Part shown: positions 1-64,000 of the stretch, in pieces | How positions within the stretch are numbered: the stretch's first letter is position 1 | Layout of the letters: the number at the start of each line of letters is the position of its first letter | IMG/VR virus record: IMGVR_UViG_3300035670_000089 | Span: 33,571 to 97,570 of that record | Strand: one strand, 5' to 3' | Origin: a virus | DNA: 64,000 bases | Program-made: the position numbers and the translations under genes | The notes under the pieces: model-generated | What the model saw: only the letters and a program-made list of their open reading frames with translations | Database searches by the model: none | What the model was told of the DNA's origin: nothing

Positions 1-3000
1 TAGGGAAATTAGGAGTGATCGGTAAAAATAATCCACCTACATCCTTTTCATTACTACGGAAAGGAGTTCTAGCTAGGGTGTAGGAGCCATCGGGAAGAGG
101 ACGATGACTCCCAGCGACATCACGATTTCCTCTCTGATGCTCTGGACGCCCACTAACTGCGTCTACAGCACCTACCAACTTACCATTCTTCCACATCTGA
201 AGAGAGTAAATAGGAGACCCATGTTGCGTCTTTCTATTGGTGGGTACTAAAGTCACCAAACTTGGGAACAACTTCGTGTCTAAGTCCAACCTCTGGTCGT
301 ATCGTCTTGTCTGCGTTTGAGATGTCTGTCGTGAATTTGTTCTCTGCTGCTGCTTAGGTTGTTGAGGTTTAGATCGTTGTTGCTTCTGTTTCTTAGATTG
401 AGGGGTACTTAAAACGCGGTAAGACATATTTCTTATCTCACCCTGTTCGATAGGAGCTATCTTCTCAAAAGCCCCTGCAGATAAGTCAAACATTCTACGC
501 GGAGTAAGCGGACCGTTATCGTTAACCCGTACGACAACACTCTTTCCGTTATCGTCATTACGGATTTCTATCATCGTTCCGTAGGGGAACATCGGACGAC
601 CGTTTACCAATTTAGCCGCAACAGTCATAGCGGTGGGATCCATCTTCTCACCTGTGGCTGTGCCTTTACCAGCGAAGCCGTCTCCTCTACCGTAGTAGCT
701 TGCTCTCTTATCAGTCTTTATCCAAGCAGGGCCGGAAGACTTCTGCTGTTTAGGTTGACTTTGAGGCGGTGTACTCTTACCCGGGGGTGAAGGAATTGGG
801 GTTACTGGAATGTTAGGAGCAAAAGCTTCTTTAGGTCTACTCTGTTGAGACGCTGGAGCGGCATCTTGGAATCTATAGGTTCCAGGTTGCATACCAGCAC
901 CATGGAAAAATTCGTATACCGCTTCCCCTTTTGCGTTATATCCAATAATTTGTTGTCCCGAACGACCTTGTTTACCTACAGTGAAATATCCTCCGGGAAT
1001 AACCGGAATAATGTAGTTAACGTTGGCACCCCCATCTGTACTGGATGTTTTAGCCTTACCGGTATACCTAGCTTTACCTTTAATAGGGACATAAAAGTCC
1101 ATCGCAAAACGAGAACTATGTCCCCTATGTGCAACCTGCGCCGCGCGTATTTTCCTTAATTTCTCTTTAAAACTATCGGTAGAGCGGTAGACCACACCTC
1201 CTACAGCCCTATTAGAAAATTCTATTCTTCTCCCTTCCGCTTCATAACCTCGGGCAACCGCGTCCATTAACGCGACTCTCTGTTCATCAGACACCCCACC
1301 ATAAATCTTAAAGTCAATATGATAAGGGTCACCTCCGCCCCCGTGTATAGTCTTCATTGGAGTTTTATACGCGGAGCCATTACTTACTAAACCACCAACT
1401 GCTCCTCTAGAAGTACTGACCGAAGTCTGTTCCGCCATACGCTGAGATTGAGAACCACCTTTAGCAGTGTTCTTAGGAGCAGGGGGCGGAGTTTGAGGTT
1501 GTTTAACCTCTACGTTGGGCTTACCTCCTAGAAGAACAAAACCCACGTAAGGTCTAGAGTCGGTGTGAGCACCATTAATAATAGTCTCGAAGTGAAGGTG
1601 CGGTCCGGTAGAACCACCCGTAGATCCAACTTGACCTATAGCAGAGCCTGCCTTCAAGGTAGACCCTACTTTTAAGAAAGCTTGGCCTCGCATATGCATG
1701 ACTCTAAACTTCATGCCATTACCCGCATCTAATTCAGCCCAATACCCAGCGCCGCCCTCTTGATACCCTACTTTAGTGACAACCGTATCTTTCGTGAAGG
1801 AGATAAACATCCCATCGACGCCTTTCCCGCCAACTGAAGCAACATCTACCCCGCGGTGCATCTTCCGCTTACCGGATATAGGATGAACCCGCATCCCATA
1901 CCCCGAATTAATATCTGAAGCTTTAACCTGGGTAGCTCCTTTTACTTGTACTCCGTCGGGAGAAGCTTCACTCCACATACCCCCTTTATCAAACACAAAA
2001 TTCCCGCCACTCTCGGCATACCGCTGTCGAGTCGCGATTAAAGCCTCGATAGACTTCTCATAGGAGGTACTATGTCTATTTCCTCCAACACTGTCGTAAG
2101 CGCCCCGTCCGGATTTACCGTATTCAATCGAGGCCCACTCTAAAGCTAAAGCTTTCTGTGCCGCAACGATATCATCACTCTGTCCCGTTATATACTTCCA
2201 GATAGCGGGGCGTTTCCATTGGAGTAAAGATACCGCCAACCGCATTTGAGTGTCTTCATTAAACGGAGTATTCGGGTCTATACCCGTATTCTTAACCGCC
2301 CCGGCTAAAGTAGACGGAATAAATTGATACCGCCCTACCGCGAATACTTTTCCTTTACTCTGCGCCTCCATTATCTCCGCTAAAGTGGTCTCTTGTACCC
2401 TCTTACCGAAGACAGACTCCCAACTACTATTCATAGAGTCTCCGGCTTTGCCTCGGTTAAAGGAACCCCAGTCTCCCTCTCCCGCCGAAATCATATTCAA
2501 GATGTCTGCAAACGTACCCCGGACATCCCCTTGGATAAGACCCATGAAGTCATTACCTGCTCGGAAAGCCGCTTGCATTCCGCCCGCAATCCGATCCGCT
2601 ACCCCCTTAAAGAGTTTGGTCTTCGCTTCGTAAATAAATCTACTTGCTCCTGTTACCGCTTTCCACGCTAATCCGAAGAAGTCGAGAATACTCCGCCACG
2701 GCCCTTTCTCTCCTTTCAGTTTGTCCTCATATAACTTATACTCCTCCGCAAATGTAGACTTCTGCTTCTTCGCGTCTTGAGCCGCTTTATTTACCTTCTC
2801 TTTATCCTTACTACTCTTCTCCTCCTTCTCCAACTTGTTGACCTTACTAGGAAGTTTTACCTTAGTCTCTTTCTGTAATGAGGTCTCTTTAGACAACACC
2901 CCAGATAATAATTGCAGCGCGGGGTCGTTCGCCGGAGTATAAATAGTCTTATCCCCCAGCGCACCAGAAGTAACTCCGCTTCCTACTCCACTAACTCCTC

Positions 3001-6000
3001 CACCCACCGAACTAAGAGTTCTACCGCGTTGGGTCTGTACCCGTAGTCCAGACTGTTCTACAACCTTACGAGAAGTAAACGAGTTTCTCTTTTCAGCTTC
3101 AGTACTACGAAGGACAGCCAGAGAACCTACATACATCGCGGTGCCCACACCGAAACCCATCGAGAGCATTTGCTTCTGCTCTTCCCAGTCTTTCTGTTCC
3201 TCCGCCGTCCGTTTCCTCTTTAACCACCACTTCTCATACGCCTTACCCCCAACATCCAAGGCTTGATTAGTAAGACTATAGATTCCATAAGCCATCAAAG
3301 CCACACTACCTAAAGTCCCTAAGGTAGCTATAGCCGCGGCGCTTGAAGCGGCCATAGCGCCTAACCCCGCCATGGCAGCCCCAAAGGCTAAGCCTCCGAG
3401 AATACTCATACCAAAGTTCGTCGCTGTTTCTCCTGCGGACTTCCCACTTAATATATCGTCCGCTAACTGTAAACCGGTACCGAGAAGAGCCATAGCGCCG
3501 CCTTTACCTTTAAGGCCAAACTTCCCGGTGTCAGTCTTACCTACTCCAAACGTCCCTTCGACAATACCGCGCATACTAAACTCAGCGCGTAGTCCTTGCC
3601 CAAATCGTCCGAAGAATCCAGCTTGGCCTCCAACACCTACATTCCCAAACCGCGTATCCAGCTTGGAACCCCAAGTCTCTAACTTACCGCTACCTTCCCA
3701 TACTCCTCTCCCTAAATTACTAGCAACCGTCTTTACTCCACTAACAGCTTTATCCGCCGCGCCTTTAGTCTTATCGATAATGGTGTCTAAGATAAGACCC
3801 TGGATATCTATACCCTGCGCGGTACCTCTACGAACGTTACTCCACCGCTCTCTACGCCCCGCTGCTTTAGATTGTTTTTGTACCCGTACAAATCCCCCCG
3901 GAGCTTTCTTTCTTTGTGGGGGTTTAAAGCCCATTTCTACTTGTACGTCGAAGCCCGCGGCTTTCATCATGCGGTTATATGCAGCTTCAAAACCTTTATC
4001 CGGAGCTTCATGTGTATGAAGTCCTTTACCCACACTATTAACAGGGAACTCTTCATAAACCTCAGCCGCCGCGTTATACGCGCTAAGTTCATCTATAAAG
4101 CCGCCTGTAAGTTTACGGAACAGCCGGTCATCTTCAATACTTAATTGCCCAGTCTCGGCTCTCTCCGCTAATTTATTTATTTGGGAGACTACATCCTGAT
4201 TAGGTCTAGTGTAATTAGTTCCCTCTACCGTTTGTACGCCTAGAACCCCAACCGCATAGTGGTGGGAAGAAGATAGAGCGCCTCTATATACGTATTGCCG
4301 GCGCTGTTTACTCTCTAGACTTACTTCAATAAAATCACTACGCAACTTATTTGTAAGAAGCGTCTCTTTTAGAAAACTTACATACTCTTTAGCGCTATCA
4401 AAGAAATCTGTTTTAGAGGTATACCTAGTGTTATACGCGTGAGCCTGTTCATGCACAAGCGTGTCTAGAATATCCAACGAAGTATCACCACGCGCGAGAT
4501 TAACACTAACTACATGTCTTCGTGGGTCATAGTACCCTTTATATGTAGATTTAGGGTCGCGTACAATCTCTAAAGTTGGAGCCTTCTCATGGGGGAACAT
4601 CCGCTCAATCTGTTCGTTTGCGAATCTTATCTCCTCCTCCTGCATAAAGGAATCTCCGCGGAAAACCATATCTGGCCTTTCCTCAAAATAGAACGAGGGT
4701 CCATTCCATAACCTATCCCACAACCCAACTTTTTGTTTTCTAACCCCGGCATTGCTTAAATCTACTCTTTGAGTGGCGGCCTCCCCTTTCAAGTTTTGAA
4801 TATCGTTAGATTTTTGTAACGCGTTTAGCCTCTCATTGATATAATCCGCTTGAGCTAACTCTCTCGCAACTTTAGCTTCAACTTCTCCTGTGTTAGGCAC
4901 TAAATCTGTATTTAAGGTCTCGTTGGCGCTCTGTCTTAATTTAGCCTCACGTTCTCTCAGAGAATCAAAACCATCTTCCCAAAGAAGGTCGTCATCTACA
5001 GACTCAATAAATATTCTGGCGCTGCGGGATGCATCAGCCCCCGCGCGTAAGTCTTGGAGCATCCCAGCTTTACCCGCATAGACTAAATTGTGGTCTATAG
5101 GGCGTAAAGATTCAGAGGGAGGTTTAGAAGTCTCTGCATCCGGCTTAGATTGCGGCGTTGGTTTAGTTGGGGGTAAGGGCGGAGGTGTTGGTGTTGGTTT
5201 AGTTGGAGGTAGAGGTGGAGGTGTTGGTTTAGATGATTCCACCGTGGGTTTAGATACGGGTCCGGGACTCTCGGCTGTCGGTGTAGTCGGAGTTGGGGAC
5301 TTACCGGAGCGTAAGTCTTCAAGTTCTTTATGTTTTGCCGCAAGCTCCGCTTCCTTACGCGCAATCTCCTCTTCCCGATCTTTAAATTTATCGTGAGAAC
5401 TCTTCTGCTTCTCTCTATATTTCGCCTCAATCATCTCCTCTTCAGATAATGCCGGAGTAGGAGGAGTAGGAGGAGTAGGAGGAGTAAGAGGAGTCGGAGG
5501 TTTAGATTCTAATTCTGCTCGTTTGCGAGCGGCTTCGGCTTCAACGGCTTCTCTCTGTTGTTGCGTCTCATTTTGAAGCTGTCTCTTCTTAGCTTTAGCT
5601 TCATCTTCTATTTGTTTTAGCTCTGGAGGAATAATCTGCTCCTTCGCCGCTATAACCGCCGCGCGTTCAGCTACTATACCTAAACGCTCGTTCTTGCTTA
5701 AAGTTCGCCCCGTCCTCTTGTCTTTAGACAACCTTAAAGTTAAGTCTTGCTCTATAAGAGTAAGTTGCTCGTAACTATATTGCCCACTTGTATACTTATC
5801 TATTTGGTCCGAACGGTATTGTAATACCGCCGGCGCAAATGACGGTTTAGACGACGTAGTCTGAGGTTTAGGGGTAGGCTTCGGAGTAGGTTTAGGAGTA
5901 GGTTTAGGAGTAGGGGCAGGGGTAGGTTTAGGGGTAGGTTTAGGGGTAGGTTTAGGGGGTTCCCCCAAAATCGTTTTAGCGGTTTCTACTCGTTCTTCCG

Positions 6001-9000
6001 CCGCTTCCTCGTTTAACTTTTGGGTATTCTCTGCAGAAGTCTCCGGGGGTTGTGGTTTAGGTGTGGGTTTAGGTGTAGGTTTAGCTGGCTCTACCGGTTC
6101 CGCTGTTTCAACCGGGGTCTTCGTTTCTTCAGGAGATTGAGGTGTAGCGCCCATCTCTTCCTTAATATTTGTCTTAGCTTTCTCCTGAGTTTGCTTTAGG
6201 TCTCTCTCTAACTTCCTATTCCAGAGCGACCGCCCTAACTTATACGCACCGTAAAGTCCACCCGCCAGAAGAGCGTGTCCCCCAATGGTGGCGTATAACT
6301 CATCATGATTCTTCTCTTTATTAAATAAGTAAGCTTCCTGCGAGATAACAGAACCTAAATAGTTACCGATATACCCGCCGATAATACCGCCGACTATCGC
6401 TCCCGGAAATCCTCCAAGTAATCCTCCAATGACCGCCCCCACACCCGCGCCCACAAGCGCACCGGTTAAACCACCTTTACTAGCGGAGTCAGCGTATTTG
6501 ACGTACTCCGCCTGCGAAGTGATATTAGCGCGCTGTAATCGCTGCCAATATCTCTGTCCTTGACCAAACCCACCAGATACTTCAGACGCAAAGGAACCAA
6601 TTATGTTTAGCGCGGTACCTATACGGGGTACCACACTTAACCCTGTAAATATCCCCGTGACGTTACGTTTGTTGATGTCTACAATTTCTTGGCGGGGACT
6701 GGTTTTGTAATGTCGAAGGTTTTCCGCGGCTTGAGAATTACTGTGCAGAGTAAATGGAGCGGCTACAACCGCAATCGCGGCGTCAAAAGCTCTACTCGTT
6801 ACAATTCTGAATATCTGTCCGCTTAAGGAACGCCCCGCTACTTCTTTAGTAGCTTCCCTACTCGCCGCTCGGTACAGTTCCTTCTGGAACATTCTATTCC
6901 GTGCTGCCTTTGAAAAAGCTTGTCTACCCCCACCGCGCGCCATTCTCTCTGCGGTAAGTCTCGCGGCTTCTCTATACACCCGCGCCTGAGTACTTCGTAC
7001 CGAGGATTTTACGCCCTCTTCGACTAAATCGTCTCCAGCGCTAGCTACACCTCTATAAAGAGAAGAGTACCGAGTACCTTTTAAACGGGAGGGACTAACT
7101 CTTGAAGCGTAAAGCCTGGGTAGTCTTGATGTTTTTGCCGACGCCGGACTAAACCTTAAAGAATCTCCCTTTAAGAAAGGAGACCGCATAAATAAGTCTC
7201 TGGTCTTATTCACTTCGTTAAGATATCTCCAACCAGAGACCGCCCCGGTAGTTACACCGTAACCTATACCCGCGACAGCTAACCCGAAGACTCCAAACTC
7301 CACAACGTCTCTAGTTGTAACTTGGGACTCATCCGCCGTTCCTTCATCCGCATAGGCTGAGGGGGGCATCAGCATATCCCCTATACCCGGTAAAGCAGAT
7401 ATAGTTTTACCTATTAAAGACCGACGTCGGGTACCCCGCTCGGAATACATTCTATCCCCCAACCAATTCCCTACGAATTCCCCAACACTATTTTGGAGAA
7501 TCATCGTTGTGGAGATCTGTTTAGCCCAACTAAGGTTTATCTTACCTCGGGTGACTCCACTGAGAATCAGACTACCTAGGTTTACAGATGCACCTATAGC
7601 GGCGCCCGCTACATCTCTACTCGCGGCTCTATATTCTTGAATATCACTATAGCCGCCCAGACTATTAAGTCTCCACATAGAAAAAGACATTAGAGCGGTG
7701 TCTACCCCTGTGGACATCAATGCATTTATAGTTCCTCTACCTAAACTCCTAAGAGGTCTAAAAGCAGAACTGTCATACGCTTTCTTAGCCGCCATTGGTA
7801 GCGACTCGGATAAGAAGGTTGTAAGTCCATTCCTAAAAGGTTGACTCCCGAATAAGAATTCGTGTACCCCTCCCCATATTTTATGGAATAGAGATTGTTG
7901 TGGCCGAGGGGGTAACGGTGTAGTCGGGGAGGTTGGTGGAATATTAGGCGCAGAACCTCTTCTAAATGTAAAGTTCGCAAGAGAACTTACAAGACCGCCG
8001 ATTCCTTTACTAATACCCTTCAGTATTGGTAAGCCCACAGTCCGGAGTCCAAAAGGATCGAATAAGTCTTCCACTTCACGGAAGATAATATTGTTCTGCC
8101 GAACCGGAACATAATTCGGATTAAGGATATTCCGAGCGTCTTGTACAATTCCCCTAAAGGAGAATTTAAAACCATACCGTATAGCGTCGGTGGCTCCATA
8201 AGCTCCTCCACCGATAAACTGCCACTTTCTTCTTTCGTCTCTATACTCTTCAGTGGTTTGGTCTTCGTCTTTATGTAGGAAATTATATAAGAATCCTGTT
8301 AAGAAATACCCTTTCAGAAAACCCGTACCCGCACCCAACGCCATACGAGAGGACGCTCTACCAATACGAACACGCTCCGGGGCTAAGTCTTTAAATGTGC
8401 GCCCAGCCTCTCTGGCCTTAGCAGCCTCTCGGGCATAGTTCATCATTCTTCTTTCATACCCGCGGCGAATACCGCCCTTGATGCCCATATACGTCACCGA
8501 TGTAGCACCCGAAACCCCCAAGGATAATTTTGTATAATCCTCGTCGGACATACCGGTGGCGGACGTAACTAAAGACCTCCCGTACTGCATTAAGCCAAAG
8601 GTAGCCCCTCCGACTAATGCTCCTTTGCCTAAATATTCAAATACAAAAGGAAGAGCAGATCTGCCTATCCCTTTATATTTCAGCATGTCATTTAACTGAG
8701 CATTATTTATATTGACCAACTCTTCCGCAGTCAATCCACTAAGTTCCTCAAACTTCTTAATGTTTTGGTTAGCGAAATAAGTGTCTACTACATCTAACCC
8801 AGACTTAATCTGTCTGGTTAACGGACCCATAAACGAATTGGCAAAACTAGCCGCCCCAGACATTCCCCAAATAAAGGGGTCAATCTGTCGATACTTACGT
8901 CTCTCCCTATCCGATAGAGAGTTACTAAATATAGCGGTGAGAACCCCGTAAGTAATCAGTCCGGTTAGGGCTCCCCGGGATACTCTATTATTCCCAATGC

Positions 9001-12000
9001 CCGACAGCACTCCTTTAAAGGCATCTCCAATTCTTTCGCCGGTGGATACAATAGCCCCACCCATTCGCATAATGCCAGAGGTGTCTATAGATGCCCCTTT
9101 AAAGGGGGCAGTAATATTACCGTATATAGTGGACGCTGTGTCTCTAAGAACATTAGGAGTCTCTCGAATAGCGTAAGCCGTGTTATCCGCCACCTTCGCT
9201 AGAGTATAGGATGTAGAACCTACACTCTCCTGCGGTATTTTATTAGTTACATACGAACCAACCACCGCCGTCCCTATAGAGCCAAACGGAGTTTCGTTTA
9301 TACGTTGTCGGTAGGGTCTACCATGCAACATATCTCCTAATTGATTCCGTCTCAATGCGGCTAAGGTTAACAGTTGAGACATATACGGCTTAGGTCCAAA
9401 AGGAGCTAAGACCCGGAATGCATATCCTTTTGTATCGAAATAACGCTGGTAGGTTGTGTATTCGCCAAAGCCATTAATCCTCCCCTGTAGGAATGGATTA
9501 ACTAGTTCATCGTCGAGGCCCGCTTGTGTAGAAGCTGCGCGGGCATAACGTTCTCTATTCTTCTCGGCGATATAATCGCTGATGTCTCTCTCATTCGTCT
9601 CCCAAGGTACGGGACCTTGGAAGGTTATCAACCCTTTACTATACTTCGTGTCTCTATTCCACCAAGCTTCGCTGGTCTCAGGAAGTACAGCGTTCGTTAT
9701 ATAGGCAAGAGGAGTCCCCTCAAACTTACGGTACAAAGAGGTAATAGTAGGGTCTAGCGCTCTAGCAGGTAATCCTAAGACTTGCAACGTCTCATTCAAC
9801 ACCGGGACTCCGACTAAAGTATTAATAATCGGAGCCAGGACACGGTTGGCGAGAGGTTTAAATATATGTCGGTCTAAATGCCGAACGCCCTTAGTAATAC
9901 TATCTGTGATTCTTCCTTCATTAAACTTCTGGTCAAGGAAATAACCACCGAGGATAGCCCCCGTTGCTACCCAACCAGCAGGGGTAAACATACTCTTCGC
10001 GGCGAAGGAGAGTAATGTCATACCTATACCGGTCTCAATTATCATATTCGCCGCGGCTTCCGACGCCCTCATTCTCTCCATCGGAGATTTCTCCGACGCG
10101 GCCTGAGTAACCATACTGTAGACTGGGTAGAACGTAGCGACCTCCATCGCTTTACCCAGGAGTCCAAAGGCTCCGGTAGCGGCTTCTCGAAGACTACCGA
10201 GATACCCTACTCTAGCGACTCTATCTGTAGTACTCATACTAAATAGAGAAGCATTCCGATTATTTAAAAGCCGCCGTGCAATTTCCCGTTGTTCCCTCGG
10301 GGATATTTTCTTACGGGGAAGACGTTGAGGTACATGAGACGCCCCCTCGTCTTGTATCGCGGAATTTAGGATAGCATCCTGTATATCCAGAATCCGCTCT
10401 GCAATATTCTGAATAATGTTGTACTTATTCTGCGGCGTAACATGCGTGGAGTTTATCTCGTCAGTAATAAGAGAGCTAAGTTTCCCAAACTTATCCTCAA
10501 TAAGATCGTCCACTGCTGCATCTATACCTGTAGCAGACGAACTGTCAATAAAGAATTCTAGGAGGCGTTTCGTAGAACCGTCGTTAACGTCGATAGAAGC
10601 ATCCAGGAGTATATCTCGTAGCTCCCGCTTAATCCTACCGGTGAGGTCTTCAACCTCTTTTCCAATATCGACTCCCGGTTTTTTCTTACTCTCGACGAGA
10701 GTATCTATCTGTTTTACAAACTCACTCTCTCTATCAGGGAGGTCCTCGACATAAGAGGACAACCTACTGTTTAAATCTACAAACTGATCTTGTATCTTAC
10801 GAGCGTTTTGAGTACTAACCGTTAAAGTTTCGCTACCTAACCGCAATCTACGCGCACCTTTAGTTTGGCGTTGCCGACCCTGAACTTGGAAGTTATCCCC
10901 AGAACTTACAATAGTAAAGTTAGAGTTTTGTATACTCGCAATCCGTTCAGCGACTTTCTCCTCCATACCTCGAATCGTTCCACCTTCCCCAAAAGCGGCA
11001 AACGCGGACACCGTTGTCATCAATGAGAATGTCGTCGCGGCGGTAACCGCAGTAAATGTCAAAGCGGTGGTCAAGGTCATAATTACCGTAGACCCTACAA
11101 AAGGCACCGTCTTCTGTTCTACTTCCCCCTTAGAGTTTGTCGAACTATACTCCCTCAGTTTGGGGAAGTAAGCCATCTTTAAGGGCTCAATGAAATAACT
11201 GAAGATATTTCCCCGTTGGGCTTGTTTACGAGATTCCATAAGACCTGCGAAGTCCATCGTAGGTTTCTCAAAACTCCCTGTGGTTAAGAACCTTCCCCCC
11301 ACATTAAAGGTGTTAAGAAATAAATCCAGTACTCCAGGTTGTTGAGATTCCGCGCCGGGTACATATTGAAATATTCCATCCAGGTCGTACTTAGTCCAAT
11401 CCACACTCTTCAGACCTTCGACGAGAACATCCCCCACCTTAAGGTTTTCGATACGCCCCGAGCGCGCCATCTCTAAGAAGTAGTCTATAAACAGTTCAGA
11501 ACCCCGCTGTCTAGCGGCATGTTGGGCGTAGAATTCTCTAACCTCTGCCGCCATGGCTAATTCTCTACTAGAGCCACCTAAAGCTTGGACTTCGCTAGCG
11601 GTAGTTTTACCGTATAAACGAGATGGAGTTTTCTTAGGAGTAGCTCCTCGAATCTTTGCCACCGCTTTATCGGAGTATTCTCCTTTAGTAGAGAGGATAG
11701 CAGAAAGGACTTTAGCGTCATCAGCGGAGATGGACTCCATGTTCATGTATACCTTGGACTGGGATATATCCGCCCCCGGAGATTGAGCCTGTAGATACGC
11801 ACGCCAGGTCTCAGTTCCTTCCGACATACCCCAAGCACCGAAGATATTCGCAAAAGGATTAGGGTTGTCTTTATACATCCCCGTCATCTTCCGAATATCG
11901 CCGAACAACCCCAAGGTAAATAAATTAAGAAGATTAGGGATAAAGTTCTCTTTATTCGCGGGTGCGAATGGACTAGAGTACCCTAGAGCTCTTCTAGCCG

Positions 12001-15000
12001 CACTCATTCGTTTGAAGTCTGAAGAACTTTCAGTACCACTAAAGACTTTAAGAGGTCCCTCAAAGAATCCTCTTACGAATCTATTCCCTTCTCCTTCTGC
12101 TCTACTGTCGGAGAACATGGTGTTATAAACGAGTCCGGCTAGACCAACTAGAGCCCCAGCTCTCACTATAGACATCCCTGCCAAACGCATTCTTATAGCG
12201 TTAGAGCGGACTAGTTTAGGTTCCGCATATCTCAAAACATCGTCTACCTGTTGGAATAACTCCTTACCTTTCCCGGGTAGTATTTTACCGGCTTCAACTT
12301 CATTAAAAGTCCCGCGGGCATATCTATTTACCAACTCAGGCCATTTCTCCGCATCTAAGTCTCTGAGTACTGAGTCTCCATGTGCCGCCTTCGCCAGTAG
12401 ATTTAGAGCTTCATCCTGATAAGTAGCGTACATTTGACGCTGTGTCCCTCTTAAACTAAAGGGACTTATTCCGTATGAAGGGGGTGTATCTACAAAAGAT
12501 TTAGCGGAATCAAAGACCCGGCCTGAGTAAAGAGCAGTAGAGATAACGGTAGTCAAACCTACCGCCGCACCGATTCTATACTCATTCGCTTGACGTAAAG
12601 CCTCGTAGGGATTCGCCGTAGAGCCGACATTACTCAACCCCGCCGCTTCGTAATAAGAACCTAAAGAACTGTATTCTGAACCTTTACCGACAGCCCCAAA
12701 CCCTATAGCCGCTGCGAGTAGTAGTGGAGTCATTTTGCGGAAACTAGGTCCTAAGAACCGAGCGTCCTTAACGTCGTAGAATCGAGTTGATGTCCCAATA
12801 GAGCGCATCAATAGATTCGGCATAACAGTTTGAGGAACTTGAGACCACCGCGCTAGTTTCTCGTACTGCTCAACTCCTAATTGGAGGTAACCTAGTGCGC
12901 TTCTTGCGCCTTCTAGTTCCTTCTTAACCGAAGGAATACTACTTAAATGTGCCCAAGCACCACTTTGCTGTACACCCTGCCATATATTCCCGGCTACTCC
13001 GGCTGCTCCAACAAAGACTAGAGAACGAGTGAAGTACGAGTCTTTATCAAAGACCGGGGTAAAACTATCAAATAGATTACCTTGTAGATATGACTCTCTA
13101 GACTCGCGGGCTAACTCCTTAGTATCTCTAGTATCCTCTATACCCCCGGGATAGAGTCTCTGATACCGTTTCTCCGCCACCTGTTCCGCTCGAGTAGTTA
13201 CAGAATTAATTCGTAAAGATAGAGGATAACTAGGAATAGAACCCATCCCTAAAATAGGTAGGAACTGGAAGCCGGCGCTGAAAGCGTATTTATTCCCCTG
13301 AGGGTCTGTTTTACTCACCAGGGTTATTTGAAAGATTGGGTTAGGTTGTTGATGGGCCCAGGTATACCCAACACGTTCTTTACCTTTATCCGCCTGTAAC
13401 GCCCGGTCCGCCAACAGCCCTAACAGCGCAATATTAGCTAAACCACTCTTAGGTATATAACGAGTATTGAGAATATCTTGGTCTTCAACGTCTTCCCCCG
13501 TACGCTCTTTAGCTAATTTTTTATATTTATCCACAGTGCGGCGGATAGAAGAGGACATAGTGGTGGAGAATACAATATCCTCATCGGTCTTCAATCCTCC
13601 GTCATCCCCGTAGTCTTTCTTGAACACATTAGCAAGAGCCGCGGCGGTATTAAAACCACCTTGAAGGACAAACAAGGAAGCAATAGCTCCCACGGTGGCC
13701 ATACCAAAGCTAAAGCGAGTAACATTGCGCCCCTTCGTAAAGCGAGTGTTTATACTCTCTAACTGCTGCACTACAGCTTTATTCGATTCATCATTAAATA
13801 ACTTCTTAAACTCAGCGTCACTACGAGCAAAGGTAGATAGCCTGTCGTCTATCCGTAAAGAATAGAACATCTTACCCGAGGCTACACCAGCACCTAACAC
13901 TGTGGGTACTTTTAGCCAATCTGGGACTACCCCGGTGTACTGCACTTGCGAAAAATCAGCACTGCCGTCTTTAACGGTGTCCTTCGCATTTATACCGTAT
14001 AGCATTTGGGATATCAAATCTTGACCCCGGTTCTGCATTAGGTATTTATCTAACACACGGTCTACCGCTAATACAGCACCCACGGAAGCTAAAGCTTTTC
14101 TTCCGATAGCCGCGGCATGTACTGATTTGATGGTGTTACTAAGACCCTTATGTCGATAAGCGGAGAGTTGTTGGTGTCTTGAGAATAGATCGTCGTACTC
14201 AGTCAATACCTGCTGTATTCTATTCAAAGCAGGACTACTCGCGGTATCGTCGGCTAGTTGAGATAATAGATCACTATTACTCATTATCGCGGCGATAGCC
14301 GGTTCTTGATGTCTTAACTGTTTCCCTAAGTGGAGTATTTCGCCAGACTCTTTGAGGGTTTTAACTAAACCGTGCTCGTACATCCGGCGGGCGGTCAACG
14401 TTATATTCGACGATAACTCGATTAGTCCTTGGAAACCCGGGCCCAACGCCCCCTTTAAGGAGAGTACCTGATTGGGTAGAGGACCTTGATTCGCTTCCAC
14501 TAAGTCCGGTGTCCACGTTCCCGTAATCCCTCTAGCTTTTCTTACTCCCGGAAGATAATATATAGGATTGAACGCGATATATCTCGAGATATCATCCAAG
14601 TGCCGCGCGATATCCTCTAAACGTTGTTTCCCGAAGTTCATGGGTTCAATAGAGGAGAAGGTCTCCGACTTATACCTGATATATATAGGTTGAGACAAGA
14701 CTTCTCGGAGGCCTTTTACAGAGTTCTCAAAACTAAGTTGGGTCTCTACATCCCCTACAATCGATATAGACCGTAAGATCGGTTCAATAACATTCTCAAA
14801 GTTACTGTCGTCGAGTAGACGTAGTCTATTTACTACGTTTAAAGAACCGTATTGATTCGGAGCGGGGTCTCTATATAAACCAGACTCTAAGTCCATAACC
14901 CCGTCAGTAACCCCAAAGGTCTGTTTTTTAATGCGGTGGACTTCTTCTGCTATCTCCGTCGTCGCAACATCTAACTCTCCTTTCTTGACGGCATAGTTCC

Positions 15001-17347
15001 CTATACGATCTATTTCCCTCCGGAAAGTCTCCACACCCTCATCGGCGGGGTCTCCAGATTCCATTAAATTCTTTACAAACTGCAACGCAGTTTTATTATC
15101 CGAGGCATCGATAAACTCCTTAACTGCCCCGGCATCATTCATCTTACCGAGGATGGAGTATTCGAGCATAGCGTCAATTACGTTAGACCCGATTAAACCC
15201 TTGGCCGTAAATTTATCTGCAACAGCATTAAGAGAGTAGAACAAATCGCGGTGTTGCATCGGGAGTTGTCTTGCTCTAGCCCAACCAAAGAAACCCTTGT
15301 TAGTGGACGAGGACATAACTCTCTCCATACCGGCAGTCTCTAACTCCGCTTTAAAGATTGAGAGAGAGTGACTAAATCCAAAGTAGAAGAGTAAGGCGTT
15401 AGTAGTAGCACTAGCCGTAGAGTAGGAGGACGATATGAGAGTCTCGAAGAATCCCCTCTTCTCTTTACTCTCGTATTGAGATTTATGTAATCCTTGAGGG
15501 TCGTCCTCCAAAGCTTTACCTTTTTCCGCAGCGTAAAGCTGCTTCATCGTGTAATACCCTGTCAAATAATCTAAGGTACGCCCAAAGAGAGTTAGACCTG
15601 TACCCACCAAGCCGCGGTCTTTCTCGTAAGCCTCGGGGAATTTCTCGTTTATAAGTGCGCCCCATCCTCGTAGAGTACCCGGGCTAAGTTGTCTATCTAG
15701 AGAAGCATAAAGGGCATAGCGGAATTTATCCCCAGGCTCAGTGACATCATCTTTAGTTTTACCGGTAAGGCTATATATATAATCTTGGTATGGAGTGGGG
15801 CGTTCTCCTTTAAACATCGAGAAGAACCTATCGTCTATAGATGTAGGAAGATAAATCGTCCCGGTGGTCTCTCTTGATATTGTGTCCCCCATATCGGATT
15901 TATCGGTATACTTAGGCCTAAATAATGTGGAGAACAGTCCTCTATCATACGCAGTGGTTTTTGAGGATAGTTGTCGCCCAGAGAACAGTGGGAAGTTCCT
16001 CTCGTTAAGTTCCTTATTCTTAGTATTTAAATCAGGGTCAGGAGTATCCGTAGGCAATAAGGTCTTAGTTATACCTTGCGCTTGCCACCTCTCAATTTCT
16101 TTAATACCAGCTTTCGAGATATTAGGGTCGCGTATAACCACCCCAATCTCGGTCACAAAGTTATTACTACTTTTACTGAAGTTGTGGGAAGTGATATAGG
16201 ACCAGACATCGCTAAATATAGATTTAGCGTGAAGCATGACGTTAGCCTGCTCATCGGTTAACCTCACTTCTATCTTCGGACTTGAGTTCACCAAAGACAT
16301 TAGTAAGTCCGATTGTATCTCTGGACTAGTAGCGGCGGTTTTCCCCGCTGGATTATTAGACACAATTACTATCTTATTTATATCCGGGTCTTTACTCTTA
16401 GCAACCACCTCTTTAAATAACTCTTTATCGGTAGCCGCGAATAGAGTCATATATAAGTTACCTTTGGCAGACTGCACTAGCTCTTTATGTCTCTGCTGCG
16501 ATTCTCCACCTTTACCGCCAATAATTACATTAGGAAGATTCGGCGGAGTCTCCTTAGGGTCTTGAGCCGATTTGTTTATATACTGTATAGCCTGCTTTAT
16601 CTGCTTAACGACTGCATTATCTTCTATAACAGCGGAGAAGTTCAACTGTTTCGTCGTATTACTTTTTGTTTCCTGGGCTTCACCTAAGTTAGCAGTGGAT
16701 ATTAAGGCGACTTCATCAGAACGAGAGGTAGCCGCCGCTTTAGCGTGTCCGTGAGTATTGTCACCCTGAGTTCTACTCTCATAAGTTTTTCCCGCGTATA
16801 CACCCCTTATATTAGACCGTTCGGTTATCCTACCGCTAAGCATCCGACCTAAAGTAGGGGTATCCATAATTGCTAAAGACGCCGCAGTGGCAGCAGCGGC
16901 TCCCGCTAGTAGACCCGCTGCCCGAGCTACTCTATTTTTACCTAAGTTATACCCAACTACAGCACCGCCTGCAGCCGCTAAAACAGTAGGGACATAATTA
17001 TCATTAAGGGGAGTAACATCCGAGTAGACGTTGAGTTTACCTTTTAGGCCGTAGTCCTCTATATTAGCGCCCAAACTAACCGACATAAAGTTGCCGCTCT
17101 TTATATTTTCGGGAGAAGGGTCTTCAGCCAAGGAGTTTAATCTACGGTAAAGTCTATCCTCAAGACGTCGACTCTGCGTCGACATACTATAGTACGAACC
17201 GATTAAGCGGTCTTTCTTGTTATGCACTTTATCTAAGAAAGAAGAATAACCCTCTTCAGTCTTAGAACCAGAATAGAGAGTTACCTCCGACAATCCGGAG
17301 TAGGTAATACCTTCTTCAGTTCTGTTTACCTTGGTGCCCAAAACCAT
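1..17347 (-). CDS. Giant multidomain virion protein (tape-measure/ejection-like), >=5782 aa, 3' end beyond the window: tandem PLD, hydrophobic helices, HExxH peptidase, lysozyme, M23, M23-like, RlpA-like and L,D-transpeptidase-like domains
   Basis: ATG at 17347 follows AGGGG just after the stop of the upstream gene (MVLGTKVNRTEEG...). Manual translation of about 16100-17347, 4150-4750 and most of 1-2530 stays open in one frame. It is probably absent from the ORF track only because no stop is reached in the window. Motifs: HAK/ISTANL, HAKSIFSD/TSHNFS, HEQAH, AVGRYQFIPSTL/EWAS, HRGVD/HLHFE, ASYYG/RVNDNGP/FDLS, AVSG/PLPDGSY. Confidence 0.88.
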   Translation of the reverse strand, partial: MVLGTKVNRTEEGITYSGLSEVTLYSGSKTEEGYSSFLDKVHNKKDRLIGSYYSMSTQSRRLEDRLYRRLNSLAEDPSPENIKSGNFMSVSLGANIEDYGLKGKLNVYSDVTPLNDNYVPTVLAAAGGAVVGYNLGKNRVARAAGLLAGAAAATAASLAIMDTPTLGRMLSGRITERSNIRGVYAGKTYESRTQGDNTHGHAKAAATSRSDEVALISTANLGEAQETKSNTTKQLNFSAVIEDNAVVKQIKQAIQYINKSAQDPKETPPNLPNVIIGGKGGESQQRHKELVQSAKGNLYMTLFAATDKELFKEVVAKSKDPDINKIVIVSNNPAGKTAATSPEIQSDLLMSLVNSSPKIEVRLTDEQANVMLHAKSIFSDVWSYITSHNFSKSSNNFVTEIGVVIRDPNISKAGIKEIERWQAQGITKTLLPTDTPDPDLNTKNKELNERNFPLFSGRQLSSKTTAYDRGLFSTLFRPKYTDKSDMGDTISRETTGTIYLPTSIDDRFFSMFKGERPTPYQDYIYSLTGKTKDDVTEPGDKFRYALYASLDRQLSPGTLRGWGALINEKFPEAYEKDRGLVGTGLTLFGRTLDYLTGYYTMKQLYAAEKGKALEDDPQGLHKSQYESKEKRGFFETLISSSYSTASATTNALLFYFGFSHSLSIFKAELETAGMERVMSSSTNKGFFGWARARQLPMQHRDLFYSLNAVADKFTAKGLIGSNVIDAMLEYSILGKMNDAGAVKEFIDASDNKTALQFVKNLMESGDPADEGVETFRREIDRIGNYAVKKGELDVATTEIAEEVHRIKKQTFGVTDGVMDLESGLYRDPAPNQYGSLNVVNRLRLLDDSNFENVIEPILRSISIVGDVETQLSFENSVKGLREVLSQPIYIRYKSETFSSIEPMNFGKQRLEDIARHLDDISRYIAFNPIYYLPGVRKARGITGTWTPDLVEANQGPLPNQVLSLKGALGPGFQGLIELSSNITLTARRMYEHGLVKTLKESGEILHLGKQLRHQEPAIAAIMSNSDLLSQLADDTASSPALNRIQQVLTEYDDLFSRHQQLSAYRHKGLSNTIKSVHAAAIGRKALASVGAVLAVDRVLDKYLMQNRGQDLISQMLYGINAKDTVKDGSADFSQVQYTGVVPDWLKVPTVLGAGVASGKMFYSLRIDDRLSTFARSDAEFKKLFNDESNKAVVQQLESINTRFTKGRNVTRFSFGMATVGAIASLFVLQGGFNTAAALANVFKKDYGDDGGLKTDEDIVFSTTMSSSIRRTVDKYKKLAKERTGEDVEDQDILNTRYIPKSGLANIALLGLLADRALQADKGKERVGYTWAHQQPNPIFQITLVSKTDPQGNKYAFSAGFQFLPILGMGSIPSYPLSLRINSVTTRAEQVAEKRYQRLYPGGIEDTRDTKELARESRESYLQGNLFDSFTPVFDKDSYFTRSLVFVGAAGVAGNIWQGVQQSGAWAHLSSIPSVKKELEGARSALGYLQLGVEQYEKLARWSQVPQTVMPNLLMRSIGTSTRFYDVKDARFLGPSFRKMTPLLLAAAIGFGAVGKGSEYSSLGSYYEAAGLSNVGSTANPYEALRQANEYRIGAAVGLTTVISTALYSGRVFDSAKSFVDTPPSYGISPFSLRGTQRQMYATYQDEALNLLAKAAHGDSVLRDLDAEKWPELVNRYARGTFNEVEAGKILPGKGKELFQQVDDVLRYAEPKLVRSNAIRMRLAGMSIVRAGALVGLAGLVYNTMFSDSRAEGEGNRFVRGFFEGPLKVFSGTESSSDFKRMSAARRALGYSSPFAPANKENFIPNLLNLFTLGLFGDIRKMTGMYKDNPNPFANIFGAWGMSEGTETWRAYLQAQSPGADISQSKVYMNMESISADDAKVLSAILSTKGEYSDKAVAKIRGATPKKTPSRLYGKTTASEVQALGGSSRELAMAAEVREFYAQHAARQRGSELFIDYFLEMARSGRIENLKVGDVLVEGLKSVDWTKYDLDGIFQYVPGAESQQPGVLDLFLNTFNVGGRFLTTGSFEKPTMDFAGLMESRKQAQRGNIFSYFIEPLKMAYFPKLREYSSTNSKGEVEQKTVPFVGSTVIMTLTTALTFTAVTAATTFSLMTTVSAFAAFGEGGTIRGMEEKVAERIASIQNSNFTIVSSGDNFQVQGRQRQTKGARRLRLGSETLTVSTQNARKIQDQFVDLNSRLSSYVEDLPDRESEFVKQIDTLVESKKKPGVDIGKEVEDLTGRIKRELRDILLDASIDVNDGSTKRLLEFFIDSSSATGIDAAVDDLIEDKFGKLSSLITDEINSTHVTPQNKYNIIQNIAERILDIQDAILNSAIQDEGASHVPQRLPRKKISPREQREIARRLLNNRNASLFSMSTTDRVARVGYLGSLREAATGAFGLLGKAMEVATFYPVYSMVTQAASEKSPMERMRASEAAANMIIETGIGMTLLSFAAKSMFTPAGWVATGAILGGYFLDQKFNEGRITDSITKGVRHLDRHIFKPLANRVLAPIINTLVGVPVLNETLQVLGLPARALDPTITSLYRKFEGTPLAYITNAVLPETSEAWWNRDTKYSKGLITFQGPVPWETNERDISDYIAEKNRERYARAASTQAGLDDELVNPFLQGRINGFGEYTTYQRYFDTKGYAFRVLAPFGPKPYMSQLLTLAALRRNQLGDMLHGRPYRQRINETPFGSIGTAVVGSYVTNKIPQESVGSTSYTLAKVADNTAYAIRETPNVLRDTASTIYGNITAPFKGASIDTSGIMRMGGAIVSTGERIGDAFKGVLSGIGNNRVSRGALTGLITYGVLTAIFSNSLSDRERRKYRQIDPFIWGMSGAASFANSFMGPLTRQIKSGLDVVDTYFANQNIKKFEELSGLTAEELVNINNAQLNDMLKYKGIGRSALPFVFEYLGKGALVGGATFGLMQYGRSLVTSATGMSDEDYTKLSLGVSGATSVTYMGIKGGIRRGYERRMMNYAREAAKAREAGRTFKDLAPERVRIGRASSRMALGAGTGFLKGYFLTGFLYNFLHKDEDQTTEEYRDERRKWQFIGGGAYGATDAIRYGFKFSFRGIVQDARNILNPNYVPVRQNNIIFREVEDLFDPFGLRTVGLPILKGISKGIGGLVSSLANFTFRRGSAPNIPPTSPTTPLPPRPQQSLFHKIWGGVHEFLFGSQPFRNGLTTFLSESLPMAAKKAYDSSAFRPLRSLGRGTINALMSTGVDTALMSFSMWRLNSLGGYSDIQEYRAASRDVAGAAIGASVNLGSLILSGVTRGKINLSWAKQISTTMILQNSVGEFVGNWLGDRMYSERGTRRRSLIGKTISALPGIGDMLMPPSAYADEGTADESQVTTRDVVEFGVFGLAVAGIGYGVTTGAVSGWRYLNEVNKTRDLFMRSPFLKGDSLRFSPASAKTSRLPRLYASRVSPSRLKGTRYSSLYRGVASAGDDLVEEGVKSSVRSTQARVYREAARLTAERMARGGGRQAFSKAARNRMFQKELYRAASREATKEVAGRSLSGQIFRIVTSRAFDAAIAVVAAPFTLHSNSQAAENLRHYKTSPRQEIVDINKRNVTGIFTGLSVVPRIGTALNIIGSFASEVSGGFGQGQRYWQRLQRANITSQAEYVKYADSASKGGLTGALVGAGVGAVIGGLLGGFPGAIVGGIIGGYIGNYLGSVISQEAYLFNKEKNHDELYATIGGHALLAGGLYGAYKLGRSLWNRKLERDLKQTQEKAKTNIKEEMGATPQSPEETKTPVETAEPVEPAKPTPKPTPKPQPPETSAENTQKLNEEAAEERVETAKTILGEPPKPTPKPTPKPTPAPTPKPTPKPTPKPTPKPQTTSSKPSFAPAVLQYRSDQIDKYTSGQYSYEQLTLIEQDLTLRLSKDKRTGRTLSKNERLGIVAERAAVIAAKEQIIPPELKQIEDEAKAKKRQLQNETQQQREAVEAEAARKRAELESKPPTPLTPPTPPTPPTPALSEEEMIEAKYREKQKSSHDKFKDREEEIARKEAELAAKHKELEDLRSGKSPTPTTPTAESPGPVSKPTVESSKPTPPPLPPTKPTPTPPPLPPTKPTPQSKPDAETSKPPSESLRPIDHNLVYAGKAGMLQDLRAGADASRSARIFIESVDDDLLWEDGFDSLREREAKLRQSANETLNTDLVPNTGEVEAKVARELAQADYINERLNALQKSNDIQNLKGEAATQRVDLSNAGVRKQKVGLWDRLWNGPSFYFEERPDMVFRGDSFMQEEEIRFANEQIERMFPHEKAPTLEIVRDPKSTYKGYYDPRRHVVSVNLARGDTSLDILDTLVHEQAHAYNTRYTSKTDFFDSAKEYVSFLKETLLTNKLRSDFIEVSLESKQRRQYVYRGALSSSHHYAVGVLGVQTVEGTNYTRPNQDVVSQINKLAERAETGQLSIEDDRLFRKLTGGFIDELSAYNAAAEVYEEFPVNSVGKGLHTHEAPDKGFEAAYNRMMKAAGFDVQVEMGFKPPQRKKAPGGFVRVQKQSKAAGRRERWSNVRRGTAQGIDIQGLILDTIIDKTKGAADKAVSGVKTVASNLGRGVWEGSGKLETWGSKLDTRFGNVGVGGQAGFFGRFGQGLRAEFSMRGIVEGTFGVGKTDTGKFGLKGKGGAMALLGTGLQLADDILSGKSAGETATNFGMSILGGLAFGAAMAGLGAMAASSAAAIATLGTLGSVALMAYGIYSLTNQALDVGGKAYEKWWLKRKRTAEEQKDWEEQKQMLSMGFGVGTAMYVGSLAVLRSTEAEKRNSFTSRKVVEQSGLRVQTQRGRTLSSVGGGVSGVGSGVTSGALGDKTIYTPANDPALQLLSGVLSKETSLQKETKVKLPSKVNKLEKEEKSSKDKEKVNKAAQDAKKQKSTFAEEYKLYEDKLKGEKGPWRSILDFFGLAWKAVTGASRFIYEAKTKLFKGVADRIAGGMQAAFRAGNDFMGLIQGDVRGTFADILNMISAGEGDWGSFNRGKAGDSMNSSWESVFGKRVQETTLAEIMEAQSKGKVFAVGRYQFIPSTLAGAVKNTGIDPNTPFNEDTQMRLAVSLLQWKRPAIWKYITGQSDDIVAAQKALALEWASIEYGKSGRGAYDSVGGNRHSTSYEKSIEALIATRQRYAESGGNFVFDKGGMWSEASPDGVQVKGATQVKASDINSGYGMRVHPISGKRKMHRGVDVASVGGKGVDGMFISFTKDTVVTKVGYQEGGAGYWAELDAGNGMKFRVMHMRGQAFLKVGSTLKAGSAIGQVGSTGGSTGPHLHFETIINGAHTDSRPYVGFVLLGGKPNVEVKQPQTPPPAPKNTAKGGSQSQRMAEQTSVSTSRGAVGGLVSNGSAYKTPMKTIHGGGGDPYHIDFKIYGGVSDEQRVALMDAVARGYEAEGRRIEFSNRAVGGVVYRSTDSFKEKLRKIRAAQVAHRGHSSRFAMDFYVPIKGKARYTGKAKTSSTDGGANVNYIIPVIPGGYFTVGKQGRSGQQIIGYNAKGEAVYEFFHGAGMQPGTYRFQDAAPASQQSRPKEAFAPNIPVTPIPSPPGKSTPPQSQPKQQKSSGPAWIKTDKRASYYGRGDGFAGKGTATGEKMDPTAMTVAAKLVNGRPMFPYGTMIEIRNDDNGKSVVVRVNDNGPLTPRRMFDLSAGAFEKIAPIEQGEIRNMSYRVLSTPQSKKQKQQRSKPQQPKQQQRTNSRQTSQTQTRRYDQRLDLDTKLFPSLVTLVPTNRKTQHGSPIYSLQMWKNGKLVGAVDAVSGRPEHQRGNRDVAGSHRPLPDGSYTLARTPFRSNEKDVGGLFLPITPNFP
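5150..6090 (-). repeat. Pro/Thr-rich coding tandem repeats (PKPT, TPP) forming linkers in the giant protein
   Basis: 12-nt GGTTTAGGGGTA-type units at about 5865-5960 and 9-nt GGAGTAGGA units at about 5453-5500. More Pro-rich tracts lie at 5150-5300 and 6045-6090. All are in frame with the giant ORF. Confidence 0.85.
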
Positions 17348-17361
17348 ATACTGTCACCCCT

Positions 17362-17988
17362 CTAATACCGGATACGAGTTACGCCCTCTAAGTTATCTAA
17401 CTTATACTCCACCAAACGGTCTAAGGTTGCGGCGGGTTGATAATTCACACTTATCGTTGTCCCTACCGCGGGGGTACTGAGCCACGTTACTCTATTCCAC
17501 TCCGAGATAAAATCACTGGCGGGCGAGACATTATTTACCTGCCATACAAATATCGGGAGCGTTAAATACTGCTGCTCCTCTTCCACTACAAACGTATAGT
17601 TAAGAATCTTAGGGATAGGGGGGACTAACCAATGTTGGGTATCAATAGGGATCTGACTCCCTTGGCGGAAGTACTCCACAATATACCTCCCCTTCGGATA
17701 GTATAAATCCGAGGGTACTAACTGATAACGGAAGACTCCGTTCTCCGGTAATTTAATGGTGACCGAGTCCGAGAGGTGTTGTTGTAGACCCCGTTGACTG
17801 CTCCGCGGCGGCGTAATCCGCATAAAGTACTTTGGTTTATACTGCCCTCTTCTCTTATGATTTACATCCTGCTCTTCTGAATCCCTTAAAGCACTACGAA
17901 AATCAATGGCTACCGGCGTATACTTCTGCATTAAAGTATTCGCGCCTAAAGTATAACCAGAATAAAAGGGGTCTAAGTAATAAGTCAT
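17362..17988 (-). CDS. Hypothetical protein, probably structural (beta-rich)
   Basis: 208-aa ORF directly upstream of and co-oriented with the giant ORF; no recognised family. Confidence 0.6.
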   Translation of the reverse strand: MTYYLDPFYSGYTLGANTLMQKYTPVAIDFRSALRDSEEQDVNHKRRGQYKPKYFMRITPPRSSQRGLQQHLSDSVTIKLPENGVFRYQLVPSDLYYPKGRYIVEYFRQGSQIPIDTQHWLVPPIPKILNYTFVVEEEQQYLTLPIFVWQVNNVSPASDFISEWNRVTWLSTPAVGTTISVNYQPAATLDRLVEYKLDNLEGVTRIRY

Positions 17989-18001
17989 CGCCGGAAATAG
18001 G

Positions 18002-18029
18002 AGTATAAAACCTCTATCTCCAGCTTACT
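18002..18029 (-). promoter_or_regulatory. Candidate phage promoter AGTAAGCT-N14-TATACT
   Basis: Intergenic, ending 13 nt before the ATG at 17988. The same octamer with the same spacing to a TATA-like hexamer recurs at 51835-51862. Confidence 0.35.
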
Positions 18030-18040
18030 CTCGCGCTCCT

Positions 18041-20989
18041 TCAATATTGGTCAAAGGGATGCACCGCTACTCCCATATCTGAGTTCCCCCAACCGGATTT
18101 AGAGTAATTCGTGCGGACACTCCTTACAAATTCTTTCCTATCTACAGAGAACCCCTCAACAACACTATCCTTATCGTCTCTAAGACTCTTCTTCCCTTTC
18201 TTAAAGGTTAAGGATTGCCCTGATGTAACCGAACTGGACTTCGCAAGTTCATTCCCTATTAACTGCCAAGTCACCGCGGCTATGCAGTCTGCGATATCCT
18301 TACTGTTATGGACGAAAACTCCCGCGCTAAGGGCAAAATTATCCCATTCATCAACTTCTAAATCGTAAACAGGTACGGCAGTCTCCAATATTACGGGTAT
18401 AACAGCCCGTACCTTATGGTTATTTCCCTTTCCTCTATATCTAAAATCTTCCCAACCTTTGTACCCTTGTGAAGCTACACAACGAATTACTGCGTCTTTA
18501 GTGCATTTCAAAGTATTGCATACGTCCATAAGCCGCTTATTACGGTTTTCAAAGGCTTGTACCACTTCCTCAAATGTCACAACACTACGTTGGTTGTCAT
18601 CCTTAAGGCTATAGGCGTCCCCAGCAGTAAATTTGAGATGAAAATATTCTTTCTCGAAACTCTCCCAGGAATCAAATCCGCAATCTCTTAAAAGACGTAT
18701 CACCAAATTCCTCGATAAATCTAAATAAGTCGCGGCCTGATGCGCATTAGAGCACCCTACCTTAAGAGCCTCGTATAAAACCGACGTGTCCACATCTCTT
18801 CTAAAAAGACCTGTTTTCCTCGCTCTCTCTAAATACCACTCGGAAGAGCGGCTTCGCATAGACTCAGATCTTTTTCTTCTTGTAGATTCTTTTTTATTAA
18901 AAGCAATAGTGCCCTCGGAAAGTTTATGTCTATACGTAGGATCTTTTTTGTGAGCCTCAGCCGTATGGTAAGAAGTGTGTTGCGATCTTGGTATGACTTC
19001 TAAATTCTCCGGGCGGTTATCCGTCTTAACGTGATTTTTGTGGTGGACTATCTCACTATCTTCTAGTTCAGGATAACCAAGAGCCATACGATGAGTCCAA
19101 ATAAACTCTCCGATACTTTTGACTTTTTCGTAACCTCCGCCTATAGGCCAGGATAAATGTAAAGGCATAAGTCTAGTAACCCCTGGAATAATATCCGCCG
19201 CCTTTATATAACTACCGGTTCTGGTCATGAAAGGATGATCCGGAGTACACCGAATAACTGCCCCATTATCCAAAACAACATCTACTAACTCTTTAACTTC
19301 TTTAGTCTTACGCCCTCTAGCCAGACCCGGGACAACCGTCCCATCAGGTTTACAACTATAAACCCACACTTCTTTACCTTCTAACTCAGCTATAGTAGGG
19401 CGAGTACCATCTAATAAAGGAATCCGTGTATCCCCCGTGAAACAACCTCCGGGCCTATGGTCGATTTTCACATTCCGGATTAACTCTAAGTTTAGTAGTT
19501 CATCCTTTAGTAGATTCGTCCAAGGGGAGTTCTTCGGTAGATATAATCTATCCTCGTGGAGGAGTTTACGTACAGCGTCATACATCGCCAACTGTTTATT
19601 GTTCGCGAAATGTATAGTCTCCGTAGGTATCCCGCTGGACTTCAACCGCTGCAAAGTCTCCGCAGATTCCTTTTGGTCCGCGGTTACCTTCGATAAGGGC
19701 TGTCTAGCATGTATCTGATAAATACACTGTTGGACGTTCACAATAGATACCGTAGCGCCATCCACAGGTATCCACGCCATAATCCCATCTATAATGACGC
19801 AGTCCTTACCGTCGATATTCTCTAAATGTCCGTAGGCTAAAGCATATGCGTCCCTGGTGATAGCGGGGTCCAAGTGCATAACCGTATACCCGCGATATAC
19901 CGGTAAATCTTCTACATTAAGCCGGATTAATCGGTCTTCTTGTACTGGTAGTTCCGTTACTCTAAGGAGAGACATCTTACGGAATGCTCTCTTAACCTCT
20001 CTCTCTTCTAAGAAGGCGTTCTCGTTTGCCTGGCGGATTCCTTCGTATAACAACTCCGCTTTCTTGCGGTTAGATATATACATAGAATCCACAACTGGAT
20101 TATTGCGACTTGCATGGATTGGGTTTACCATCCAAGACTTCAAGCGGAAGCCAATCCAACCTGAACTCTGAGTAGAATCCTCGTACAGTTTTACAAGGGC
20201 GTCCCCTTCACACCTGGCGGAGGAGATAATAACCCGTTTAGCATCACTCGCAAAAGGTAAGCCCCCCGCGCCTAAATCATCCCAAAGGTTCAGGGCGTTA
20301 GATTCTCCATTCTTATCGTCGAACATCGCCCCTTCATCCAAAATAATCAGGATAGGACTACCCCCTACCTGAGTCTCAGACTTAGAGTTACCGGAGTATA
20401 TATACAACAGCTTCTCGTCATACCGTATCATCTTTTCCTGGGCGTCTATTTTACCGGCATCGATAAGCCGCCTCAAGAAGAAGACATTCTGCATCATCGC
20501 CTTCGCTTGACCGTAAATAGTCTTACTAGCTTGTTCAGCAGAAGGAGCAACGCAGATAATCGAGATTAGAGTCGAAGACGCGATTCCATAATTCAACTGT
20601 GGAGAATCCATCCGCGCCAAGAGTTCAAACTCATAATTAATGATAAGAGACCCCATTAGGGATTTTCCACTACGCCGCCCCGCCTCTAAAACTAAGTTCT
20701 GTCTCTTTATTGGACCGTAATCAAAATCGTAGGTAGTCCTATCCAGGGTCTTCCAGTACTCCAAGATAGAATATTCCTGGTCTGTGAGTTCTACACCGTA
20801 GTAGGTCTTTAAGATAAGACGTTGCTGCGGAGTAAGCTCAATACCCAACGTCTCCTTGTCGACACCCCCGTTGTCGTACCAGTCGATAATGTCGGAGTAC
20901 TCTACTCCACTGGCGAACTTAGACTCTAAATTAGAGACAAACCCGCCAAAGAAATCGCTTACATCAAAAGCCCCTTTAGATATACTCAT
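18041..20989 (-). CDS. terL: Terminase large subunit, intein-containing (about 602 aa after splicing)
   Basis: Adenine-binding LTPQQ, Walker A GRRSGKS, Walker B LIILDE, coupling motif IISS, RNase H-like nuclease motifs HLDPA...DAYA and KDIAD. Confidence 0.95.
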   Translation of the reverse strand: MSISKGAFDVSDFFGGFVSNLESKFASGVEYSDIIDWYDNGGVDKETLGIELTPQQRLILKTYYGVELTDQEYSILEYWKTLDRTTYDFDYGPIKRQNLVLEAGRRSGKSLMGSLIINYEFELLARMDSPQLNYGIASSTLISIICVAPSAEQASKTIYGQAKAMMQNVFFLRRLIDAGKIDAQEKMIRYDEKLLYIYSGNSKSETQVGGSPILIILDEGAMFDDKNGESNALNLWDDLGAGGLPFASDAKRVIISSARCEGDALVKLYEDSTQSSGWIGFRLKSWMVNPIHASRNNPVVDSMYISNRKKAELLYEGIRQANENAFLEEREVKRAFRKMSLLRVTELPVQEDRLIRLNVEDLPVYRGYTVMHLDPAITRDAYALAYGHLENIDGKDCVIIDGIMAWIPVDGATVSIVNVQQCIYQIHARQPLSKVTADQKESAETLQRLKSSGIPTETIHFANNKQLAMYDAVRKLLHEDRLYLPKNSPWTNLLKDELLNLELIRNVKIDHRPGGCFTGDTRIPLLDGTRPTIAELEGKEVWVYSCKPDGTVVPGLARGRKTKEVKELVDVVLDNGAVIRCTPDHPFMTRTGSYIKAADIIPGVTRLMPLHLSWPIGGGYEKVKSIGEFIWTHRMALGYPELEDSEIVHHKNHVKTDNRPENLEVIPRSQHTSYHTAEAHKKDPTYRHKLSEGTIAFNKKESTRRKRSESMRSRSSEWYLERARKTGLFRRDVDTSVLYEALKVGCSNAHQAATYLDLSRNLVIRLLRDCGFDSWESFEKEYFHLKFTAGDAYSLKDDNQRSVVTFEEVVQAFENRNKRLMDVCNTLKCTKDAVIRCVASQGYKGWEDFRYRGKGNNHKVRAVIPVILETAVPVYDLEVDEWDNFALSAGVFVHNSKDIADCIAAVTWQLIGNELAKSSSVTSGQSLTFKKGKKSLRDDKDSVVEGFSVDRKEFVRSVRTNYSKSGWGNSDMGVAVHPFDQY
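18305..19444 (-). mobile_element. Intein (380 aa) carrying an HNH homing endonuclease
   Basis: N-terminal splice G|CFTGDT, block B CTPDHPF, block F VYDLEV...NF, C-terminal VHN|S; internal HRM...VHHKNHVKTDNRPENL...H. Confidence 0.95.
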
Positions 20990-20993
20990 CTAC

Positions 20994-21860
20994 TTAAACC
21001 AATTTATTGAAGAGTAAGGTCAGATGAAGAATGGTCTGAGTAGGCACCGCCGCCGCTAATTCCAACGCCACAAAAGAACCCTTCGGTATCGGCTTCACAG
21101 GTTTATCCACCGGGTATACCCCAACCTCTTCCATTAATACATTTGTGGGGATAATGCTGATATGTTTACGAAGACCTTCAGTGAATACCGTATTGGGTAG
21201 ATATTCTGTCCAAGTACTCGTATCCAGAAAGTCATGCCCATCCTCATCTTCGTTGTAATAAATTATTCTCCCTGTAATATCTTCAGTATACTCATTGTAA
21301 GAGTACACATCAACTAACCAGAAAGGTAAGTGTGTAAAAGGGAGGAGGGGGTAGAGAAGGCGGGTGGGGGATATAGAGAGATGTTCAATATGGGAAGCGG
21401 CGGCTAGGGCTCTAAGTTGTAGTTGAGATATAAAGCCCGGGAAGCCGAAACCTTCTCTCTGTTGGAACTCTTCGTTTTGGATAGGGATACCAAAAGATAT
21501 AATCTGGGAGTCCTCGGTGGTATTCACGCCGAATAGAATTTTATTATCTACATCGGCGCGGGGGGCTTTGTAGAAGAGAAGAGTATTCTCAAGAGTTTTA
21601 GAGGCAGAACGAGTAACGCGGATTTCAGAGCCGGAGATATAGTCAACCACCGCCGCGCCTTCATCGTAAAAGATTTCTTCGCCTACCTCATCGTAGATAT
21701 AGACTTCGTCCCCTATACGGATATCGTAGAATCTAAAATCCGGGATAGTCGCGCGGATATGTTCGTGATTATTATATTTAGTTAACCATTGATAGATATC
21801 ATCGCCAGTATTATCGAAGACGCCCCGGGGGATATACACCTTAGGTATTACGGTGTCCAT
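20994..21860 (-). CDS. Hypothetical virion/baseplate-region protein
   Basis: 288-aa ORF overlapping the upstream gene within the baseplate operon. Confidence 0.55.
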   Translation of the reverse strand: MDTVIPKVYIPRGVFDNTGDDIYQWLTKYNNHEHIRATIPDFRFYDIRIGDEVYIYDEVGEEIFYDEGAAVVDYISGSEIRVTRSASKTLENTLLFYKAPRADVDNKILFGVNTTEDSQIISFGIPIQNEEFQQREGFGFPGFISQLQLRALAAASHIEHLSISPTRLLYPLLPFTHLPFWLVDVYSYNEYTEDITGRIIYYNEDEDGHDFLDTSTWTEYLPNTVFTEGLRKHISIIPTNVLMEEVGVYPVDKPVKPIPKGSFVALELAAAVPTQTILHLTLLFNKLV

Positions 21861-24436
21861 GATTCTTCTCCTCTACTCGAGTAAGTCGTGTATGTCTTGT
21901 AAACTAGTCCCACCGGTAATGTCTCTTTCAAGAACTTATCGTATTGATGAGGTAATTTATTACCAATGTCTATATCCAGTTTAGGTAGATAATTTACTAA
22001 CGGATATATCAATACCGGGCCGTCCTCTACTAACACCCTCTCAATTGGCGTAGCTTTAAACTGCTCTATCGTATAGACTGAATACCCCTCGGGTAGAACA
22101 AAATTGTCCATACCGCCTTCTACATACGCCGGGTGCTTTATCGGGAACCCCGGCACCTCTCTCTTCACCCAGTCCCCATCTACATACTTAAACCCTATCG
22201 CATAATACTCCTCAGGAGTTAGCTCACCCGTATATACAGATAAAGTATCACTATAATTACAAACAGCATCCGGAACATAGAGGTTAATAAGAGGCGAGAA
22301 AGATGGAAATTCCGGGTATATCAGAGTAGCATCCACGCCCAGGAAGTTATTGAGGAAATCCATAAAACTCAGCAGAGCTACATCGGGACGGGAGAAGTAA
22401 CGAGATATCTTATCCCGGAGGAATCCGCCTTGGGATACTGGAATCGGACAAGCTAGAGATAACTCTGCCCATTTATATAGGTCGTCCGACATTGCAGTTG
22501 TATAAGAAACAGCAGCCTCAGACTTTAATAAACCCAGCGCCCAATCGAAGTATAGATTTGCTTCTGCGTAGAGCATACTGCCGATAACCGAATGCACGGA
22601 CTCTAACGCTTCCTCTCCAAACCAACGCTTCCCATAAGGCATCATTCTCCGTAGTTCTTGTAAGGTGTAGTTAACTATCCCGTACGCCTCTATACCCTTA
22701 CTGTTAAACATCTCCGCCGGTATCGGATTGTATGACGACAAGAAAGAACGTACTAAACTTAGTCTTACTAAATAATCTGTAGGAAGTTCATCCCCCTCTA
22801 GTTGACTTTTCTGTACCTCAAATATCGTTAAGGCCCACTCGGGTATATACAGCTCCTCGTCGTACAACTCTACATTAGGGTTATCTAGGGTGTAGGTAAA
22901 TATCGTCTCTCCAAAGAATAACGACCCCCGCAGAGTATCCAGAATTCGATACGCCCACAAAATAATGTAGTCCGGTATATACGGGGAATCCTCAGGATGC
23001 AACACTAAAAGTTCCGCGCGGATATCCTCGTACTGTTGAAGTGTATAAATCAAGGACTCCTTGTCGGGGAAGTATAGATACCAAAGGGCTTTAGTCGCAA
23101 GAGAACTAAGTAGGGTATACAGACGTAGAGCTTCAGAGGAAGTAGAATCGTTTACGAGGAACGGGGATTCGTAAACACTAAAGGGGTCTTTATAGTTCCG
23201 ATCGACGAACTCATAATACAGCGGGTGGGATAACTCTACCGGGGACTCTAGTATCTTGGTGTGGAGTCTAGCGCATAGTCTATGCACGAAGGTATCGTAA
23301 TCTATTCCAAGATATAGATGTAAGAATATATCGGTTTGATAGGAGGCCTTATGACAAGGCGCATCGTAGGAGTATTGTCCTAAATGCTCCTTATAAGAGC
23401 ACCAGCCGGAAACCGGAGATATGGAGTAAACACAGAAGTACGCCAAAGCTTTAAGAGAGATTAGGAGTTCTTCGATGAATAATCCTCTTTTACCGTATAG
23501 AGGAAGTTCATTCAGGGGTAACCTATCCTGAAGGAAACTTATGCCGCTACAGATAGCTGTGCCTAAGAGTGCATTGGGATATATTTCCTTTAAGCCCCGG
23601 GTTGTATATATACCCCCTAGGTCTAAATAATACTCAAACCCCCAAAGCCCTTCTGGATTAAGAGATAACTTACCCTCCTCGTTATCGAAGAGGAACCACC
23701 GTCTAAGTTTGGCTTGGCGGACAAACTCCTTAATTATGGAGAGGACAAGATATACGTCCTCGTAAGATATAGCCATGAATAATCCATACGCTATAACCTC
23801 CGGATTCGTAGTCTCCATAGAGGAGTCTATCTGTATAGAGGGAAACCACCCACCATCGGTATGCGGAAGTCTAGCTCGAGATACAAAACTAGGAGCATCC
23901 GGAATCTCGTTTAGAACAACATCTCCAGAGGTATTTACGTCCAGGTCTACCAAGAGAGAAGCGGAGCCTAAGACCGACTGTAGTTTATATGTCTCTTTAC
24001 CTTGAGGGGTAGCCTTAAGTTTATACTCAAACGGGCGATCGAAATAGTATTCGTATTCTCGAGTGTCAGGATGAATAGGAGTATAAAATCTAGGGTCATC
24101 GGGGCGATGCTCAAAGACTATTTTATACATCTGGTCGTTATCAACATCCTTTAATCCACTTCTCATGCGGTAGAGAGATAGCGGAACTTTTGTATATATA
24201 CTCGCTGTTGACCATACTGGTACCGGACTACTCGCCTTCATCGGCGCCAAGAAGTTCTCGTACTTTATCTCTATCGCGCGGGCATCTGTAGGGCCATCTA
24301 CTACGGTAGTAACTTGGGTATAGGGTTTACTTGTAAAGAACGCGGGGGCAGTAACCGAGAGTTTTTCTCCATCGTCTAGAGAGGATAAACTCTGGTTAGC
24401 GTGAGTAAAGAGGGGTCTTAAATATTCTGGTACCAT
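21848..24436 (-). CDS. Baseplate wedge protein with a C-terminal gpI/Mu gp48 (DUF2313)-like region and a large N-terminal extension
   Basis: Follows the gpJ-like gene. LRRMMPYGKRWF...TTAMSDDLYKWAE and the terminal LKETLPVG resemble gp48/gpI wedge proteins. Confidence 0.55.
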   Translation of the reverse strand: MVPEYLRPLFTHANQSLSSLDDGEKLSVTAPAFFTSKPYTQVTTVVDGPTDARAIEIKYENFLAPMKASSPVPVWSTASIYTKVPLSLYRMRSGLKDVDNDQMYKIVFEHRPDDPRFYTPIHPDTREYEYYFDRPFEYKLKATPQGKETYKLQSVLGSASLLVDLDVNTSGDVVLNEIPDAPSFVSRARLPHTDGGWFPSIQIDSSMETTNPEVIAYGLFMAISYEDVYLVLSIIKEFVRQAKLRRWFLFDNEEGKLSLNPEGLWGFEYYLDLGGIYTTRGLKEIYPNALLGTAICSGISFLQDRLPLNELPLYGKRGLFIEELLISLKALAYFCVYSISPVSGWCSYKEHLGQYSYDAPCHKASYQTDIFLHLYLGIDYDTFVHRLCARLHTKILESPVELSHPLYYEFVDRNYKDPFSVYESPFLVNDSTSSEALRLYTLLSSLATKALWYLYFPDKESLIYTLQQYEDIRAELLVLHPEDSPYIPDYIILWAYRILDTLRGSLFFGETIFTYTLDNPNVELYDEELYIPEWALTIFEVQKSQLEGDELPTDYLVRLSLVRSFLSSYNPIPAEMFNSKGIEAYGIVNYTLQELRRMMPYGKRWFGEEALESVHSVIGSMLYAEANLYFDWALGLLKSEAAVSYTTAMSDDLYKWAELSLACPIPVSQGGFLRDKISRYFSRPDVALLSFMDFLNNFLGVDATLIYPEFPSFSPLINLYVPDAVCNYSDTLSVYTGELTPEEYYAIGFKYVDGDWVKREVPGFPIKHPAYVEGGMDNFVLPEGYSVYTIEQFKATPIERVLVEDGPVLIYPLVNYLPKLDIDIGNKLPHQYDKFLKETLPVGLVYKTYTTYSSRGEESWTP

Positions 24437-25515
24437 GTTGAAGCCGCGGGGTAAGTAACTTTAATATCTCCGAGAACAATAACCTCATCAGAGAGAGAGA
24501 CAATATCCTCGGTGGGTTCGATAATCTTCACACTCCGCACCAAAGGAGAAATTAATCCCTCTACAGTCTGTATAGAAAAAGTATCCCCAATACCTAAACT
24601 TTTAACCGCGGCAGTAACTATTGCGTTCACCCTCTGCGTTAAATTATTCAGGTCGGCATCTCTCCCACTATAAGGGCGCATCTCTACGTGGACATCCACC
24701 ACCTTTCGCCTTGCTTGAATAATTACCGGAATAACTCCCATAGAGATATCCGGGCGGATATACGTTAGAATTTCTTCTCTTTGTCTATCTGTATAATTCT
24801 GTTCGGAGTCTAACCAAATCTCTACAACACCGGGAATAGATGTCCGGACATATACCCGCTCCACCAGAGGGTACTGTAGAAGTTTCGCTTCAATCGTACT
24901 TTGAGTAGAGGAAGAAGACCTAGAGAGATATGCTATTAATCTATTCCGGTAGGATAAGTCGGGCTCGACATCTCTCCCCCCGATTAAGTCTCCATAATAC
25001 CTGTCGGTATAATTACTCCCAACAATAACCTGAGTATCCGGAAAGTCTGGAGAGAATAACTTTGTACCCGCGGGTAAATTATGTTCCGCGCCGGGGTTTA
25101 AAGATACTACCGGGATTACTGTATTAAGAAAGGGGTATACTGTGACGACGCCGCTGTTTACAGTGTAGAACTCCAAGCCGTTTTCCAGATATACCAGAGA
25201 GGTCAATTGTGGAATCTGAATATTCTGCTCGAAAGACCGCATCATTACAAAACCAGTAGCAACCTGAGCGCCTTCTCGAACGAGAAAACTAGAACCTATC
25301 CGGTCTAGATACTCCCCGGTAGCCGTCAATATACTAGTATTAGCTTGAGACTCAATTAAACGGTAATCTTGTTGAGCTGCGATAACAGAGGAAGCGCGGG
25401 ATAGAGTATACGCCAGGGAGCCTTCTATTCTATCGACAACCAGTCCGCTTCCAGATTGGATAAGAGCGGAAAAGTAATCCTGTTGTATCTCGTCTACACT
25501 TCTTGGACTTAACAT
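24418..25515 (-). CDS. Baseplate J-like wedge protein
   Basis: TATGEYLDRIG, ATGFV, PGAEHNLPAG, GGRDVEPDLSYRNR, PGVVEIW: classic Baseplate_J motifs. Confidence 0.92.
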   Translation of the reverse strand: MLSPRSVDEIQQDYFSALIQSGSGLVVDRIEGSLAYTLSRASSVIAAQQDYRLIESQANTSILTATGEYLDRIGSSFLVREGAQVATGFVMMRSFEQNIQIPQLTSLVYLENGLEFYTVNSGVVTVYPFLNTVIPVVSLNPGAEHNLPAGTKLFSPDFPDTQVIVGSNYTDRYYGDLIGGRDVEPDLSYRNRLIAYLSRSSSSTQSTIEAKLLQYPLVERVYVRTSIPGVVEIWLDSEQNYTDRQREEILTYIRPDISMGVIPVIIQARRKVVDVHVEMRPYSGRDADLNNLTQRVNAIVTAAVKSLGIGDTFSIQTVEGLISPLVRSVKIIEPTEDIVSLSDEVIVLGDIKVTYPAASTWYQNI

Positions 25516-25523
25516 TTTTACTC

Positions 25524-25985
25524 CTAAAAGGACACATCTAACTGTTGTGTCTGTGTATCACTAAATTCTAAGCCGTTTATCTTATACTCAATCTCTAAGT
25601 CTATTCTACCGATACCGGTAGTTTCCATCGATTTACTCAAACGCAACAAAGTAATAGTGGTTCTCTTTTCTTTATCCCCACTTACCAACGCTGTACTCTG
25701 AATCTCATCGATAAACGAGATAGGCTCCGATAAATACTGATCTAAATCTGTTCCATACTCTCTATTAAGAACTTCAACCGAATCTCCTAAACGAACCATC
25801 CGCGCATAACCGTTCTTCGGAGTCGCAATGCGACGCGCTAAAGCTTCAGATATAGATTCTCTGTCGCGGCTGTACTCCAATCTACCCTTAGCGTCCAACT
25901 TCAGGTCATACTCAAAACCATAGTCATTGGTAGGGAACAAATCTAAGAGCATGTCCGCCCCATACTTCTCATATAAATAACTCAT
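25524..25985 (-). CDS. gp25/gpW-like baseplate wedge (sheath initiator)
   Basis: ESISEALARRIATPK...EYGTDLDQYLSEP...IDLEIEYKI; immediately upstream of gpJ. Confidence 0.8.
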   Translation of the reverse strand: MSYLYEKYGADMLLDLFPTNDYGFEYDLKLDAKGRLEYSRDRESISEALARRIATPKNGYARMVRLGDSVEVLNREYGTDLDQYLSEPISFIDEIQSTALVSGDKEKRTTITLLRLSKSMETTGIGRIDLEIEYKINGLEFSDTQTQQLDVSF

Positions 25986-26003
25986 ACACCCGAGGCCTCC
26001 CGT

Positions 26004-26612
26004 CTACGAAAGCACTAAATAATTGGAGCTTCTACTATCACTATTCTCCCCCGTTAAAACCGAAAGCGTGTTCCCCTCCGTAATCGTCCAGGTCATCCGA
26101 CCAAACCTACCTAATGGTTGCCGCGCCTTCGTATAGTTCATAACCTCCAGGTGATAAACACCTGGAGTCCATAAACCACTCCCCTCAATCTCACAGGTAT
26201 GTAATTTATCTATATCATTACCCACCGCAATAATCCTGCGGTCTGTCCCTCTCAATGTCCAACCAACCTCTCCTAACTCCTTCGTCCCCGCATTCCTACA
26301 CTTAACCGATAAACTCCCAAACTCCCGGAAGATTATTCTCTTTGGAGTCGGTTCAACCCATTTATACATCTCAGCTTGAGTAACTTTCTTCTCCGTGCTT
26401 AACATGACAAACGCTAAGTTGCCGGAAGTCCGAATTACTACTCCCACTACCTCAGAATCGAACAATAAGGTTTGCCCTACATTTAACGGGTCAGTCTGTA
26501 CTCTCACCGTTACTTCATTCTTTAATTGAGAGACTACCGTGTATATACCTCTGGGCCTCTCTAAAGAGTTATCGAGGATATACGCCGATGCAGGCTGATT
26601 AATATCAAACAT
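26004..26612 (-). CDS. Hypothetical baseplate-region protein
   Basis: 202-aa beta-rich ORF in the operon. Confidence 0.55.
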   Translation of the reverse strand: MFDINQPASAYILDNSLERPRGIYTVVSQLKNEVTVRVQTDPLNVGQTLLFDSEVVGVVIRTSGNLAFVMLSTEKKVTQAEMYKWVEPTPKRIIFREFGSLSVKCRNAGTKELGEVGWTLRGTDRRIIAVGNDIDKLHTCEIEGSGLWTPGVYHLEVMNYTKARQPLGRFGRMTWTITEGNTLSVLTGENSDSRSSNYLVLS

Positions 26613-26635
26613 TATTTCTTCCTCGTGTTATGTAT

Positions 26636-28183
26636 CTACGCCGTTTCTTCATCAGGAGTAGGGTAATCGGTATCGGGTTCCGGCTCTACTGAAGATATAG
26701 AAAAGAAGGTCGGAAAGATATTTTCGGTATCCACGCCGTAGTTTATCTGAGGTTGAGATTTAGGCACAGGAGCAGAGTTGTAATAATCCAAAGGCGTTAA
26801 GGAAGGATAAGTCTTAAACTTGAAGCCATTGCTACCTCCACTAAGAAGACCGAAGAATGCGTCCGCGCCGGGGATATTATTGAGAAGTCCCGTTGCATCT
26901 AACACAGAATTTAGGGCTCCCCCTAAATCTCCATTAAGGATATCGCTAAAACCAGGGATAACATCGTTAACCGCATCGGTTAACACTCCAGTAACGCCAC
27001 CGGTCAAAGCATCTACTACTCCAGCCGCTCCGCCGCTTTGAAGAAGACTATCCAACCCATCCGATAAAACACCGCCGACCACATTACCCACAGTTCCCGT
27101 TAAGAAATCACCCCCCGCATCTTGAACAGCGCCTAAGACCATATTCGAGAAACCGGAACCAATAGCTCCGTCTACCATAAAGTTGGTAGCGTTCATGAAA
27201 CTTGAGAAGTTCCCGTTCGCTAAAGCCCCTGCAGCGGAGACTATAGGTAAGTCCCCAACTATATCTCCTAACGTTCCTCCAACAACGCTCCCTAAGACAT
27301 TGGAGAGAGAACCTTTAATGGAGTCGATAAAGGATGGCGCTAGATTACTAGTAACGGCATCTAGATTGACTCTTCCACCTAAAGTAGCAGACATTCCCAC
27401 ATAGACTACCGGAGCATCTATATAAATAGGCCCCCCACTATTCAAAGCCATTAAGGTACTGGAGCCCATAATATTGGGGCCGGTGGAGTTGACTAACAAT
27501 TCCCCTCCAGTCTTTATAACTCCTCCCATAAGAGATTCAAGATGAAATCCCTTCTTAGCGTCGACGTTAAAAGTCCCGTCGGTCATATTCCCGATACCAA
27601 CTTTTGCATCTAGGGATATAGATTTGTCCCTCGATGTAAACTTCACATCGTTGATAGCGCCCAACTCAAAGATTCCATATTTGGAACCCACCTTAGAGCG
27701 CAGGGATATCGGGAGCTTAGTACTCTGACCTACTTGAAGACGATAGTAATCCGCGTAGGACTCATTCTTAGAGATATGGTCTACATGGATACCCGCGCCG
27801 ATAAAGTCTTGACTCTCGATATATCTATAGTTGTTCTCCCCCATCAATACATTTATATTCTGCGCGCGAGTCCAACGGTTGATAGAGCTTATTTGAGTAT
27901 GGAAGGTTTGTTCATGGTTATTCTTAGCTTGATGGATAGATACGTTGGCATTGTGCGATATCTGTGGGGCGTAAACATCAAAAGCGACGCCGCAGTTAAA
28001 ACGTTGAATTTTAGCTTCATCCTGTTTTTGAGCCGAACTCCTGTTAAAGGATATGTTATTCCAATGGTTGTCTAACTGCGGTATCTGCGAACCAAGTATC
28101 GTCGAGAGGGATACAGAATTAGCATCTTTATAAAATTTAATTGGGTTAGAACCAGAACCAAAACCAAAAGGAAGAGTAGACAT
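26636..28183 (-). CDS. Spike-like protein: gp5/gpV-type beta-helix repeats followed by a Gly-rich amphipathic region
   Basis: About 8-residue repeats ISLDAKVG/FNVDAKKG/LLVNSTGP/IYIDAPVVYVG, then long GG/LG-rich helices. Confidence 0.55.
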   Translation of the reverse strand: MSTLPFGFGSGSNPIKFYKDANSVSLSTILGSQIPQLDNHWNNISFNRSSAQKQDEAKIQRFNCGVAFDVYAPQISHNANVSIHQAKNNHEQTFHTQISSINRWTRAQNINVLMGENNYRYIESQDFIGAGIHVDHISKNESYADYYRLQVGQSTKLPISLRSKVGSKYGIFELGAINDVKFTSRDKSISLDAKVGIGNMTDGTFNVDAKKGFHLESLMGGVIKTGGELLVNSTGPNIMGSSTLMALNSGGPIYIDAPVVYVGMSATLGGRVNLDAVTSNLAPSFIDSIKGSLSNVLGSVVGGTLGDIVGDLPIVSAAGALANGNFSSFMNATNFMVDGAIGSGFSNMVLGAVQDAGGDFLTGTVGNVVGGVLSDGLDSLLQSGGAAGVVDALTGGVTGVLTDAVNDVIPGFSDILNGDLGGALNSVLDATGLLNNIPGADAFFGLLSGGSNGFKFKTYPSLTPLDYYNSAPVPKSQPQINYGVDTENIFPTFFSISSVEPEPDTDYPTPDEETA

Positions 28184-28236
28184 AAATAAAATGATAAAAG
28201 AGCGACCTACTATAAGTATCCCTAGTATAGATATCC

Positions 28237-28950
28237 CTAACCCACAATAGAAGAGTCATTACCGATACCGATATCCACGGCGCTAGGATCATAAGGGTTA
28301 GATAATACGGAGTCGTTAGCTGATCCCCAAAGAGGATCATTCCCTCCAAAAGGATCATCCGCGGGTGTAACCACATCGCCCCATAGTGGATCATTCTCTC
28401 CTCCATCTCCCCAGAGAGGTTCTTCCCCAGGCTCGAAGTTAGGTAAAGTATCTGTTCCGCCAGAACCGTCAGTAGTATCCTGACCGTCCCCGTCTCCATC
28501 ATCCCCTCCGTTGTCGTTTAAACTCTTCGTTAAAGCCGCCACCCATCTCTCTAATACAGGAATCTCAGACTCGACATGTACATCCCTAACCTGGGATAAA
28601 AACCCGTTGACCCGACCGGTCTGTTCTTCACGCGCACCATCAACCCGAGCTTTATTAAAATTACTGTCGTACTCAGAGTCCTTCAATATATGCCTACTTA
28701 ACCCCGCCGCCGCCCATCTATCAGCTTCAGAGCCTCTTGGGACTCTGCTATAATTGAGTACGTTAATATTAAAATAATCCTCAACAAGATTATTAGAAAG
28801 TTGTTTAACCTGAGCTTGAGGGTCAGCGGGAGGAGTACCTGTCTCAGTAACTTGAGAGTTAGAATGATTAGACAAAGCCTGCAATTCCTCTCGAGAAATT
28901 GTAGACTTATCGATGTTGTCCGTAGTAGCGACATAGGCAGAATAAGTCAA
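28237..28950 (-). CDS. Hypothetical protein with acidic C-terminal PLWG repeats
   Basis: 237-aa ORF; EPLWGD, DPLWGD, DPLWGS. Confidence 0.55.
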   Translation of the reverse strand: MTYSAYVATTDNIDKSTISREELQALSNHSNSQVTETGTPPADPQAQVKQLSNNLVEDYFNINVLNYSRVPRGSEADRWAAAGLSRHILKDSEYDSNFNKARVDGAREEQTGRVNGFLSQVRDVHVESEIPVLERWVAALTKSLNDNGGDDGDGDGQDTTDGSGGTDTLPNFEPGEEPLWGDGGENDPLWGDVVTPADDPFGGNDPLWGSANDSVLSNPYDPSAVDIGIGNDSSIVG

Positions 28951-30365
28951 GGTAATACCTCCAAAAGCTTAACTCCGGTGTTATTCGTCTCATAGAAGAT
29001 TTCCGCAGGTTCCCCATCTTTACCCGCTGTCCGCACCACCCGGTCTCGTAAGATACTCCCCCCAGTAAAGCGAGTAACATCAAAGACAATACTATCCCCT
29101 ATATAACTCCGCGCTTTCAAAACAATACTCTCACTACCCACCGTTGAGATGTTAGACAACGCTTGATACCGTAAATCACCTATCCTCGGTATCATATCCA
29201 CCTTAATATCCCCAATACTCCCAAACTCTCCATTTATCACTTCTCCTAATCTCCCTGACTCTGTTTTCCCTATTACCTCACTCCCCGAACTCTCTAACCA
29301 GGGCAACAATAACCTCAACATATTATTCGCATTCTCTTCAGCGCTGTATACATAATTCGCTATTTGTAGAGCTTTAAAGCCGTCGTAGGATAAGGCCAGG
29401 GCTTTAGCGACGTTATACTTCAACTCCGCGTATTGGGAATACTCTTTAAGAAATATCTGTAAATCTGTAAAGAGAATATTTGGAGGTAAGGTATTCAAGA
29501 CCTGAGCTGCCTTTACCAAACCTTCTATAACTAAAGCCTGGAATAACATCCTCACTCCCAACGGTTTAGCTATAGAGAGAACCCCCTTAGCCGCTTTACG
29601 AAGTGTTTCGATTCTTACTTGGTCATCTCCAAAAGCCGCGATTAATATAGTAAGAAGTTCCTCCGGATAATTACCAAATAACACCCGCAAGGAAAGAGAA
29701 GAGGCATCCTGTAGTTCAACCCCATTTCGTCTTGCGTACAGTTTAGCTGCATACCTAGAGTCTTCCGGGTCAGTAACGGACAATAAATCTCGAAAGGCGT
29801 TTAACGCCGAGTTATCAAATGAACTGTCTAGCCTCAATATATTCTTAATCCCTTGCAGTCTAGTTTGGGGACTATCCGCCGTGCGATAACCTTGAAAGTT
29901 CCAAAAGACTTCTACAAGTCGAGAGAACATCTCTACCGGGTGCCCCTTCAGATTACTGTATAAGAAGTTAAAGGCAAAGGTTCCGAGGTGCCCGGCGTAG
30001 GTGAAATCTACATTGTCGGTATAGTCCTTCATCAAGTAAGGCCAATACTTCTTCATCTCTAACTCCGATAACGCCTTGTCAACATGCGGCGTCAATTCGG
30101 ATTGAGATGTATCTGTATACATAACACTCTGTAATGAGTGGTAAATGACTTGAGTTACAAGATAATCCCTGTAGTGAAGAACGGTCTTCGTTCTAGCTTT
30201 AGAGTAAGAATCAGAGTACTCCTTCATCAGAGTCATCAGATTAGTCTGCCCTGCCAGGATGTGAAATATATACTGGCGGTACGTTAAAAACTCCCTATGG
30301 TTTGTCCAACCATACTTAAGGAACCAAGGAGGGATAGGTAAGTGGGATAACAGTTTAGTCTGCAT
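28947..30365 (-). CDS. Hypothetical protein
   Basis: 472-aa ORF overlapping both neighbours (translational coupling). Confidence 0.6.
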   Translation of the reverse strand: MQTKLLSHLPIPPWFLKYGWTNHREFLTYRQYIFHILAGQTNLMTLMKEYSDSYSKARTKTVLHYRDYLVTQVIYHSLQSVMYTDTSQSELTPHVDKALSELEMKKYWPYLMKDYTDNVDFTYAGHLGTFAFNFLYSNLKGHPVEMFSRLVEVFWNFQGYRTADSPQTRLQGIKNILRLDSSFDNSALNAFRDLLSVTDPEDSRYAAKLYARRNGVELQDASSLSLRVLFGNYPEELLTILIAAFGDDQVRIETLRKAAKGVLSIAKPLGVRMLFQALVIEGLVKAAQVLNTLPPNILFTDLQIFLKEYSQYAELKYNVAKALALSYDGFKALQIANYVYSAEENANNMLRLLLPWLESSGSEVIGKTESGRLGEVINGEFGSIGDIKVDMIPRIGDLRYQALSNISTVGSESIVLKARSYIGDSIVFDVTRFTGGSILRDRVVRTAGKDGEPAEIFYETNNTGVKLLEVLP

Positions 30366-31011
30366 TGGTCTTTATGTATTTTTGAGTAAAGTGAGGGTCA
30401 GCGCCCAAGGGGTAATCATCAAAAGCAATAGCGACCCAAGTTTTTATATCCCGCCACTTAGAACTATAATCTGTCAAATCCTCCCCACTAAGTCTCTGAT
30501 AAATCTCTCGGATAAAATACAAAACATTCCGCTGCTTTAAGTACCTCATCTGGTTCGCAAATATCGGCTCCGCCGTCGCTACCCAATCTAAAAATTTATA
30601 CGGGTCCTGAATAAACTCTAAATAATCCACCGCAGGATACCCTAACCACTCGATAAGCTCCAAGTAATTATCATTATCCAAATTAGAAAATACCCGCACT
30701 AGATTTCCATACCCACTCGTAAACCTCAACGCCGTCTCACTCAACTTCACGGTCGCAGTACTGTACGTATACACCTGCATCAGGAGTAAGAAAGCGATGG
30801 AGGACGTAGCGATACCGTGATTAGTGGAGACGCGAACGGTCTCTAATAAGGACGCTAGGTTATTCTGCTCTAATGTGTCCCGCAGATGTTTAACCAATAC
30901 TTCCGCGTTGGGTATACCCAACTCTGACAGAATACTACTGATACCCGCGGAGCGGTCACTCTCAAAAAGTAAGTTATTACTCGATAAAACCAGCCGTGGC
31001 TTAAGTTTCAT
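30355..31011 (-). CDS. Hypothetical protein
   Basis: 218-aa helical ORF in the operon. Confidence 0.6.
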   Translation of the reverse strand: MKLKPRLVLSSNNLLFESDRSAGISSILSELGIPNAEVLVKHLRDTLEQNNLASLLETVRVSTNHGIATSSIAFLLLMQVYTYSTATVKLSETALRFTSGYGNLVRVFSNLDNDNYLELIEWLGYPAVDYLEFIQDPYKFLDWVATAEPIFANQMRYLKQRNVLYFIREIYQRLSGEDLTDYSSKWRDIKTWVAIAFDDYPLGADPHFTQKYIKTNAD

Positions 31012-31024
31012 AATATATCCTCGG

Positions 31025-32374
31025 TTAAGCTACATCTGGATTAGGATTAACATCCCCGGTATACTCACTAGGCTCCGGATCCCCCCAAAGAGGAGGAGCG
31101 CCCGGTTTAGAAGAATTGATGGGAGGAGTACCCGGGATAGGTCCATTCTTACAACTCTCGTTGATATTGAGGGATTTATCCGGAGAAGGTTTCTTAATAG
31201 CTTGTCCTAGTAGGCCTCCTATATTTAAGGACTTATATAGAGACCGCGCTAAACTTCCCAATGGCCCCGGCAACTTCCCAATCGCTTGGTTTACATAGCC
31301 GTCGAGTATCCCTATCCCCATACCTAACAATGCGTTCGCATCAAAGTTTACGTCCCCAGTGCTGAAGTCGAAACTAAGAGGGCCTAACTTTACACTCGGC
31401 AACAGCGTATTCTTATCCAACGACACCGCTATCTTAAAACCAAACGGCATCTGTCTATTTATAGAATCCACCCCACCCCTTATCTCCGGTAATACCGCTC
31501 TTCTTAATATATCCTTACCTACATTTACAACACTATGCTCCTTATCCCCAACCTTTACGATAATATCCCCGCCCTCATTTCTTACACTTAACTCCGGTAG
31601 TACTTGAAAACTACTGCCGTTTTCTAAATCGTCAAAATCGACGACTATATCTCCAAAGGAGAGACCTATGGAGTTAATACTGAGTTGCAGGAAGTCGGGA
31701 AGAACATCATTAACCGCATCGATTCCTTCTTGGGCTAAAGCATCGAAGATAGAGCCGTCGAGAGAAAGAGTATTTGTTTGGGGGTCAAAACCCACCGGGC
31801 CGACCGAGACTCCATCAATAGTTACGTTACCCTCGGCGTCCGTCGATACCCCGACATTCATTTTGAAGCCGTTGGGGAGTAACTTATTAATCTGCTCCAG
31901 CGCGAAATCAATACCTATATCGATAAGATCATTAAGGAAACCTTGAAAAGCTTTTTGTACCTTCTGCTCGATTCCGTCTACATTATTTTTAATACAATTC
32001 TCTTTTTCCCGTTCTGCCTCTAAACTTTCCTTAAGCGCCTCTAATGTCTCAAGCGCCGCATCCGAAGCAGCTTCGACTATAACCTGCGACGCTTCAGCGA
32101 TGGGGTTAAAAGTATACATAGGGTAGAGAGTTCTACCCTCCAGAATGAATTCTTTAAACTTAAGTTCTAGAGTAGCCTGAGCAATCTTAGCGGCGGGATT
32201 ATCAAAGTTGATACCCGTCGTAACGACTTGGTTATAGTTTTGATACCCGGTTTGGACATAAGGAGTATGGACGACATGGTCGCCGTTAGGATTCTCTTTT
32301 TGTACATACCCCTGGTGTATAACTTCCGGGATTCTATTTTGTAAAGGAATATTGGTATTGATCGCCATACTCAT
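31025..32374 (-). CDS. Hypothetical spike-associated protein with internal repeats
   Basis: Repeated units INKLLPNGF / VNDVLPDFL / INRQMPFGF, with GPVGFD / GPLSFD; directly follows the OB-fold spike gene. Confidence 0.55.
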   Translation of the reverse strand: MSMAINTNIPLQNRIPEVIHQGYVQKENPNGDHVVHTPYVQTGYQNYNQVVTTGINFDNPAAKIAQATLELKFKEFILEGRTLYPMYTFNPIAEASQVIVEAASDAALETLEALKESLEAEREKENCIKNNVDGIEQKVQKAFQGFLNDLIDIGIDFALEQINKLLPNGFKMNVGVSTDAEGNVTIDGVSVGPVGFDPQTNTLSLDGSIFDALAQEGIDAVNDVLPDFLQLSINSIGLSFGDIVVDFDDLENGSSFQVLPELSVRNEGGDIIVKVGDKEHSVVNVGKDILRRAVLPEIRGGVDSINRQMPFGFKIAVSLDKNTLLPSVKLGPLSFDFSTGDVNFDANALLGMGIGILDGYVNQAIGKLPGPLGSLARSLYKSLNIGGLLGQAIKKPSPDKSLNINESCKNGPIPGTPPINSSKPGAPPLWGDPEPSEYTGDVNPNPDVA

Positions 32375-32380
32375 CCTCTA

Positions 32381-32875
32381 TTAAGGTAAAAAGACGGGAT
32401 GGATATGCGTTGTCGTAAAACCTAACCACCGCGCAGACTCAAGAGTAACGGAAGATGGCGCGGGGTGCAGTCTAGTCCCGTTAGGAGTATTATTGTAAGC
32501 TTGCGGCAAAGGATAGTCTTCTTCAGAGAGGAACTCTTCAACTAGACCTTTACTACTTACTAAACGATTAATAATGTAGGGACGAGAGTCCGAGCCGTAT
32601 TTATAACCAATAATGACTCTATCCCCGGGGAAGAACGGGTAGTATGCCCCACATCCATTTATCGACGCATGGTTAGTGGAAGTAGACTCAACCAGAAGAG
32701 TTTCATTCGTTTGTTGTACATAGACCATTAATTTACAACAATAATTCTCGGCTGGGCCTACTTGTACCACAATACCCTCTCGAGTAGAATTTACCTTCGT
32801 AGTATGGTACGCCATACTGTTATGCGCAGGTTGACGATACGAAGATACATTTTGAGCGGTATTGGAGTAGGACAT
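32381..32875 (-). CDS. gp5/gpV-type baseplate spike OB-fold domain
   Basis: EGIVVQV...GAYYPFFPGDRVIIGYKYGSDSRPYII, typical of the gp5 OB fold; follows the hub gene. Confidence 0.75.
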   Translation of the reverse strand: MSYSNTAQNVSSYRQPAHNSMAYHTTKVNSTREGIVVQVGPAENYCCKLMVYVQQTNETLLVESTSTNHASINGCGAYYPFFPGDRVIIGYKYGSDSRPYIINRLVSSKGLVEEFLSEEDYPLPQAYNNTPNGTRLHPAPSSVTLESARWLGFTTTHIHPVFLP

Positions 32876-32883
32876 ACGTTCAA

Positions 32884-35271
32884 CTAGGTTGGGGCTAATA
32901 GAGCCACTTCAGTCTTGAAGCCTTCCCCAGGATTTTCGTTAAACTTGTGGATTACAGCTTCAACACGCCATATACTTTTGGGCTCTTCCACCTCTATCTT
33001 ACCTACGTTATAATTCCCGTTATTAAATTTATACGGGCACATAAGTTGCGCGTTGTACTGCGCATCTCCAGTTCTATCAATAATAGATGCAAACGCACCG
33101 CTGGGTGTAATCACCTTATCTCCCTCTCCCGATTGAGTCGCTGTAGACGAGGTAGCAGTCTTTTCTGTATATAAACCACTTAAGACTTTCTCCGCATACT
33201 CCTCCTGAGTTAGAGTTCCCTGCTCCAATGCAGACTTTAAAGCATCCGGTAGATCCTCTTTAGATACATTTAAAGAATCTGCTAAGAATGTCGCTAACCT
33301 CTCCTCTACAGAAATTTTAGACGGACTATTAAGAATATCGCGAATGACTCTCTCCGACGTTTGCAGAACTCTCTTTAGTTGTTCATTCACTACGTCATTA
33401 TTATTCTCATCCTTAGATGTAATAACCGTCTCATTAGGTTCAAACGTAGTCTCGTCTGGAGACGTCACACTACCCGTACTAGGAGTAGGTGCAGTTGGAG
33501 CCGTCGGAGTAGTTGGGGGCGTCGGAGTAGTAGGCGTAGTCGGAGGACTAGAAACCGAAGGAGATTTTTGCTGCAGCTCTTTTAAAGCCTCCATCATCTT
33601 CTTGTACATATTACTGTATTGGTCAACCGCGTCCGCCCTATCTTTTTCCAAACTTAATTTAGACACAGCATTTAAAGGTGAGCCTATAACCTGCACTGCC
33701 TCTCCAGGGCACATCGTAGGGTCTCCTATTATGTGCATCGTCGCCGCACGCAACTCTTTCCCGTATAACCGAGCGAAAGCCATTGCAGTCCCAACCAACT
33801 CCCATCTATCCTGTATAGTCTTATCTGTAACGGTGTAATAAGTACAAGCAAACCTGCGTCCTTTTAACCAAGGTGGAACAACTTTAAGATGGAGAGCTTG
33901 ACTACTACTCTGATTTATACCCTCTTGATTCTGCACAATAATATTGCTCCGCCAGTTAATACTACTAGATTCTTCACGGAACAATAACATTGCTTGACAG
34001 GGATGGATGTATTTAAACTGCGAATCCTCTGTTGTAGAATAGTTTTTCTCGTATATGAACTTAGTATTGTCCTCCCTATACACATAAGTCCGGTAGAACC
34101 GTTTGGGGTCTTCTAGACCAGTCAAGTCGAGTTCTCTCGGCGCATACCAAAATTCTCCGCTGCGATGGTCAACAAATACTTCTGTAGGCCAAGGTTCCTG
34201 AAGAGCTAGGAACTTAATAAACTCGAGAGCAACGCGGTCCGTAACTTGATTCGCCATACCGGCGAAACTCTCTTCGTTTACATTGAAAGGACGCCGCCCA
34301 GTAATAATATTGAAAAGAGGATTCTTTGCCGAAAGGTCCACCGAAGGAGTAGTTACTACTCCACCTATAAAAGGAGCGCCAAGTTCTTTACCGTAATAGG
34401 AACGGGAGGAATCGGCTTCCTTATTGTAAATACTCTCCGCGTTATCCTCTGCTGGATTACTAAAACCTTCAATAGGAGGAGCTTTCTCTTTTCCCGTGGA
34501 ATCGGGTAGTCCTTCAGTTAAGTCTTCAACATAGCCCCCTTCAATAACCGACCCACATACGGAATCACATCTGGGTTCATTCACCGTATTACCACCGCTA
34601 CCACTGTTTATAGAAGCTGCTCCATCTAAATTACCTATAGATCTCTTCGCTACCTCTAATATCACATTGGGTCTTCTGAGTAACTGTGCGTCTTTGTTTT
34701 CTCTTATGTAATTAGAGTCCGTTGTATTATACGTCCCTAAAGAATCCATAAGATACTTCATCCGATCGCGGCATTGAATCATCATCGTTGTTCCCATATT
34801 CGTCGTTCCGGAAACAACAACGGTATCGATAACCCCCACGAAACAGCGGAACAATTTATGGGTCAATAAATCGCGCAACACCGCCGGGCGGACATTGTCG
34901 ATGTACCCCGCCCAGATACAAATCTCATCATTCTTATCCAGCGGTGGCGGGGTTACTCCAAAATTATCTTTACCCCCTAACAAGGGTCTATATACATACC
35001 CGGGTAGGTCTGGGTAGTCTTTGTCCCGACTTTCATTCTGCATCGCTAAGACAAGCATAGCGGTTGAAGCAGACCAGAAGCGGCTTATAGTAATTCTTCC
35101 GCTAGTAATTACCCAAGAGTTAGAACTGGTTGTGGCGTAATTAACTCGGTTGGAGAGGATAATCTCTCCGGACATATCGGTAACAATCCAAACCGGGGTG
35201 GCCCCTTGACGCTTTTGATGGCACTCTGCGCCTAAGTCCGGTCCGCCTTGATCCTTAAAAGCAATTTCCAT
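32884..35271 (-). CDS. Baseplate hub protein (gp27/gpD-like)
   Basis: FVGVIDTV...MIQCRDRMKYL, EVFVD...GEFWYAP, IIGDPTMCPGEAV...WRVEAVIHKF...GFKTEV. Confidence 0.78.
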   Translation of the reverse strand: MEIAFKDQGGPDLGAECHQKRQGATPVWIVTDMSGEIILSNRVNYATTSSNSWVITSGRITISRFWSASTAMLVLAMQNESRDKDYPDLPGYVYRPLLGGKDNFGVTPPPLDKNDEICIWAGYIDNVRPAVLRDLLTHKLFRCFVGVIDTVVVSGTTNMGTTMMIQCRDRMKYLMDSLGTYNTTDSNYIRENKDAQLLRRPNVILEVAKRSIGNLDGAASINSGSGGNTVNEPRCDSVCGSVIEGGYVEDLTEGLPDSTGKEKAPPIEGFSNPAEDNAESIYNKEADSSRSYYGKELGAPFIGGVVTTPSVDLSAKNPLFNIITGRRPFNVNEESFAGMANQVTDRVALEFIKFLALQEPWPTEVFVDHRSGEFWYAPRELDLTGLEDPKRFYRTYVYREDNTKFIYEKNYSTTEDSQFKYIHPCQAMLLFREESSSINWRSNIIVQNQEGINQSSSQALHLKVVPPWLKGRRFACTYYTVTDKTIQDRWELVGTAMAFARLYGKELRAATMHIIGDPTMCPGEAVQVIGSPLNAVSKLSLEKDRADAVDQYSNMYKKMMEALKELQQKSPSVSSPPTTPTTPTPPTTPTAPTAPTPSTGSVTSPDETTFEPNETVITSKDENNNDVVNEQLKRVLQTSERVIRDILNSPSKISVEERLATFLADSLNVSKEDLPDALKSALEQGTLTQEEYAEKVLSGLYTEKTATSSTATQSGEGDKVITPSGAFASIIDRTGDAQYNAQLMCPYKFNNGNYNVGKIEVEEPKSIWRVEAVIHKFNENPGEGFKTEVALLAPT

Positions 35272-35285
35272 ATATACCTAAACAT

Positions 35286-35308
35286 AAAAAGAGGAGCGTA
35301 AGCTCCTC
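35286..35308 (-). terminator. Intrinsic terminator after the tail tube gene
   Basis: Minus strand reads GAGGAGC-TTAC-GCTCCTC-TTTTT, about 40 nt downstream of the tube stop. Confidence 0.75.
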
Positions 35309-35347
35309 CAAATTATACATTACGAGACATTGAGAGTAATGAATACT

Positions 35348-36352
35348 CTAGGGTTGAGGTCCGACCACAGGGCCTTGAACATCTGGTACAGCGTCCTGAA
35401 GAGAAACGAAAGTAATACCACCAACTCCAGGTCTATTTGCATCACCAATCCGACTCTCCTCAATACCTAAACCGTAGCCGGTATAGCCTTCGACAGGAGT
35501 AGAAGTCCAGGCATCTTCAAAGGACGTACCATTTCCATTTTCCTGAACGATAAAGCTAGCGCCGGGGTCAACCGCCCAAGTAGGACGATTGGGAAGAGGT
35601 AGTTTGAGTTTGACGTCTTGGTAAATACCTTCAAAGCCGTTGTCGATGTTGGCGTTAACGTTCCGAGGTAGAACAGCTTTATCCACAATGGGTTTCTCAA
35701 GTTTTTCCATATACCACGTTTCAGCAAGGCCCTCAATCCGATCCGCGATAACGGAACGACCCGCCATGATACCCGTGGTGTAGGCGTCTACTTTACAGAA
35801 GCCGAAGACATAACGACAACGCGCCAGACGAGCAAACTGTAATTTCTTAGTACCCTCGGCACCAACAGTGGTGGCGGGGCCATAGAGATCGGCGGTTAAT
35901 AAATCGTTAGTATTGCTATAACGATTATTTCCTCCATCTGCATCGTCCTCAATCGTGTTATCGCTTTCTTGCAGTTCTTCTGCGTTATACTCCACAACGA
36001 TTTGGAAACGAGGAGAGCGACCAATCCGAAGAGCGGGACCTAAGTAAGAGAAACCCATAACGTGTTTAATCGCGTCGAGGTTTACTTTCCCTTGTTCCGC
36101 CGTCCAACCGATTTGGAACTCACCGTCTAAGTATTGCAGAGAGCGATGTCCTAAGGGGAGATAAGGTTCAGTGGCGTTACGAATAACGTGTTGGAAACCT
36201 GTAAACTCACCCATAGGGATAAGAGAACCGGTGGCTTGGTCTTGGATATAGACTACAACGTCCATACCTTGGAGAGGTTGTCTTCTCCCATTATTGACGG
36301 CAGGGCCCACCAAGTCCGACGCCGCCCAATATTTACCCATATCTACTGCCAT
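35348..36352 (-). CDS. Tail tube protein with C-terminal extension
   Basis: Directly downstream of the sheath; GEFTGF...EPYLPLG...GEFQIGW...RFQIVV...FCKVDAY...IEGLAE fits the myovirus tube fold. Confidence 0.75.
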   Translation of the reverse strand: MAVDMGKYWAASDLVGPAVNNGRRQPLQGMDVVVYIQDQATGSLIPMGEFTGFQHVIRNATEPYLPLGHRSLQYLDGEFQIGWTAEQGKVNLDAIKHVMGFSYLGPALRIGRSPRFQIVVEYNAEELQESDNTIEDDADGGNNRYSNTNDLLTADLYGPATTVGAEGTKKLQFARLARCRYVFGFCKVDAYTTGIMAGRSVIADRIEGLAETWYMEKLEKPIVDKAVLPRNVNANIDNGFEGIYQDVKLKLPLPNRPTWAVDPGASFIVQENGNGTSFEDAWTSTPVEGYTGYGLGIEESRIGDANRPGVGGITFVSLQDAVPDVQGPVVGPQP

Positions 36353-36383
36353 GATTTTTCTCCTTTTAAAAGGTTTGTCATCC

Positions 36384-36407
36384 CTAGTCCGGAGTAATCC
36401 GGACTAG
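36384..36407. other. Perfect 10-bp inverted repeat (hairpin) between sheath and tube
   Basis: CTAGTCCGGA-GTAA-TCCGGACTAG; no U-tract on the coding strand. Confidence 0.7.
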
Positions 36408-36418
36408 AGATAAAGGAA

Positions 36419-39403
36419 CTATTGAGGGCGGACGTTAAAGGTCAGCGCATCAGCGAGACTAAAGTCTTCGATGAGAGTGACGTAGATGTAGTCCGCGGGA
36501 ATTACAGGCGTATAATTCAACTCAACGTTGAGACGGCCCGCCAACATATCAGCTTCGCTATTGTTGGACTCGCCGCAAATAACATCACCAATACGCAGGA
36601 ACCAACCTTCTTTGAACTTCTGTTCCATATACGCAGAGACCGCAGTCGTCACCTGACGTTGTAAGGAACGAGTATTGGGCATGGACAGCATCCACTGTAG
36701 ATTCGAGTACAAGTCACTAATGACCTGGATACGAATACGTACAACGGAGTTGTACCGCTTAGTAGGATCAATAGAAGTGGTCAGACCGTTTAAGAACTTC
36801 CAGGAACCCAGACCTTTGTCGAAGAAGATACTGTCACAACGACCCAGGGTCACATCATTCTTATACTGAGGAGTGTTCTTCGTGTCCGCGTTCAAAACAC
36901 CCATGGGGAATGTACCGCCGCCAGCAGCATGAGCCGAGATATGGGGAGGACGAACCGCCATCATCGCTGCATAGTGCCCCGTAGCGCCCACACCCTGAAC
37001 AAAGTTATTGTTAAGAGTTTGTTGGACAACGTGACCGTTTACAAGAGTGACGTACTCGTTATTAATCCCGTCCGCCAAGATGCGGCTATAATTCGCGGGC
37101 ATTCTCGCAGGAGTTTCCAAGAATAACTGACGCATACCATTTTCAGGAGTAGCGCGGTTAACTTGGTCGATCGCTTCGCGGAAGACTTCGTCATATACAG
37201 AATCACCAAAGGCGATACCGCTAATAATCAAGAAGGCTACGTTCTCTTCCTCAATACGTTTCACTGCTTCCAGATAAGCCTGCTTCCGCATTTGAATCAG
37301 TTCAGAACGGGGCATGGCGGGGTCATAGCTAAACCCACCCAACAAGGGGATACGGTTAACGAAAGACGCACCGGCCGCAACCAAACTGGTTTCGGTTAAG
37401 TCGTAGGCAGGGTCGTAGAGACCTAAGACAGGAGCCCGACGTAGGGGTAACTGCTCGAAGAGTTGAGGAGCGACAGCGCCGCCCGCAGCTTCTACCGCAG
37501 GAATAAATAGAACCCGTGCGAAACTTAACTCTTGAGAACCAAGGAATACCCCAGACTCGTAATCAATAGCGGAGAAGTCCATCAAAGCGGTCTGAGTGGA
37601 TAACCCAGAATCTCTTTGAGTCTCAACCGTTACATAGAAACGAGCGGTATCAGAAGTAGAGAAAGTCGAGAACGGAGTAATCGTTACGCGGATATTAACT
37701 TCACCCGGATTGGTTGCTACGACTCGGACTACGGGTTCGCCGTTTAGAGTGTAGAAATCCCGAGAAGCGGTACGAGGTCCGTCATACCCACCGGTAAACT
37801 TAAACTGTTCGCCGTACTCTGCCAAGTTGGGAACCGTGCTCTCAACTTTAATTAAGAGGTCTTCGGCTTGTCCAACAGTGCCGGAGACTTCGCGGCTGAG
37901 TTGTACACGAATACGGTTGGCTTCTTTACCTTTAATCTTCGTAGAGAGTTCTACTTGATAAGGAAGAGTCGTAGAAGCAATATCAAACCGCTCTACCAAC
38001 TGCATCGCAACGCTATTAGCGTAGACAGACCGTTGTAACTCTTTAAGGATGGAGAGACCAGTGCGCCCGTTGGGGAAAGCGAGAGAGCTATTGGGGTCAT
38101 CAGAGCCCAACATAATCTCGGTTGCGCCTAAGGGAATACGGAACTCGCCGCCTTTCAGAAGGGGTAGAGCATCACCTAAACCAGATTTCTTACCTACAAA
38201 GAAGTAAACACCTGTACCAGCTACAATATTGAGGGGGTCTTTATCGTTGATAAAGGACTCAGTGTTGAGAAGAGTAGGTTGGTTAAACTCGTAGTTGCGG
38301 TCGACAGTTTGATAGACGAACTCTAAGTATTGTCCGGCGGTATCGCGGTCAACAATAAAGTAGCTATCAATCCGGTTAACGTTGTACCCGTCGTTATAGG
38401 TCTCCAGGGGAATCCGGAAGACTTTATCGTTAGCATCTTTGGCGCGGAATACTGTACCGTCGGTAAGATTAACGCGATACCCTAAGACATAACGAGGAAG
38501 GGTAGGTTTACGAATGCGTAGGTTAACCGTTCCCGAAAGAATAGCGCCACCTTCGTTCTTAACAACAACTCCAAACTCCGTAACGCTTAGGTCAAAAGGA
38601 GTAGAGATGATGCTGAGAGCAATCGTCTCGCCGGTTAAAGTAGGCGTACCATTAGAGTCCAGAATAGGATCACCCAAACCGTCTAAGGCGATCGTAGCGT
38701 CGGTGAAGACAAAACCCGGTTTAATGTTTGGACCTTGAAAGTCAATATCGTTAACTCCAACGGTATTCGTTTTAGGAATAGAGATAACTTGATATTGTCC
38801 TCCGGCGGGGTCTGCAGCAATCGTTCCTTGAAGAACATAATCTTCGTTGGCATCGCTGAAGATACCTTCGGCGCCACCTTCACGGTAATCCACTACATGG
38901 ATAGCGATGGTTCCGGTACCGTCTTCAAAATCAGGATGGTAAAAATCATTATCTACCGTATCGATAGAACCATAAGTATGTCTGAAGGTTAAAGGAGAAC
39001 CCAGATACTTAAGGTTCAAGCGGAGACCAATAGTACGATCTTCAACATCAGCGATAGGGGTAAGAGAATTCGCGTTTGCGAGTTCTAAACCGACCGCCGG
39101 TGCGACGTACTGTTGGTTTTTAGAGGACATGGTAAAGGTGAACTCAGCCGGGGTGTCCCGAGGAACAGCACGACTAATAGCGAAAGCAGTAGCGCCATCG
39201 GCAATAGCTTGCTGTACAGCGACAGAACCGTTGGTGCGATCAAAACCATATACTTCCTGAAAACGTGCGGGGTTACAGATTTTAACTTCGGGAGCACCAT
39301 TGCTAAACTCCCCTACAACACCGATTAGGTCTCTCCAGGGACGAGGCTTAGCGACGGGAAGTTTTACTTTCCGCTCAAATTGAATACTAGGATAGCTGGG
39401 CAT
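36419..39403 (-). CDS. Contractile tail sheath protein with large inserted domains
   Basis: N-terminal IGVVGEFSNG...FQEVYG; C-terminal NGLTT...RYNSVVRI...ESNN...AGRLNVELNYTPVIPADYI. Confidence 0.93.
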   Translation of the reverse strand: MPSYPSIQFERKVKLPVAKPRPWRDLIGVVGEFSNGAPEVKICNPARFQEVYGFDRTNGSVAVQQAIADGATAFAISRAVPRDTPAEFTFTMSSKNQQYVAPAVGLELANANSLTPIADVEDRTIGLRLNLKYLGSPLTFRHTYGSIDTVDNDFYHPDFEDGTGTIAIHVVDYREGGAEGIFSDANEDYVLQGTIAADPAGGQYQVISIPKTNTVGVNDIDFQGPNIKPGFVFTDATIALDGLGDPILDSNGTPTLTGETIALSIISTPFDLSVTEFGVVVKNEGGAILSGTVNLRIRKPTLPRYVLGYRVNLTDGTVFRAKDANDKVFRIPLETYNDGYNVNRIDSYFIVDRDTAGQYLEFVYQTVDRNYEFNQPTLLNTESFINDKDPLNIVAGTGVYFFVGKKSGLGDALPLLKGGEFRIPLGATEIMLGSDDPNSSLAFPNGRTGLSILKELQRSVYANSVAMQLVERFDIASTTLPYQVELSTKIKGKEANRIRVQLSREVSGTVGQAEDLLIKVESTVPNLAEYGEQFKFTGGYDGPRTASRDFYTLNGEPVVRVVATNPGEVNIRVTITPFSTFSTSDTARFYVTVETQRDSGLSTQTALMDFSAIDYESGVFLGSQELSFARVLFIPAVEAAGGAVAPQLFEQLPLRRAPVLGLYDPAYDLTETSLVAAGASFVNRIPLLGGFSYDPAMPRSELIQMRKQAYLEAVKRIEEENVAFLIISGIAFGDSVYDEVFREAIDQVNRATPENGMRQLFLETPARMPANYSRILADGINNEYVTLVNGHVVQQTLNNNFVQGVGATGHYAAMMAVRPPHISAHAAGGGTFPMGVLNADTKNTPQYKNDVTLGRCDSIFFDKGLGSWKFLNGLTTSIDPTKRYNSVVRIRIQVISDLYSNLQWMLSMPNTRSLQRQVTTAVSAYMEQKFKEGWFLRIGDVICGESNNSEADMLAGRLNVELNYTPVIPADYIYVTLIEDFSLADALTFNVRPQ

Positions 39404-39516
39404 TTCTATATCCTCATGCTAATTATGAATATTGTTCAACTTGTTCAACTAAAACCTTCGGTAGTATTCGTAGCGTCTACCTACACCCATAATACTCAAC
39501 CGTAGAAAAAATAAAC

Positions 39517-40320
39517 TTAATACTTATTTGTAATGTTTATAGTATTAATGTTCGGTACTTCATAAGGAAATTCACGACAGGGTTCAGCGACAGTCCATTC
39601 CACAACATGATACGCAGTGTGGAATACCAAGTTAGGGTTTTGCGCTAACCAACTCGTAGTGGGATAATCCGACTCAATTATTACGGGGTTTCTATATTGT
39701 CGATAGGGCCTTAGAAATTTAATATCCCGGATAACATCCTTCAATATATCCATCCACAACGTCAAAATCTCTTCGCCCGGCAACGTCTGAACTTCATACG
39801 AGAAGTCGTACGGAATCCCATACACTCCCTCGGTATCCCCACTTAAATCATCATCCCGATGATTCCCTTGGATATAATTCTCGTTAAAGCCATGATGCTT
39901 CTGTATAGCCGGATTCTCCGGCACAAACTGAGAATTTAAGGTCACCGGTATATTCAACCCCGGGTCTCTATAAAACAACTGTACGAATACCCTAATAGAA
40001 GCAAAATGAGAACGTTGGAACTGAGTATTCCCTATCGTCTCGTATCCAGGCTTCCCTCCAGAACGATAATTGATAGTTTTAACTTTGGGTTGAGCGATAC
40101 CCCGCTTAACATCAAAAGAGGAGTGATAGGGGTGTACAGATAAAGTTAGACCGGGTTCAATAAGTTCGATACCGCCAAAGAGTCTACCGCGGTTTATCGT
40201 AACTCGTTCGGGGGTAATATTGGGGTCTACGCTTGGATAATATACCTTAGACTCCCGAACATCTGGATGATTCAATATAGATATTAAGAAAGCCTTCCGC
40301 ATCCAGTTGAGTCCCGACAT
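39517..40320 (-). CDS. Probable neck/tail-completion protein
   Basis: Position between head-tail adaptor and sheath; no firm motif. Confidence 0.45.
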   Translation of the reverse strand: MSGLNWMRKAFLISILNHPDVRESKVYYPSVDPNITPERVTINRGRLFGGIELIEPGLTLSVHPYHSSFDVKRGIAQPKVKTINYRSGGKPGYETIGNTQFQRSHFASIRVFVQLFYRDPGLNIPVTLNSQFVPENPAIQKHHGFNENYIQGNHRDDDLSGDTEGVYGIPYDFSYEVQTLPGEEILTLWMDILKDVIRDIKFLRPYRQYRNPVIIESDYPTTSWLAQNPNLVFHTAYHVVEWTVAEPCREFPYEVPNINTINITNKY

Positions 40321-40340
40321 ACCCTACCTCTCTTTATTCA

Positions 40341-42065
40341 TTAGTAAGACCAACCACGTTGTTCTGCTATTTGAGCTTCATCTACAATATTCGACCACAA
40401 CGAGGGCTTCTGCCGCTGTTTCACGAAAGCCTGTTCCTTTTTCATGACGGCATCGACAACTCCCGACGCTCCATCGGAGTTAGGATTCTTAACGATAATA
40501 CTGCGGGGTTTAGAACTAAACATAGTAATAGGCCTCGTGCGATCTCCAGTAGCAACTTCTATATCTTCCGGCACTTCCAATATATCCAGAACTACCGCGG
40601 TTATGACTCTACTCTTCGCCCAGGCTACTAACTCCAACGCAGAACATGGATTAGACGCCGTAATCGGATCGTTCCGAATAATGGCCCCCATCGCTCGAGC
40701 ATCCAAGTTTATATCCGCTAAGGCGTTATGCAACGCCAGCGTAACCTGAGAGAATCTATTGTTGTCTAAATAGATTTGTTCTTCCGGAGTAGCCCCAACT
40801 TTATACGGCACCTCCACCTTAAACTCCGCTATTGGTTCTAAGGTCTCCTCGTCAATCGCCTGGTTAGGCTGCCAAGCCTGTAACCTAAACGATATATGAT
40901 TTGTAGTTAAACCTGAAGGACTAGCGGGAGAGTTCTCCTCACCGTATCTATATCTATTCCGGAAATATAATACAGTCGGTTCGTAGTCTTCCGCCTTACT
41001 CCGGACATCGAGTAACTTGTTGTAACGGATAATAACGATAGCCCCGTTGACCGGCCAGTAGTTCAGGTTATCGCCCTCTACACCCCAAACAATCGGAGCC
41101 TTATCTATCGGGAACTCTTCTGCTGTAGTATCAAACGTGGTGTCCGGATCAATAAAGGTAGTCCGTATTTGTATATTTATAGAATAGGCAAAAGTCCCCG
41201 GCATAGGTCTACGGGGATAAAAACGCAAAGCGTGATATTGGAAAGAGTTAGGGATAATAGGGTTAGTAAAATAAGGTCCGGCTAACTCCGGTGCGGTCAA
41301 TATAGAATCTCCGTCGATAGGAATAGTCTTCGCGTTTATATCCTCCGACAACGCGACCACAACATCCCAAGTCTGAAAAGTACCTGTATATATATTTAAG
41401 AGAGTCCAATCTCTCGAGAGGGAGGGAGACTGCCAATAAACTTCTATCTGTTTATCCTCGGGTAACTCCACCGTTAGAGGTTGAAAGAAGAATCCAACGG
41501 GAATCTCTGATTCTTCTTTAGCCTTATCCCCCTTTAAAGCAACTTGGGAAAGATCCCAAGTAGCGATAATACGGTTGAGGTCGTCCTCCGCCTCTTGTTC
41601 AATAACCTTTGCGTGTTCCGCCTGTTCGGGTATTTGAGCAAGTTGTCCGACTAAGCGGGCGGCGGTGAAAGCAGCGGATACTCGACGAATACCGTCGGAG
41701 AATAAATCGCGGTTAACGTATTTAGTTTGACCGGGACGATCCGGGTCAGCGTACATGACCTCTTTAACCGCACCCGCTCCCCCAAATAATGGAGCGTTAT
41801 CCTCTCGTGCTTTAGCGGCAGATAAGATTAAAGCGATGCGGGGGTCTGCATCGGTTGTTATTAAATTAAAAATATCTAAGGTGCGGGTCTGTCTTAAAAG
41901 AACAGAGTAGCGCCGCACCATCGCCGCCATATCCCTTAACTCGGCGGACGCCGCTTCTAATTGCGGGTCGGTTAGACTTTGTGCAGATGTGTAATTAATG
42001 GTAGGTGATACCCCATCGGGCGATGGGTAACTAAATCTGTCCGAGAAATTAAACGTAGTGGACAT
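40341..42065 (-). CDS. Head-tail adaptor (Mu gp36/DUF1320-like N-terminus) with added C-terminal domains
   Basis: IRRVSAAFTAARL...IEQEAEDDLNRI helical pattern and position after the capsid genes. Confidence 0.5.
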   Translation of the reverse strand: MSTTFNFSDRFSYPSPDGVSPTINYTSAQSLTDPQLEAASAELRDMAAMVRRYSVLLRQTRTLDIFNLITTDADPRIALILSAAKAREDNAPLFGGAGAVKEVMYADPDRPGQTKYVNRDLFSDGIRRVSAAFTAARLVGQLAQIPEQAEHAKVIEQEAEDDLNRIIATWDLSQVALKGDKAKEESEIPVGFFFQPLTVELPEDKQIEVYWQSPSLSRDWTLLNIYTGTFQTWDVVVALSEDINAKTIPIDGDSILTAPELAGPYFTNPIIPNSFQYHALRFYPRRPMPGTFAYSINIQIRTTFIDPDTTFDTTAEEFPIDKAPIVWGVEGDNLNYWPVNGAIVIIRYNKLLDVRSKAEDYEPTVLYFRNRYRYGEENSPASPSGLTTNHISFRLQAWQPNQAIDEETLEPIAEFKVEVPYKVGATPEEQIYLDNNRFSQVTLALHNALADINLDARAMGAIIRNDPITASNPCSALELVAWAKSRVITAVVLDILEVPEDIEVATGDRTRPITMFSSKPRSIIVKNPNSDGASGVVDAVMKKEQAFVKQRQKPSLWSNIVDEAQIAEQRGWSY

Positions 42066-42084
42066 GTATCACCTATGAATATAC

Positions 42085-42687
42085 TTAGAGTTGACGGCGA
42101 CGTCTTCTAGCCCGAGGACTAAGTTCTGCGTCGTCTCCTTCCGCTGTAGTTTCTCCACCCTCCGTGCTCTCAGTAGTCTCTTCTTGAGGAGCTACTTCAA
42201 AAGGAGAAGGTTCCGGTTCCATAAAGTCTGAGACTTCAGGTAACGGTTGAGTATAAGAAGTATACATAACTTCTTTCTCGGGTTCAGGCAATACTTCCCC
42301 ACTAACTACAACCTGCTCCAATTCCTGCGCTTGCGGAATCGTAAGAGGTTCCGGAACATCGTTGATAGGATTAACTACGGGTTCCTGCACTAACTCCTCG
42401 AATATCGTTTCCTGAGTAGGGAAGGGTTGTTCTTCTACTTTAGGAGCAGCAGTAGGAGTCGGAGCAGTGGGGAAAGAATTCTGCTTTAGAGAAGCAGGAT
42501 TAACTTTAGGGGCATTACCTACGAAGGTAGTGGTAACCAATTTACGACGGTCGGGACTCGCCATAATCTGAGATAACTCAGCTTCGGTGAAAGGTCCTTG
42601 ACTGTCCCCCGGGTATAACTGCCGTTGCCGTCCGCCTACATAAAAGGAGGCGGGGGCTACAGCAGTTACATAATACAGGGTTGACAT
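42085..42687 (-). CDS. Hypothetical acidic, Pro-rich protein ending in an Arg tract
   Basis: 200 aa, E/P-rich, C-terminus RARRRRRQL. Confidence 0.6.
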   Translation of the reverse strand: MSTLYYVTAVAPASFYVGGRQRQLYPGDSQGPFTEAELSQIMASPDRRKLVTTTFVGNAPKVNPASLKQNSFPTAPTPTAAPKVEEQPFPTQETIFEELVQEPVVNPINDVPEPLTIPQAQELEQVVVSGEVLPEPEKEVMYTSYTQPLPEVSDFMEPEPSPFEVAPQEETTESTEGGETTAEGDDAELSPRARRRRRQL

Positions 42688-42704
42688 GATAACTTACCTT
42701 CTGA

Positions 42705-43745
42705 TTAAGGGTTGGTGAAGTTGGTGGAAGCGACTAAGTTACTCTTCCCGGGAGAGAGAACATACACGTTAGCGGGGGTCACCGGTGTCAGCAACACTTC
42801 TTTAGTACCAGAGGTGCCGGTATAAGGAGCGCCTAAAGTAATAACCCCAGTAGCGCTGTTATACGCTCCAGTATCCAAAGTCTCTCCATCAAGTGCGAGA
42901 ACGTTGGTGTTGGTAACTGAAGACATAAGATCAGCAATACTATCACGTTCAGCGTAAGCCACAGTAACATCAGCGTCGCCGTTAATAAAGGTACCGGTAA
43001 CGACTTTAGGTAGAACATGGTAATACACTTCAGCCGTAACGATTTCCAAACTTGCGGGGTTACGCAGATTAGCCCGCGCGGGTTGATACCCAAAGATGGG
43101 ATACCCGGTAGCTAGATAAATAGGTACCTCTACCGCATTAATCGTAAAGTTACTCAGAGCAACTTTAGGACGAGTGCCGTTCCCGTAAACCCGGTTACGA
43201 CCTTGTTGTACAGGTACATCAGGAGTAGCGAAGGAAGGATCATAGTTCTTCCACACACCGCCTTCCCGTACATAGAAAGCGCGACCCTCTAAATGGTCGG
43301 GGAAGTCAATAGCTTCCAAATATTTATCCCCGTCTTGAACTGCATCACCGTTAAGGAGAGTAGTAGGGGGAGTATAAACACCGCCCGAAGCCACAACGGG
43401 TTGCAGAATACGAGTGGGATTAAGGAAGACACGGAAGTAGTTGTACCCGTCGGCTACATCTTCAGGGGTAAACACAAGGTTTACAGAGGTAGAAAGAGTA
43501 GCAGGCTGAGAGTCGAGAATAGCATTACCAGGAGCAATAGCTACGGTAAGGTTGGCGGGTACAGCCACAGGAGCCCCAGCGGCCAGAGACCAAGAAGGAG
43601 TCAGACCGGATTGAATAGAACAATACGGGTAGTAATTGAGACCACCAGAGCGGTGAGTAGGATAAAGATCCTTAAGGAAACGGAAACCAGGAGCGCCTTG
43701 GTAAGGGCGGAGTCCGGTTTGGACTTGAGTAATTGCAGAAACCAT
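42705..43745 (-). CDS. Second head protein / capsid decoration candidate
   Basis: Immediately after the MCP with a strong GAGG RBS; beta-rich, structural-type composition. Confidence 0.6.
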   Translation of the reverse strand: MVSAITQVQTGLRPYQGAPGFRFLKDLYPTHRSGGLNYYPYCSIQSGLTPSWSLAAGAPVAVPANLTVAIAPGNAILDSQPATLSTSVNLVFTPEDVADGYNYFRVFLNPTRILQPVVASGGVYTPPTTLLNGDAVQDGDKYLEAIDFPDHLEGRAFYVREGGVWKNYDPSFATPDVPVQQGRNRVYGNGTRPKVALSNFTINAVEVPIYLATGYPIFGYQPARANLRNPASLEIVTAEVYYHVLPKVVTGTFINGDADVTVAYAERDSIADLMSSVTNTNVLALDGETLDTGAYNSATGVITLGAPYTGTSGTKEVLLTPVTPANVYVLSPGKSNLVASTNFTNP

Positions 43746-43805
43746 TATTTATTTTCCTCTCTACAAGGTAAAAGTAAAAGACACAGACAAACTTCAAACA
43801 CAAAC

Positions 43806-45134
43806 CTAGAAAGTACCGTAAGACAGATCCGGTAGGATAGGTAGGGTTTCGTAAAGTTCGTTGGGTTCACATACATCTAACAGAGCAATCCAATAAGGAT
43901 AAACAGGGAAAGGAATAAAGCAATCACCAATCCGCATGAGTGCTCCCGGAGGCGCAGGCAACTTAGGTGCCATATCCGTTTCCATCCACATACCGGGCTT
44001 ACCGTCAGGAGATTCCCCAGAACAGTGGTAAGTGAAGCCTAAAGCAGCAGAAGGATCTGACATAGACTTAGAAGCAACCAGAGCCACTTTATGAGCAGGC
44101 CAGTACACTTCAAGTTTGTTGTCATTGGAAGGATTCCGCCAAATCCCGTCCATAGTAACGATACGAAGACCGGCGATAGAAGTAATCGTCCCGCCAGGAC
44201 CGAAGGTCAGGTATTGAGGTCCAGGCGCAGAACTCATACCGATAGCGGCGTTACCGGCAACCGCACCGGGTAGGTTGTTCACCAACAGTCCAGGAATACC
44301 CTGGAAGGCTTTAATGTATTCATTAGTAGCCATAATCGCCGACAGGAGTTGCGAACTCATCACAATCGTGTCGAACTTGTTCTTGTTGGTGATATAGAGG
44401 TAATCCTGCAGTAAACGCAGACCTCTAATGATATCGGCTTGAGGATACAACCAGTTAACCCCAATACGTCCATCGGTAGAAGTGAAGAAACTAGCTTCAT
44501 TACGACCTTTAGCGGGGGTTAGGTTAACGTTAGCCGTATAGTTACGACCCATGATATTAACCAAACTGCCTTCCGCAACGGTGTCGCTCCAACCTTGATA
44601 GGAGAAGAAGTTGTGCGGGGGGATGTTGGAGTTAACATCAATCGCTACTTTCGTCCGGGGGTCAAAATAACGCCACCCGCCTTGGAGCATTTTGGATTGA
44701 TAAACTTCTCTAACCCGCTTGAGGCGGTTTACAAGTTTCTGTACCCGCTTACTAATCCACTCTTGCGCGGGTTGTTGTTCATTAATGGTGCCGGGGCGGC
44801 GGAGTTGGTTAATGAACATCCGGTCAATACTGTCGTCTTCCCGAAACGTTTGGGGCACGACAGAGAACCGACGGAGACGATCTGGCTCTACGAATTGACC
44901 GTTGGGGATACCTGGTTGAACCGGAGGCGTAATTCCATGACCCTCAATCATCTGTTCGATGATGAGAGTACGCTCGTAGTGCATTTGGGTGGGGAACAGA
45001 AAGTCTAAATTGGTGGATTCCAATTGACTAAAAGAACGAGCCAACATTGTAAGCTGTAAAGAGCCGAATGAAGGATCATCCCCAATATACTCGTACGGAG
45101 TAACCTGAGCTTGAAATTCTTGTGAAATAGGCAT
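43806..45134 (-). CDS. Major capsid protein (HK97 fold, lambda gpE-like family)
   Basis: Follows the protease. LFP...PPVQPG...LVNRLKRVREVYQSKMLQGG and the terminal IPFPVYP resemble the Phage_cap_E family. Confidence 0.85.
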   Translation of the reverse strand: MPISQEFQAQVTPYEYIGDDPSFGSLQLTMLARSFSQLESTNLDFLFPTQMHYERTLIIEQMIEGHGITPPVQPGIPNGQFVEPDRLRRFSVVPQTFREDDSIDRMFINQLRRPGTINEQQPAQEWISKRVQKLVNRLKRVREVYQSKMLQGGWRYFDPRTKVAIDVNSNIPPHNFFSYQGWSDTVAEGSLVNIMGRNYTANVNLTPAKGRNEASFFTSTDGRIGVNWLYPQADIIRGLRLLQDYLYITNKNKFDTIVMSSQLLSAIMATNEYIKAFQGIPGLLVNNLPGAVAGNAAIGMSSAPGPQYLTFGPGGTITSIAGLRIVTMDGIWRNPSNDNKLEVYWPAHKVALVASKSMSDPSAALGFTYHCSGESPDGKPGMWMETDMAPKLPAPPGALMRIGDCFIPFPVYPYWIALLDVCEPNELYETLPILPDLSYGTF

Positions 45135-45189
45135 TTGAGAAACCTCTTCTAGAGTCTAATACAGTAATAAGGAATTACTAACCCTAAGG

Positions 45190-46356
45190 TTAGAGAAGTT
45201 GAAACGAAGGATTACCGCCCCGCGCCTCGATAATTTTGTTGTTGCGCTCAATAATTTGAGAGTAGAACTCAGGTAGCTCTACTTCAGTAGATCCTTTGCG
45301 CCCTTCATCACTCGACCCTTGAGGTTGAGCGAAGACATGCTTATAGTTCTCCGACAGTTGTTGATAGTCAGAGAAGAGCTTCTCTTCCGCAGCCGCCGTG
45401 AGAGTGCCAGACTTAATCATGTCGCTGAAGGTCTGTTTTGTACTTTCAGGAAGATTAAGAGCATTTAGTTTATTCAACTTAAGTTCGATAGCCCGAGAGT
45501 GCTCCGCTTCAATAAGAGAAGAGAACTGCTGCTTCATAGTGGAGAACTCTTTAGCAAGGTTGCTGAAGTCTTCAGCGAGTTTGTCGTACTGTTCGCGAGG
45601 AACAGTATCCGTAGGAGGAGTAGGCGGGCAGGAAGGAGGGCAAGAAGGAGCTGCGGGAGTAGACAACACTTCAGTAGGTGCTGCGGCTACATGGGTAGAG
45701 CTTTCTTGGCTTTGGGTATTAGTAGAAGTTTCAAACTCTGCAGTTTTCGTACTCATAGAAGTGTTTCCTATTTCGGGAGTTAGGTCAAAAGAAAAAACTG
45801 TAAGGGGGGTGCTAACGTCAGTTTCACCGGGACTATCGGAGAACTTCTCTACGGCTACTTCCAACCCATGGTTTTTAAAAGGTAAGAAGGGCCGATTCGT
45901 TAACGCAAGTCCTACTAAAAGAGTACCTATCTTTTCACCGCTTTGTCTGTCTCTAGCGTTTCTCAACACTTCAGCACTCGCGTATCGGTATCTCTTTTTC
46001 TCTACGTCCTCGAAAAGTTTCTCGTCGGTGGGAGAGTAATAAGCAAAGAGTACGTCTCCCTCTTGAGTTAGCTTATCAGGCCATCCTTCAGAAGGTTCCC
46101 CTTCTAGAACTTCGGAGGACTGAGGGTGCCCTAGGAATAACGGAGGGTCAAAGCCGGCTTTACCTTCATTAAAGTTTTCAACAATGTCGTCAAAATCTTG
46201 TTGAGTAAAAGAGACCTTGCCGTATACAGGATGGGACCATTCTCCCAAAGGAGCAACAGGAACCTTCAAGTACTGTTCTCCCGTCTGACCTTGGATGACG
46301 GATAGAAGTTCTAAATCGGTTCCAGTTATATTTGCTTCTAACTGAATGTAATCCAT
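45190..46356 (-). CDS. Prohead protease-scaffold (Mu gpI-like)
   Basis: APLGEWSHP, LFLGH, EGW, YRYASAE, LVGLALTNRPFL, followed by a low-complexity and coiled-coil scaffold. Confidence 0.9.
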   Translation of the reverse strand: MDYIQLEANITGTDLELLSVIQGQTGEQYLKVPVAPLGEWSHPVYGKVSFTQQDFDDIVENFNEGKAGFDPPLFLGHPQSSEVLEGEPSEGWPDKLTQEGDVLFAYYSPTDEKLFEDVEKKRYRYASAEVLRNARDRQSGEKIGTLLVGLALTNRPFLPFKNHGLEVAVEKFSDSPGETDVSTPLTVFSFDLTPEIGNTSMSTKTAEFETSTNTQSQESSTHVAAAPTEVLSTPAAPSCPPSCPPTPPTDTVPREQYDKLAEDFSNLAKEFSTMKQQFSSLIEAEHSRAIELKLNKLNALNLPESTKQTFSDMIKSGTLTAAAEEKLFSDYQQLSENYKHVFAQPQGSSDEGRKGSTEVELPEFYSQIIERNNKIIEARGGNPSFQLL

Positions 46357-46392
46357 ATATTCGCCTTTCTTTGCCCTCCACTAACATATTTA

Positions 46393-46419
46393 AGACCTAC
46401 TGATGTACTCAGCAGGTCT
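46393..46419 (-). promoter_or_regulatory. Hairpin in the 5' leader of the protease-capsid genes
   Basis: Minus strand AGACCTGCTGA-GTACA-TCAGTAGGTCT (11-bp stem with one G-U pair). Confidence 0.5.
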
Positions 46420-46471
46420 CAAAACCTATTATGCACCACTAAAAATAAAACTAGGTCCTACTAAACTAAGT

Positions 46472-47677
46472 TTAAGTCGGGTTCCTTCGCCCCTTTATAC
46501 GCTCGTATTCCTTCTTCACCTCCACTTCTGAAAACACTCGCTTCTCCTTTTTAGCCCTCGCTTTAACTCGACTCTCTGCAACCTGATACAACATATTCAT
46601 AGTGGGAACCCCGCCTAGACTTACTTCCGTAGAGCCCGACGCCGCCGCACTCGTAACCGCTCCAGCCCCTTCAGAAAACTTCTCTAAACTCTCCGGGGCT
46701 ACAGTCTCTTCTTCCTTCTTCTCCTCAACGGTCTCTGTTGAAACATCGGCAGGTATAGATACACCAGCGCTAAGGATATACATGCCATCGGAATTACCAT
46801 ATCTCTGTGTATACATCTCCTCGTACAACGTGTACACACTTTCGAGTGTATCTAAATCCGAAATATCTTCAGCAATATCATCCGAATGCAAAGCCAAAAG
46901 CCATAGACTCTGATTGGAAGGAACTCTAGCATCATCCATCGGCGCCGAATAACTCTCTTTCTTATCGGCCTCTTTAGCTTGAGATGCTTCCTCTGGTGCA
47001 TACTTCGCCGCGGCGGCAATAATCTTCTTGCGTTCTTCTGGACTCTTCGCTTTCCCTCTCAATTTGAGCGCACTCACCGCACTCTTCTTATCAAAGATAG
47101 GAAACCGTCCTTTAGATAGAGTAGCGGTCTTCTTACGAGTATCCGACTTAACGTTGCCTTTATTAGTCCACCCCTCCGCCAGTATCACCAGTTCTTCATC
47201 GGTTAAAGAATTCAATGGGAGGTCTAGACTGTATCCTTCAATATAAGCTTTGTGGTATTCCGCATCCTCGTATAACTCATAATCACTACAAACATAATGA
47301 TCCGCACAAGGGAAATCATGCTTACGACAATACCGCTCAAAGTCAAAATACTCACAAGTCTTACAAGATTGCGAAACCGTAAACCCCGGAGGAACATCCC
47401 CCATCGGACGGTAACACGATAACTTCTCCCCCTTCTCCGTAAACGAGATTAACTTCTCTGCACTACTTCCCTCGTCTACCGTGGATAACTTCTCTTCTAC
47501 TGCATTACTCGACTTAACCGCAGGACTACTCGCTGGAGTATCCATAACACTGGTGGCTCCCTTATACTCCTCCAGAGTAGTTGTGGGTAGAGCTTTGTAA
47601 TCAAAACTACCTACTGCGCCATACTTCTCCGCAGTCTGTTGCTGTAAATACGCGAAAAAATCTAATTCCTGACTCAT
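46472..47677 (-). CDS. Multi-module head-morphogenesis-region protein with a four-Cys cluster
   Basis: CKTC-x8-C-x6-C-x5-C cluster, a GRFPI...ALKL small helical module and acidic linkers. Confidence 0.6.
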   Translation of the reverse strand: MSQELDFFAYLQQQTAEKYGAVGSFDYKALPTTTLEEYKGATSVMDTPASSPAVKSSNAVEEKLSTVDEGSSAEKLISFTEKGEKLSCYRPMGDVPPGFTVSQSCKTCEYFDFERYCRKHDFPCADHYVCSDYELYEDAEYHKAYIEGYSLDLPLNSLTDEELVILAEGWTNKGNVKSDTRKKTATLSKGRFPIFDKKSAVSALKLRGKAKSPEERKKIIAAAAKYAPEEASQAKEADKKESYSAPMDDARVPSNQSLWLLALHSDDIAEDISDLDTLESVYTLYEEMYTQRYGNSDGMYILSAGVSIPADVSTETVEEKKEEETVAPESLEKFSEGAGAVTSAAASGSTEVSLGGVPTMNMLYQVAESRVKARAKKEKRVFSEVEVKKEYERIKGRRNPT

Positions 47678-47778
47678 ATATATATAACGCAGTTCAACTA
47701 CTAAACTATACTAAGCTTACTCTATACTCCCAGCCCTACAAAACAAAGGATAATAGAAAATATACCAAAAAGATAAAT

Positions 47779-48411
47779 ATGAACCACACTTGGAATTACC
47801 CCCTCCTCGCAGCAGAATTGGATGTATTGAAATGGTATTACTTTAATGCAGAAGAAATAAACTTTAGAACCAATACGGGTTTATTGGAGGTTTTGGTCAG
47901 AGGGGAAGAGGAGACGGAAGAGAGGGTAGAGGTGTTTAAAGTAGAGGGGACAGAAGAGGAGATAAGAAAGCATTTGATATTTCCAGAGATATATGGTGTT
48001 CTCTGTTCTCTGTACAACTTACCCCCGCGGGACTATACCGAAGAACAGTTACTCTCCTTGAGTATCCTGTTTGAATATCTACAACACCCCATCAGTCGCT
48101 GTAAAATTTCCAAAGGAAATCTAAGCTATTACTACAAAGGGTATAAGTGGGAGAACCCGGATATCCCTCCGTATGAAGCTTTGGTATGCGGGAAAATGTT
48201 GAGAGAGGGGTATAAGGTAGAAGTCGTCCCCGGCAGTCACTTCTATATATACAACTCTCTTTCTCTCGCCCCGAGGAAGTTATACACAACGCAACACTTC
48301 TGTTCTTGTACTCATTTTGAGAGGTACAGAACGTGCAATCATCTAAATATGGTGCGGGGGGTATTGGAGAAAAAAGTCTTAAGGGAGTTAAGAGAATTAA
48401 GTTACTACTAG
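47779..48411 (+). CDS. SWIM zinc-finger protein
   Basis: FCSCTHFERYRTCNH (CxC...CxH) at 48301-48342. ATG 47779 is preferred over the track start at 47581, which overlaps the opposite-strand gene. Confidence 0.7.
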   Translation: MNHTWNYPLLAAELDVLKWYYFNAEEINFRTNTGLLEVLVRGEEETEERVEVFKVEGTEEEIRKHLIFPEIYGVLCSLYNLPPRDYTEEQLLSLSILFEYLQHPISRCKISKGNLSYYYKGYKWENPDIPPYEALVCGKMLREGYKVEVVPGSHFYIYNSLSLAPRKLYTTQHFCSCTHFERYRTCNHLNMVRGVLEKKVLRELRELSYY

Positions 48412-48468
48412 GATAAGTTGTAGTTACGCTAGACGTAGAACTCTTTCTTCAAAGGTCTGTACTTATCT

Positions 48469-49065
48469 ATGTCTAGCGATACCCTTAATGATATCCGGTG
48501 GGAACCTTACAGAAAACACTTCCAGTCCATACCTGTTTATTACTTTAACTCCCTAACCTATCCGGAAAGCTATGAACATTCCGAAATGATCCTTCGGGGG
48601 TTGGAGTTAGACATTAAGAATATAGAAGCGCAGTTCATAGAGCAAGAAACGGAACTACGCGGATTACCCGCATCACAACGGGAGATACAAGAAAGAGAAT
48701 ACGAGAAGTGGAAGACTAAAGCGCTCCGCGCGCAGAAGATGAAGTTTAACCAGATTCGTATTCTCGAAGCTTGGACTATGAACAACCAACCCGAATACGA
48801 AGAACGTATTCGCATTCTCGAAACTAATAACCTAAATCTACGTGTACGCGTAGAATCCCTAGAGAGTGAGTATCAGGAGTTACGGGAGTTACTCTACGCA
48901 CAACTCTCCGACGGCTTACAATCCGATGAGAATCTAGCTATACAGATACAAGCGGTGGAGAGTACGTTAACGGAGAGATTGGATGAATTGGAAGTAGACT
49001 ACACGGCGCTGAACACTAAAGTAGATACTCTAATCAATACTCCTACCGAGGGTACCGCCCCTTAG
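48469..49065 (+). CDS. Coiled-coil hypothetical protein
   Basis: 198 aa heptad-rich; converges on the portal gene with a 4-nt overlap. Confidence 0.65.
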   Translation: MSSDTLNDIRWEPYRKHFQSIPVYYFNSLTYPESYEHSEMILRGLELDIKNIEAQFIEQETELRGLPASQREIQEREYEKWKTKALRAQKMKFNQIRILEAWTMNNQPEYEERIRILETNNLNLRVRVESLESEYQELRELLYAQLSDGLQSDENLAIQIQAVESTLTERLDELEVDYTALNTKVDTLINTPTEGTAP

Positions 49066-50528
49066 GTTCTCTTAGGTTGTTTCTTCGATATCTGTTTAGA
49101 CTTATTCCCTGTGGAACGCCCCGGACTACCTGAACCTTTAGGGCCAACATCCCCTTCCCGAGGTTGTTTCTTCCGAGGTTCGATAAGAATCTCCTCGATG
49201 AATTTCATGTCGTCTTCGTCTCTTACCCGAGTACCCAATCTCAACATCTGCATAATCTTCGTGTAGTCTTCATCATTCCTCGGGTTCAGTACCGCAGACT
49301 CTACCAACCCTTTAATCATCTGCATGGTGGCTACTCTATCTTCCGAACGGTCGGAGTAGACGCGAGAGAAGGTAGGAGGAATACTAGCCGCGGCGCGATT
49401 AAAGTTCCACTGTTGTAAAGGAATGAATATCTTGCGGATTAAGTTCGATAAAAGCGCTTGCCGCTCTAACTCAATAGAATTCGTAAACAGCTCTATCTGT
49501 CGCTCTTGTGCTACTTCCTGCTCCCTCCCATCCATCACCGCCATGGATGTCAACAAGAAGGACGGGATAATATGCTTTATAGATTGGTGGTCCGCATATT
49601 CAATAGCTTTAACGAAAAGATCACCCACCGGGTCTTGAATAGCCTCCGATCCCACCTCAGGTTCCGTGCCCTGTTGCTGATACGGAAGAAAGATAACTTC
49701 GGGGATACCCTCAGTTTCATCAAACTGTTCCTTAATCAACTGCAGCGTCGTAATATAGTTCTCTTCTCCAGTAGACGGGTCAACCCGTACCTCTTGTGTA
49801 GGGAACGAGGGCATCTTAACCCAAAGAACTCGGTTCCCTAGTTTATAGAGTGAAGCGGACATCATATCGATTAGAGCTTCTTTAAGCCGCGTCCATTTAT
49901 ACGAAGGGGCGATTAATGACCTACCGTAGTAGTTCCCAAAATCACTCTCATTCGTTAAATGCACTAACTTCCATAAGTCTAACTGCTTCTCCTTTTGATA
50001 AAAACCACTGCTTAACTGCCATATCCCCGAACGATGATACCCGTCCGGCGTCTCCTTACCCTGCACTAATCTTCCTTTCTTGTCAGTGTAGATAATGATA
50101 GACTTAGGGTGATAAGTTATTAAATCTTGAAGAAAGAGTTTACCGTTAGAGAAGTGGAAGAGAATTTCGGATACTGAGTTACCCGCCCAGTATTTTGTTT
50201 CATTCATCACCTCGAGGCAGTTATAGAAGGAGCGACCGTTCAAATCCTCCAACTGTTTCAGATTACGGTTATGAAACTCTGCGATTTCTTTATCGGGGTG
50301 TTGAATCTCACCGATAGTGCCTAGAAGCCATTGAGTTCTAGCGCGTAGAGCCGCTTTTATTGTGAGGTCTTGGCGCCACAGTCTTTCGTACAAGCGCATT
50401 TGCGCCAACAGGGGTCTATGTATCGTGTTGTAATACGAAAAAGACCCCTGTTGGTTAACGTAGGAACCCTGTTGTTTTAACTTCCCTCTTACTTGCCTAC
50501 CGTCTTTATACTTGATGTCAGTATTCAT
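49062..50528 (-). CDS. Portal protein (DUF935/Mu gp29-like)
   Basis: LYERLWRQDLTIKAALRAR, GNSVSEI, GNYYGRSLI...W, LIRKIFIPLQQWNF. Confidence 0.88.
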   Translation of the reverse strand: MNTDIKYKDGRQVRGKLKQQGSYVNQQGSFSYYNTIHRPLLAQMRLYERLWRQDLTIKAALRARTQWLLGTIGEIQHPDKEIAEFHNRNLKQLEDLNGRSFYNCLEVMNETKYWAGNSVSEILFHFSNGKLFLQDLITYHPKSIIIYTDKKGRLVQGKETPDGYHRSGIWQLSSGFYQKEKQLDLWKLVHLTNESDFGNYYGRSLIAPSYKWTRLKEALIDMMSASLYKLGNRVLWVKMPSFPTQEVRVDPSTGEENYITTLQLIKEQFDETEGIPEVIFLPYQQQGTEPEVGSEAIQDPVGDLFVKAIEYADHQSIKHIIPSFLLTSMAVMDGREQEVAQERQIELFTNSIELERQALLSNLIRKIFIPLQQWNFNRAAASIPPTFSRVYSDRSEDRVATMQMIKGLVESAVLNPRNDEDYTKIMQMLRLGTRVRDEDDMKFIEEILIEPRKKQPREGDVGPKGSGSPGRSTGNKSKQISKKQPKRT

Positions 50529-50553
50529 ATTTATTATCTATAAGTAAGATGTA

Positions 50554-51111
50554 CTACTTTAAAACACGGTCCAGGGGATTAGATTGTCGAAGATTCTCGA
50601 AACTGCGGTTAGCTTGCGAAGTATCCTGTTCCATCCGAAGTTTAGACAATTCTTCCTCACGTTCCTTACGTATACGCTCGTTTAACTGCTGCGCCTCTCT
50701 CTTTAGAGCCTCTTTTATCTCGTCGGGATAACCGAAGCGTTGGACAAAGGGGTCATGGGCCATACCAATCCACTCAGTTAAGTTGAGCTTCATTCTTGTA
50801 CAGACCTCCATATACCCCACAATGTCATACTTCATCGCCCAGTGCTTAGAAGCCTCAACTCTCTGGAGATGGTAGTTCGCTACCATATTATCCAGATCTT
50901 CTTGAGTATACTTCGCGTACCGGATCGCCGGGTAGTACTCAGGTAAATAATTAAATTTACCTAAGTTATCGGCATAAACGGAGATTATCCCTTGAGATAC
51001 CGTACCCAACAGATTATCTAAATATCTTCGGGGGCGGGAGTAGTGGATGTTTTTGGAGATGCACTTCTCGGCTTGGCGTTGACTGACGCTAAAGGCTTCC
51101 GAACGCGCCAT
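50554..51111 (-). CDS. Tail assembly chaperone -1 frameshift extension (gpT-like); predicted fusion about 413 aa
   Basis: Lies in the -1 frame of the upstream gene, with a G GGA AAG slippery heptamer at 51120-51114. Confidence 0.75.
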   Translation of the reverse strand: MARSEAFSVSQRQAEKCISKNIHYSRPRRYLDNLLGTVSQGIISVYADNLGKFNYLPEYYPAIRYAKYTQEDLDNMVANYHLQRVEASKHWAMKYDIVGYMEVCTRMKLNLTEWIGMAHDPFVQRFGYPDEIKEALKREAQQLNERIRKEREEELSKLRMEQDTSQANRSFENLRQSNPLDRVLK

Positions 51112-51794
51112 TCCTTTCCCAAATGGGTAGCATCTTTACGCTCGTTCATGCCGATCGAGAACATCGAGATGAACACCGCCGTCGCATACAATACATCCAA
51201 CAACTCTAATTCGTATACACGAGAGAGAATGTTAGGAGATTGATCCACCGGCTCCCCATTAACATGAGTAAGGCAACTAAGGAAAAGCATCTCTTCCCAA
51301 GCGCAGCCATTAACCCGGGTTGAAGTATAGTCCTTCGTAACTGAAATCTGTACCGCGGAGGACGGACGGTAGAACGTCAAGTCCGAAGAGTTACAGGGCA
51401 GCATATCCTTCAGAAGGGTATAAGTCATACCGTTGGGGTCAGCGTTATACAACGCATCCGCTAGAGCATCCGCTTCATCTTGGTCTTCTTGTCCAATAAA
51501 GAAGGCGGAGATGAACGTCCGCATAATATACTGCTTATCCTTTAGATCCACTGCGTTAAAGCGCTCAATAGCATCTTTAGGGTTACCCGAGATTTCATTA
51601 CCTGCCCCGTCCCGAATACACAGAGCGCAAAGAAATTCTTCCATAGTATACCCAGGGCCCTGCGGATTATCGCGAGTTTCTCCTGGATACAGTTTTAAAG
51701 CGGTGCTGTAATCCTTGTACGTAGGCTTGTAAATGTTAACAGAATAACCGCCAACAAGTTTCTCTTTGGGTATAGTTACAATCCGATTTGACAT
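51018..51794 (-). CDS. Tail assembly chaperone (gpG-like), internally duplicated
   Basis: Two similar halves (YKPT...MEEFLCALCI...DLKD and YRPS...WEEMLFLSCL...ELLD) plus the slippery site. Confidence 0.72.
   Translation of the reverse strand: MSNRIVTIPKEKLVGGYSVNIYKPTYKDYSTALKLYPGETRDNPQGPGYTMEEFLCALCIRDGAGNEISGNPKDAIERFNAVDLKDKQYIMRTFISAFFIGQEDQDEADALADALYNADPNGMTYTLLKDMLPCNSSDLTFYRPSSAVQISVTKDYTSTRVNGCAWEEMLFLSCLTHVNGEPVDQSPNILSRVYELELLDVLYATAVFISMFSIGMNERKDATHLGKEWRVRKPLASVNAKPRSASPKTSTTPAPEDI
51114..51120 (-). promoter_or_regulatory. Programmed -1 ribosomal frameshift site GGGAAAG
   Basis: In frame as TTG GGA AAG, the same heptamer as the lambda G/T site; a -1 slip enters the 185-aa ORF. 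Confidence 0.8.
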
Positions 51795-51824
51795 ACAGTT
51801 AGGTTGGGTTAGATTAGGCTGGAC

Positions 51825-54800
51825 TTGAAGGCTTTATATACACCCTCATCTCCTAGCTTACTGATGAATCCAGACGAAGAAGATCCAATTTATCCCCAAG
51901 ATGCAGATGAATCCGCTTATGACCCTAATGGTGAAGATCCGGATGAAGGTTTGTATGAAGATTCATACGAAGATGTTGCGGATACAGACGAACACCAACC
52001 AGAATATAGCCCTGACGATGACGACAACAATGACGGTGCCGAAGAAAGCGCTGACGATACCGATGAACGCACTCTAACTGAAAAAGAGTTCGACGAAAGT
52101 AGTATTGAAGAACAGTGGATAAAAGAGAGTATCGCCAAAGATACTATCGACAGTCCTGTCCAAAAGTTCTTTGAATCTTTCCTCGAAGCCACTGACGACC
52201 CGTATAAAACTCTAGCAGATACCACCCGCCGCGCGTTTGAAGGTATAACCTCCAAACGACTCTCTTCAGAAGATGTCAGCAACATCAATACGTTCGTTGA
52301 ACGTATCCACGGGGCGGGACGAGATTTAACTCAACCGGAAAGCGTCGACGGTAAACTACGCTTCGAGAGTTCGGTACGACTCAAGCACACCGGTATCCGG
52401 AACAAAATAGTAGAGAAGACTGGACTATACCGTCCACCCGTAGGCTTCGTCAGCAGAACTAACGAAAGAGATTGGGTCGCCTACCACGCTGCCAATCGCT
52501 CTCAAAACCTCGCGGAGGTTCGTTTCCAACTTCAAGAACGCACCTACGTCAATGAACTCTTAACCAGAGGAGAACTCCACGCTACAGGTAAAGCGGGCAC
52601 GACTAGAATCTTAACGCAGAAGTATAACGTAACCGAAGGTCAAAGTACTGCCGATGCCGCTGGAGCGGCCGGACTCTTCATAGGCAACGAGTTAACCCTC
52701 TCCGCCCTTAACGCCGCGGGGAAAGAAAGTGGGATAGAAGCAGACGGAGTCCGGATGGAAGGCAAACAATCCTTCCACCCTAAAGTCGGTTACTACTCAG
52801 ACAATAACGATAACGTCACCTCCGGTTTTATCAGTACTCAAAACATTACTAAGGAATTGACGAAGATGCGGTCTCAAGAGGAAACCGTATTCTTTCACGC
52901 CTACCGCGCGAATAAACCGGGAGGCGGTAAAGTCACCCAAATCCTCCAGGAAATACAAGCCGTCACTGAAGCTCTCTTTGAAGGAACAGAAGAGCAAAGA
53001 ACTGAGAACAAGACTGAAGATAGCGATACAATCCGCTCCAATATAGAAAGTAAGTTCGCCACAAAACTAAAAGGGCGCCAAAATAACGTCGTCAAACTTA
53101 ATAAAGAACTCCTCTTGGGCTTCAAGAGTATGCTCTCCGAGCAAACCTCTAAATCCAATACTAAAGTTATTGTCAGTTTACAGCTCTTAGACTCTAATCT
53201 CTTTCATGATTATTCCTTAACGAAAGACGAGACAGCGAGACTAAGTGAGTTAAGCGGCAGAGCGGACTTAAGTAAGGAGGAGATAGCAGAGAAGAAGGCT
53301 CTGGAGTTAAAGGGCGACTTTAAGACATATAGGGATGAAGTAGCAGGGCATTTAAAAGAATTGGCATCGCAAAAGAGACTGGCGATTGGGGTAACCGCGA
53401 CCAGTTTTGGGGAGAATCAAGGGTTATACCGTCTCCTCGATAAAAACCGTCGTGATGACCTTCGGATAGAACTAACAGGACTACTCAATATAAAACAAGA
53501 CCAACGAACTGAAGAGAACACAAGGCGTATACAGGAGATAAAGGGTGACTTAAACCTTAAGGGGACAGAGGAGCAGATAAAAGCGAAGGCGGAGAAACTT
53601 GAACTCAGCGCGGAATCCAAAGACTTATTGAAGACGTTTTTGGAGAATGATGTATTCCGAGTATTGGCGTCGCAATATATGCACTCCAAAAGCTACGCAG
53701 TCCTACAAATGGAGAGAGGTGTATACAGCGGTGTTGACGCTTTAGGGACAATGTCCTCAAACTTCTCGATGAACAGTTATGGAAGGAGCATCGAGGTAGG
53801 GATACAACTAGGCGCTGAGGATATGAAAGAGGCGGGATTCACTAAGGATGAACTCGACCAAATCATCTTGCACTACGGCTATGGGATAGATAAAGGAGGT
53901 AAAGAAAACCTTAAGGGTCTCTTAATGGAGAAAAAGGGGGATACAAGAAAGACCGAGGAGTTTATGCGGACGCTCCGCGCAATGGGGGGTAAAGAGACAA
54001 GAGTTAGAGATAAAGCGGGTACTGCTCCCTTTAGATTTTCCGCAAGGTACGCCGACAATAAACTAGTAGGGGTAGATATCGTCCTTAAGGACCAATTCTC
54101 TATGAGTTTGACTATAGGGAAGGACGCGGTATATATAAATAAAGGTAACCGTATAATAACCGGGGCTACTTGGTTAAACCAAAGTTCCAAAGATATAACG
54201 ATAGCGAGTGATATCGTCGACGGTAAAAAACGGATAGTAAGATCTGGGGAGTCCGCACAGATAAGCGCGACCCAGGTCGCCGCGGCATTAATCGCCACAA
54301 TGGGCCGAACCAGCGCCTACGAACGTAACCAACGTTCGATGTTCCTTACCCTCCGTAAACTCGTCAAAAAGAGCGAGATAGAAAAAAGAAAACTATTCCT
54401 ACTCGCGGGATTAAAACCAGAAGAAATTCCCGAACTGTTACGGAGACTAGACAAGGTTGTTAATACCGAAGACCTAGACTTCTTTAATAAACAACAAAAC
54501 GTGGACATGGTGGCTAAAGCCATCGGGCACGATAGAGAACTGTATGAGTATTACTCCACTCAGACCCGCGTCGCTAAATCTGAAGTGATTAATCACTTAC
54601 TAGACGTGTACATGCAGACGCATGAATTACCGTATAGTCATTCGCAGTTGAAGCATAAACAACCCGTGATGGGAATTACGGACAGAGTTCTACAAAATCT
54701 ATTCGCGCGCCCGATAAACGAGAAAGTAAATAAGGAAAAAGCAAAACAAGAACGAATAAAAAGGAATCCCTACGCAGAAGGAGATATTCACGACTCTCTA

Positions 54801-57800
54801 GATACACTAGAACTATCGTCGTATATACTCAGTGACGTTAACTTCTCCCACGCCACCAAACTAGTTGATAGTGAGGGTAGACCTTACGTTCGAGGGGTAG
54901 CCGACATTTCTCGCTTCAAGAGTATGGACTTACTTGAGGTGTTTGGGGGTATATACAAAGCGAATACCGGTAGTCCTACTCCAATGAGTTTGGAACTTAT
55001 GCGTGCATTGCCGGGACTGGATTTAATAACCGCTAAAGAGTACAAACAACGATTGGCGGACTTAGGTGTTGACAGTAAACTATCGAAGCGTTTATTAGAC
55101 TCCGCGTTTGCGGCGCATAAAGAAAGAGCGGAAGACGAAGTAGATGACGATGCTGTAATGCTCTACTTCCCGTATAACAAAACAGACCAAATATCCCAAC
55201 GTCTAAAAAACCTTAAATCAGTGCGCCCTTTTATTGTTGCGTCTAGAGCCTTCACCAGTAAAGTAAGGAGCTTCGGGTTCGACAATATATTAACCTCGGG
55301 CAAACTTAAACCTGAAGAGATTATGGGTACAACAGTGGCTCAATCTCTAACTCCAGAACAATACGAGACAATGTTGGAGATAAAGAAAGAGATCGATGCG
55401 GATACCACAATAGTAAATAAAGATAGAGAATTAGAGAGAAGGTTAAAAGCAATAGACCTTAACCCCGACTCTGATGTGCGAGGCTTTACTAATACTCCCA
55501 GACGAGTTTTGGCGAGTATGGGGATAAGTCAAATGTCGGACTTCTCCTTTGTGAACGCGAATATCGCTAATAAATCCTCGTATATGTTTACGCATAGGGT
55601 GCAAACTGCTTTAAGTTACGAGGAGTTGGGTATATCTCCGGCGGAATTTAGCGGGAAGGTAGCTAAAACCTTAAGAGCCGGTACAATGTTCGCGGCGCAG
55701 AAGACTGAACTACAAACAGATAACGCTCTCTACAAACACATTCGGGATGTTTTAAGGTACAACACAAGCATGACAAACGAAGAGCTTCGGAATAATCTGA
55801 AGACTCTATCGAAGAATAAAGCTTTTGAGTTTCTAAAGAATGTAGACGCAAAGATTACTAAGAATGGGTTACAAATATCGATTAAACAGGGGGTATACAG
55901 CACTGTCTCAGATACAGGACAGTGGGAACTTCGTAAGATAGGTGACATCGCCGCCGGAAGTTCATTCTTCCATATCGAAGGTCTAACCAAGTATAAATCT
56001 TCCGGAAAAGACTCTAAGAGAGAAGTCTATATACCGATTAAATCCCCAGCAGTATCTAGAAGGGCGAATAGAGGATTGAGTATATTGACCGAAGACGCCC
56101 GGGTTGTCGTAACTGACCTGCAACCCAACATGGTAACTCTTACCTACGAAGCCCTCAGCGTACAAGAACTAACAAGTGGTCTCCGCTCGTCCACCGCTAA
56201 AGGTCCGATGAGTATGCGGTCAAAAGACCTGTTCGACACTTTAAAAGAATGGAAAGAGCGCGAGGGTTCCGATAAGTATGGACAATACGATACCCAAATA
56301 GACAAGGGAGAAGTATTCTCTCTTATCGCCGCCGGTCAAATAAAGGGCTTCCTCTTCGAGGCGGGCTTCGGCTTCCTCCGTATGGGTAAAGAATCTAAGA
56401 TCTATCAAGAAGTCGCTAAACCCTCCTCTGGTCTAAAAATAGCCGAAGCCATCGCTATCACAATGCTCGACAATAAATCCAAGGATACTCGTATATCAAA
56501 TTTATTGTTAGACGCATATGACACAGGTGTTCTATCTAAAGAAGGCAAGAAACAGTTTGTAAGTTTCTTAAAAGGTATATCGGACAAACCGGATACCAAA
56601 ACAACAAAATTTAAAGAAAAAGACATAAAAACGTTATACACAAGTAAAACTCAATTAGACGCATCATTGAGTATCTTTGGTGGATTAATGTCACTTACGC
56701 AGTCTAGTAGATTAGACTCAGATAAAAGCGTAGAGCAGTCTTTAATAGACACCGTCGCCGCTGCCTTAACCGGGGACGAAGAAGCACAAAAACATCTGCA
56801 GGACCAAGCTTTAAAACTCTTTAATACTACTCTCGATAAAGGAGAGTACAGCACAAAGATTGGTAATGAATACTCCTTTAATGAGTCTAAAGGTAAATCG
56901 GCGGCACTACTCGCCTTCATGTTGAGTGTCGGGCAAGAGTTAATCCAAGATATAGATATAGAAGAAAGAACAGGTAACAGAGATAAAGGGTTATTCGAGT
57001 TAGGGTTTGGGAAAGAATCCACTGACGAATATATCGAGAACAAAAAGTATGAGAGAGCCGCGCGGGCACAAGCGATAAGTATGAACAAAACTTTGCCGCG
57101 GGCAAATGAGATATACACTGAGGAGAACCTACGGAAGATAAGAGAGAAGCGTCAAGAGTTAGATAGAGCAACCGACGAAGCGGAGCGTAAAAAACTAGAG
57201 ATTGAGTTAAAAGCCTTAAAAGCCGGAGAAGATAGTGCTAAGAAGGCGAAGTTAGATAACTTACTGTATGAGATGTATACCGCCGGGCAGACTAATCGGT
57301 TTATCACGCTACCCGTAAATATCGACATCAACAAAATTACGCCCGCCGTAGGGATGCAGGACTCTACCTCCCTAGAAGGCCACTACGCTCAATTCTTAAC
57401 GCAGAAACAATTAAACCTGTACACCTATACCGCTAGAGAGAAAGAAAAGGCGTCTACTCTCCAAGAGTCTCTAGTTGTTATCGGAGGCCTTCTAGAGGAA
57501 TACCGTGGCGGTCTACTAACCGCTCAGAGAGTTAGTAAGTTTTACAGTTTCCGTCGCTTCAATTCAGTATTATTAGCCGATACAAAAACACGAAATAAAT
57601 TACTTAAAGAGTATATCCCCGGGAAGGATAAGAAAGCGGAGCGGCGTAGACTAAACCAATACGCGGAAAGTCTATCTTTCTTAGCGCAGTTTAGTGAGTC
57701 CTATAGTCACTTCGCCTCGGAAACCATGCCCCTCATCTTTAAACGTCAGGAAGGGTTGGACAATGTCTACGATGTGGAATCCGCGTACGAGACGTTCTTT

Positions 57801-60800
57801 GAGTTTAGCCGTAAGGGTGAATCTCAAGAACTAAATACCCTATTGGAGAATATGCGCTCCATTGGGGAAATAGCTAGTGGAGACATAGGAAGACTACCCG
57901 GCGATAAAATGGAACAACGAGTCGAGACTATGTCGAGGGTCTACCTTGAGGACATGAGAGCAGGTTTAGAAGGCGAAAAAGGTTCCCTCTTAGGAAAACA
58001 AGTTAACTCCATCGTAGAGAGTATACTAGAAAACATAACAAAAAACCAAAAGAAAACCGGACAATCTATCCCGGATATCGCGGCACAATACGCCCAGTTT
58101 GAACAGGGTGCCCTCGAGATCGGTCAACGCCGTGAATTGTTCTTAAACCAACTAGTGCAAAACAAGGCTGCATTTAATAATCTAAGTAATGAAGAGAAGA
58201 GAGATTACATCCAACAACGGATTATCCGAAGTGCCCAACTTTTGAACGAGGAGACTGCCGCCACTGCTTCACAACAAGATATTCAAGAACGAAATGTACT
58301 CCTCAGTATTATCTCTAAAGAACTTTTGGATAAGTTCAAGAGTGCTATAACTATCGACCCAGGGACGGAGTATATCGAAGGACGGCATAAACTTAAGGAG
58401 TACACGCAAAACCGTATTGCTGAACTAGAAGCAAAATCTAATCCTTCCCGTAAGGACCGACAAGAGATTGAAAGACTAAAAACCCTAGAGAAGTCTATTA
58501 TCAATACGTTTACCTTAGAGCTACCTAAGTTAAGGTTTAGCGGGCACGATTATGACGAGGGTATAGAAGCCGGCGTAATAAAATTGAATTTCACTGGGGA
58601 GGAGACTCAAAAAGCAATGGTATTGGGGTTAGACCTTATAGACCGGATGAGTATGGTCTTCCAAGATTTCTCCCATCCTGCAATGGAGGCACAACAGACA
58701 TTAATCACAAGTATCGCCGCCGCTAAGGAATTAAAGGTCTTTGACGCCTTAGCTAAAGGCTTGACTAAGGACGAGGAAGTCTTCTTTACTTCAGAGCAAT
58801 TAAAGGCATACCAAGATTTAATGAAAGCATCCCAAGTTGCAGAGGCGACTACTTTAGAATTAGCGCGGAACCAAGAAGCAATCCGCCGCTCTATGGGAGA
58901 CCGTCTAACGATGAAAGGTTCCTCTTTCATCGCCACCTCTAGTTTCTTACTCGATAGTCTTGAAGTGGGTTTAGGTAAACGTGTCGATAGTATCCTAGGC
59001 GTAACCGCCGACTCAGGACTAAAAACCCTCCTTATACGGATGGGCGACGCTCTTAAAACTTCTTCCGGGAAAGAAGAACACCCCCTACTCCTAGAAACCT
59101 TTACCGATATCTTTAAAGGTATGGCTTCTATGTATATACAAGGGGATATAGACACTTCTAAGGTAGATTCTAGTAGGTTATCCAACCTACTACAGTTGTC
59201 CAACCTCAAGAAAGGTTCCGATTTAGCGGCGGACGTCATTGCCCTCTTGGACCTTCTTAAAAGAGAACACGATATGACTAAGTCCAATACAGCAAACCAA
59301 CGGAAAGGTAAAGACATACTACAGAATATAACTACCGCAGAGATTAAGGCGCACCAACAGTCTGAGAGCTTTAAGGCAGATAAGAAGAATAAACTTCTGG
59401 AGATGGAGAACTTAGCGTTTAAAGCTTTAGTCTTGGTAGCGAGACAAGGTGCGCCCAGTGGTGTAGGGGATACTTATCCGTTAGGGCACGAATATACAAG
59501 CGAACAGGAAGTAAACGCTAGAGCAAAGAAATACGGGACATTACTCCAATTAGACGAGCGCTCAAATAATACAATGATGCTAATCTCCGCGTTGGGTTTC
59601 CAATTTACTCAATTAGGGGACTACGACGGGGACTCTTTCCAAGCTGCAATGACCCGCCTTGCGGATACAACTTCCGCTTTGGGGCAACTTGCTATGAATA
59701 TAAACAAGGAGAGAAAACGCATCCCTGACCCTAAAACGAAATATCAAAATATAGGAGCTACCGCGGAAGAGCAGGATAAACTCGATGCCTACCACTTCTA
59801 TAAGATGCAGTCCGCCCAAAAAGCCATGAAGGACTACTCTCAAGACTTTGTGGATAAAGTAACCGCTATTCAAGAACTTCGCAAGAAAGTATTGGAACAG
59901 AGTGAGGGAGCAGTCAGAGACTATATCTCTAAATTTATGGGTATCGATAGAGACCTTATGGAAGGAACACCAGGCTCCACCGGCTCTATTCTTGATGAAG
60001 AACTCAATAGCCTCGTTAAACAGTACCGAGACACTTTAGATAATCTCTACTCCAATAGAGATATCATGCAGTCCTTTAGTGAAAGTCTGTCCGCAATGAC
60101 GACGAAGATATCGGATAAAGGAGGTACTGCTGCCATTACGGATACAAAACTAAAAGCGTTAGCGGATCAATATATAGAATACCTAGGGGCGGACGGCAAA
60201 AAATTCTTCGATGTCGACTTAGACCAGCAGAGACAACAACTAATAGCGTATAGTTCGATGTTGAGTAATTTCGAGGCAAGTCTACGCACTACGGCCAAGA
60301 TGTGGGATAAAGCCGCGGGCTCGAGTATCGACACAGAATCTTTTGCGGAGATCCAAGCTATTGTAGGCGACACCGGTACTGGACTTCTCGGTAAAACCTA
60401 CAACACTATTATTCCTCTCCTTTCGATGACGGCGGGACAACAAGCAATACATCGAGCGGCGGAAAAACAGGATAGTACAAGCGCTGAGATTCTCAAAACA
60501 GCTATCGAACAGAGAGAAGCCTCTTTGGATGTAGATGACGAGGACTATGAACTCAAACGAGATTTCTTAAGGGACTTAAAGACGAAGTATACCGGGCAGA
60601 CTAAACCAGAGCCAAATATGGCACTGTTCCAAGAACTCCAAGATAGAGTAGACGCCACCTTTGGGGTTCTGACGAATATACAACAATTCCTCCGAGACGC
60701 GGCATTAAAACCGAAGGAGAAAACTACAGTAAGTTTAATCGCGCAGGATTGGAGATTAAGCGGTGATTTAGCGAAGGAATTTAGTGATGTAGCGGATAGA

Positions 60801-63068
60801 CGAGGACTGCATAATATTCTTTCCGGCGTCGGTGACGATGAAAACCGCGCCAGAATCTTGGATGCCTTCATCGGTACCCAAGCGGGTGCAGTTATGAAGA
60901 GCGATCTAAACTTAAACTTAACGTCAGAGGAAGTCGCAGCTTTCCACGACAATAAATGGAAAGATATCGACACAAACGAGATTAGGGCCTTTGGAGTACT
61001 CGAGATAATGAACGAGTACCTAAGTGGAAGAAAGAGTGCGGAGGCCATGATGGAGGATGGTAAATACCGCGGCCTCTTTAGTCAACAAAAAGAAGCTTTG
61101 GCCGAAACAGGTAAACTTACCTCCGACTCTGAGATAGTCAGCGCGACCATTACAAAACTCCTCAGTAAGTTCCGGTCGCAGTTTGTTTTCGACAATGTAC
61201 TTGAAGGCGGAGAACCTAAGAATAAAGCGGCATTAGAATCTTTCTTTGGACGAATGAAGGAGAAGTATACCGACGAAGGTATAGAAGAACAAATAAAGGC
61301 GTACGAAGCAGAGTACGATGACCGACTAACCAAGGAGGGTATAGTCGGGAGTACAGCGGAAGAGATAGAAAGTATCGAAATGAGAAAACAGGAGAATGTA
61401 GATAAACTGAGAGAGAAGAAGAAAAAGATACAAGAGATTGTACAGAGAAAGGATATAAATGCCGAAACTGCTGTAAGAGAGTTAGTCGGACTAAATATAC
61501 AATCCCAGACGGAAGTTCTCACTCCCGTATTAGAAAAACTAAGGGAAATCAATATCCTCATAGGTAAGGCTAAAGAGGGGACGGCCCCCTCAGGCACTGG
61601 GGCCTTCGAGAATATACAAGAACAGATGTTGGCGCTGACCAATACGTTATCGCGGGGGAAAATAACTGGAGGAGCTTTAGCGGGAATAAGTGCTAAACTC
61701 GCTAGTTTAGTTAGTGGAGACGTAAACCAAAATGAGTTTATGGCGCTGTTGGCTCTTGGAGGAGATATGGGTTTACCGGGTGCGCTAGAGCTTATACAAC
61801 AGCACCAGGAACAACCCGATAAGATTACCCAGAAAGAGAAACTACGCCAGGAAGAAGTAAAAGCAAAAGAACTGCAAAAGGTTATGACCGAGACCGTAGA
61901 CCAAGACGGGACGAAGATAACCTTTGCGGAGTATAACGTCTTAAATAACACTGAGACGGCACATGTGGAAGAACTGCAAAAAGGAGTCCGGAGTGCATCT
62001 GCGCTACAGAATGAATTGATGGGGCAACAAGAGGAGTTATCGGATTTAGACCGTGCTACGATAGACCGTGCCGAGAAGGAGAAGTCAAAACTTAAAGATA
62101 AGATAAACCGTATTCAAGATAAGAGTCTCTCTCTAGAAGAGAGACAAAATATGATACAAGATGAGTTGTGGGAAGACCCCGCGGCAGATGTATCCGAATG
62201 GATAAATAAAGAGTTATACACCAAAGCGAGAAAGGTTAAGTCCGAAGAACGCAAAAAGTATGTAGACGCCGCAAACCGTGAAGTAGGTAAGGAATATCGT
62301 AAAGGACATATGATGAGTGTCCTTGTCCTACCTCTGATATTCGGCGCCGCTCAAGGCGAAGTAAACTTTGAGAACGCTATTAATACTGGCTGGGATGTAT
62401 TACAAGGAGTAGTAACCTCAGTAAATTATAAAGAGTCTAGTATAAGAAAACAGTTGTTCTCTGCGGATGGAAGTACATTAGCGGAGGACCCGACGTTAGC
62501 GGAGAAGAGGGCGCAAAAATTGGCGTATCAATTCCAACTCGCCCGCGTCCGTCAATTCCAGAGAGAGAGTAAAAATCCTTTAGAGGGGAGTTTACAAGCA
62601 TTAGCATTCGAGAGTGTATACATGGCGGCAGGTGCCGGGACTAGTGAAATTGCCTCTCGAGTATTTAAAAAGAGCGGGTCAGTCGCGCAAACCATAACGG
62701 AAGGTGTCGGAAACCTATTTGGTATGGCAGTCGCGGGGGCCTTAACAAAAAGACCTATACCCGGAACAGAAGCTACTCAAGATTATGCTTGGGCTGCAAC
62801 CGTTCGACAACTCCGCAATATTAATGAATATATGATTCAAGTTAGCGCCCGCGCTCTCCAAGAGATTGTACAGGGCGATGGGGAAACACACGCCTACCAC
62901 GATGAAAACGGAGAGGATATAACTGCCCTCCTTAATGAAAGCGATTTCCAAATGCCGGAGGATAATACAAGCTTATCAGCGATAGAGAGACAATTGATGT
63001 TAGGTGAGAGTAATATGGGAGCAGAAGAACCCATATACATAAACAATAATGCCGAAGTGACGGTTTAA
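51825..63068 (+). CDS. Giant single-chain two-barrel RNA polymerase with N-terminal tandem PLD/HKD domains (candidate virion RNAP); likely start ATG 51864
   Basis: Catalytic GDYDGD (D2599/2601/2603; 59619-59633) preceded by VLVARQGAP and RRSMGDRLTMKGSSFI (beta'-type barrel). QMSDFSFVN, GLRSSTAKG and GQIKG (beta-type barrel). PLD motifs FHPK...ISTQN and MHSK...SSNFS...IEVG. Confidence 0.8.
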   Translation: MKALYTPSSPSLLMNPDEEDPIYPQDADESAYDPNGEDPDEGLYEDSYEDVADTDEHQPEYSPDDDDNNDGAEESADDTDERTLTEKEFDESSIEEQWIKESIAKDTIDSPVQKFFESFLEATDDPYKTLADTTRRAFEGITSKRLSSEDVSNINTFVERIHGAGRDLTQPESVDGKLRFESSVRLKHTGIRNKIVEKTGLYRPPVGFVSRTNERDWVAYHAANRSQNLAEVRFQLQERTYVNELLTRGELHATGKAGTTRILTQKYNVTEGQSTADAAGAAGLFIGNELTLSALNAAGKESGIEADGVRMEGKQSFHPKVGYYSDNNDNVTSGFISTQNITKELTKMRSQEETVFFHAYRANKPGGGKVTQILQEIQAVTEALFEGTEEQRTENKTEDSDTIRSNIESKFATKLKGRQNNVVKLNKELLLGFKSMLSEQTSKSNTKVIVSLQLLDSNLFHDYSLTKDETARLSELSGRADLSKEEIAEKKALELKGDFKTYRDEVAGHLKELASQKRLAIGVTATSFGENQGLYRLLDKNRRDDLRIELTGLLNIKQDQRTEENTRRIQEIKGDLNLKGTEEQIKAKAEKLELSAESKDLLKTFLENDVFRVLASQYMHSKSYAVLQMERGVYSGVDALGTMSSNFSMNSYGRSIEVGIQLGAEDMKEAGFTKDELDQIILHYGYGIDKGGKENLKGLLMEKKGDTRKTEEFMRTLRAMGGKETRVRDKAGTAPFRFSARYADNKLVGVDIVLKDQFSMSLTIGKDAVYINKGNRIITGATWLNQSSKDITIASDIVDGKKRIVRSGESAQISATQVAAALIATMGRTSAYERNQRSMFLTLRKLVKKSEIEKRKLFLLAGLKPEEIPELLRRLDKVVNTEDLDFFNKQQNVDMVAKAIGHDRELYEYYSTQTRVAKSEVINHLLDVYMQTHELPYSHSQLKHKQPVMGITDRVLQNLFARPINEKVNKEKAKQERIKRNPYAEGDIHDSLDTLELSSYILSDVNFSHATKLVDSEGRPYVRGVADISRFKSMDLLEVFGGIYKANTGSPTPMSLELMRALPGLDLITAKEYKQRLADLGVDSKLSKRLLDSAFAAHKERAEDEVDDDAVMLYFPYNKTDQISQRLKNLKSVRPFIVASRAFTSKVRSFGFDNILTSGKLKPEEIMGTTVAQSLTPEQYETMLEIKKEIDADTTIVNKDRELERRLKAIDLNPDSDVRGFTNTPRRVLASMGISQMSDFSFVNANIANKSSYMFTHRVQTALSYEELGISPAEFSGKVAKTLRAGTMFAAQKTELQTDNALYKHIRDVLRYNTSMTNEELRNNLKTLSKNKAFEFLKNVDAKITKNGLQISIKQGVYSTVSDTGQWELRKIGDIAAGSSFFHIEGLTKYKSSGKDSKREVYIPIKSPAVSRRANRGLSILTEDARVVVTDLQPNMVTLTYEALSVQELTSGLRSSTAKGPMSMRSKDLFDTLKEWKEREGSDKYGQYDTQIDKGEVFSLIAAGQIKGFLFEAGFGFLRMGKESKIYQEVAKPSSGLKIAEAIAITMLDNKSKDTRISNLLLDAYDTGVLSKEGKKQFVSFLKGISDKPDTKTTKFKEKDIKTLYTSKTQLDASLSIFGGLMSLTQSSRLDSDKSVEQSLIDTVAAALTGDEEAQKHLQDQALKLFNTTLDKGEYSTKIGNEYSFNESKGKSAALLAFMLSVGQELIQDIDIEERTGNRDKGLFELGFGKESTDEYIENKKYERAARAQAISMNKTLPRANEIYTEENLRKIREKRQELDRATDEAERKKLEIELKALKAGEDSAKKAKLDNLLYEMYTAGQTNRFITLPVNIDINKITPAVGMQDSTSLEGHYAQFLTQKQLNLYTYTAREKEKASTLQESLVVIGGLLEEYRGGLLTAQRVSKFYSFRRFNSVLLADTKTRNKLLKEYIPGKDKKAERRRLNQYAESLSFLAQFSESYSHFASETMPLIFKRQEGLDNVYDVESAYETFFEFSRKGESQELNTLLENMRSIGEIASGDIGRLPGDKMEQRVETMSRVYLEDMRAGLEGEKGSLLGKQVNSIVESILENITKNQKKTGQSIPDIAAQYAQFEQGALEIGQRRELFLNQLVQNKAAFNNLSNEEKRDYIQQRIIRSAQLLNEETAATASQQDIQERNVLLSIISKELLDKFKSAITIDPGTEYIEGRHKLKEYTQNRIAELEAKSNPSRKDRQEIERLKTLEKSIINTFTLELPKLRFSGHDYDEGIEAGVIKLNFTGEETQKAMVLGLDLIDRMSMVFQDFSHPAMEAQQTLITSIAAAKELKVFDALAKGLTKDEEVFFTSEQLKAYQDLMKASQVAEATTLELARNQEAIRRSMGDRLTMKGSSFIATSSFLLDSLEVGLGKRVDSILGVTADSGLKTLLIRMGDALKTSSGKEEHPLLLETFTDIFKGMASMYIQGDIDTSKVDSSRLSNLLQLSNLKKGSDLAADVIALLDLLKREHDMTKSNTANQRKGKDILQNITTAEIKAHQQSESFKADKKNKLLEMENLAFKALVLVARQGAPSGVGDTYPLGHEYTSEQEVNARAKKYGTLLQLDERSNNTMMLISALGFQFTQLGDYDGDSFQAAMTRLADTTSALGQLAMNINKERKRIPDPKTKYQNIGATAEEQDKLDAYHFYKMQSAQKAMKDYSQDFVDKVTAIQELRKKVLEQSEGAVRDYISKFMGIDRDLMEGTPGSTGSILDEELNSLVKQYRDTLDNLYSNRDIMQSFSESLSAMTTKISDKGGTAAITDTKLKALADQYIEYLGADGKKFFDVDLDQQRQQLIAYSSMLSNFEASLRTTAKMWDKAAGSSIDTESFAEIQAIVGDTGTGLLGKTYNTIIPLLSMTAGQQAIHRAAEKQDSTSAEILKTAIEQREASLDVDDEDYELKRDFLRDLKTKYTGQTKPEPNMALFQELQDRVDATFGVLTNIQQFLRDAALKPKEKTTVSLIAQDWRLSGDLAKEFSDVADRRGLHNILSGVGDDENRARILDAFIGTQAGAVMKSDLNLNLTSEEVAAFHDNKWKDIDTNEIRAFGVLEIMNEYLSGRKSAEAMMEDGKYRGLFSQQKEALAETGKLTSDSEIVSATITKLLSKFRSQFVFDNVLEGGEPKNKAALESFFGRMKEKYTDEGIEEQIKAYEAEYDDRLTKEGIVGSTAEEIESIEMRKQENVDKLREKKKKIQEIVQRKDINAETAVRELVGLNIQSQTEVLTPVLEKLREINILIGKAKEGTAPSGTGAFENIQEQMLALTNTLSRGKITGGALAGISAKLASLVSGDVNQNEFMALLALGGDMGLPGALELIQQHQEQPDKITQKEKLRQEEVKAKELQKVMTETVDQDGTKITFAEYNVLNNTETAHVEELQKGVRSASALQNELMGQQEELSDLDRATIDRAEKEKSKLKDKINRIQDKSLSLEERQNMIQDELWEDPAADVSEWINKELYTKARKVKSEERKKYVDAANREVGKEYRKGHMMSVLVLPLIFGAAQGEVNFENAINTGWDVLQGVVTSVNYKESSIRKQLFSADGSTLAEDPTLAEKRAQKLAYQFQLARVRQFQRESKNPLEGSLQALAFESVYMAAGAGTSEIASRVFKKSGSVAQTITEGVGNLFGMAVAGALTKRPIPGTEATQDYAWAATVRQLRNINEYMIQVSARALQEIVQGDGETHAYHDENGEDITALLNESDFQMPEDNTSLSAIERQLMLGESNMGAEEPIYINNNAEVTV
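51835..51862 (-). promoter_or_regulatory. Candidate phage promoter AGTAAGCT-N14-TATATA
   Basis: In the divergent gap upstream of the chaperone gene; matches 18002-18029. Confidence 0.35.
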
Positions 63069-63073
63069 TAAAA

Positions 63074-63613
63074 ATGCCTATTTATGGATACCTAAGAGAA
63101 CCTATATACCGTCGTGTGGAGAAGTACCTAAATCTGAATACACCGATGTTATTCGGCTTTGGGCAATCCACTCCTTGGGAAATAGAAGCTACACCTCCAA
63201 ATGTCCCTCTAGATACTACCGATATCCCCGGCCTCGTCGGCTATGTCCCGATTACTACCCGTAAAGCTGTAATTAAGACATCGGTACTTGAACCCGGCGG
63301 GTTTGAATTGCAGGGCCTCTTTTATAAAACCGTCAATATTAACGATATCCGCGATATCCGCGCTAATCGTATAAATAGACTTTACTTAAAAGGCTACCTC
63401 TATCACGAGGACATCTACACCAAAGTCTGTACTTTTCGATCCTTATCTGTACATATAGATGTAGACCTAAATAGATGTGTAACCGGACCGTATCGATTCT
63501 TAGGTCCTCAAAACGTAGACCGCAGCGCAGCAATGTATTTAGAACATTTCCCTCCCTTTACTGTACAACGCTCAATCCGTCAGTCTTTTGAATTAGTTGT
63601 CTTAATGGATTAA
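63074..63613 (+). CDS. Baseplate wedge protein (T4 gp8-like)
   Basis: FGFGQSTPW...TPP...LVGY...RLYL...FRSL...QSFELVV pattern of myovirus baseplate proteins. Confidence 0.6.
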   Translation: MPIYGYLREPIYRRVEKYLNLNTPMLFGFGQSTPWEIEATPPNVPLDTTDIPGLVGYVPITTRKAVIKTSVLEPGGFELQGLFYKTVNINDIRDIRANRINRLYLKGYLYHEDIYTKVCTFRSLSVHIDVDLNRCVTGPYRFLGPQNVDRSAAMYLEHFPPFTVQRSIRQSFELVVLMD

Positions 63614-63629
63614 GGTAGAGGAAATAAAA

Positions 63630-64000
63630 ATGGCAGTATCACCAAATAGATCGGCGGGGTTAGACCCTACAATAGCCCGGGGTATAGGGACGGACTATAG
63701 TCAAGTACAGACTATAGAACCGTGGGGTGGTGCAACTCTAAACAACATAATGAAGGACATCTTCGTTGTGAAATACTTCCCCGCTGAAGGTGACGCTCCC
63801 CGATTCTTCTGTTTTGCCTTACCCCCTGCAGTAGACCAAACCGGCGGAGGGAGAGGTCAAAACGGGATACCCGAGATAAAGCCAGGTATCGTAACTAATA
63901 CGACAATGAAGTATAAGAACTTTATCGTACCGGGAGCAACGCCGGTAGTGCAGGCGATAGGGGTACAAAATACAACATATCAATTCGTCGGCGCACTTAT
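63630..64000 (+). CDS. Partial ORF, tube-initiator (P2 gpU-like) candidate
   Basis: ATG 63630 after GAGG, open to the window end; KNFIVPGATPVVQAIGVQNTTYQFVGAL resembles the gpU motif. Confidence 0.5.
   Translation, partial: MAVSPNRSAGLDPTIARGIGTDYSQVQTIEPWGGATLNNIMKDIFVVKYFPAEGDAPRFFCFALPPAVDQTGGGRGQNGIPEIKPGIVTNTTMKYKNFIVPGATPVVQAIGVQNTTYQFVGAL

Follow-up and report, generated by a model that had tools for sequence, protein, structure and literature searches.

The giant reading frame

The window analysed here is a stretch of 64,000 bases of a viral contig (contig bases 33571-97570, numbered 1 to 64,000), and its first 17.3 kb are taken up by one minus-strand reading frame. In an ORF listing with open ends, this frame (2..17347) encodes 5,782 aa with zero stops within the window, confirming what the initial annotation had claimed from the letters. 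Its size estimate of at least 5,782 aa was right in that the long ORF is real, but it was too low: on the whole contig the frame extends 3.65 kb beyond the window edge and reaches a stop at contig position 29918, giving an ORF at 29918-50917 and a protein of 6,999 aa and 768 kDa (hereafter, the giant). The earliest possible start is the ATG at window position 17347, with the upstream stop 2 codons away; this ATG lies 14 nt past the stop of the preceding gene and has AGGGG in front of it.

2..17347, minus strand: window part of the giant ORF, residues 1-5782 (translation; no indels; synonymous SNPs)
Contig 29921-33570, left of the window, minus strand: remaining 1,217 residues of the giant

Because 7,000 stop-free codons are beyond chance, the frame is real. 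Four samples of a single study yielded Logan contigs that span window positions 1-17400 with zero insertions or deletions, and all 8 of the 8 population variant sites (SNPs) found in them are synonymous in the giant's frame. The same picture holds in the middle (about 4750-16100), which the initial annotation had left open to in-frame stops or frameshifts: there are no stops and no indels, and the SNPs are synonymous. The Logan contigs are interrupted only at in-frame tandem repeats with a period of 9/12/36 nt (5450-5493 and 5864-5958), and the break at the second of these, which encodes TPKP, is what one might hold up in favor of an assembly artefact joining two or more genes. The flanking contigs, however, share a k-1 overlap inside this repeat in four of four samples, and the relatives P0002, P0009, P0010 and P0011 have the N-terminal core and the C-terminal blocks in a single chain, collinear across the break. 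Independent assemblies, too, have collinear ORFs of 3.2-7.9 kaa, each in one piece; with this, the absence of indels and the synonymous SNPs, an assembly fusion is vanishingly improbable. The giant is one genuine gene.

Family and distribution

Judged by its sequence, the giant is a member of a rare family: an exhaustive phmmer search of 1.84 billion proteins yielded only 29 clusters, nearly all of 3.2-7.9 kaa. The members have a common layout, with a tandem-HKD phospholipase D (PLD) head (a staphylococcal nuclease, SNase, in one member), a collinear core and variable C-terminal sets of wall enzymes. The set of P0002 comprises beta-lactamase-like and VanY domains, while other members carry Hydrolase_2 (sub-threshold) or M23; such differences between members are as expected of parts that face different host walls.

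Among 50,697 deposited phage records, the sole match is WOL31340.1, a 4,151-aa hypothetical protein of Microcoleus phage My-WqHQDG (OR578706.1). Its tandem PLD and the first part of its core correspond to those of the giant (25% identity, E=1e-15), and its gene comes after one of ~590 aa and two small ones, all co-oriented; it differs in having the PLD ~900 residues in, in being much shorter and in its C-terminal content. The preprint describing this phage makes no mention of the ORF in the passages available. The samples carrying our contig are labelled subsurface or soil metagenome, and the listing contained no RNA sample. The only grounds for the label “cyanophage” for the present phage are 24-27% sheath identity and the lysozyme-domain matches given below, and a host search by back-translated motif scan gave 8 loci, 0 of which were confirmed by tblastn.

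N-terminal head, core and hydrophobic segments

15938..16960, minus strand: tandem HKD phospholipase-D-superfamily module, residues ~130-470 (Pfam PLDc_2)
9248..15937, minus strand: family-defining conserved core, residues ~471-2700 (collinear BLASTP, exhaustive phmmer)
6548..9247, minus strand: lineage-specific region, residues ~2701-3600 (essentially without family matches)
6338..6490, minus strand: glycine-zipper hydrophobic hairpin, residues ~3620-3670 (Pfam sub-threshold, PHROG, hydropathy)
4898..6100, minus strand: Pro/Lys/Glu-rich linkers, residues ~3750-4150 (translation)
3098..3898, minus strand: Gly/Ala-rich membrane block, residues ~4484-4750 (identity, composition, hydropathy)

The tandem PLD named in the initial annotation is borne out. 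Pfam PLDc_2 scores 48.3 bits against a cut-off of 27, the two half-sites read H201-x-K203...STAN and H373-x-K375...SHN, and both HxK...(S/T)xN motifs are kept in 15 family members. The nearest NCBIfam model is a DrmC-like PLD, and P0008 has SNase at the position held elsewhere by the PLD; on these grounds, the head is probably a nuclease rather than a membrane lipase.

The core of ~2,200 aa gives collinear BLASTP matches among family members, and its alignment contains 40 invariant columns among 18 sequences. It is dense in conserved Gly/Pro/aromatic motifs and is not a plain coiled coil; it also has conserved hydrophobic helices and a predicted beta-hairpin motif around residues 1328-1381, and the distance between its conserved motifs is fairly constant (717-787 residues). 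An AF2 model of core residues 620-1700 (11 sequences) is mostly helical at low confidence (pLDDT 49), so that the helicity and membrane insertion of the core are weakly grounded. The core had zero matches in Pfam, PHROG, NCBIfam and the PDB and no usable match in the ESM Atlas; PDB sequence and profile searches with the first 4,300 residues and with the core alignment gave no match either, and tblastn of residues 1-3000 and 3000-4800 against the 50,697 phage records returned the PLD match in Microcoleus phage My-WqHQDG only. By these searches, the core appears to be without a known relative.

Hydropathy scanning placed hydrophobic stretches at residues 2792, 3246 and 3351 of the lineage-specific region. 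The glycine-zipper hairpin, with an uncharged stretch of 46 residues and similar zippers in relatives, is matched by Pfam Gly-zipper families at a sub-threshold E~1e-3 and by PHROG phrog_167, “tape measure,” at E=9e-6 across residues 3543-3730. The Pro-rich linkers are present as first read, with TPKP and PTPP repeats, charged helical spacers, 16% Pro and in-frame tandem DNA repeats. In the Gly/Ala-rich block (Gly+Ala 30%; uncharged stretches 4641-4697 and 4726-4746), we found the best-conserved segment of one subfamily, at 43-54% identity to P0002, P0009, P0010 and P0011. Only ~11 uncharged hydrophobic stretches of at least 20 aa occur in the whole giant by the same kind of scan. The initial annotation had described a helical middle with many Gly/Ala-rich hydrophobic segments: the Gly-zipper is there, the helicity depends on the low-confidence model, and “many” shrinks to these ~11 stretches.

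C-terminal enzyme domains

3908..4750, minus strand: zincin-like domain 1, residues ~4200-4480, HEQAH at 4299 (HExxH motif)
2018..2512, minus strand: lysozyme-like, possibly lambda-R-type, muralytic domain, residues ~4946-5110 (PHROG, tblastn)
1409..1963, minus strand: M23 (LytM-type) metallopeptidase, residues ~5129-5313 (Pfam PF01551)
848..1390, minus strand: family-specific beta-rich domain with invariant His and Asp, residues ~5320-5500 (family alignment)
431..706, minus strand: RlpA-like double-psi beta-barrel, residues 5548-5639 (Pfam DPBB_1, PF03330)
2..205, minus strand: first half of YkuD domain 1, L,D-transpeptidase fold, residues 5715-5830 (Pfam PF03734)
Left of the window: ASAGVSDM (5873), zincin 2 (5985), YkuD 2 (Cys6432), ASAGVSDM again (6484)
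Left of the window: tandem repeats of 14 residues (6560-6680), then a unique tail

The translation agrees with the domain order, N to C, that had been read from the letters, including the HExxH motif, which is present at residue 4299. Zincin 1 has a Pfam SprT-like match at a sub-threshold E=0.19 and aligns with zincin 2 over the motif (E=0.001); zincin 2, with HEYTH at residue 5985, scores 23.7 bits for SprT-like, just below the cut-off of 25.6.

Five cell-wall enzyme-like domains had been claimed. Of these, the M23, RlpA-type double-psi beta-barrel (DPBB) and YkuD domains stand over Pfam cut-offs and the lysozyme-like domain is supported through PHROG and tblastn, while residues 5320-5500 are without an assignable fold. 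The lysozyme-like domain matches phrog_37890 at 1.9e-28 and also phrog_30077, both PHROG families of unknown function, and by tblastn is 40-47% identical to cyanophage “lysozyme-like” and structural proteins; Pfam SLT is weak (E=0.076) and a PDB sequence search was without a match. Its AGEG...GRYQF motifs are ones that we take to resemble lambda R. For M23, PF01551 scores 55.8 bits against 28.7, the HRGVD and HLH motifs are seen in the translation, PDB M23 chains match down to 7.6e-13 and the NCBIfam match is MepM/ShyC-like; the tape-measure families phrog_23188, 4070 and 10030 also match this region. The RlpA-like barrel reaches 57.7 bits against 28.8 for DPBB_1 and 2.7e-17 for NCBIfam rlpA TIGR00413, under the full-length cut-off, and it matches PDB 4avr and 8kea, the hub of cyanophage A-1(L).

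The domain at residues 5320-5500 is 35-51% identical across 8 family members and is predicted by AF2 at pLDDT 74, with its core >90. Foldseek returned no hits, VIA-align reached Z 4.2 at best and gave weak LytM-like rows at Z~3, and a search for stand-alone homologues found none. Neither an assignment as a LAS/M15-type peptidase nor the “M23-like” label of an earlier note was confirmed by these searches.

YkuD 1 scores 26.2 bits against 23.4, and its catalytic Cys5802 lies beyond the window. YkuD 2 is 48% identical to it and has no Pfam match of its own; the motifs of the two copies are IHWDD...GCIG and IHTDE...GCIG. This internal duplication was missed by whole-protein self-BLAST and became visible only on direct comparison of the modules. 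YkuD domains both build and trim cross-links, and so fit a pure wall-breaching role less neatly.

Gene neighborhood and a second giant

17362..17988, minus strand: orf208, a 208-aa partner gene adjoining the giant upstream (homologue in 12 of 12 loci)
18041..20989, minus strand: large terminase whose frame includes an HNH-containing insert; lies upstream of the orf208-giant pair (PHROG terminase and HNH)

The giant is encoded in one long co-oriented virion operon that runs through portal, protease, capsid, sheath, baseplate wedge, two ORFs, terminase and orf208. It is the last gene, at the 3' end of this late operon and outside the tail module, and the order terminase-orf208-giant is found in 12 of 12 related IMG/VR loci. 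Homologues of orf208, at 29-53% identity, lie directly before the giant in all of these; orf208 has no match in Pfam, PHROG or NCBIfam, and the Atlas gave only weak leads to beta-sandwich viral proteins; its fold is probably a beta-sandwich. The terminase homologues are ~600 aa long and align on either side of residues ~625-847. In the tail module, from sheath to baseplate, no convincing separate tape measure was recognised: orf795 was ruled out as the true tape measure by its mixed composition and 10 Cys, and orf449 and orf515 are possible candidates.

The phage also encodes a second giant of 3,747 aa with 0 Cys and a conserved, RNA polymerase (RNAP)-like GD[YF]DGD motif (GDYDGD here); 4 of 5 related records carry such a second giant. 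Its PLD head is homologous to that of the 6,999-aa giant, a relation revealed by profile-profile comparison alone (hhalign at 94% probability with E=1e-7); BLASTP and Pfam gave no link between these heads. The absence of Cys from the second giant, its RNAP-like motif and its homologous PLD head suggest that the two giants may have a common fate.

Cysteine avoidance

Just 2 of the giant's 6,999 residues are Cys, and both belong to YkuD GCIG sites; in the rest of the contig, Cys makes up 1.11%. Across 29 family representatives, only 9 Cys occur in 144,677 residues, and all lie in YkuD sites or in the last ~75 residues. As controls we took two phages, N4 and T7: the known ejected proteins compared are free of Cys (N4 vRNAP 0/3,500; T7 gp15 0/747; T7 gp16 0/1,318), whereas their cytoplasmic enzymes contain 0.9-2.3%. 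Other virion proteins of the present phage are likewise Cys-poor, so that Cys avoidance is a safer sign of a virion or extracytoplasmic protein than of an ejected one.

Discussion

The giant recalls several known systems. One is the polyvalent proteins that phages and conjugative elements encode (Iyer et al. 2017, PMC5512222). They combine many unrelated enzymatic domains per polypeptide, among them lysozyme-type and peptidase domains that act on peptidoglycan, are predicted to be packaged and injected, and have zincin-like metallopeptidases for which a role in processing the chain was proposed. Like them, the giant unites disparate domains in one chain (PLD, M23, DPBB, YkuD, lysozyme-like and two HExxH zincins) and is encoded among the virion genes of a portal-terminase phage. 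Unlike them, it has no MuF/portal anchor detectable with Pfam, PHROG and NCBIfam, from which distant versions could escape, and no typical DNA-modification, anti-restriction or nucleotide-signalling domains by Pfam and NCBIfam; two-thirds of it is a conserved helical/hydrophobic body without counterpart, and in size it far exceeds the usual examples. The text of that paper does not mention tape measure, transmembrane, M23, cysteine or cyanophage.

The giant's overall layout, with a helical body followed by a hydrophobic Gly-zipper and C-terminal muralytic domains, is that of known ejected proteins. T7 gp14, gp15 and gp16 are helical, insert into membranes and, once ejected, build a channel through the envelope. 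Gp15 and gp16 avoid Cys as the giant does, and a muralytic domain is also part of the T7 internal core, under the annotation “internal virion protein with endolysin domain,” but there is no detectable sequence similarity between these three proteins and the single chain of 6,999 aa; moreover, the giant's phage has a contractile rather than a short tail, and the giant has more enzyme types and an N-terminal PLD. In tape measures of the T5 Pb2/phiKZ gp181 type, a helical body leads to a hydrophobic or fusogenic segment and then to a C-terminal M23 or lysozyme-type domain. The giant has the same domain order, and tape-measure PHROG families match its Gly-zipper and M23 parts; it differs from muralytic tape measures in being encoded outside the tail module, in being 3-6 times the length that any plausible tail needs, and in its nuclease-like N-terminal domain, two zincins and two YkuD. 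N4 gp50, the virion RNA polymerase, is likewise a Cys-free virion protein of giant size (3,500 aa) and is ejected. Being a polymerase and not a wall or membrane protein, and with no homology detected, gp50 resembles the second giant (3,747 aa, Cys-free, GDYDGD) and not the giant of 6,999 aa. With PHROG, PDB and tblastn, the giant shows no homology to characterised ejection proteins or tape measures beyond generic M23 and Gly-zipper matches.

We lean, with a confidence slightly above even, towards the giant being a virion-borne protein that is ejected at infection and acts across the host cell envelope. That it sits in the virion, is ejected and is processed, as well as its topology and any role as a channel, we infer from the features described above. 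In the proposed scheme, the giant would be carried in the virion and ejected into the host on infection. Its C-terminal third would be a toolbox (lysozyme-like, M23, RlpA-type barrel and two YkuD) that cuts or remodels the wall at the tail tip, while the Gly/Ala-rich hydrophobic hairpins and the helical core would enter membranes and form or line a passage for DNA, which the co-encoded 3,747-aa RNA-polymerase-like giant may also use. The N-terminal tandem-HKD PLD would be a nuclease-type head, and the two zincin domains may split the chain into working pieces.

The initial annotation had offered “a tape-measure or ejection protein.” We favor its second half, ejection with membrane, protease and wall-degrading functions; a role primarily as a tail-length ruler is poorly supported, the gene being outside the tail module in 12 of 12 loci. 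For a true tape measure, the helical body would fill the tail tube and set its length, and the C-terminal enzymes would lie on the baseplate side; T5 Pb2 and phiKZ gp181 are examples. The giant alone in the window has tape-measure PHROG matches (phrog_167 at 9e-6; phrog_23188, 4070 and 10030), and its Cys-free helical body (a low-confidence model), Gly-zipper, C-terminal muralytic domains and fairly constant core motif spacing all fit such a role, but the PHROG matches come from generic elements. At ~0.15 nm per residue, chains of 3.2-7.9 kaa translate into tails 0.5-1.2 um long, and the 2,200-aa core alone into ~330 nm; the earlier caveat that not the whole protein would act as a ruler was right. 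The core is also dense in conserved Gly/Pro/aromatic motifs and predicted beta-hairpins, and a nuclease-type N-terminal domain and several folded enzymes cannot fit a lumen of 3-4 nm. We therefore consider a true tape measure unlikely; as the tail module offered no convincing alternative from sheath to baseplate, some portion of the giant could nevertheless do that job.

Slightly less likely still is a non-virion role as a late, membrane-anchored lysis or envelope-remodelling factor, in which holin-like segments and endolysin-type domains would deal with a thick wall. The late-operon position, the hydrophobic segments and the several peptidoglycan-active domains would suit it, and a separate endolysin was not noticed within the window, the part of the genome examined for lysis genes. 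The giant, however, lacks an N-terminal signal sequence, a 768-kDa protein would be a very costly means of lysis, and neither the N-terminal nuclease nor the conserved 2,200-aa core has a role there; its Cys avoidance equals that of known ejected proteins, and its PLD head is common to the RNAP-like giant. We give a smaller chance again to an external appendage of the virion, a giant fibre or whisker with enzymes that would clear matrix material, extracellular DNA among it, as the phage nears the cell surface. Extracellular multi-enzyme proteins typically have PT-rich linkers, nucleases of the PLD-Nuc and SNase kinds are as a rule secreted, and related phages are found in mat-forming Microcoleus communities. 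Against this, the peptidoglycan of a diderm cell is unreachable from outside, a glycine-zipper and Gly/Ala hydrophobic hairpins would be senseless on an exposed fibre, and Pfam and PHROG detected no fibre-type repeats or receptor-binding folds.

A bolder form of the favored reading, ejection across the envelope, takes in both giants; as a joint claim it is tentative and rather doubtful. In it, a clade of large contractile-tailed phages would eject two giant Cys-free proteins with homologous HKD/PLD heads. The first, a chain of 3.2-7.9 kaa, would span the envelope alone, with periplasmic wall enzymes, the core as conduit and a nuclease head that reaches into the cytoplasm, and its zincins would cut the chain at ASAGVSDM and similar motifs. 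The second would be a single-chain RNA polymerase passing through the conduit of the first, and the common PLD head would be an entry or DNA-end-handling device and not a simple nuclease.

If the proposed function is true, this family shows how far one injected many-job protein can go in phages: a 768-kDa chain would unite wall cutting, membrane passage, self-processing and nuclease activity, and would be partnered with a second giant resembling a virion RNA polymerase. The 2,200-aa core would add a sizeable piece of protein space without a known relative, and the variable enzyme sets are a natural source of peptidoglycan-active domains, including the predicted well-folded domain at residues 5320-5500. 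The near-total exclusion of Cys over 145,000 residues, as in N4 vRNAP and T7 gp15/gp16, could help predict ejected proteins in uncultured phages. The giant is a testable candidate for how DNA and very large proteins may cross the envelope in contractile-tailed phages of thick-walled or mat-forming hosts.

A single giant gene in a late operon

The initial annotation had described the first 17.3 kb as a hidden minus-strand frame for a virion protein of at least 5,782 aa. In an ORF listing with open ends allowed, 2..17347 (-), 5,782 aa, is the sole long ORF of this region; the frame has no stop codon within the window, and its translation fits that description. The size holds as a lower bound: on the whole contig, which is viral, 97,570 bp long (the window covering bases 33571-97570) and of 66% estimated completeness, the frame extends to contig position 29918, giving a gene of 6,999 codons (contig 29918-50917; computed mass 767.9 kDa, pI 9.4). 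Its earliest possible start is the ATG at window position 17347, preceded by AGGGG, with the stop of the preceding gene 14 nt away. Splitting of the frame into several genes by in-frame stops or frameshifts in its middle was not found. Within a single study, the contigs of four samples carry no indels over window 1-17400, all of their variable sites in the frame (8/8) are synonymous, and single collinear ORFs of the family also occur in independent assemblies. The four-sample contigs are interrupted only at in-frame tandem repeats, where the flanking pieces overlap. The single giant ORF is confirmed and proves longer than first described.

On its minus strand the window carries a single long late operon, toward which the genes on the other side converge. 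The operon runs portal, protease/scaffold, major capsid protein, sheath, a likely tube, several unknowns, baseplate wedge, an 862-aa ORF, a 288-aa ORF, large terminase, orf208 and the giant. Three other genes of the window are considered here:

17362-17988 (-): orf208, a 208-aa gene directly upstream of the giant
18041-20989 (-): large terminase, 982 aa (relatives about 600 aa)
51825-63068 (+): second giant, 3,747 aa

In twelve IMG/VR loci with a family member, on contigs of up to 216 kb, the order terminase, orf208 homologue (29-53% identity), giant is kept in every case (12/12), and in most of them the wedge and the 862-aa gene also lie upstream. The giant is therefore a constant member of the block of virion genes, yet outside the tail module. 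No family match was obtained for orf208, which is probably a beta-sandwich protein and could be a chaperone, adaptor or virion partner of the giant. Residues ~625-847 of the terminase form an in-frame insert with HNH-endonuclease matches, which resembles an intein or an inserted homing-endonuclease domain; in the related locus L015, an open frame of 1,250 aa occupies the terminase position. The nearest sheath relatives belong to Microcystis and Microcoleus phages, at an identity (24-27%) too low for naming a host. Samples with this contig are labeled subsurface or soil metagenome.

Domain layout and a rare family

Domain layout of the giant, N to C (residues)
1-130: lineage-specific N-terminus
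130-470: tandem HKD phospholipase D (PLD) module; Pfam PLDc_2, 48 bits vs cut-off 27
471-2700: family core
2700-3600: variable region with hydrophobic helices
3620-3670: glycine-zipper hairpin
3750-4150: Pro-rich linkers and charged helices
4200-4480: zincin 1, HEQAH at 4299
4484-4750: Gly/Ala-rich hydrophobic block, 43-54% identity within one subfamily
4946-5110: lysozyme-like domain
5129-5313: M23 domain
5320-5500 (window 728-1405, -): family-specific domain of confident fold, core pLDDT >90
5548-5639: RlpA-type barrel
5715-5830: YkuD 1 (L,D-transpeptidase fold)
5873-5880: ASAGVSDM, after YkuD 1 (L002:6300-6323, minus strand)
Left of window: zincin 2, HEYTH at 5985, SprT-like 23.7 bits
Left of window: YkuD 2, 48% identical to YkuD 1
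6484-6491: ASAGVSDM, after YkuD 2 (L002:4470-4493, minus strand)
Left of window, C-terminal end: six 14-residue repeats, then a unique tail

Residues 471-1670 were searched exhaustively with HMMER against 1.84 billion representatives, and 29 proteins matched; they are 3,244-7,866 aa long, apart from three short ones that are probably fragments. Deposited phage genomes yielded just one relative, a hypothetical protein of 4,151 aa in Microcoleus phage My-WqHQDG, and a keyword search of the preprint describing this phage gave no passage on that ORF. The family is new and rare. By BLASTP, the members share a collinear core (about residues 200-2700 of the giant), behind which the C-terminal enzyme sets differ: beta-lactamase-like, M23, VanY and double-psi beta-barrel (DPBB) domains in the member P0002, and M23 alone or a below-threshold Hydrolase_2 match in others. 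For the core (471-2700), Pfam, PHROGs, NCBIfam, PDB and ESM Atlas gave no match. Its alignment (18 members) holds 40 invariant columns within dense Gly/Pro/Gln/aromatic motifs, and a low-confidence AF2 model of residues 620-1700 (pLDDT 49) is mainly helical but has the most conserved motif as beta-hairpins.

Most members have an N-terminal PLDc_2 domain, and both HxK...(S/T)xN half-sites of the giant's module are kept in 15 relatives. Since a staphylococcal nuclease takes its place in the member P0008 (E=5.8e-20) and the closest model in NCBIfam is that of the DISARM DrmC-type PLD, a nuclease would be more likely than a lipase. For the domain at 5320-5500, no convincing match was found among solved structures and no fold could be assigned; among the top rows, which are weak, is the C-terminal portion of the baseplate hub of cyanophage A-1(L) (8kea, Z 3.7). 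This hub likewise carries a DPBB domain. A longer form of the ASAGVSDM motif, ...ASAGVSDMGMPI..., is also found at a domain boundary in the member P0009, and the motif is a candidate processing site for the zincin domains.

Cysteine avoidance and the second giant

The giant contains 2 Cys in 6,999 residues, both in the YkuD GCIG motif, whereas the contig's other ORFs average 1.11%, by which about 78 would be expected. Across 29 family representatives there are 9 Cys in 144,677 residues, 2 of them in YkuD sites and the others within the last ~75 residues (P0008, P0012, P0018, P0022 and P0023). This terminal cluster hints at a particular function of the extreme C-terminus, or at weaker constraint there. 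N4 vRNAP, T7 gp15 and T7 gp16 are known from experiment to be ejected, and they contain 0/3,500, 0/747 and 0/1,318 Cys, against 0.9-2.3% in the replication enzymes and 0.5-0.9% in other virion proteins of the same phages. This small control shows that total Cys exclusion is common to the giant family and bona fide ejected proteins. Along the contig, the genes examined in the plus-strand non-virion block (contig 1-28,400) often have 2-2.9% Cys, the virion operon genes 0-0.8%, and both giants essentially none.

Searches of Pfam, PHROG and PDB gave no match for the RNAP-like second giant, which has 0 Cys in 3,747 residues. Its homologues, of 3.3-5.1 kaa, are encoded in 4/5 related records, and each of the three records with a completeness of 90% or more has one; the homologues keep GD[YF]DGD (GDYDGD at residue ~2599 here), and two HxK...(S/T)xN half-sites lie in the N-terminal regions of all five proteins. 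Simple BLASTP and Pfam gave no link between the heads of the two giants, but profile-profile alignment (hhalign) joined the second giant's head to the giant's PLD over 206 columns, both half-sites included (94% probability, E=1e-7). That two Cys-free giants with homologous heads occur in the same phages suggests a route or a task in common.

A proposed virion-borne, ejected protein

The initial annotation had proposed a tape-measure or ejection protein combining membrane, protease and wall-degrading functions. This proposal is partly supported: an ejection protein with these combined functions is favored; a pure tape measure is unlikely, given the gene position, length and motif content of the giant. 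The giant may still have a partial role in the tail lumen, since no other tape measure was recognized in the tail module. Either of two proteins without family matches could serve as the actual tape measure or needle protein of the phage: orf515 (window 26636-28183, -), whose C-terminal half is long, Gly/Val/Leu/Asp-rich and repeat-like, and orf449 (window 31025-32374, -), in which Gly-rich segments come after a helical N-terminus.

The best-supported reading of the giant is a virion-borne, ejected protein working across the envelope, and its presence in the virion, ejection, topology and processing are what we infer. The PLD would be the nuclease-type head of the ejected protein, the hydrophobic hairpins and conserved core would sit in or along membranes, the domains of the C-terminal third would act on the cell wall, and the zincins may cleave the giant itself. 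In mode of working, the giant recalls the T7 gp14-16 ejectosome and muralytic tape measures, and conceptually it belongs with the "polyvalent protein" class (Iyer et al. 2017, PMC5512222). It has no detectable homology to any of these. The giant would be a new form of the known injected multi-enzyme virion proteins, from a new and rare family.

Follow-up and report, generated by a model that had tools for sequence, protein, structure and literature searches.

This uncultured cyanophage-like myovirus encodes two giant proteins, each with a two-domain PLD head that is probably an active enzyme and, from the sequence comparisons, most likely a nuclease; on one of them, giant 1, the head appears to be exchangeable. 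We give this reading as a whole a probability of about 0.55. The tandem PLD-superfamily module predicted near the N terminus of both proteins is borne out by the Pfam family PLDc_2 in giant 1, and by family conservation and a structural model in giant 2. Enzyme-bearing giant virion proteins are a kind already known.

Genomic setting of the two giants

The window analyzed is a 64,000-nucleotide stretch of a 97.6-kb record. In the list of open reading frames, the giant 1 gene occupies positions 2–17347 on the minus strand, starting at 17347 with its 3′ end beyond the window; its full length, from the whole record, is 6999 residues. It is the final gene of a minus-strand structural operon. Its protein has M23 and DPBB lytic transglycosylase domains near the C terminus (Pfam) and glycine zippers in the middle, and the body is homologous to giants of five other records (G001, G002, G003, G005 and G009). 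The M23 domain matches the PHROG of the M23 region of phage P23-45. The giant 2 gene lies on the plus strand at 51825–63068. Its transcription diverges from that of the structural operon, and together with giant 1 it flanks the structural module. Read from the TTG at 51825, from which residues are numbered here, giant 2 has 3747 residues, whereas the version in the database begins with ATG 51864 and has 3734. Its homologs are ~25 giants of 3000–5400 residues.

The PLD module of giant 1

The first half-site of giant 1 comprises H201/K203 and S217-T218-x-N220, and the second H373/K375/D380, S387-x-N389 and E400. The motifs and coordinates of the original prediction (H201/K203 and H373/K375/D380) are thus reproduced, and the module is wider than the interval 16130–16800 given there, beginning at about residue 20. 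The N-terminal part of the divergent domain 1 (17012–17290, minus strand; residues ~20–112) contains the block LYSGS..G..FL....L.GSYYSMS, conserved with FYDSG..FL...FYELS of four relatives; Tyr 25, Gly 33, Phe 37 and Tyr 53 are invariant in the alignment with them. The catalytic part (16562–16843, minus strand; residues ~169–262) holds H201, K203, S217/T218, N220, Q234 and N236, and all of these except S217 are invariant in 5/5 giant 1-type sequences. Asn 236 apparently takes the usual position of the Glu in this half-site. Between the two parts, inside domain 1, is a hydrophobic Gly/Ala-rich insertion (16844–17011, minus strand; residues ~113–168) with a hydropathy peak at residues 140–144; at this position the insertions of relatives are also hydrophobic, and longer. 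Such an insertion could fit a membrane substrate.

Domain 2 (16073–16561, minus strand; residues ~263–425) contains H373, K375, D380, S387, N389 and E400. Pfam assigns residues 289–420 to PLDc_2 (E = 4e-12; 46.5 bits, cut-off 27), as it does the other giant 1-type modules (4/4, 29–47 bits), and matches the first half of neither giant's module. The first half of the giant 1 module does align with its own second half in hhalign (P = 5.8e-5). Run against the PDB, the family profile scores best with Nuc (1byr; E = 3.8e-5) and next with the PLD3 exonuclease. A single-sequence model for giant 1 reached a pLDDT of 38 and yielded no fold.

The PLD module of giant 2

In giant 2 the module is preceded by ~240 residues, the first ~100 of which are acidic and of low complexity. 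Domain 1 with a helical linker (52542–53069, plus strand; residues 240–415) provides H318/K320, S337-T338-Q339-N340, T342 and E352, whereas domain 2 (53082–53894, plus strand; residues 420–690) provides H620/K622, S644-x-N646 and E657 and contains a helical insertion (53403–53624, plus strand; residues ~527–600). Of only three HxK in the 3747 residues, two precede an [ST]xN, and these coincide with the PLD sites. Residues 240–700 are conserved among ~25 other giants. Across 29 family sequences of ~25–30% identity, H318, K320, Q339, N340, T342, E352 and H620 are present in 29/29, K622 and N646 in 28/28, and E657 in 26/26. A Pfam search of giant 2 itself gave no hit; members of its type score 18–32 bits with PLDc_2, two of them above the cut-off at domain 2 (L009, 31.8 bits; P0024, 27.4 bits). 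The family profile finds NucT best in the PDB (E = 0.017), along with BfiI and Zucchini.

An AlphaFold2 model of residues 240–730 has a pLDDT of 82 and a pTM of 0.82. All 21/21 of its VIA matches at Z ≥ 8 belong to the PLD superfamily, led by F13 (17.2), PssA (17.1), PLD4 (17.1) and PLD (16.5). Two-domain PLD enzymes align over model residues 1–451+, whereas Nuc, NucT, BfiI and Zucchini match domain 2 (model residues 181–451) at Z = 8.5–10. The top Foldseek hits are Tdp1, PPK, PLD, PssA and PLD3.

Outside the PLD module, giant 2 contains the motif LGDYDGDS (59613–59636, plus strand; residues 2597–2604). LGD[YFN]DGD occurs once per protein in 19/19 full-length members of the family and in ORF80 of phage Ma-LMM01, and all of these proteins fuse a PLD head to the LGDxDGD core. 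This conserved core is possibly a single-chain two-barrel RNA polymerase.

Relationship and occurrence of the two heads

Judged by profiles and fold, through which alone their kinship is visible, the two heads belong to one superfamily but are distant within it, and they did not arise by recent duplication. A direct BLASTP comparison of giant 1 with giant 2 is not significant (E = 0.36), but in hhalign the cognate halves pair best (P = 2e-5 and 4e-4, versus 6e-3 and 2e-2 for crossed halves). The special paralogy of the pair fails, because Nuc or NucT outscores the other giant's family with either family profile: that of giant 1 gives Nuc 25.7 bits and giant 2 modules at most 12 bits, and that of giant 2 gives NucT 16.9 bits and giant 1 modules at most 7.8 bits.

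Both PLD-headed giants are found in the same arrangement in four records (G000, G001, G003 and G005), in line with the predicted co-occurrence. However, in giant 1 orthologs of at least two relatives (G002/L043 and L037) a staphylococcal nuclease (SNase) replaces PLD at the same position, with Pfam E-values of 3.4e-15 in G002 and 2.4e-18 in L037. The body of the G002 ortholog is 24% identical to giant 1 over 2200 residues (E = 8e-114), and G002 keeps PLD on giant 2. The only PLD giant of Ma-LMM01 is of the giant 2 type, a giant 1-type PLD protein being absent from its genome. In a Microcoleus phage, the module lies ~550–1180 residues inside the protein, away from the terminus.

Proposed function

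In the PLD superfamily, two HxK...(S/T)xN...E half-sites form one active site. Each head would accordingly be a single-chain, two-domain phosphodiesterase whose half-sites make up a single active site. Giant 1 would be a virion protein of the tape-measure-like or polyvalent sort: its long body is helical and hydrophobic, cell-wall hydrolases sit at its C terminus, and its head would be a nuclease cassette open to exchange, with PLD in some relatives and SNase in others. Giant 2 would represent a wide family of giants joining a PLD head to the LGDxDGD core. A virion role is consistent with giant 1 closing the structural operon and carrying M23 and DPBB domains, and there is a precedent in the P23-45 tape measure, to which an RNA polymerase is fused (10.1101/2022.12.01.518664). 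Both giants would be carried by the virion and pass into the host upon infection, the C-terminal hydrolases of giant 1 acting first, on the wall, and its N-terminal nuclease reaching the cytoplasm last. Host delivery and substrate are what we infer for both giants, and the word 'ejected' in the original prediction is to be read likewise.

The heads are most likely nucleases because relatives place SNase at the same spot on giant 1, with the caveat that the best structural Z values of giant 2 include the lipid-acting F13, PssA and PLD. An alternative is that they are phospholipases, hydrolyzing host membrane lipids to help giant proteins or DNA through the cytoplasmic membrane, much as contractile secretion systems have PLD-type effectors. 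The matches of giant 2 at Z = 11–17 do include vaccinia F13, phosphatidylserine synthase, and bacterial and plant PLDs; giant 1 has the hydrophobic insertion and a membrane-like body, and its closest Atlas clusters are named 'phospholipase D' (score 0.88, a lead only). However, the exonuclease PLD4 equals the lipid enzymes at Z = 17.1 and PPK reaches 15.8, the high values being largely due to these enzymes being two-domain chains. Sequence profiles favor Nuc, NucT, PLD3, BfiI and Zucchini, and the head is exchanged for SNase, which has no lipid activity. We therefore consider lipid hydrolysis unlikely.

It is quite unlikely that the giant 2 head instead processes DNA ends or nicks, readying the entering genome for the putative polymerase-like core and sparing host nucleic acids, as modeled on Tdp1 and the nicking-joining PLD of poxvirus virions. 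Tdp1 is the best PDB match by Foldseek (E = 2e-4), and the constant fusion of head and core would fit, but Tdp1 lacks the Asn/Glu set of giant 2 and aligns more poorly by VIA (Z = 9.7–10.7), and we know of neither a terminal protein nor special genome ends in these phages. Host transcription is reported to be nearly unchanged during infection by Ma-LMM01, a distant relative, which suits this idea and argues against wholesale destruction of host DNA (PMC5780444). Very unlikely is a non-catalytic role, as a packaging or ejection signal or a hetero-oligomerization interface between the giants, which was part of the original prediction. The modules lie near the N termini of co-occurring giants flanking the structural module and cognate halves align best, yet all catalytic residues are strictly invariant at 25–30% overall identity, G002 combines SNase on giant 1 with PLD on giant 2, Ma-LMM01 has a single PLD giant, and the Microcoleus module is not terminal. 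Of the predicted shared head, a probable catalytic, most likely nucleolytic, function is retained, whereas close paralogy is not; a swappable head is favored over a pairing or packaging device peculiar to PLD because of the SNase exchange, the giant 2 type alone in Ma-LMM01, and the lack of close paralogy.

Comparison with known systems

The giants share the signature HxK...GSxN(F/W)S...N-x-E with the Nuc/NucT family (Salmonella plasmid Nuc, 1byr; Helicobacter pylori NucT, 6ehi; BfiI; Zucchini), in which both family profiles find their best sequence matches in the PDB. Those enzymes are single-domain proteins that dimerize to build the active site, whereas in the giants a single chain holds two diverged domains, bears large insertions that are helical or hydrophobic, and is fused to proteins of 3700–7000 residues. 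Giant 2 shares its bilobed tandem layout with two-domain PLD enzymes (the 5′ exonucleases PLD3 and PLD4, F13, PssA, bacterial PLD, PPK C-terminal domains and Tdp1), and both domains align (Z = 13–17 over 260–298 residues), but sequence identity is 10–16%, the fusion partner differs, and the lipid-binding or transmembrane context of F13 or PLD3 is missing.

Among viral structures, the giant 2 model matches Ma-LMM01 ORF80 best (BAF36171.1; E = 1.6e-7). This giant of 3562 residues is likewise oriented divergently to the structural module; its HxK motifs are at 287 and 566, it contains NLGDFDGDTF at 2537, and the HMM of the giant 2 family does not reach so distant a protein. Its annotation is automatic only (UniProt, 'PLD phosphodiesterase domain-containing protein'), and we found no published analysis of it.

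Polyvalent proteins of phages and conjugative elements are injected as one polypeptide that unites numerous enzymatic domains, among them wall hydrolases and host-directed enzymes, and they typically swap domains at fixed positions, as here, although the present giants are far larger; the text of that survey mentions neither PLD nor HKD domains (Iyer et al. 2017, PMC5512222). P23-45 gp96 is a 5002-residue virion tape measure with an M23 region that delivers its N-terminal enzyme to the host (10.1101/2022.12.01.518664, where PLD goes unmentioned). The enzyme fused to that tape measure is a two-barrel virion RNA polymerase, whereas here a nuclease-type head sits on the tape-measure-like giant and the polymerase-like motif on the second giant.

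Genome setting of the two giants

The IMG/VR record is 97,570 bp long and estimated to be 66% complete, and the window is its right-hand 64 kb. PHROG matches identify the virus as a myovirus and place, all on the minus strand, the portal (49062-50528), the major head protein (43806-45134), the tail sheath (36419-39403) and a terminase large subunit with an HNH insert (18041-20989). The latter, a protein of 982 aa that sits between giant 1 and the tail genes, matches terminase large subunit families over aa 95-486 and HNH endonuclease families over aa 617-823. Giant 1, the tape-measure-like protein, starts at 17347 (-) as the final gene of the minus-strand structural operon; its 3' end lies beyond the window and its full frame is 6999 aa. 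Far downstream of its N-terminal head it has Pfam matches to an M23 peptidase, a DPBB lytic transglycosylase and a glycine zipper. Giant 2 (51825-63068, +; 3747 aa) is divergent from the structural module and located at its opposite end, and as a whole protein it has no Pfam or PHROG match. Its start is ambiguous between the TTG at 51825 and an ATG at 51864 (the database version, 3734 aa), and its first ~100 residues (51825-52130, +) are strongly acidic, of low complexity and not conserved among relatives.

The PLD module of giant 1

Enzymes of the PLD (HKD) superfamily combine two half-sites into one active site and use covalent phospho-histidine catalysis. All motifs quoted for giant 1 in the original prediction were found at the residues assigned to them. 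The second half of the head is matched by Pfam PLDc_2 over aa 289-420 (E 4e-12, 46.5 bits; cut-off 27) and conforms to the HxK(x)4D(x)5-6(G/T)SxN motif as H373-x-K375-x4-D380-x5-T-S387-x-N389. The other three half-sites, namely the first half of giant 1 and both halves of giant 2, keep the H, K, (S/T) and N, and the Asp at +7 is absent. A Pfam search gave no match to the first half of giant 1 (H201/K203...S217-T218-x-N220), which is conserved in the giant of Microcoleus phage My-WqHQDG and in the giants of three IMG/VR records, and which aligns with its own second half (hhalign P 5.8e-5).

A five-sequence alignment sets the beginning of domain 1 at ~aa 20, where LYSGS...FL...GSYYSMS corresponds to FYDSG...FL...FYELS of the relatives. 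Inside this domain is a hydrophobic Gly/Ala-rich insertion (aa ~113-168; 16844-17011, -), evident from the alignment and from hydropathy, that is longer at the same place in the relatives. The interval originally assigned to the module was thus too narrow, its true span being aa ~20-425. The insertion may anchor giant 1 in a membrane or belong to its helical body.

Single-sequence approaches added little: phmmer with the giant 1 module against the PDB returned nothing relevant, an AlphaFold model of aa 141-450 from the single sequence had a pLDDT of 38, and the ESM Atlas gave PLD leads only below threshold. The giant 1 PLD module, used by itself to scan viral contigs, produced no matches, and a metagenome scan gave just three further loci. 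Two giant 1-type N-terminal sequences, L039 and L042, are identical and come from different IMG/VR samples (3300044974 and 3300034023); in both, ~590 aa of extra hydrophobic sequence precedes the PLD module in the open frame.

The PLD module of giant 2 and its family

No PLD model was matched by Pfam on giant 2 alone. Single-sequence phmmer against the PDB found no relevant solved structure for its module and nothing relevant for aa 1101-3100, and the ESM Atlas gave no result for the protein. Exhaustive phmmer with aa 200-1200 collected 26 proteins, mostly giants of 3000-5400 aa, all of which have the module of aa 240-720 in common. The family alignment contains 29 sequences at ~25-30% identity, the database giants having entered through a whole-protein alignment. 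Invariant across the 29 are H318, K320, Q339, N340, T342, E352 and H620, joined by K622 (28/28), N646 (28/28) and E657 (26/26); His, Lys, Asn and Glu are the catalytic set of Nuc-type PLD enzymes. An Asp at +8 is found in 17 of the 29, the giant 2 studied here having Gln628 instead. Pfam PLDc_2 matches the second half of two relatives above its cut-off (L009, 31.8 bits; P0024, 27.4 bits), and further family members score 18-25 bits.

An AlphaFold2 model of the module built from the family alignment reached a pLDDT of 82 and a pTM of 0.82. The top PDB matches in Foldseek were Tdp1, polyphosphate kinase, PLD, PssA and PLD3. A second aligner, independent of Foldseek, matched both domains to vaccinia F13 (Z 17.2), PssA (17.1), PLD4 (17.1) and PLD (16.5), and model residues 181-451 to the single-domain enzymes Nuc, NucT, BfiI and Zucchini (Z 8.5-10). 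All 21 structural matches with Z ≥ 8 belong to the PLD superfamily, with its bilobed two-domain fold. A helical insertion lies inside the second domain (aa ~527-600). Family conservation, the Pfam matches of the relatives and the model together indicate that giant 2 really does have a module of predicted tandem PLD fold. Chance resemblance was considered and rejected on the same three grounds.

Further along the chain, each full-length giant 2-type protein has a single copy of the motif LGD[YFN]DGD(S/T). In giant 2 it is encoded at 59613-59636 (+), and it is also found in the database giants P0004-P0028 and at L048:2701-13389:-, the ORF80 locus of Microcystis phage Ma-LMM01. Giant 2 additionally has GLRSSTAKGP at aa 1452. 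Both motifs would fit giant 2 being a single-chain two-barrel RNA polymerase.

A distant relative in Ma-LMM01

Among viral proteins, the giant 2 model finds its best structural match (E 1.6e-7) in a protein of the cultured phage Ma-LMM01 named 'PLD phosphodiesterase domain-containing protein' in UniProt, an automatic annotation that constitutes a prior label. It is ORF80 (BAF36171.1), 3562 aa, annotated as hypothetical in the genome record (AB231700.1, 57700-68388) and, like giant 2, divergent from the structural module. In ORF80 the HxK motifs lie at 287 and 566 and the sequence NLGDFDGDTF at 2537, and two weak colinear BLAST matches connect it to giant 2. It is a distant giant 2-type protein. 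A search of the Ma-LMM01 genome for a giant 1-type PLD protein found none. The giant that combines PLD with LGDxDGD is therefore more widespread and older than the second PLD giant, which is limited to a subclade. The Ma-LMM01 lysozyme/metalloendopeptidase is a separate gene of 397 aa, ORF95.

Relationship between the two heads

The two heads had been proposed to be paralogous. BLASTP of one N-terminus against the other was not significant (best E 0.36), and profile comparison by hhalign aligned the cognate halves, second with second at P 2e-5 (77% probability, 105 columns) and first with first at P 4e-4, better than the crossed halves (P 6e-3 and 2e-2). This is the pattern expected if both heads descend from a PLD that was already tandem. 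The heads are not each other's nearest relatives, as Nuc and NucT score higher. With the PDB as reference and bit scores compared at equal database size, the giant 1 family HMM scored Nuc (1byr), its closest solved PLD, at 25.7 bits (E 3.8e-5), PLD3 at ~15 and the giant 2 modules at no more than 12.0, and the giant 2 family HMM scored NucT at 16.9 bits (a borderline E of 0.017) and the giant 1 modules at no more than 7.8. Bit scores were used in preference to a tree, in which the alignable core of ~60-100 columns at <30 bits would not resolve clades. The shared SxNFS..S...E.G strings are a general signature of Nuc-type PLDs, NucT reading GSANWSKNAFENNYEV. What stands of the proposal is that the heads are related as members of one superfamily and may share an ancient tandem ancestor.

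Nuc-like PLD nucleases have a single HKD domain of about 150-200 aa and work as homodimers, whereas both giant modules are tandem in one chain and so fall outside the single-domain family. At most, the giant modules would act like Nuc.

Co-occurrence and exchange of the head

IMG/VR records first found through the giant 2 module were then searched with the giant 1 module. The predicted co-occurrence of both PLD heads in relatives was seen in G001 (197 kb, 94% complete), G003 and G005, as in the present genome; the remaining records are fragments. In the present genome, G003 and G005 the PLD modules lie 34-36 kb apart and flank the structural module. In the Microcoleus phage, a giant 1-type module is located ~550-1180 aa into a protein of 4151 aa, and a giant 2-type gene with LGDFDGD is missing its 5' end at the record start. 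The missing giant 2 PLD was dismissed as evidence, since the gene is cut there.

The exception is G002 (87 kb), whose giant 2 is PLD-headed and cut at the contig end. Its syntenic giant 1 orthologue (5264 aa; body 24% identical over ~2200 aa, E 8e-114) has as its N-terminal head a staphylococcal nuclease domain (Pfam SNase, E 3.4e-15; L030:13387-14286, -) in place of the PLD. Searching with the body of giant 1 revealed a different orthologue with an SNase head (L037:3434-4000, +; Pfam SNase, E 2.4e-18), together with L043, which nearly duplicates the orthologue of G002.

Function and delivery

Every catalytic residue is strictly conserved, which speaks for the PLD heads being active enzymes. 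Nucleic acid is a more probable substrate than lipid on two grounds: the profiles of both families prefer Nuc, NucT, PLD3, BfiI and Zucchini, and, as the stronger argument, SNase replaces the PLD in the corresponding place of orthologous giants. The same replacement argues against the suggestion that the PLD module has a packaging or pairing role specific to it. That the heads are phospholipases is a less probable reading, favored by the hydrophobic insertion in giant 1 and by the fact that some structural matches of the giant 2 model are lipid enzymes; it is the profile preferences and the SNase swap that incline us toward a nuclease. If the heads are nucleases, massive degradation of host DNA is a poor fit because host transcription is reported to stay almost unchanged during Ma-LMM01 infection (PMC5780444), which leaves room for a more targeted role.

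We infer that the giants enter the host as virion-delivered proteins, because giant 1 is the last gene of the structural operon and, like tape measure or ejection proteins, has wall hydrolases at its end; its operon position, M23 and DPBB domains and hydrophobic body provide the context for such delivery. The nuclease reading can be extended to a two-giant, nuclease-armed system for initiating infection, which would typify a clade of freshwater cyanophage-like myoviruses to which Ma-LMM01 belongs, though as a whole we consider this unlikely, at a probability of roughly 15%. In the giant 2 family, the PLD head would be functionally coupled to the polymerase-like LGDxDGD core, and once injected it would make the incoming phage genome transcribable by nicking, end-processing or clearing nucleic acid. 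The warhead against the host or its defenses would be a second nuclease, brought in by giant 1 and interchangeable between PLD and SNase.

Injected phage enzymes govern the first minutes of infection, and few are known beyond model phages. The analysis defines a family of at least about 25 giants, one of them in a cultured Microcystis phage, in which a PLD module with intact catalytic residues is always joined to a conserved polymerase-like core, alongside a second, tape-measure-like giant with an exchangeable nuclease head, PLD or SNase. Thousands of 'hypothetical' residues in bloom-relevant cyanophages would thereby receive a putative function. A literature search for PLD heads on such giant proteins found no paper describing them, and PLD goes unmentioned both in the study of the P23-45 tape measure (10.1101/2022.12.01.518664) and in a survey of polyvalent proteins (PMC5512222). 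For entry into the host, the P23-45 tape measure with its fused RNA polymerase is a precedent (10.1101/2022.12.01.518664), and the architecture described here is a variation on the known theme of giant virion proteins bearing enzymes.

Follow-up and report, generated by a model that had tools for sequence, protein, structure and literature searches.

Virion-delivered polymerases are known from N4-like, crAss-like, phiKZ-like and P23-45-like phages, and each such find altered the understanding of early infection. The virion RNA polymerase (RNAP) of coliphage N4 is a chain of ~3,500 amino acids with a central polymerase and flanks that serve ejection and encapsidation, and it is injected for the transcription of early genes (PMC5512222, PMC13434306). 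N4 is a podovirus and its enzyme is a T7-like right-hand polymerase, whose fold is unrelated to the one considered here. The gp96 protein of Thermus phage P23-45, discovered through a search of virion proteins for DxDxD, is a virion two-barrel RNAP with a DFDGD loop that is fused to the tape measure protein in a chain of 5,002 aa (PMC10770324). Single chains carrying both barrels have also been described for gp66 of the crAss-like phage phi14:2 and for QDE-1 of N. crassa (bioRxiv 10.1101/2020.03.07.982082; PMC2919709).

The window analyzed here, a stretch of 64,000 nt from an IMG/VR virus record (IMGVR_UViG_3300035670_000089), contains a giant open reading frame (ORF) that a first-pass annotation had interpreted as a single-chain two-barrel RNAP of the virion. 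Our analysis leads to a similar reading: this ORF probably represents a new family of single-chain virion RNA polymerases, an identification that we hold with some confidence. It builds on the family's pattern of conservation, a beta-like fold prediction, shared synteny and the lack of cysteine, all of which were established in the analysis. No paper naming the family as a polymerase was found in the literature searched, whose coverage is incomplete and which is hence no proof of novelty.

The giant gene and its homologues

The ORF is real and lies where it was first annotated (51825..63068, plus strand), with an uninterrupted reading frame of 3,747 codons open from a TTG at 51825. The true start is uncertain: an alternative ATG is found at 51864 and is used by the public gene call (P0002), which yields a protein of 3,734 aa. 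All features of this gene described below are on the plus strand. The first-pass annotation called the gene unannotated, which holds only in the sense that this public gene call has neither a name nor a Pfam domain. Scans of the full-length protein against Pfam and PHROGs gave no match, and a PDB sequence search returned only one chance match of 49 residues. Likewise, none of 50,697 phage records matched residues 1100-2800 by tblastn at E 1e-3, a word-based homologue search recovered the self match only, and feature searches of a protein atlas with a protein language model gave no neighbor scoring above 0.9. The best named neighbors in these last searches were tape-measure-like clusters (scores <0.9), which we take to reflect helical composition.

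An exhaustive phmmer search identified 28 giant homologues of 3,000-5,400 aa with 25-37% identity. The family also reaches Microcystis phage Ma-LMM01, which was reportedly, in 2018, the one lytic phage in culture for Microcystis aeruginosa, a toxin-producing cyanobacterium that forms blooms. Its protein gp080 (BAF36171.1, "hypothetical protein"; 3,562 aa) matches the family HMM with an E-value of 1.5e-48, presents the aspartate loop NLGDFDGDTF and contains one cysteine. This homologue is distant in sequence, as tblastn with the central region against phage genomes missed it at E 1e-3, and no published function for gp080 was found in the literature searched.

Six motif groups had been picked from the single sequence of the window, and all six were located at the positions originally given: RVLASMGISQ begins at residue 1227 and leads to D1239, GLRSSTAKG begins at 1452 (R1454/K1459), GQIK at 1504 (K1507), RRSMGDRL at 2354 (nucleotide 58884) and VLVARQGAP at 2536 (nucleotide 59430), and DYDGD corresponds to residues 2599-2603 (nucleotide 59619) within LGDYDGDS, which starts at 59613. 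From the size and composition of the protein, ~0.07 chance occurrences of DxDGD are expected, so this motif alone proves nothing. All six groups fall on columns that are invariant or near-invariant across the 28 homologues, and only ~150 of the 3,747 columns show such conservation, which makes the agreement far beyond chance. Eight residues are invariant in all two-barrel RNAPs (PMC2919709). Family-invariant candidate counterparts of all eight are present in the giant protein in the expected order, with D1239 conserved in 24/24 sequences, R1454 in 26/26, K1459 in 25/25, R2540 in 28/28 and P2544 in 27/28, followed by D2599/D2601/D2603; K1459-G-P, K1507 and R2354 are also invariant. Every full-length homologue carries LGD[YFN]DGD[STA][FY], including three GDNDGD members of the alignment. 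The residues that had been predicted to be catalytic (the three aspartates, D1239 and R1454/K1459/K1507) are conserved, and their order fits a single-chain two-barrel RNAP.

Candidate barrel modules

Sequence methods (Pfam, PHROGs, and phmmer and hmmsearch against the PDB) gave no link from either half of the protein to known RNAPs. RNA_pol_Rpb1_2, Rpb2_6 and the other Pfam RNAP domains were not detected at E<=10 in the protein, its domains or the genomes, and profiles of the beta'-like and beta-like regions yielded only coiled-coil or chance matches among PDB sequences and Pfam. Structure prediction was more informative for the first half. The beta/Rpb2-like module (residues ~1056-1845; 54990..57359) is where an AlphaFold2 model of residues 1000-1920 (pLDDT 76.3, pTM 0.74) is confident. 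The best 50 Foldseek matches of this model in the PDB were all RNAP beta/Rpb2 chains (E from 7e-3, probability <=0.99). In the VIA-wide comparison, the best 9 of 48,161 chains were second-largest RNAP subunits, including those of the phage AR9 and phiKZ nvRNAPs, with Z of 6.3-7.7 over 210-338 aligned residues, and in pdb_via 401 chains were found at Z of at least 5, of which the best 50 were all beta/Rpb2 (Z up to 8.0); structural Z of 6-8 is "middling" on the tool's own scale. The best BFVD match was gp080 itself (E 1.1e-11), and the matches after this member of the family were mostly RNAP subunits of NCLDV, pox, nudivirus and phiKZ-like viruses.

The model places D1239 in a loop that connects two strands just ahead of a flap-like insertion, R1454/K1459 in a strand-loop-strand directly after it and K1507 in a strand-loop-helix; as modeled, this arrangement is the beta-barrel topology. 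The first half of the candidate barrel (residues 1220-1252; 55482..55580) is a strand-loop-strand with invariant D1239 and N1244, and the second half (residues 1447-1520; 56163..56384) contains the invariant R1454, K1459-G-P and K1507. The insertion between D1239 and R1454 (residues 1253-1446; 55581..56162) comprises 194 residues and aligns with the isolated beta-flaps 3tbi_B and 3woe_A at a weak Z of 4.1-4.2 (rmsd 3.0-3.2 over 83-84 residues). The fold predicted, with good confidence, for the region that carries D1239/R1454/K1459/K1507 resembles the DPBB-plus-flap core of RNAP beta/Rpb2. Based on position and modeled topology, we propose to equate D1239 with Rpb2 D837, E. coli beta D814 and QDE-1 D709. 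Similarly, R1454/K1459 are proposed to correspond to Rpb2 K979/K987 (QDE-1 R738/K743), and for K1507, within PSQIK, Rpb2 R1020 is a possible counterpart.

The first-pass annotation placed the protein in the branch of YonO, crAss-like phage enzymes and RdRPs. This assignment is probably wrong in view of the ~190-residue flap-like insertion and of the R-to-K spacing, which ranges from x4 to x6 across the family (motif G-x-R-x4-6-K-G-P). A flap in the beta-type barrel is found in cellular, killer-plasmid and phiKZ-type enzymes and is absent from the RdRP/YonO relatives (PMC7824862), so the insertion suggests that the giant protein is nearer to the multisubunit-RNAP lineage. Its match to the beta lineage (phiKZ/AR9, killer-plasmid fused enzymes) spans 210-340 residues including the insertion, and the DxDGD loop follows a switch-2-like motif as in multisubunit enzymes. 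The latter differ in having two to five subunits rather than one chain and zinc sites in beta', of which the cysteine-free giant protein therefore has none; the giant protein adds a ~500-residue helical linker between modules and a PLD-like head. QDE-1 shares with the protein of the window the DYDGD and the R-x4-K basic pair, and gp66 is a virion-packaged protein most of whose mass has no known homologue. In both, the barrels are joined by a ~140-residue connector and the beta-type barrel has no flap, in contrast to the ~850 residues and the flap-like insertion found here. QDE-1 and gp66 are absent among the matches listed, although these lists are filled by beta/Rpb2 chains and similarity is not thereby excluded.

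The candidate beta'-like half covers residues ~2340-2640. Its switch-2-like motif RRSMGDRLTMKGSSFIA (58884..58937), in which R2354 and G2365 are invariant, has its best local profile alignment on beta' at RQNLLGKRVDYSGRSVI, with P of only 0.15-0.19. The presumed beta'-type barrel contains a helical insertion (residues 2400-2520; 59022..59384) whose length in homologues varies from almost none to ~700 extra residues. R2540-Q-G-A-P2544 (59442..59456), 59 residues ahead of D2599, is a candidate counterpart of Rpb1 R446-x-P448, with a spacing of R-x3-P as opposed to the universal R-x-P; R2566 (23/26) shows the beta'-like spacing of 33 residues to the aspartate loop but without the proline. The loop itself, the invariant LGDYDGDSFQ (59613..59642), includes D2599, D2601 and D2603, which we propose from the motif to bind Mg as the counterparts of Rpb1 D479/D481/D483.

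An AlphaFold2 model of residues 2150-3100 reached a pLDDT of 60 overall and fell below 50, mostly helical, around R2354, R2540 and DYDGD, and Foldseek and VIA searches with this low-confidence model returned generic helical hairpin matches only. Folding the two proposed barrels and searching with the models thus gave a divided answer: residues 1000-1920 match only second-largest RNAP subunits, whereas residues 2150-3100 have no structural match. When the beta'-like region was compared by hhalign to a profile of 80 proteobacterial beta' fragments, DYDGD alone was aligned, and hhalign gave no information when the beta-like blocks were set against E. coli beta only. The best local matches of hand-chosen blocks are collinear on beta' and fall at its conserved regions, but unbiased 60-residue windows lose this order (Spearman -0.18, longest increasing run 4/10), and we rejected this collinearity as evidence. 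We infer that a beta'-type barrel would form around DYDGD and that the two barrels would come together into one active site. The barrels are ~850 residues apart in sequence, with the helical linker (residues ~1850-2340) between the modules. To our knowledge, this separation is far above that of any characterized single-chain enzyme.

Gene neighborhood, delivery and alternative readings

The next gene (63074..63613, plus strand) starts 6 bp downstream and belongs to the baseplate-wedge-3/virion structural protein family (PF25691, E 9.4e-10), in agreement with the original description of a giant gene upstream of, and co-oriented with, a baseplate gene. The head-module genes (49062..51794, minus strand), a 258-aa gene, a 185-aa gene and the Mu-like portal, are divergent from it. 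The phage context was also correctly recognized, since a Mu-like portal, head protease, major capsid protein, sheath and baseplate wedge are all present. Distant relatives keep the same order, with the portal (-), a gene of ~190 aa (-), a gene of ~255 aa (-), the giant gene (+) and a baseplate-like gene of ~175 aa, and the synteny extends to Ma-LMM01, where gp080 adjoins the Mu-like portal gp083. The phages carrying the family are contractile-tailed with genomes of ~150-216 kb, and the phage of the window is of a freshwater type with a contractile tail, from a lineage thought to be without its own polymerase. We detected no canonical beta' domain, T7-like RNAP (searched without a positive control) or paralogue in the contig and four relatives, three of which are 94-96% complete. 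The possibility that the giant gene encodes the tail tape measure protein was rejected: it adjoins the portal gene, with the sheath gene ~12 kb away, and is divergent from the head genes.

A close parallel to this organization is gp96, likewise a giant single chain of a virion module with both barrels and with sequence similarity to cellular RNAP that is undetectable beyond the loop. The polymerase of gp96 corresponds to the N-terminal 1,200-1,540 residues of a siphovirus tape measure protein, whereas the polymerase-like part of the giant protein is central. In addition, gp96 is a member of the phage/plasmid/RdRP clade with a non-virion paralogue, gp64, while the giant protein has no paralogue, comes from a contractile-tailed phage, is encoded next to the portal and has a beta-like barrel with a flap-like insertion. 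The string GDYDGD is absent from the supplements of PMC10770324.

We found no cysteine in the giant protein or in any of its 28 homologues, a cysteine-free stretch that totals >100,000 residues across the family; by comparison, cysteine represents 0.61% of residues in the other ORFs of the window. A second giant ORF of the window is likewise cysteine-free; when the N-terminal parts of both giant ORFs were compared by BLAST, the match reached no better than E 0.2, which does not establish that they are paralogues. Over the entire giant protein, we found no 19-residue hydrophobic segment. The absence of cysteine suits a protein that has to pass through the envelope. Together with the conserved position beside the Mu-like portal and the middle-class expression of gp080 in Ma-LMM01, it leads us to infer delivery with the virion. 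In Ma-LMM01, gp080 has no reads at 0-1 h, when the early genes gp054-063 are already transcribed, and is of the middle class (B5) with structural genes (PMC5780444 supplement).

Under this reading, a single-chain two-barrel RNA polymerase of the cellular type would occupy the central 2,000 residues. Residues ~1056-1845 would constitute a beta/Rpb2-like module whose barrel, split by a flap-like domain, supplies D1239, R1454, K1459 and K1507, and residues ~2340-2640 would constitute a beta'-like barrel, interrupted by the variable helical insertion, that supplies R2354, R2540..P2544 and the Mg-binding D2599-x-D2601-G-D2603. Its synthesis would fall in the middle-to-late phase, and the protein would be packaged in the virion and leave it with the DNA, probably in an unfolded or elongated state. 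Once in the cell, it would synthesize RNA and may transcribe the first phage genes with no need for the host polymerase. The PLD-like pair near the N-terminus and the long helical stretches could serve packaging, ejection or envelope passage. In its most specific form, this scenario holds that Ma-LMM01-like and related freshwater myoviruses inject a cysteine-free single-chain polymerase of 3,000-5,400 residues in which a flap-bearing beta-type module and a beta'-type one are fused, with a PLD-type head that aids envelope passage, and that this enzyme represents a deep, unseen branch of the cellular type and permits a host-independent start. We regard this combination as plausible but more tentative than the identity of the family.

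If true, the family would represent a fifth, structurally distinct solution for a virion-delivered polymerase, found in contractile-tailed phages. A single chain with a flap-bearing beta-type barrel and a beta'-type loop, beyond the reach of sequence profiles, would also inform the evolution of two-subunit and single-chain RNAPs. The Ma-LMM01 transcriptome left open how similar host-type promoters give three temporal classes, and host transcription is barely disturbed during infection (PMC5780444). Sigma70-like promoters precede all gene classes of this phage and transcription by the host RNAP throughout was proposed (PMC5780444); if the injection reading is true, the published view that all three cyanophage classes depend on host RNAP and SigA would be wrong. 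Should an injected polymerase serve the single 5.8-kb early block, the origin of the temporal classes would become directly testable.

It is also conceivable, though rather unlikely, that the protein is a genuine two-barrel RNAP that is not injected but transcribes the late (virion) genes as a middle-phase product, like the non-virion polymerases of phiKZ, AR9 and P23-45. Expression in Ma-LMM01 would suit such a role: the gp080 transcript is of the middle class and comes before the late class of gp082, gp085-087 and gp091; moreover, this phage has no late sigma factor and presents a distinct late promoter motif (PMC5780444). A polymerase that stays in the cell is less in keeping than a packaged and ejected one with the absence of cysteine from the family and from the other giant ORF of the window, with the length of 3,000-5,400 aa and the long helical parts, with the fixed place between portal and baseplate genes and with the lack of a second, smaller paralogue.

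Slightly less probable is a virion megaprotein, ejected or internal, that keeps a module derived from a polymerase for another use, for instance DNA gripping or threading at ejection or nucleotide hydrolysis, with no RNA synthesis. The beta'-type barrel gave no confident model, the helical insertion in this region is highly variable in length, the R-x3-P spacing is atypical and the language-model neighbors are tape-measure-like, all of which would be consistent with such a reuse. However, all the residues that in known enzymes bind the two Mg, the NTP and the RNA 3' end are strictly kept at 25-37% identity, which is the pattern of a working active site and not of a scaffold.

We consider it quite improbable that the protein is a two-barrel enzyme of another chemistry, such as a PolD-like DNA polymerase, a primase or an RNA-dependent RNA polymerase. 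The two-barrel superfamily does include PolD and RdRPs (PMC2919709, PMC10770324) and the motifs do not reveal template or sugar specificity, but the structural matches listed were all second subunits of DNA-dependent RNAPs, with no PolD or RdRP among them, and a flap-like insertion and a switch-2-like motif are marks of DNA-dependent enzymes (PMC2919709, PMC7824862). Finally, a chance resemblance in a long helical protein that is no polymerase is very improbable and was rejected on conservation: a stray DxDGD can occur in so large a protein and no sequence method found a polymerase family, but no columns of the 29-sequence family are better conserved than the motifs and an independent fold prediction of the other half matches RNAP beta subunits only.

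Further conserved regions of the chain

The absence of cysteine over so many residues is a striking signature in itself and may help recognize ejected phage proteins. Outside the candidate barrels, the chain begins with an acidic, poorly conserved region (51825..52274) that contains 48 D+E for 11 K+R in residues 1-150. It is followed by a PLD/HKD-like motif pair (52776..53795) with two family-invariant half-sites, H318-x-K320..Q339-N340 and H620-x-K622..S644-x-N646..E657. This PLD-like N-terminal region has no match in Pfam, and the Ma-LMM01 homologue is named PLD phosphodiesterase domain protein in UniProt. Two strongly conserved blocks lie 3' of the aspartate loop (60297..60716), G2848..LLG..YN..P2864 and QQ..RD..LKPK (residues 2953-2964), for which no equivalence to funnel or F-loop elements was established. 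The chain ends with a conserved C-terminal region (62262..63068) marked by P3503, R3574, E3596, E3626 and D3707.

Gene neighbourhood and homologues of the giant protein

The window is the final 64 kb of a 97,570-bp IMG/VR record with an estimated completeness of 66% (CheckV). The giant gene (51825-63068, plus strand) is a single open frame of 3,747 codons with a TTG start; the public gene call in the same frame begins at an ATG at 51864, 13 codons further in, and is unnamed and without a Pfam domain. Its surroundings comprise a large terminase of 982 aa (18041-20989, minus strand), a gp6-like baseplate wedge (24418-25515), a tail sheath (36419-39403), an HK97-type major capsid protein (43806-45134), a head protease (45190-46356), a Mu-like portal (49062-50528; PF06074) and, starting six bases past the giant gene's stop, a baseplate-wedge family gene (63074-63613; PF25691, E = 9.4e-10). 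The head genes and the giant gene are transcribed divergently. The spacer between the divergent 258-aa gene and the candidate starts of the giant gene (TTG at 51825, ATG at 51864) measures 30-70 bases; any promoters of the two units must overlap coding sequence or each other. The order portal (minus), ~190-aa gene (minus), ~255-aa gene (minus), giant gene (plus) and ~175-aa baseplate-like gene is conserved: it was found again on viral contigs measuring 150-216 kb, in relatives down to 20% identity.

Between portal and giant gene lie two small genes (50554-51111 and 51018-51794, both minus), which share 94 bases in the gene listing and neither of which matched a Pfam or PHROG family; in all relatives examined, this interval holds genes of similar size. 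Residues ~617-823 of the terminase resemble an HNH endonuclease and are flanked by terminase-like parts (PHROG matches). A homing-endonuclease or intein-like element may have inserted here.

Every motif string quoted for the giant frame in the first-pass annotation was recovered at its position. Given the length and composition of the protein, chance would produce a lone DxDGD about 0.07 times, so the motif carries little meaning in isolation. With residues 1451-2650 as the query, phmmer was run exhaustively against 1.84 billion representative proteins. This yielded 28 relatives and no others; nearly all of them span 3,000-5,400 residues and share 25-37% identity with the query. When the 29 sequences were aligned over their full length, about 150 of the 3,747 columns proved to be conserved in at least 22 of them. 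All the residues that had been singled out from the one sequence fall within these columns: D1239 (24 of 24 sequences), R1454 (26 of 26), K1459-G-P (25 of 25), K1507 (25 of 25), R2354 (27 of 27), R2540 (28 of 28), P2544 (27 of 28) and L-G-D2599-x-D2601-G-D2603, where x is Y, F or N. Since six motif groups picked from a single sequence all lie on invariant columns, the observation is real, and the presence of polymerase-type motifs in the giant protein is confirmed.

Eight residues are common to every two-barrel polymerase (Ruprich-Robert and Thuriaux, PMC2919709). The first barrel contributes the three aspartates of DxDxD and an upstream R-x-P (Rpb1 R446/P448), and the other barrel a fourth aspartate (Rpb2 D837, QDE-1 D709) and two basic residues (Rpb2 K979/K987, QDE-1 R738/K743). 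The family presents invariant counterparts in the same order, namely D1239, R1454 with K1459, R2540 with P2544, and D2599/D2601/D2603. It departs from the rule in that R2540 and P2544 are three residues apart, not one as in R-x-P.

Predicted structure of the two halves

Residues 1000-1920, which contain the beta-like half, were folded with the homologues as alignment (mean pLDDT 76.3, pTM 0.74). The top 50 Foldseek matches of this model in the PDB were all RNA polymerase beta or Rpb2 subunits (E from 7e-3, probability up to 0.99). A VIA-wide search of 48,161 representative chains, independent of Foldseek, returned Z of at least 5 for 11 chains only. The top nine were all second-largest RNA polymerase subunits (Z 6.3-7.7, 210-338 residues aligned), from plant Pol IV, plastid PEP, Pol I, vaccinia, ASFV, Xanthomonas beta, Pol III and the non-virion enzymes of phages AR9 and phiKZ. 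When the best 1,000 Foldseek chains were rescored, 401 had Z of at least 5 and the top 50 were again all beta/Rpb2, with Z up to 8.0. Z scores of 6-8 are middling by the search tool's own scale, and the weight of this evidence lies in the uniformity of the match lists rather than in the size of Z. In the viral structure library BFVD, the best match was the family's own member from phage Ma-LMM01 (E = 1.1e-11), and the remaining matches were mostly RNA polymerase subunits of giant viruses, poxviruses, nudiviruses and phiKZ-like phages.

In the model, D1239 occupies the loop of one strand-loop-strand, a second strand-loop-strand carries R1454 and K1459, and K1507 lies in a strand-loop-helix with the motif PSQIK, whose beta counterpart is PSRMN. 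The beta barrel carries its ED motif, basic loop and funnel arginine at such positions, and these are the places where the model sets D1239, R1454/K1459 and K1507, respectively.

Two side observations concern this module. The second-best BFVD match was A0A172Q0S6, a 798-aa uncharacterised protein of the jumbo Acinetobacter phage vB_AbaM_ME3 (E = 3.8e-3, probability 0.99), which by this structural match may be another unrecognised polymerase subunit. Residues 1843-1851 (DNA about 57351-57377) present a nearly invariant G-M-x3-T-x-L-E-x2-Y at the end of the module, where model confidence falls.

The beta'-like half was predicted poorly. The model of residues 2150-3100 reached a pLDDT of only 60; near the aspartate loop, R2354 and R2540 the value fell below 50 and the model was mostly helical. 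Structure searches with it gave generic helical matches. A helical insertion in this region varies among homologues from almost none to ~700 extra residues and may be the cause of the failed prediction. The beta'-like profile had no match in PDB sequences or Pfam, and hhalign of the region against a beta' profile aligned the five motif residues and nothing more. Tested as single blocks, RRSMGDRLTMKGSSFIA and the DYDGD block each had their best local match on the expected beta' motif, the former on RQNLLGKRVDYSGRSVI (P 0.15-0.19), the latter on NADFDGD (P 0.004-0.045). From the pattern of invariant residues, we infer that two barrels would meet at the DYDGD loop. Hand-picked downstream blocks seemed to follow the order of beta' regions E and F; an unbiased-window control did not reproduce this order, and we discount it.

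Relation to known polymerases

The first-pass annotation had placed the protein in the branch of YonO, crAss-like phages and RdRPs. A domain of 194 residues lies between D1239 and R1454 and could be aligned to isolated structures of the beta flap (Z 4.1-4.2). Iyer, Aravind and colleagues (PMC7824862) describe this inserted domain as a feature that phiKZ-type, killer-plasmid and cellular enzymes share and that RdRPs and their YonO-like relatives lack, which makes the assignment to that branch doubtful. The R-to-K spacing on which it relied, read as R-x4-K, varies from x4 to x6 across the family. The first-pass interpretation as a whole has partial support: a functional two-barrel polymerase core is likely, and the branch assignment is probably wrong.

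In function, the giant protein would most resemble the virion two-barrel polymerases gp96 of P23-45 and gp66 of crAss-like phages; its size and layout are like those of the N4 virion polymerase, itself unrelated. It belongs to none of these three families, since no sequence relation to any of them could be detected, and it is encoded by a different kind of phage and possesses an architecture of its own: a PLD-like head, a flap-bearing beta-like module, a long linker and an interrupted beta'-like module. The N-terminal 150 residues show no conservation and are very acidic. The PLD/HKD-like pair of HxK..N motifs is invariant (H318/K320/N340 and H620/K622/S644/N646/E657); Pfam gave no score there, and UniProt names the Ma-LMM01 homologue a PLD domain protein. 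About 500 mostly helical residues (~1850-2340) separate the modules, leaving the barrels ~850 residues apart in sequence. Past the aspartate loop, blocks 2733-2737, 2848-2864 and 2953-2964 are strongly conserved, as is the C-terminus.

Cysteine content and proposed delivery with the particle

Neither the giant protein nor any of its 28 homologues (P0003-P0030) contains a cysteine; the family member gp080 of Ma-LMM01 has one. In the 26 other ORFs of the window, cysteine makes up 0.61% on average, a background at which the probability of none in 3,747 residues is ~1e-10. The other giant ORF (2-17347, minus strand), of at least 5,782 aa and running past the window start, also lacks cysteine; BLAST between the two N-termini gave E = 0.2, which establishes no paralogy. 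We would expect such an absence of proteins selected for unfolded passage through the tail and an oxidising periplasm, and it may mark proteins ejected by this route in general.

The cultured myovirus Ma-LMM01 (162 kb) infects Microcystis aeruginosa. Its family member gp080, a 3,562-aa 'hypothetical protein', contains NLGDFDGDTF and scores E = 1.5e-48 against the family HMM; the gene adjoins that of the Mu-like portal gp083 in divergent orientation. In the RNA-seq supplement of PMC5780444, gp080 is without reads at both the 0-h and the 1-h time points and falls in subclass B5, with structural genes, whereas early genes gp054-gp063 are already transcribed at 0-1 h. If gp080 acts early, it must come with the particle. 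The same study concluded that Ma-LMM01 has no polymerase of its own and uses host SigA throughout, and left the origin of the three temporal gene classes unexplained. In our contig and four relatives (three of them 94-96% complete), we detected no canonical beta' domain, no paralogue of the giant protein and, in a search run without a positive control, no T7-like polymerase. We infer a virion role for the giant protein, and consider the full statement, a virion-delivered RNA polymerase, moderately probable.

Six and a half 42-bp repeats lie at 43271-43551 of the Ma-LMM01 genome (AB231700), between the early block gp054-gp063 and the 1,673-aa gp064. This array is a possible early-promoter or polymerase-loading region.

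Follow-up and report, generated by a model that had tools for sequence, protein, structure and literature searches.

A giant gene divergent from the head and tail genes

The 64,000-nucleotide stretch of viral DNA analyzed here (the window) carries a giant ORF whose features are listed in Table 1. The database copy of its product is 3,734 aa long and starts at an ATG 13 codons downstream of the TTG used here; residue numbers in this study are counted from the TTG and are offset by +13 relative to that copy. The protein opens with a strongly acidic leader, a stretch that is acidic in most of its homologues as well, and a phospholipase D (PLD)-type module makes up roughly the first fifth of its 3,747 residues. 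In the family as a whole, members range from 3,200 to 5,400 residues and the PLD head is constant at the N-terminus; their genes lie beside the portal and head genes of Ma-LMM01-like cyanophages with contractile tails.

In the annotation of the window, the giant ORF is divergent from the portal, head, and tail genes, and portal, capsid, sheath, and terminase genes adjoin it. The same divergent arrangement of giant gene and head genes is found at loci L001–L003 and in the Microcystis cyanophage Ma-LMM01. A tail sheath and a portal of the Mu type are found in the window phage, an uncultured relative of Ma-LMM01, and Ma-LMM01-type phages have the capsid proteins closest to its own. A crAss-like identity, considered in view of the 97.5-kb contig and the giant ORFs, was rejected on the same sheath, portal, and capsid features.

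The counterpart in Ma-LMM01 is gp080 (YP_851094.1; UniProt A0A7J4), a 3,562-aa protein whose gene likewise runs divergent from those of the head and tail. Among viral structures it was the best match (BFVD, piece 1, E 4e-16), although its sequence is very diverged from that of the window protein, with significant blastp similarity confined to two blocks (E ~1e-6). gp080 has an N-terminal PLD module with two HKD motifs (HPKFFVSD...GTMN at 287 and HVK at 566), and the two proteins remain colinear further downstream, through RSPPP...LGDFDGDTF at 2477–2541 and a QQxLRD..KPK block. Expression of gp080 falls into middle subclass B5, with zero reads in the first two time points listed. Both the post-early expression class of gp080 and the location among structural genes are those of cargo or polyvalent proteins, and we infer that the giant protein would be packaged in the particle and enter the next host together with the DNA. 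UniProt names gp080 automatically as a "PLD phosphodiesterase domain-containing protein" and GenBank lists it as hypothetical; we found no discussion of it in the literature searched.

Table 1. Positions in the window of the giant ORF, its parts, and the second PLD-headed giant.
Feature	Position	Strand	Description
Giant ORF	51825..63068	(+)	3,747 aa from TTG; 3,734 aa from ATG at 51864
Acidic N-terminal leader	51825..52139	(+)	First 110 residues: 40 Asp+Glu, 5 Lys+Arg
PLD N-lobe	52437..52916	(+)	About residues 205–364 (model residues 16–175), seven beta strands
HKD half-site 1	52776..52883	(+)	H318-P-K320 ... S-T-Q339-N340-I-T ... E352-E353
PLD C-lobe	53079..53909	(+)	About residues 419–695; structure model
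HKD half-site 2	53682..53795	(+)	H620-S-K622 ... S-S-N646-F-S ... I-E657
Small beta appendage, conserved	54030..54137	(+)	About residues 736–771, FRFSxRY...VGxDI, after PLD fold
Candidate polymerase-type motif pair	59442..59633	(+)	R2540-Q-G-A-P, then 59 residues on L-G-D2599-Y-D2601-G-D2603; kept family-wide
Second giant protein	2..17347	(−)	>5,782 aa within the window
PLD module of second giant, N-terminal	16088..16771	(−)	H201/K203 and H373/K375/D380

Motifs, conservation, and fold of the PLD head

The initial annotation had placed two HxK half-sites, H318/K320 and H620/K622, in the N-terminal part of the protein. In the translation of the giant ORF, the codon for H318 lies at 52776 within ...QSFHPKVGYYSDNNDNVTSGFISTQNITKEL... 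and that for H620 at 53682 within ...QYMHSKSYAVLQMERGVYSGVDALGTMSSNFSMNSYGRSIEVG..., exactly as had been annotated, and both half-sites are complete (HxK...(S/T)xN...E). By itself, HxK is not significant, since the giant protein, with 41 His and 311 Lys, contains three such tripeptides against ~3.4 expected. The window copy also went unmatched among the sequence models of Pfam, PHROG, NCBIfam, and PDB in whole-protein and phmmer searches (E up to 1–10), and neither its PLD region nor the downstream DxDGD region had a tblastn match among 50,697 phage records. Taken by themselves, these results would fit chance HxK pairs in a protein with no PLD domain, a reading that is refuted by the conservation of the extended motifs in 21 proteins, by homologues scoring above Pfam cut-offs, and by a confident fold model (Z ~24 over about 300–345 aligned residues).

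Both half-sites are kept in all 21 full-length family members, gp080 included, so that the HxK residues did prove to be conserved in homologues. In the 21-sequence alignment, no variation is seen at H318, K320, Q339, N340, T342, L345, and E352, and conservation at H620, K622, and N646 is 90% or higher. The two His/Lys/Asn sets that characterize the PLD (HKD) superfamily are thus present as H318/K320/N340 and H620/K622/N646, and, judged from these alignments, the extended HKD motifs are not a product of chance. Direct family matches came from two homologues: P0020 scored 32.8 bits with PLDc_2 (PF13091; cut-off 27) and was the only homologue above the cut-off of RE_NgoFVII (32.2 bits, cut-off 23.8, E 8e-8), and P0013 scored 27.4 bits with PLDc_2 (cut-off 27).

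An AlphaFold2 model of residues 190–800 was confident (pLDDT 82.6, pTM 0.82; 81–96 pLDDT in the blocks flanking both HxK motifs), and a PLD fold was predicted as the initial annotation had anticipated. The PLD interval given there, 52740–53820, does contain the module but is too short: in the model, the fold as a whole spans about residues 205–695 (about 52437–53909), and the appendage that follows it reaches about residue 771 (54137). The C-lobe is split by a helical insertion of ~140 residues (about residues 467–607). Every top Foldseek match was a PLD-superfamily enzyme (probability 1.00), and the VIA-align matches cover both lobes of the bilobed fold, with about 290–345 aligned residues. 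We regard the PLD fold and its conservation as real with near certainty.

Residues ~205–700 would thus form a single two-lobed PLD phosphodiesterase, with each lobe contributing one HxK...(S/T)xN...E half-site to a common active site. By analogy with the mechanism of the family, one His would act as the nucleophile that forms a covalent phospho-histidine intermediate and the other as the acid. Since the catalytic residues (two His, two Lys, and two Asn) are kept across the relatives, the PLD head is most likely an active enzyme, and we hold this with good confidence.

Candidate substrates and a second PLD-headed giant

Among known families, the HxK...GSxNxS...NxE half-site pattern of the PLD head is shared with NgoFVII/BfiI, Nuc/NucT, and the DISARM protein DrmC, and such nuclease-type PLDs are the only sequence families that matched members of the giant family. 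Besides NgoFVII in P0020, these matches were weak: DrmC at E 4e-5 and 6e-4 (23 bits versus a cut-off of 133), NucT at E 0.046 in NCBIfam (13 bits versus a cut-off of 297) and 0.53 in PDB, and BfiI at E 0.52 in PDB. They are also short, at 25–75 residues, and centered on a GSANxS...NxE motif that lipid-acting PLDc_2 members carry as well. The models for cardiolipin synthase, PssA, and PPK gave no score at E up to 1. The family matches therefore lean, at the level of sequence, toward the nuclease type. NgoFVII/BfiI-, Nuc/NucT-, and DrmC-type enzymes have one HKD motif per chain and dimerize, whereas the PLD head combines two diverged half-sites and the helical insertion in one chain that begins a giant protein. 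We also noted a possible stand-alone PLD on the metagenome contig L004, where the ORF ends just past the second HKD motif; this may reflect a truncated ORF or a chimeric assembly, and the neighbors of the ORF had no match in this analysis.

The closest likenesses in fold are to two-HKD single-chain enzymes, whose substrates include lipids, ssDNA or RNA, and polyphosphate. PssA (8yr5; Z 24.6, 332 residues aligned, rmsd 3.4), vaccinia F13 (9qqv; Z 24.4), the human/mouse exonucleases PLD3/PLD4 (8v08, 8v07; Z 23.8 for PLD4), PLD 7e0m (Z 23.4), PLD1/2 (Z 20–22), and the C-terminal domains of PPK1 (Z 21.8) share the bilobed architecture, and identity to PssA, F13, PLD3/4, PLD1/2, and PPK1 is 9–14%. 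Because PssA, F13, PLD3/4, and PLD1/2 are tied within ~2 Z units, the fold does not assign a substrate. Our best guess, drawn from the family matches and offered tentatively, is that nucleic acid may be the substrate of the PLD head, which would cut, nick, or process the ends of host or phage DNA or RNA at the onset of infection.

The window phage encodes a second giant protein, on the minus strand, and we observed that it too is headed by a PLD module (PLDc_2, 46 bits). Its C-terminal end carries glycine-zipper segments together with an M23 peptidase and a lytic transglycosylase of the RlpA type. No counterpart was seen in Ma-LMM01, where a PF13091 search of the genome gave only one match. 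Compared with each other, the two PLD heads align in the correct register, but the similarity (blastp E 0.31; hhalign E 0.006, probability 6%) does not suffice for claiming a recent duplication.

The main rival to a nucleic-acid substrate is a phospholipase D or transphosphatidylase that would locally remodel the cytoplasmic or thylakoid membrane of the host and thereby let the ejected giants and the DNA through. The lipid enzymes PssA, F13, PLD 7e0m, and PLD1/2 are among the top structural neighbors, and the envelope-penetration toolkit of the second giant fits an envelope-directed role at least equally well. The pairing of a PLD head with cell-wall hydrolases on a giant protein recurs in a second phage (G002), and an analogy is offered by the type VI secretion system, a phage-tail-like machine that fires lipase effectors of the PLD family. 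However, the lipid-enzyme families (cardiolipin synthase, PssA, and eukaryote-type PLDc) match no member of the giant family save for a 15-bit PLDc motif in gp080, the matches that were obtained are nuclease-type, and no membrane anchor is predicted beside the PLD head of the 3,747-aa protein. A lipid substrate seems to us rather unlikely, if less so than the roles considered next.

These are roles other than lipase or degradative nuclease, in which the PLD head would put its phospho-histidine chemistry to a different use: to hold or process a genome end like Tdp1, to carry out polyphosphate or nucleotide phosphotransfer like PPK1, or to destroy a host nucleotide signal. It might also serve mainly as a packaging or ejection handle common to the two giants. 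Tdp1 had the best Foldseek E-value (4e-8) but is missing from the 50 best Z-ranked VIA-align entries, and Tdp1 lacks the GSxN-type motifs that are present in the PLD head. PPK1 ranks among the structural neighbors listed above, but it requires ATP-binding domains, and none were seen in the giant protein. The presence of PLD modules at the N-terminus of two otherwise unrelated giants suggests a role tied to delivery and not to the downstream domains; yet the sequences of the two modules resemble each other only distantly and lend no support to a shared handle, and the complete retention of the catalytic residues speaks against the PLD head being purely structural. We consider this group of roles improbable. 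The best overall explanation, to which we give roughly even credence, is that the PLD head is an active single-chain PLD phosphodiesterase that is delivered by the virion and has a nucleic-acid substrate.

The C-terminal region and possible consequences for cyanophage infection

The PLD module had been annotated as fused to the N-terminus of an RNA polymerase. Its N-terminal position held up, but the polymerase was not confirmed, and what speaks for it is a beta-prime-like motif pair. In the window protein, RQGAP stands 59 residues ahead of LGDYDGDSFQ, and in gp080, RSPPP stands 60 residues ahead of LGDFDGDTF; the R-x-P and DxDxD signature of single-chain two-barrel RNA polymerases is thus present at the motif level only. 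The catalytic triad of QDE-1 (D1007/D1009/D1011) has the same spacing as D2599/D2601/D2603. A candidate second barrel lies at about residues 1230–1510. All 21 full-length relatives combine the PLD head with a single LGDxDGD motif, so of the proposed fusion of PLD to a double-psi beta barrel (DPBB) the association of PLD head and motif is constant, whereas the DPBB fold was not confirmed.

An AlphaFold2 model of residues 2240–3140, built from a 12-sequence alignment, was too poor to judge (pLDDT 52.8, pTM 0.33; all helical, no strands), and Foldseek with this model found no match at E up to 0.001. Searching all PDB sequences with the family profile gave only a marginal BfiI match within the PLD region, and when hhalign was used to compare the family alignment with E. 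coli rpoC, rpoB, and SPbeta YonO, probabilities did not exceed 0.23%. The clusters obtained from the ESM Atlas were all either unnamed or of the tape-measure kind, with low recognition, and just one unnamed 1,218-aa fragment turned up when shorter relatives of the DxDGD region were sought. These null results are no evidence against a polymerase. On the strength of the short motif pair, we lean slightly toward the view that the C-terminal two-thirds may hold a two-barrel RNA polymerase of very divergent sequence.

A diverged two-barrel RNA polymerase in a single chain, contained in a giant virion-delivered protein, would have precedents in gp96 of Thermus phage P23-45, a virion polymerase fused to a tape measure, and in gp66 of the crAss-like phage phi14:2. 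Both share an acidic DxDxD-type catalytic loop motif with the window protein, in which the polymerase is a candidate. In the literature searched, no PLD domain is reported for gp96 or gp66, in contrast to the PLD head found here. A more far-reaching scenario, which we put forward as doubtful, is that Ma-LMM01-like phages inject a giant two-barrel RNA polymerase whose PLD head would nick or process the incoming genome or disable host DNA for early transcription, with the sister PLD head on the hydrolase giant, likewise ejected, making PLD chemistry a common element of how this lineage enters its hosts.

We found no description of the PLD-headed giant family in the literature searched, and it is known only through the automatic UniProt name of gp080. 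PLD-superfamily enzymes are well known, but the same literature has no account of an apparently active and conserved PLD that heads giant proteins from the head module of cyanophages controlling blooms. As Ma-LMM01 is in culture, the question is directly testable. Ma-LMM01-like cyanophages have been published as lacking an RNA polymerase and relying wholly on host transcription, a claim that would need revision if the LGDxDGD region is a polymerase. Should the PLD head enter the host along with the DNA, it would represent a novel type of phage-injected enzyme, whether nuclease or lipase, and the presence of two separate PLD-bearing giants in one phage points to a lineage-wide entry strategy.

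A conserved PLD fold at the head of the giant protein

The initial annotation had proposed a tandem PLD/HKD module fused to the N-terminus of an RNA polymerase, and translation placed both of its quoted motifs as described, with the codon of H318 at 52776 and that of H620 at 53682. The giant ORF is one open frame of 3,747 residues counted from a TTG start; the database copy of the protein (3,734 aa) begins at an ATG 13 codons downstream. As the protein contains three HxK sequences vs ~3.4 expected from its composition, HxK alone carries no meaning, and the case for PLD has to be made from the longer motifs, from conservation and from the fold.

In a 21-row alignment, H318, K320, Q339, N340, T342, L345 and E352 were invariant, and H620, K622 and N646 were at least 90% conserved. 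The family consensus reads [FL]H[AP]K[VL]GY...[FI][IF][SG][ST]QN[IP]T..L.....[ST].E at half-site 1 and H[SED]K[ST]..[AIV]...[GST][ST][AS]N.[ST]......N[ILV]E at half-site 2, the textbook HSKSFAVLD...GIGSANLS occurring in several relatives. The HxK residues were kept in all 21 distinct full-length members, including gp080 of Microcystis phage Ma-LMM01, with both half-sites located before residue ~650 and a single LGD[YFN]DGD downstream. The proposed PLD–DPBB fusion therefore stands as a constant pairing of PLD head and LGD[YFN]DGD (21/21), the polymerase (DPBB) identity of the body being putative.

AlphaFold2 modelling of residues 190–800 with the 21-row alignment as input gave a mean pLDDT of 82.6 and a pTM of 0.82, with pLDDT of 81–96 in the blocks containing H318/K320 and H620/K622/N646. 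The model consists of two seven-stranded alpha/beta lobes (residues ~205–364 and 419–695), the second with a helical insertion of ~140 residues, followed by a small four-stranded appendage (~736–771). All top Foldseek matches in the PDB were PLD-superfamily proteins at probability 1.00 (Tdp1, PPK1, PLD 7e0m, PLD3, PssA). The best VIA-align match was E. coli PssA (Z 24.6, 332 residues aligned, rmsd 3.4), followed by vaccinia F13 (24.4), PLD4 (23.8), PLD 7e0m (23.4), PLD3 (23.2), PLD1 (22.1) and PPK1 (21.8), and each of these alignments covered both lobes. A PLD fold is thus confidently predicted for the annotated interval. The module is real and conserved, and it is probably catalytic.

Relatives and genomic setting

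The giant protein had no match among Pfam, PHROG, NCBIfam and PDB sequence models, nor did tblastn of its PLD region match deposited phages. An exhaustive phmmer search of 1.84 billion representatives with residues 190–760 recovered 15 proteins at E ≤1e-3, 11 of them giants of 3,806–5,310 aa; a word-indexed search with residues 2480–3000 added eight further giants, and collection scans found four loci (L001–L004). In L001–L003 the giant gene is divergent from its upstream genes, which in L002 and L003 include a portal-sized ORF, as in the window. On the fourth, metagenome contig OGVW01001002.1, an ORF at 2–1498(+) is 60% identical to the PLD head of the homologue P0012 and ends in a stop codon directly after HKD-2, with unrelated genes on the other strand downstream; the ORF may represent a stand-alone PLD protein, a gene cut short or a chimeric assembly.

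The IMG/VR source record (97,570 bases, CheckV completeness 66%) belongs to a contractile-tailed phage in which the giant gene and the structural block are divergently transcribed. Its capsid protein is nearest (~29% identity) to those of Microcoleus phage My-WqHQDG and of Microcystis phages Ma-LMM01, MaMV-DC, MaMV-DH01 and relatives. The RNA_pol_RpbG match in the tail/baseplate block probably reflects chance.

Features of the window discussed in the text
Feature	Position	Strand	Remarks
Second giant protein	2-17347	minus	runs off window start; >5,782 aa in window, 7,001-aa open frame in record
Large terminase	18041-20989	minus	split by intein with HNH nuclease; Intein_splicing E 2e-12, HNH_3 E 2e-9
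Tail/baseplate-block protein	26636-28183	minus	515 aa; sub-threshold Pfam RNA_pol_RpbG match, E 8e-4, 19.9 bits vs cut-off 27
Tail sheath	36419-39403	minus	opposite giant ORF
Capsid protein	43806-45134	minus	opposite giant ORF
Mu-type portal	49062-50528	minus	opposite giant ORF
Giant ORF	51825-63068	plus	PLD head
Acidic leader	51825-52139	plus	~105 residues
Block GS...Q.I.G.TGTGLLGKTYNT..PL	60318-60386	plus	residues ~2832-2854
Block QQFLRDAALKPK	60681-60716	plus	residues 2953-2964

Among predicted viral structures, the best match to the head was piece 1 of A0A7J4 (E 4.3e-16). This is gp080 of Ma-LMM01 (3,562 aa), named 'PLD phosphodiesterase domain-containing protein' in UniProt and annotated 'hypothetical protein' in GenBank; our literature search found no paper pairing Ma-LMM01 with 'phospholipase'. 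Its N-terminus matches PLDc_2 at E 3e-4, and its motifs are HPKFFVSD...GTMN at 287, HVK at 566 and NLGDFDGDTF at 2537. Like the window's ORF, gp080 is transcribed divergently from the structural genes, and the two proteins are colinear in the FPYNKTDQISQRLKN and GKTYNT...QQxLRDAxKPK blocks. The two blocks tabulated at residues ~2832–2964 are better conserved than the DxDGD loop and are the only parts still alignable with gp080 by BLAST. In the Ma-LMM01 transcriptome, the first two listed expression columns show zero counts for gp080, and the gene falls in 'middle' subclass B5 with neighbouring structural-module genes, timing that fits, but does not prove, a protein made for packaging. The first 110 residues of the window's protein contain 40 Asp+Glu vs 5 Lys+Arg, an acidity common to most homologues although gp080 is not acidic there (12 vs 10); this leader may signal packaging or mimic DNA.

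Substrate of the head and identity of the body

Fold likeness cannot settle the substrate, as the model resembles lipid enzymes, ssDNA exonucleases and polyphosphate kinase about equally well. In sequence-family searches, two homologues scored above the curated Pfam threshold for PLDc_2 (P0020 at 32.8 bits, P0013 at 27.4 bits), and P0020 also passed the one for the NgoFVII restriction-endonuclease PLD domain (32.2 bits vs 23.8, E 8e-8). Sub-threshold matches were to DISARM DrmC (E 4e-5, 6e-4), NucT, BfiI and DpdK; cardiolipin-synthase, PssA and PPK models gave no score. Since the nuclease-type matches are short and centred on the shared GSANxS...NxE motif, we take them as a lean rather than a result: nucleic acid is our tentative choice of substrate, at slightly under even chances. 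A phospholipid substrate, which the resemblance to PssA and other lipid enzymes would suit, is the less likely main alternative, and other chemistry or a role as a handle appears improbable.

Behind the head, the case for an RNA polymerase is one of motifs. An invariant R-Q-G-A-P sits 59 residues ahead of L-G-D-Y-D-G-D-S-F-Q, very distant gp080 has R-S-P-P-P 60 residues ahead of L-G-D-F-D-G-D-T-F, and the aspartate spacing equals that of the QDE-1 catalytic triad D1007/D1009/D1011. Giant virion-delivered two-barrel polymerases have precedents in P23-45 gp96 and crAss-like gp66; the MaMV-DH01 paper describes a genome without RNA polymerase. Fold and profile tests of the proposal were, however, empty. 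AlphaFold2 of residues 2240–3140 was poor (pLDDT 52.8, pTM 0.33, zero strands; 12-sequence alignment), Foldseek with this model gave no match, the family profile retrieved no polymerase from the PDB, and hhalign probabilities stayed <0.3% against rpoC, rpoB and YonO. Apart from one 1,218-aa fragment, the indexed collection contained no annotated or shorter relative of the DxDGD region. Such tests are insensitive when the alignment has 12 sequences and the templates are single sequences, and they do not decide either way; on its motifs, we marginally favour an RNA polymerase as the body.

A second PLD-headed giant

The phage encodes a second giant protein whose N-terminus contains HGHAKAAA...ISTANL and MLHAKSIFSD...ITSHNFSKSS and scores with PLDc_2 (46 bits, E 6e-12) and DrmC (38 bits). 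Its C-terminal part contains an M23 peptidase, an RlpA-type DPBB lytic transglycosylase and glycine-zipper segments. The protein is probably ejected and would serve to penetrate the envelope. Both giants have counterparts in the 94% complete phage G002, which has a 3,921-aa orthologue of the window's giant ORF and a 4,239-aa protein (L012:3615-16334, minus) whose N-terminus matches the second giant (E 1e-61) and retains both HxK motifs. Both giants are PLD-headed, but the resemblance between the two heads is remote (E 0.31 by blastp; E 0.006 and 6% probability by hhalign) and too slight to call them recent paralogues.

In this family of giant proteins from Ma-LMM01-like cyanophages, the head is always a PLD module. 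The superfamily is known, but the papers searched do not describe this architecture. What is new here is that the second giant of this phage, and likewise of G002, is also PLD-headed. That one phage has two such giants is our chief argument for a role connected with entry or the envelope.
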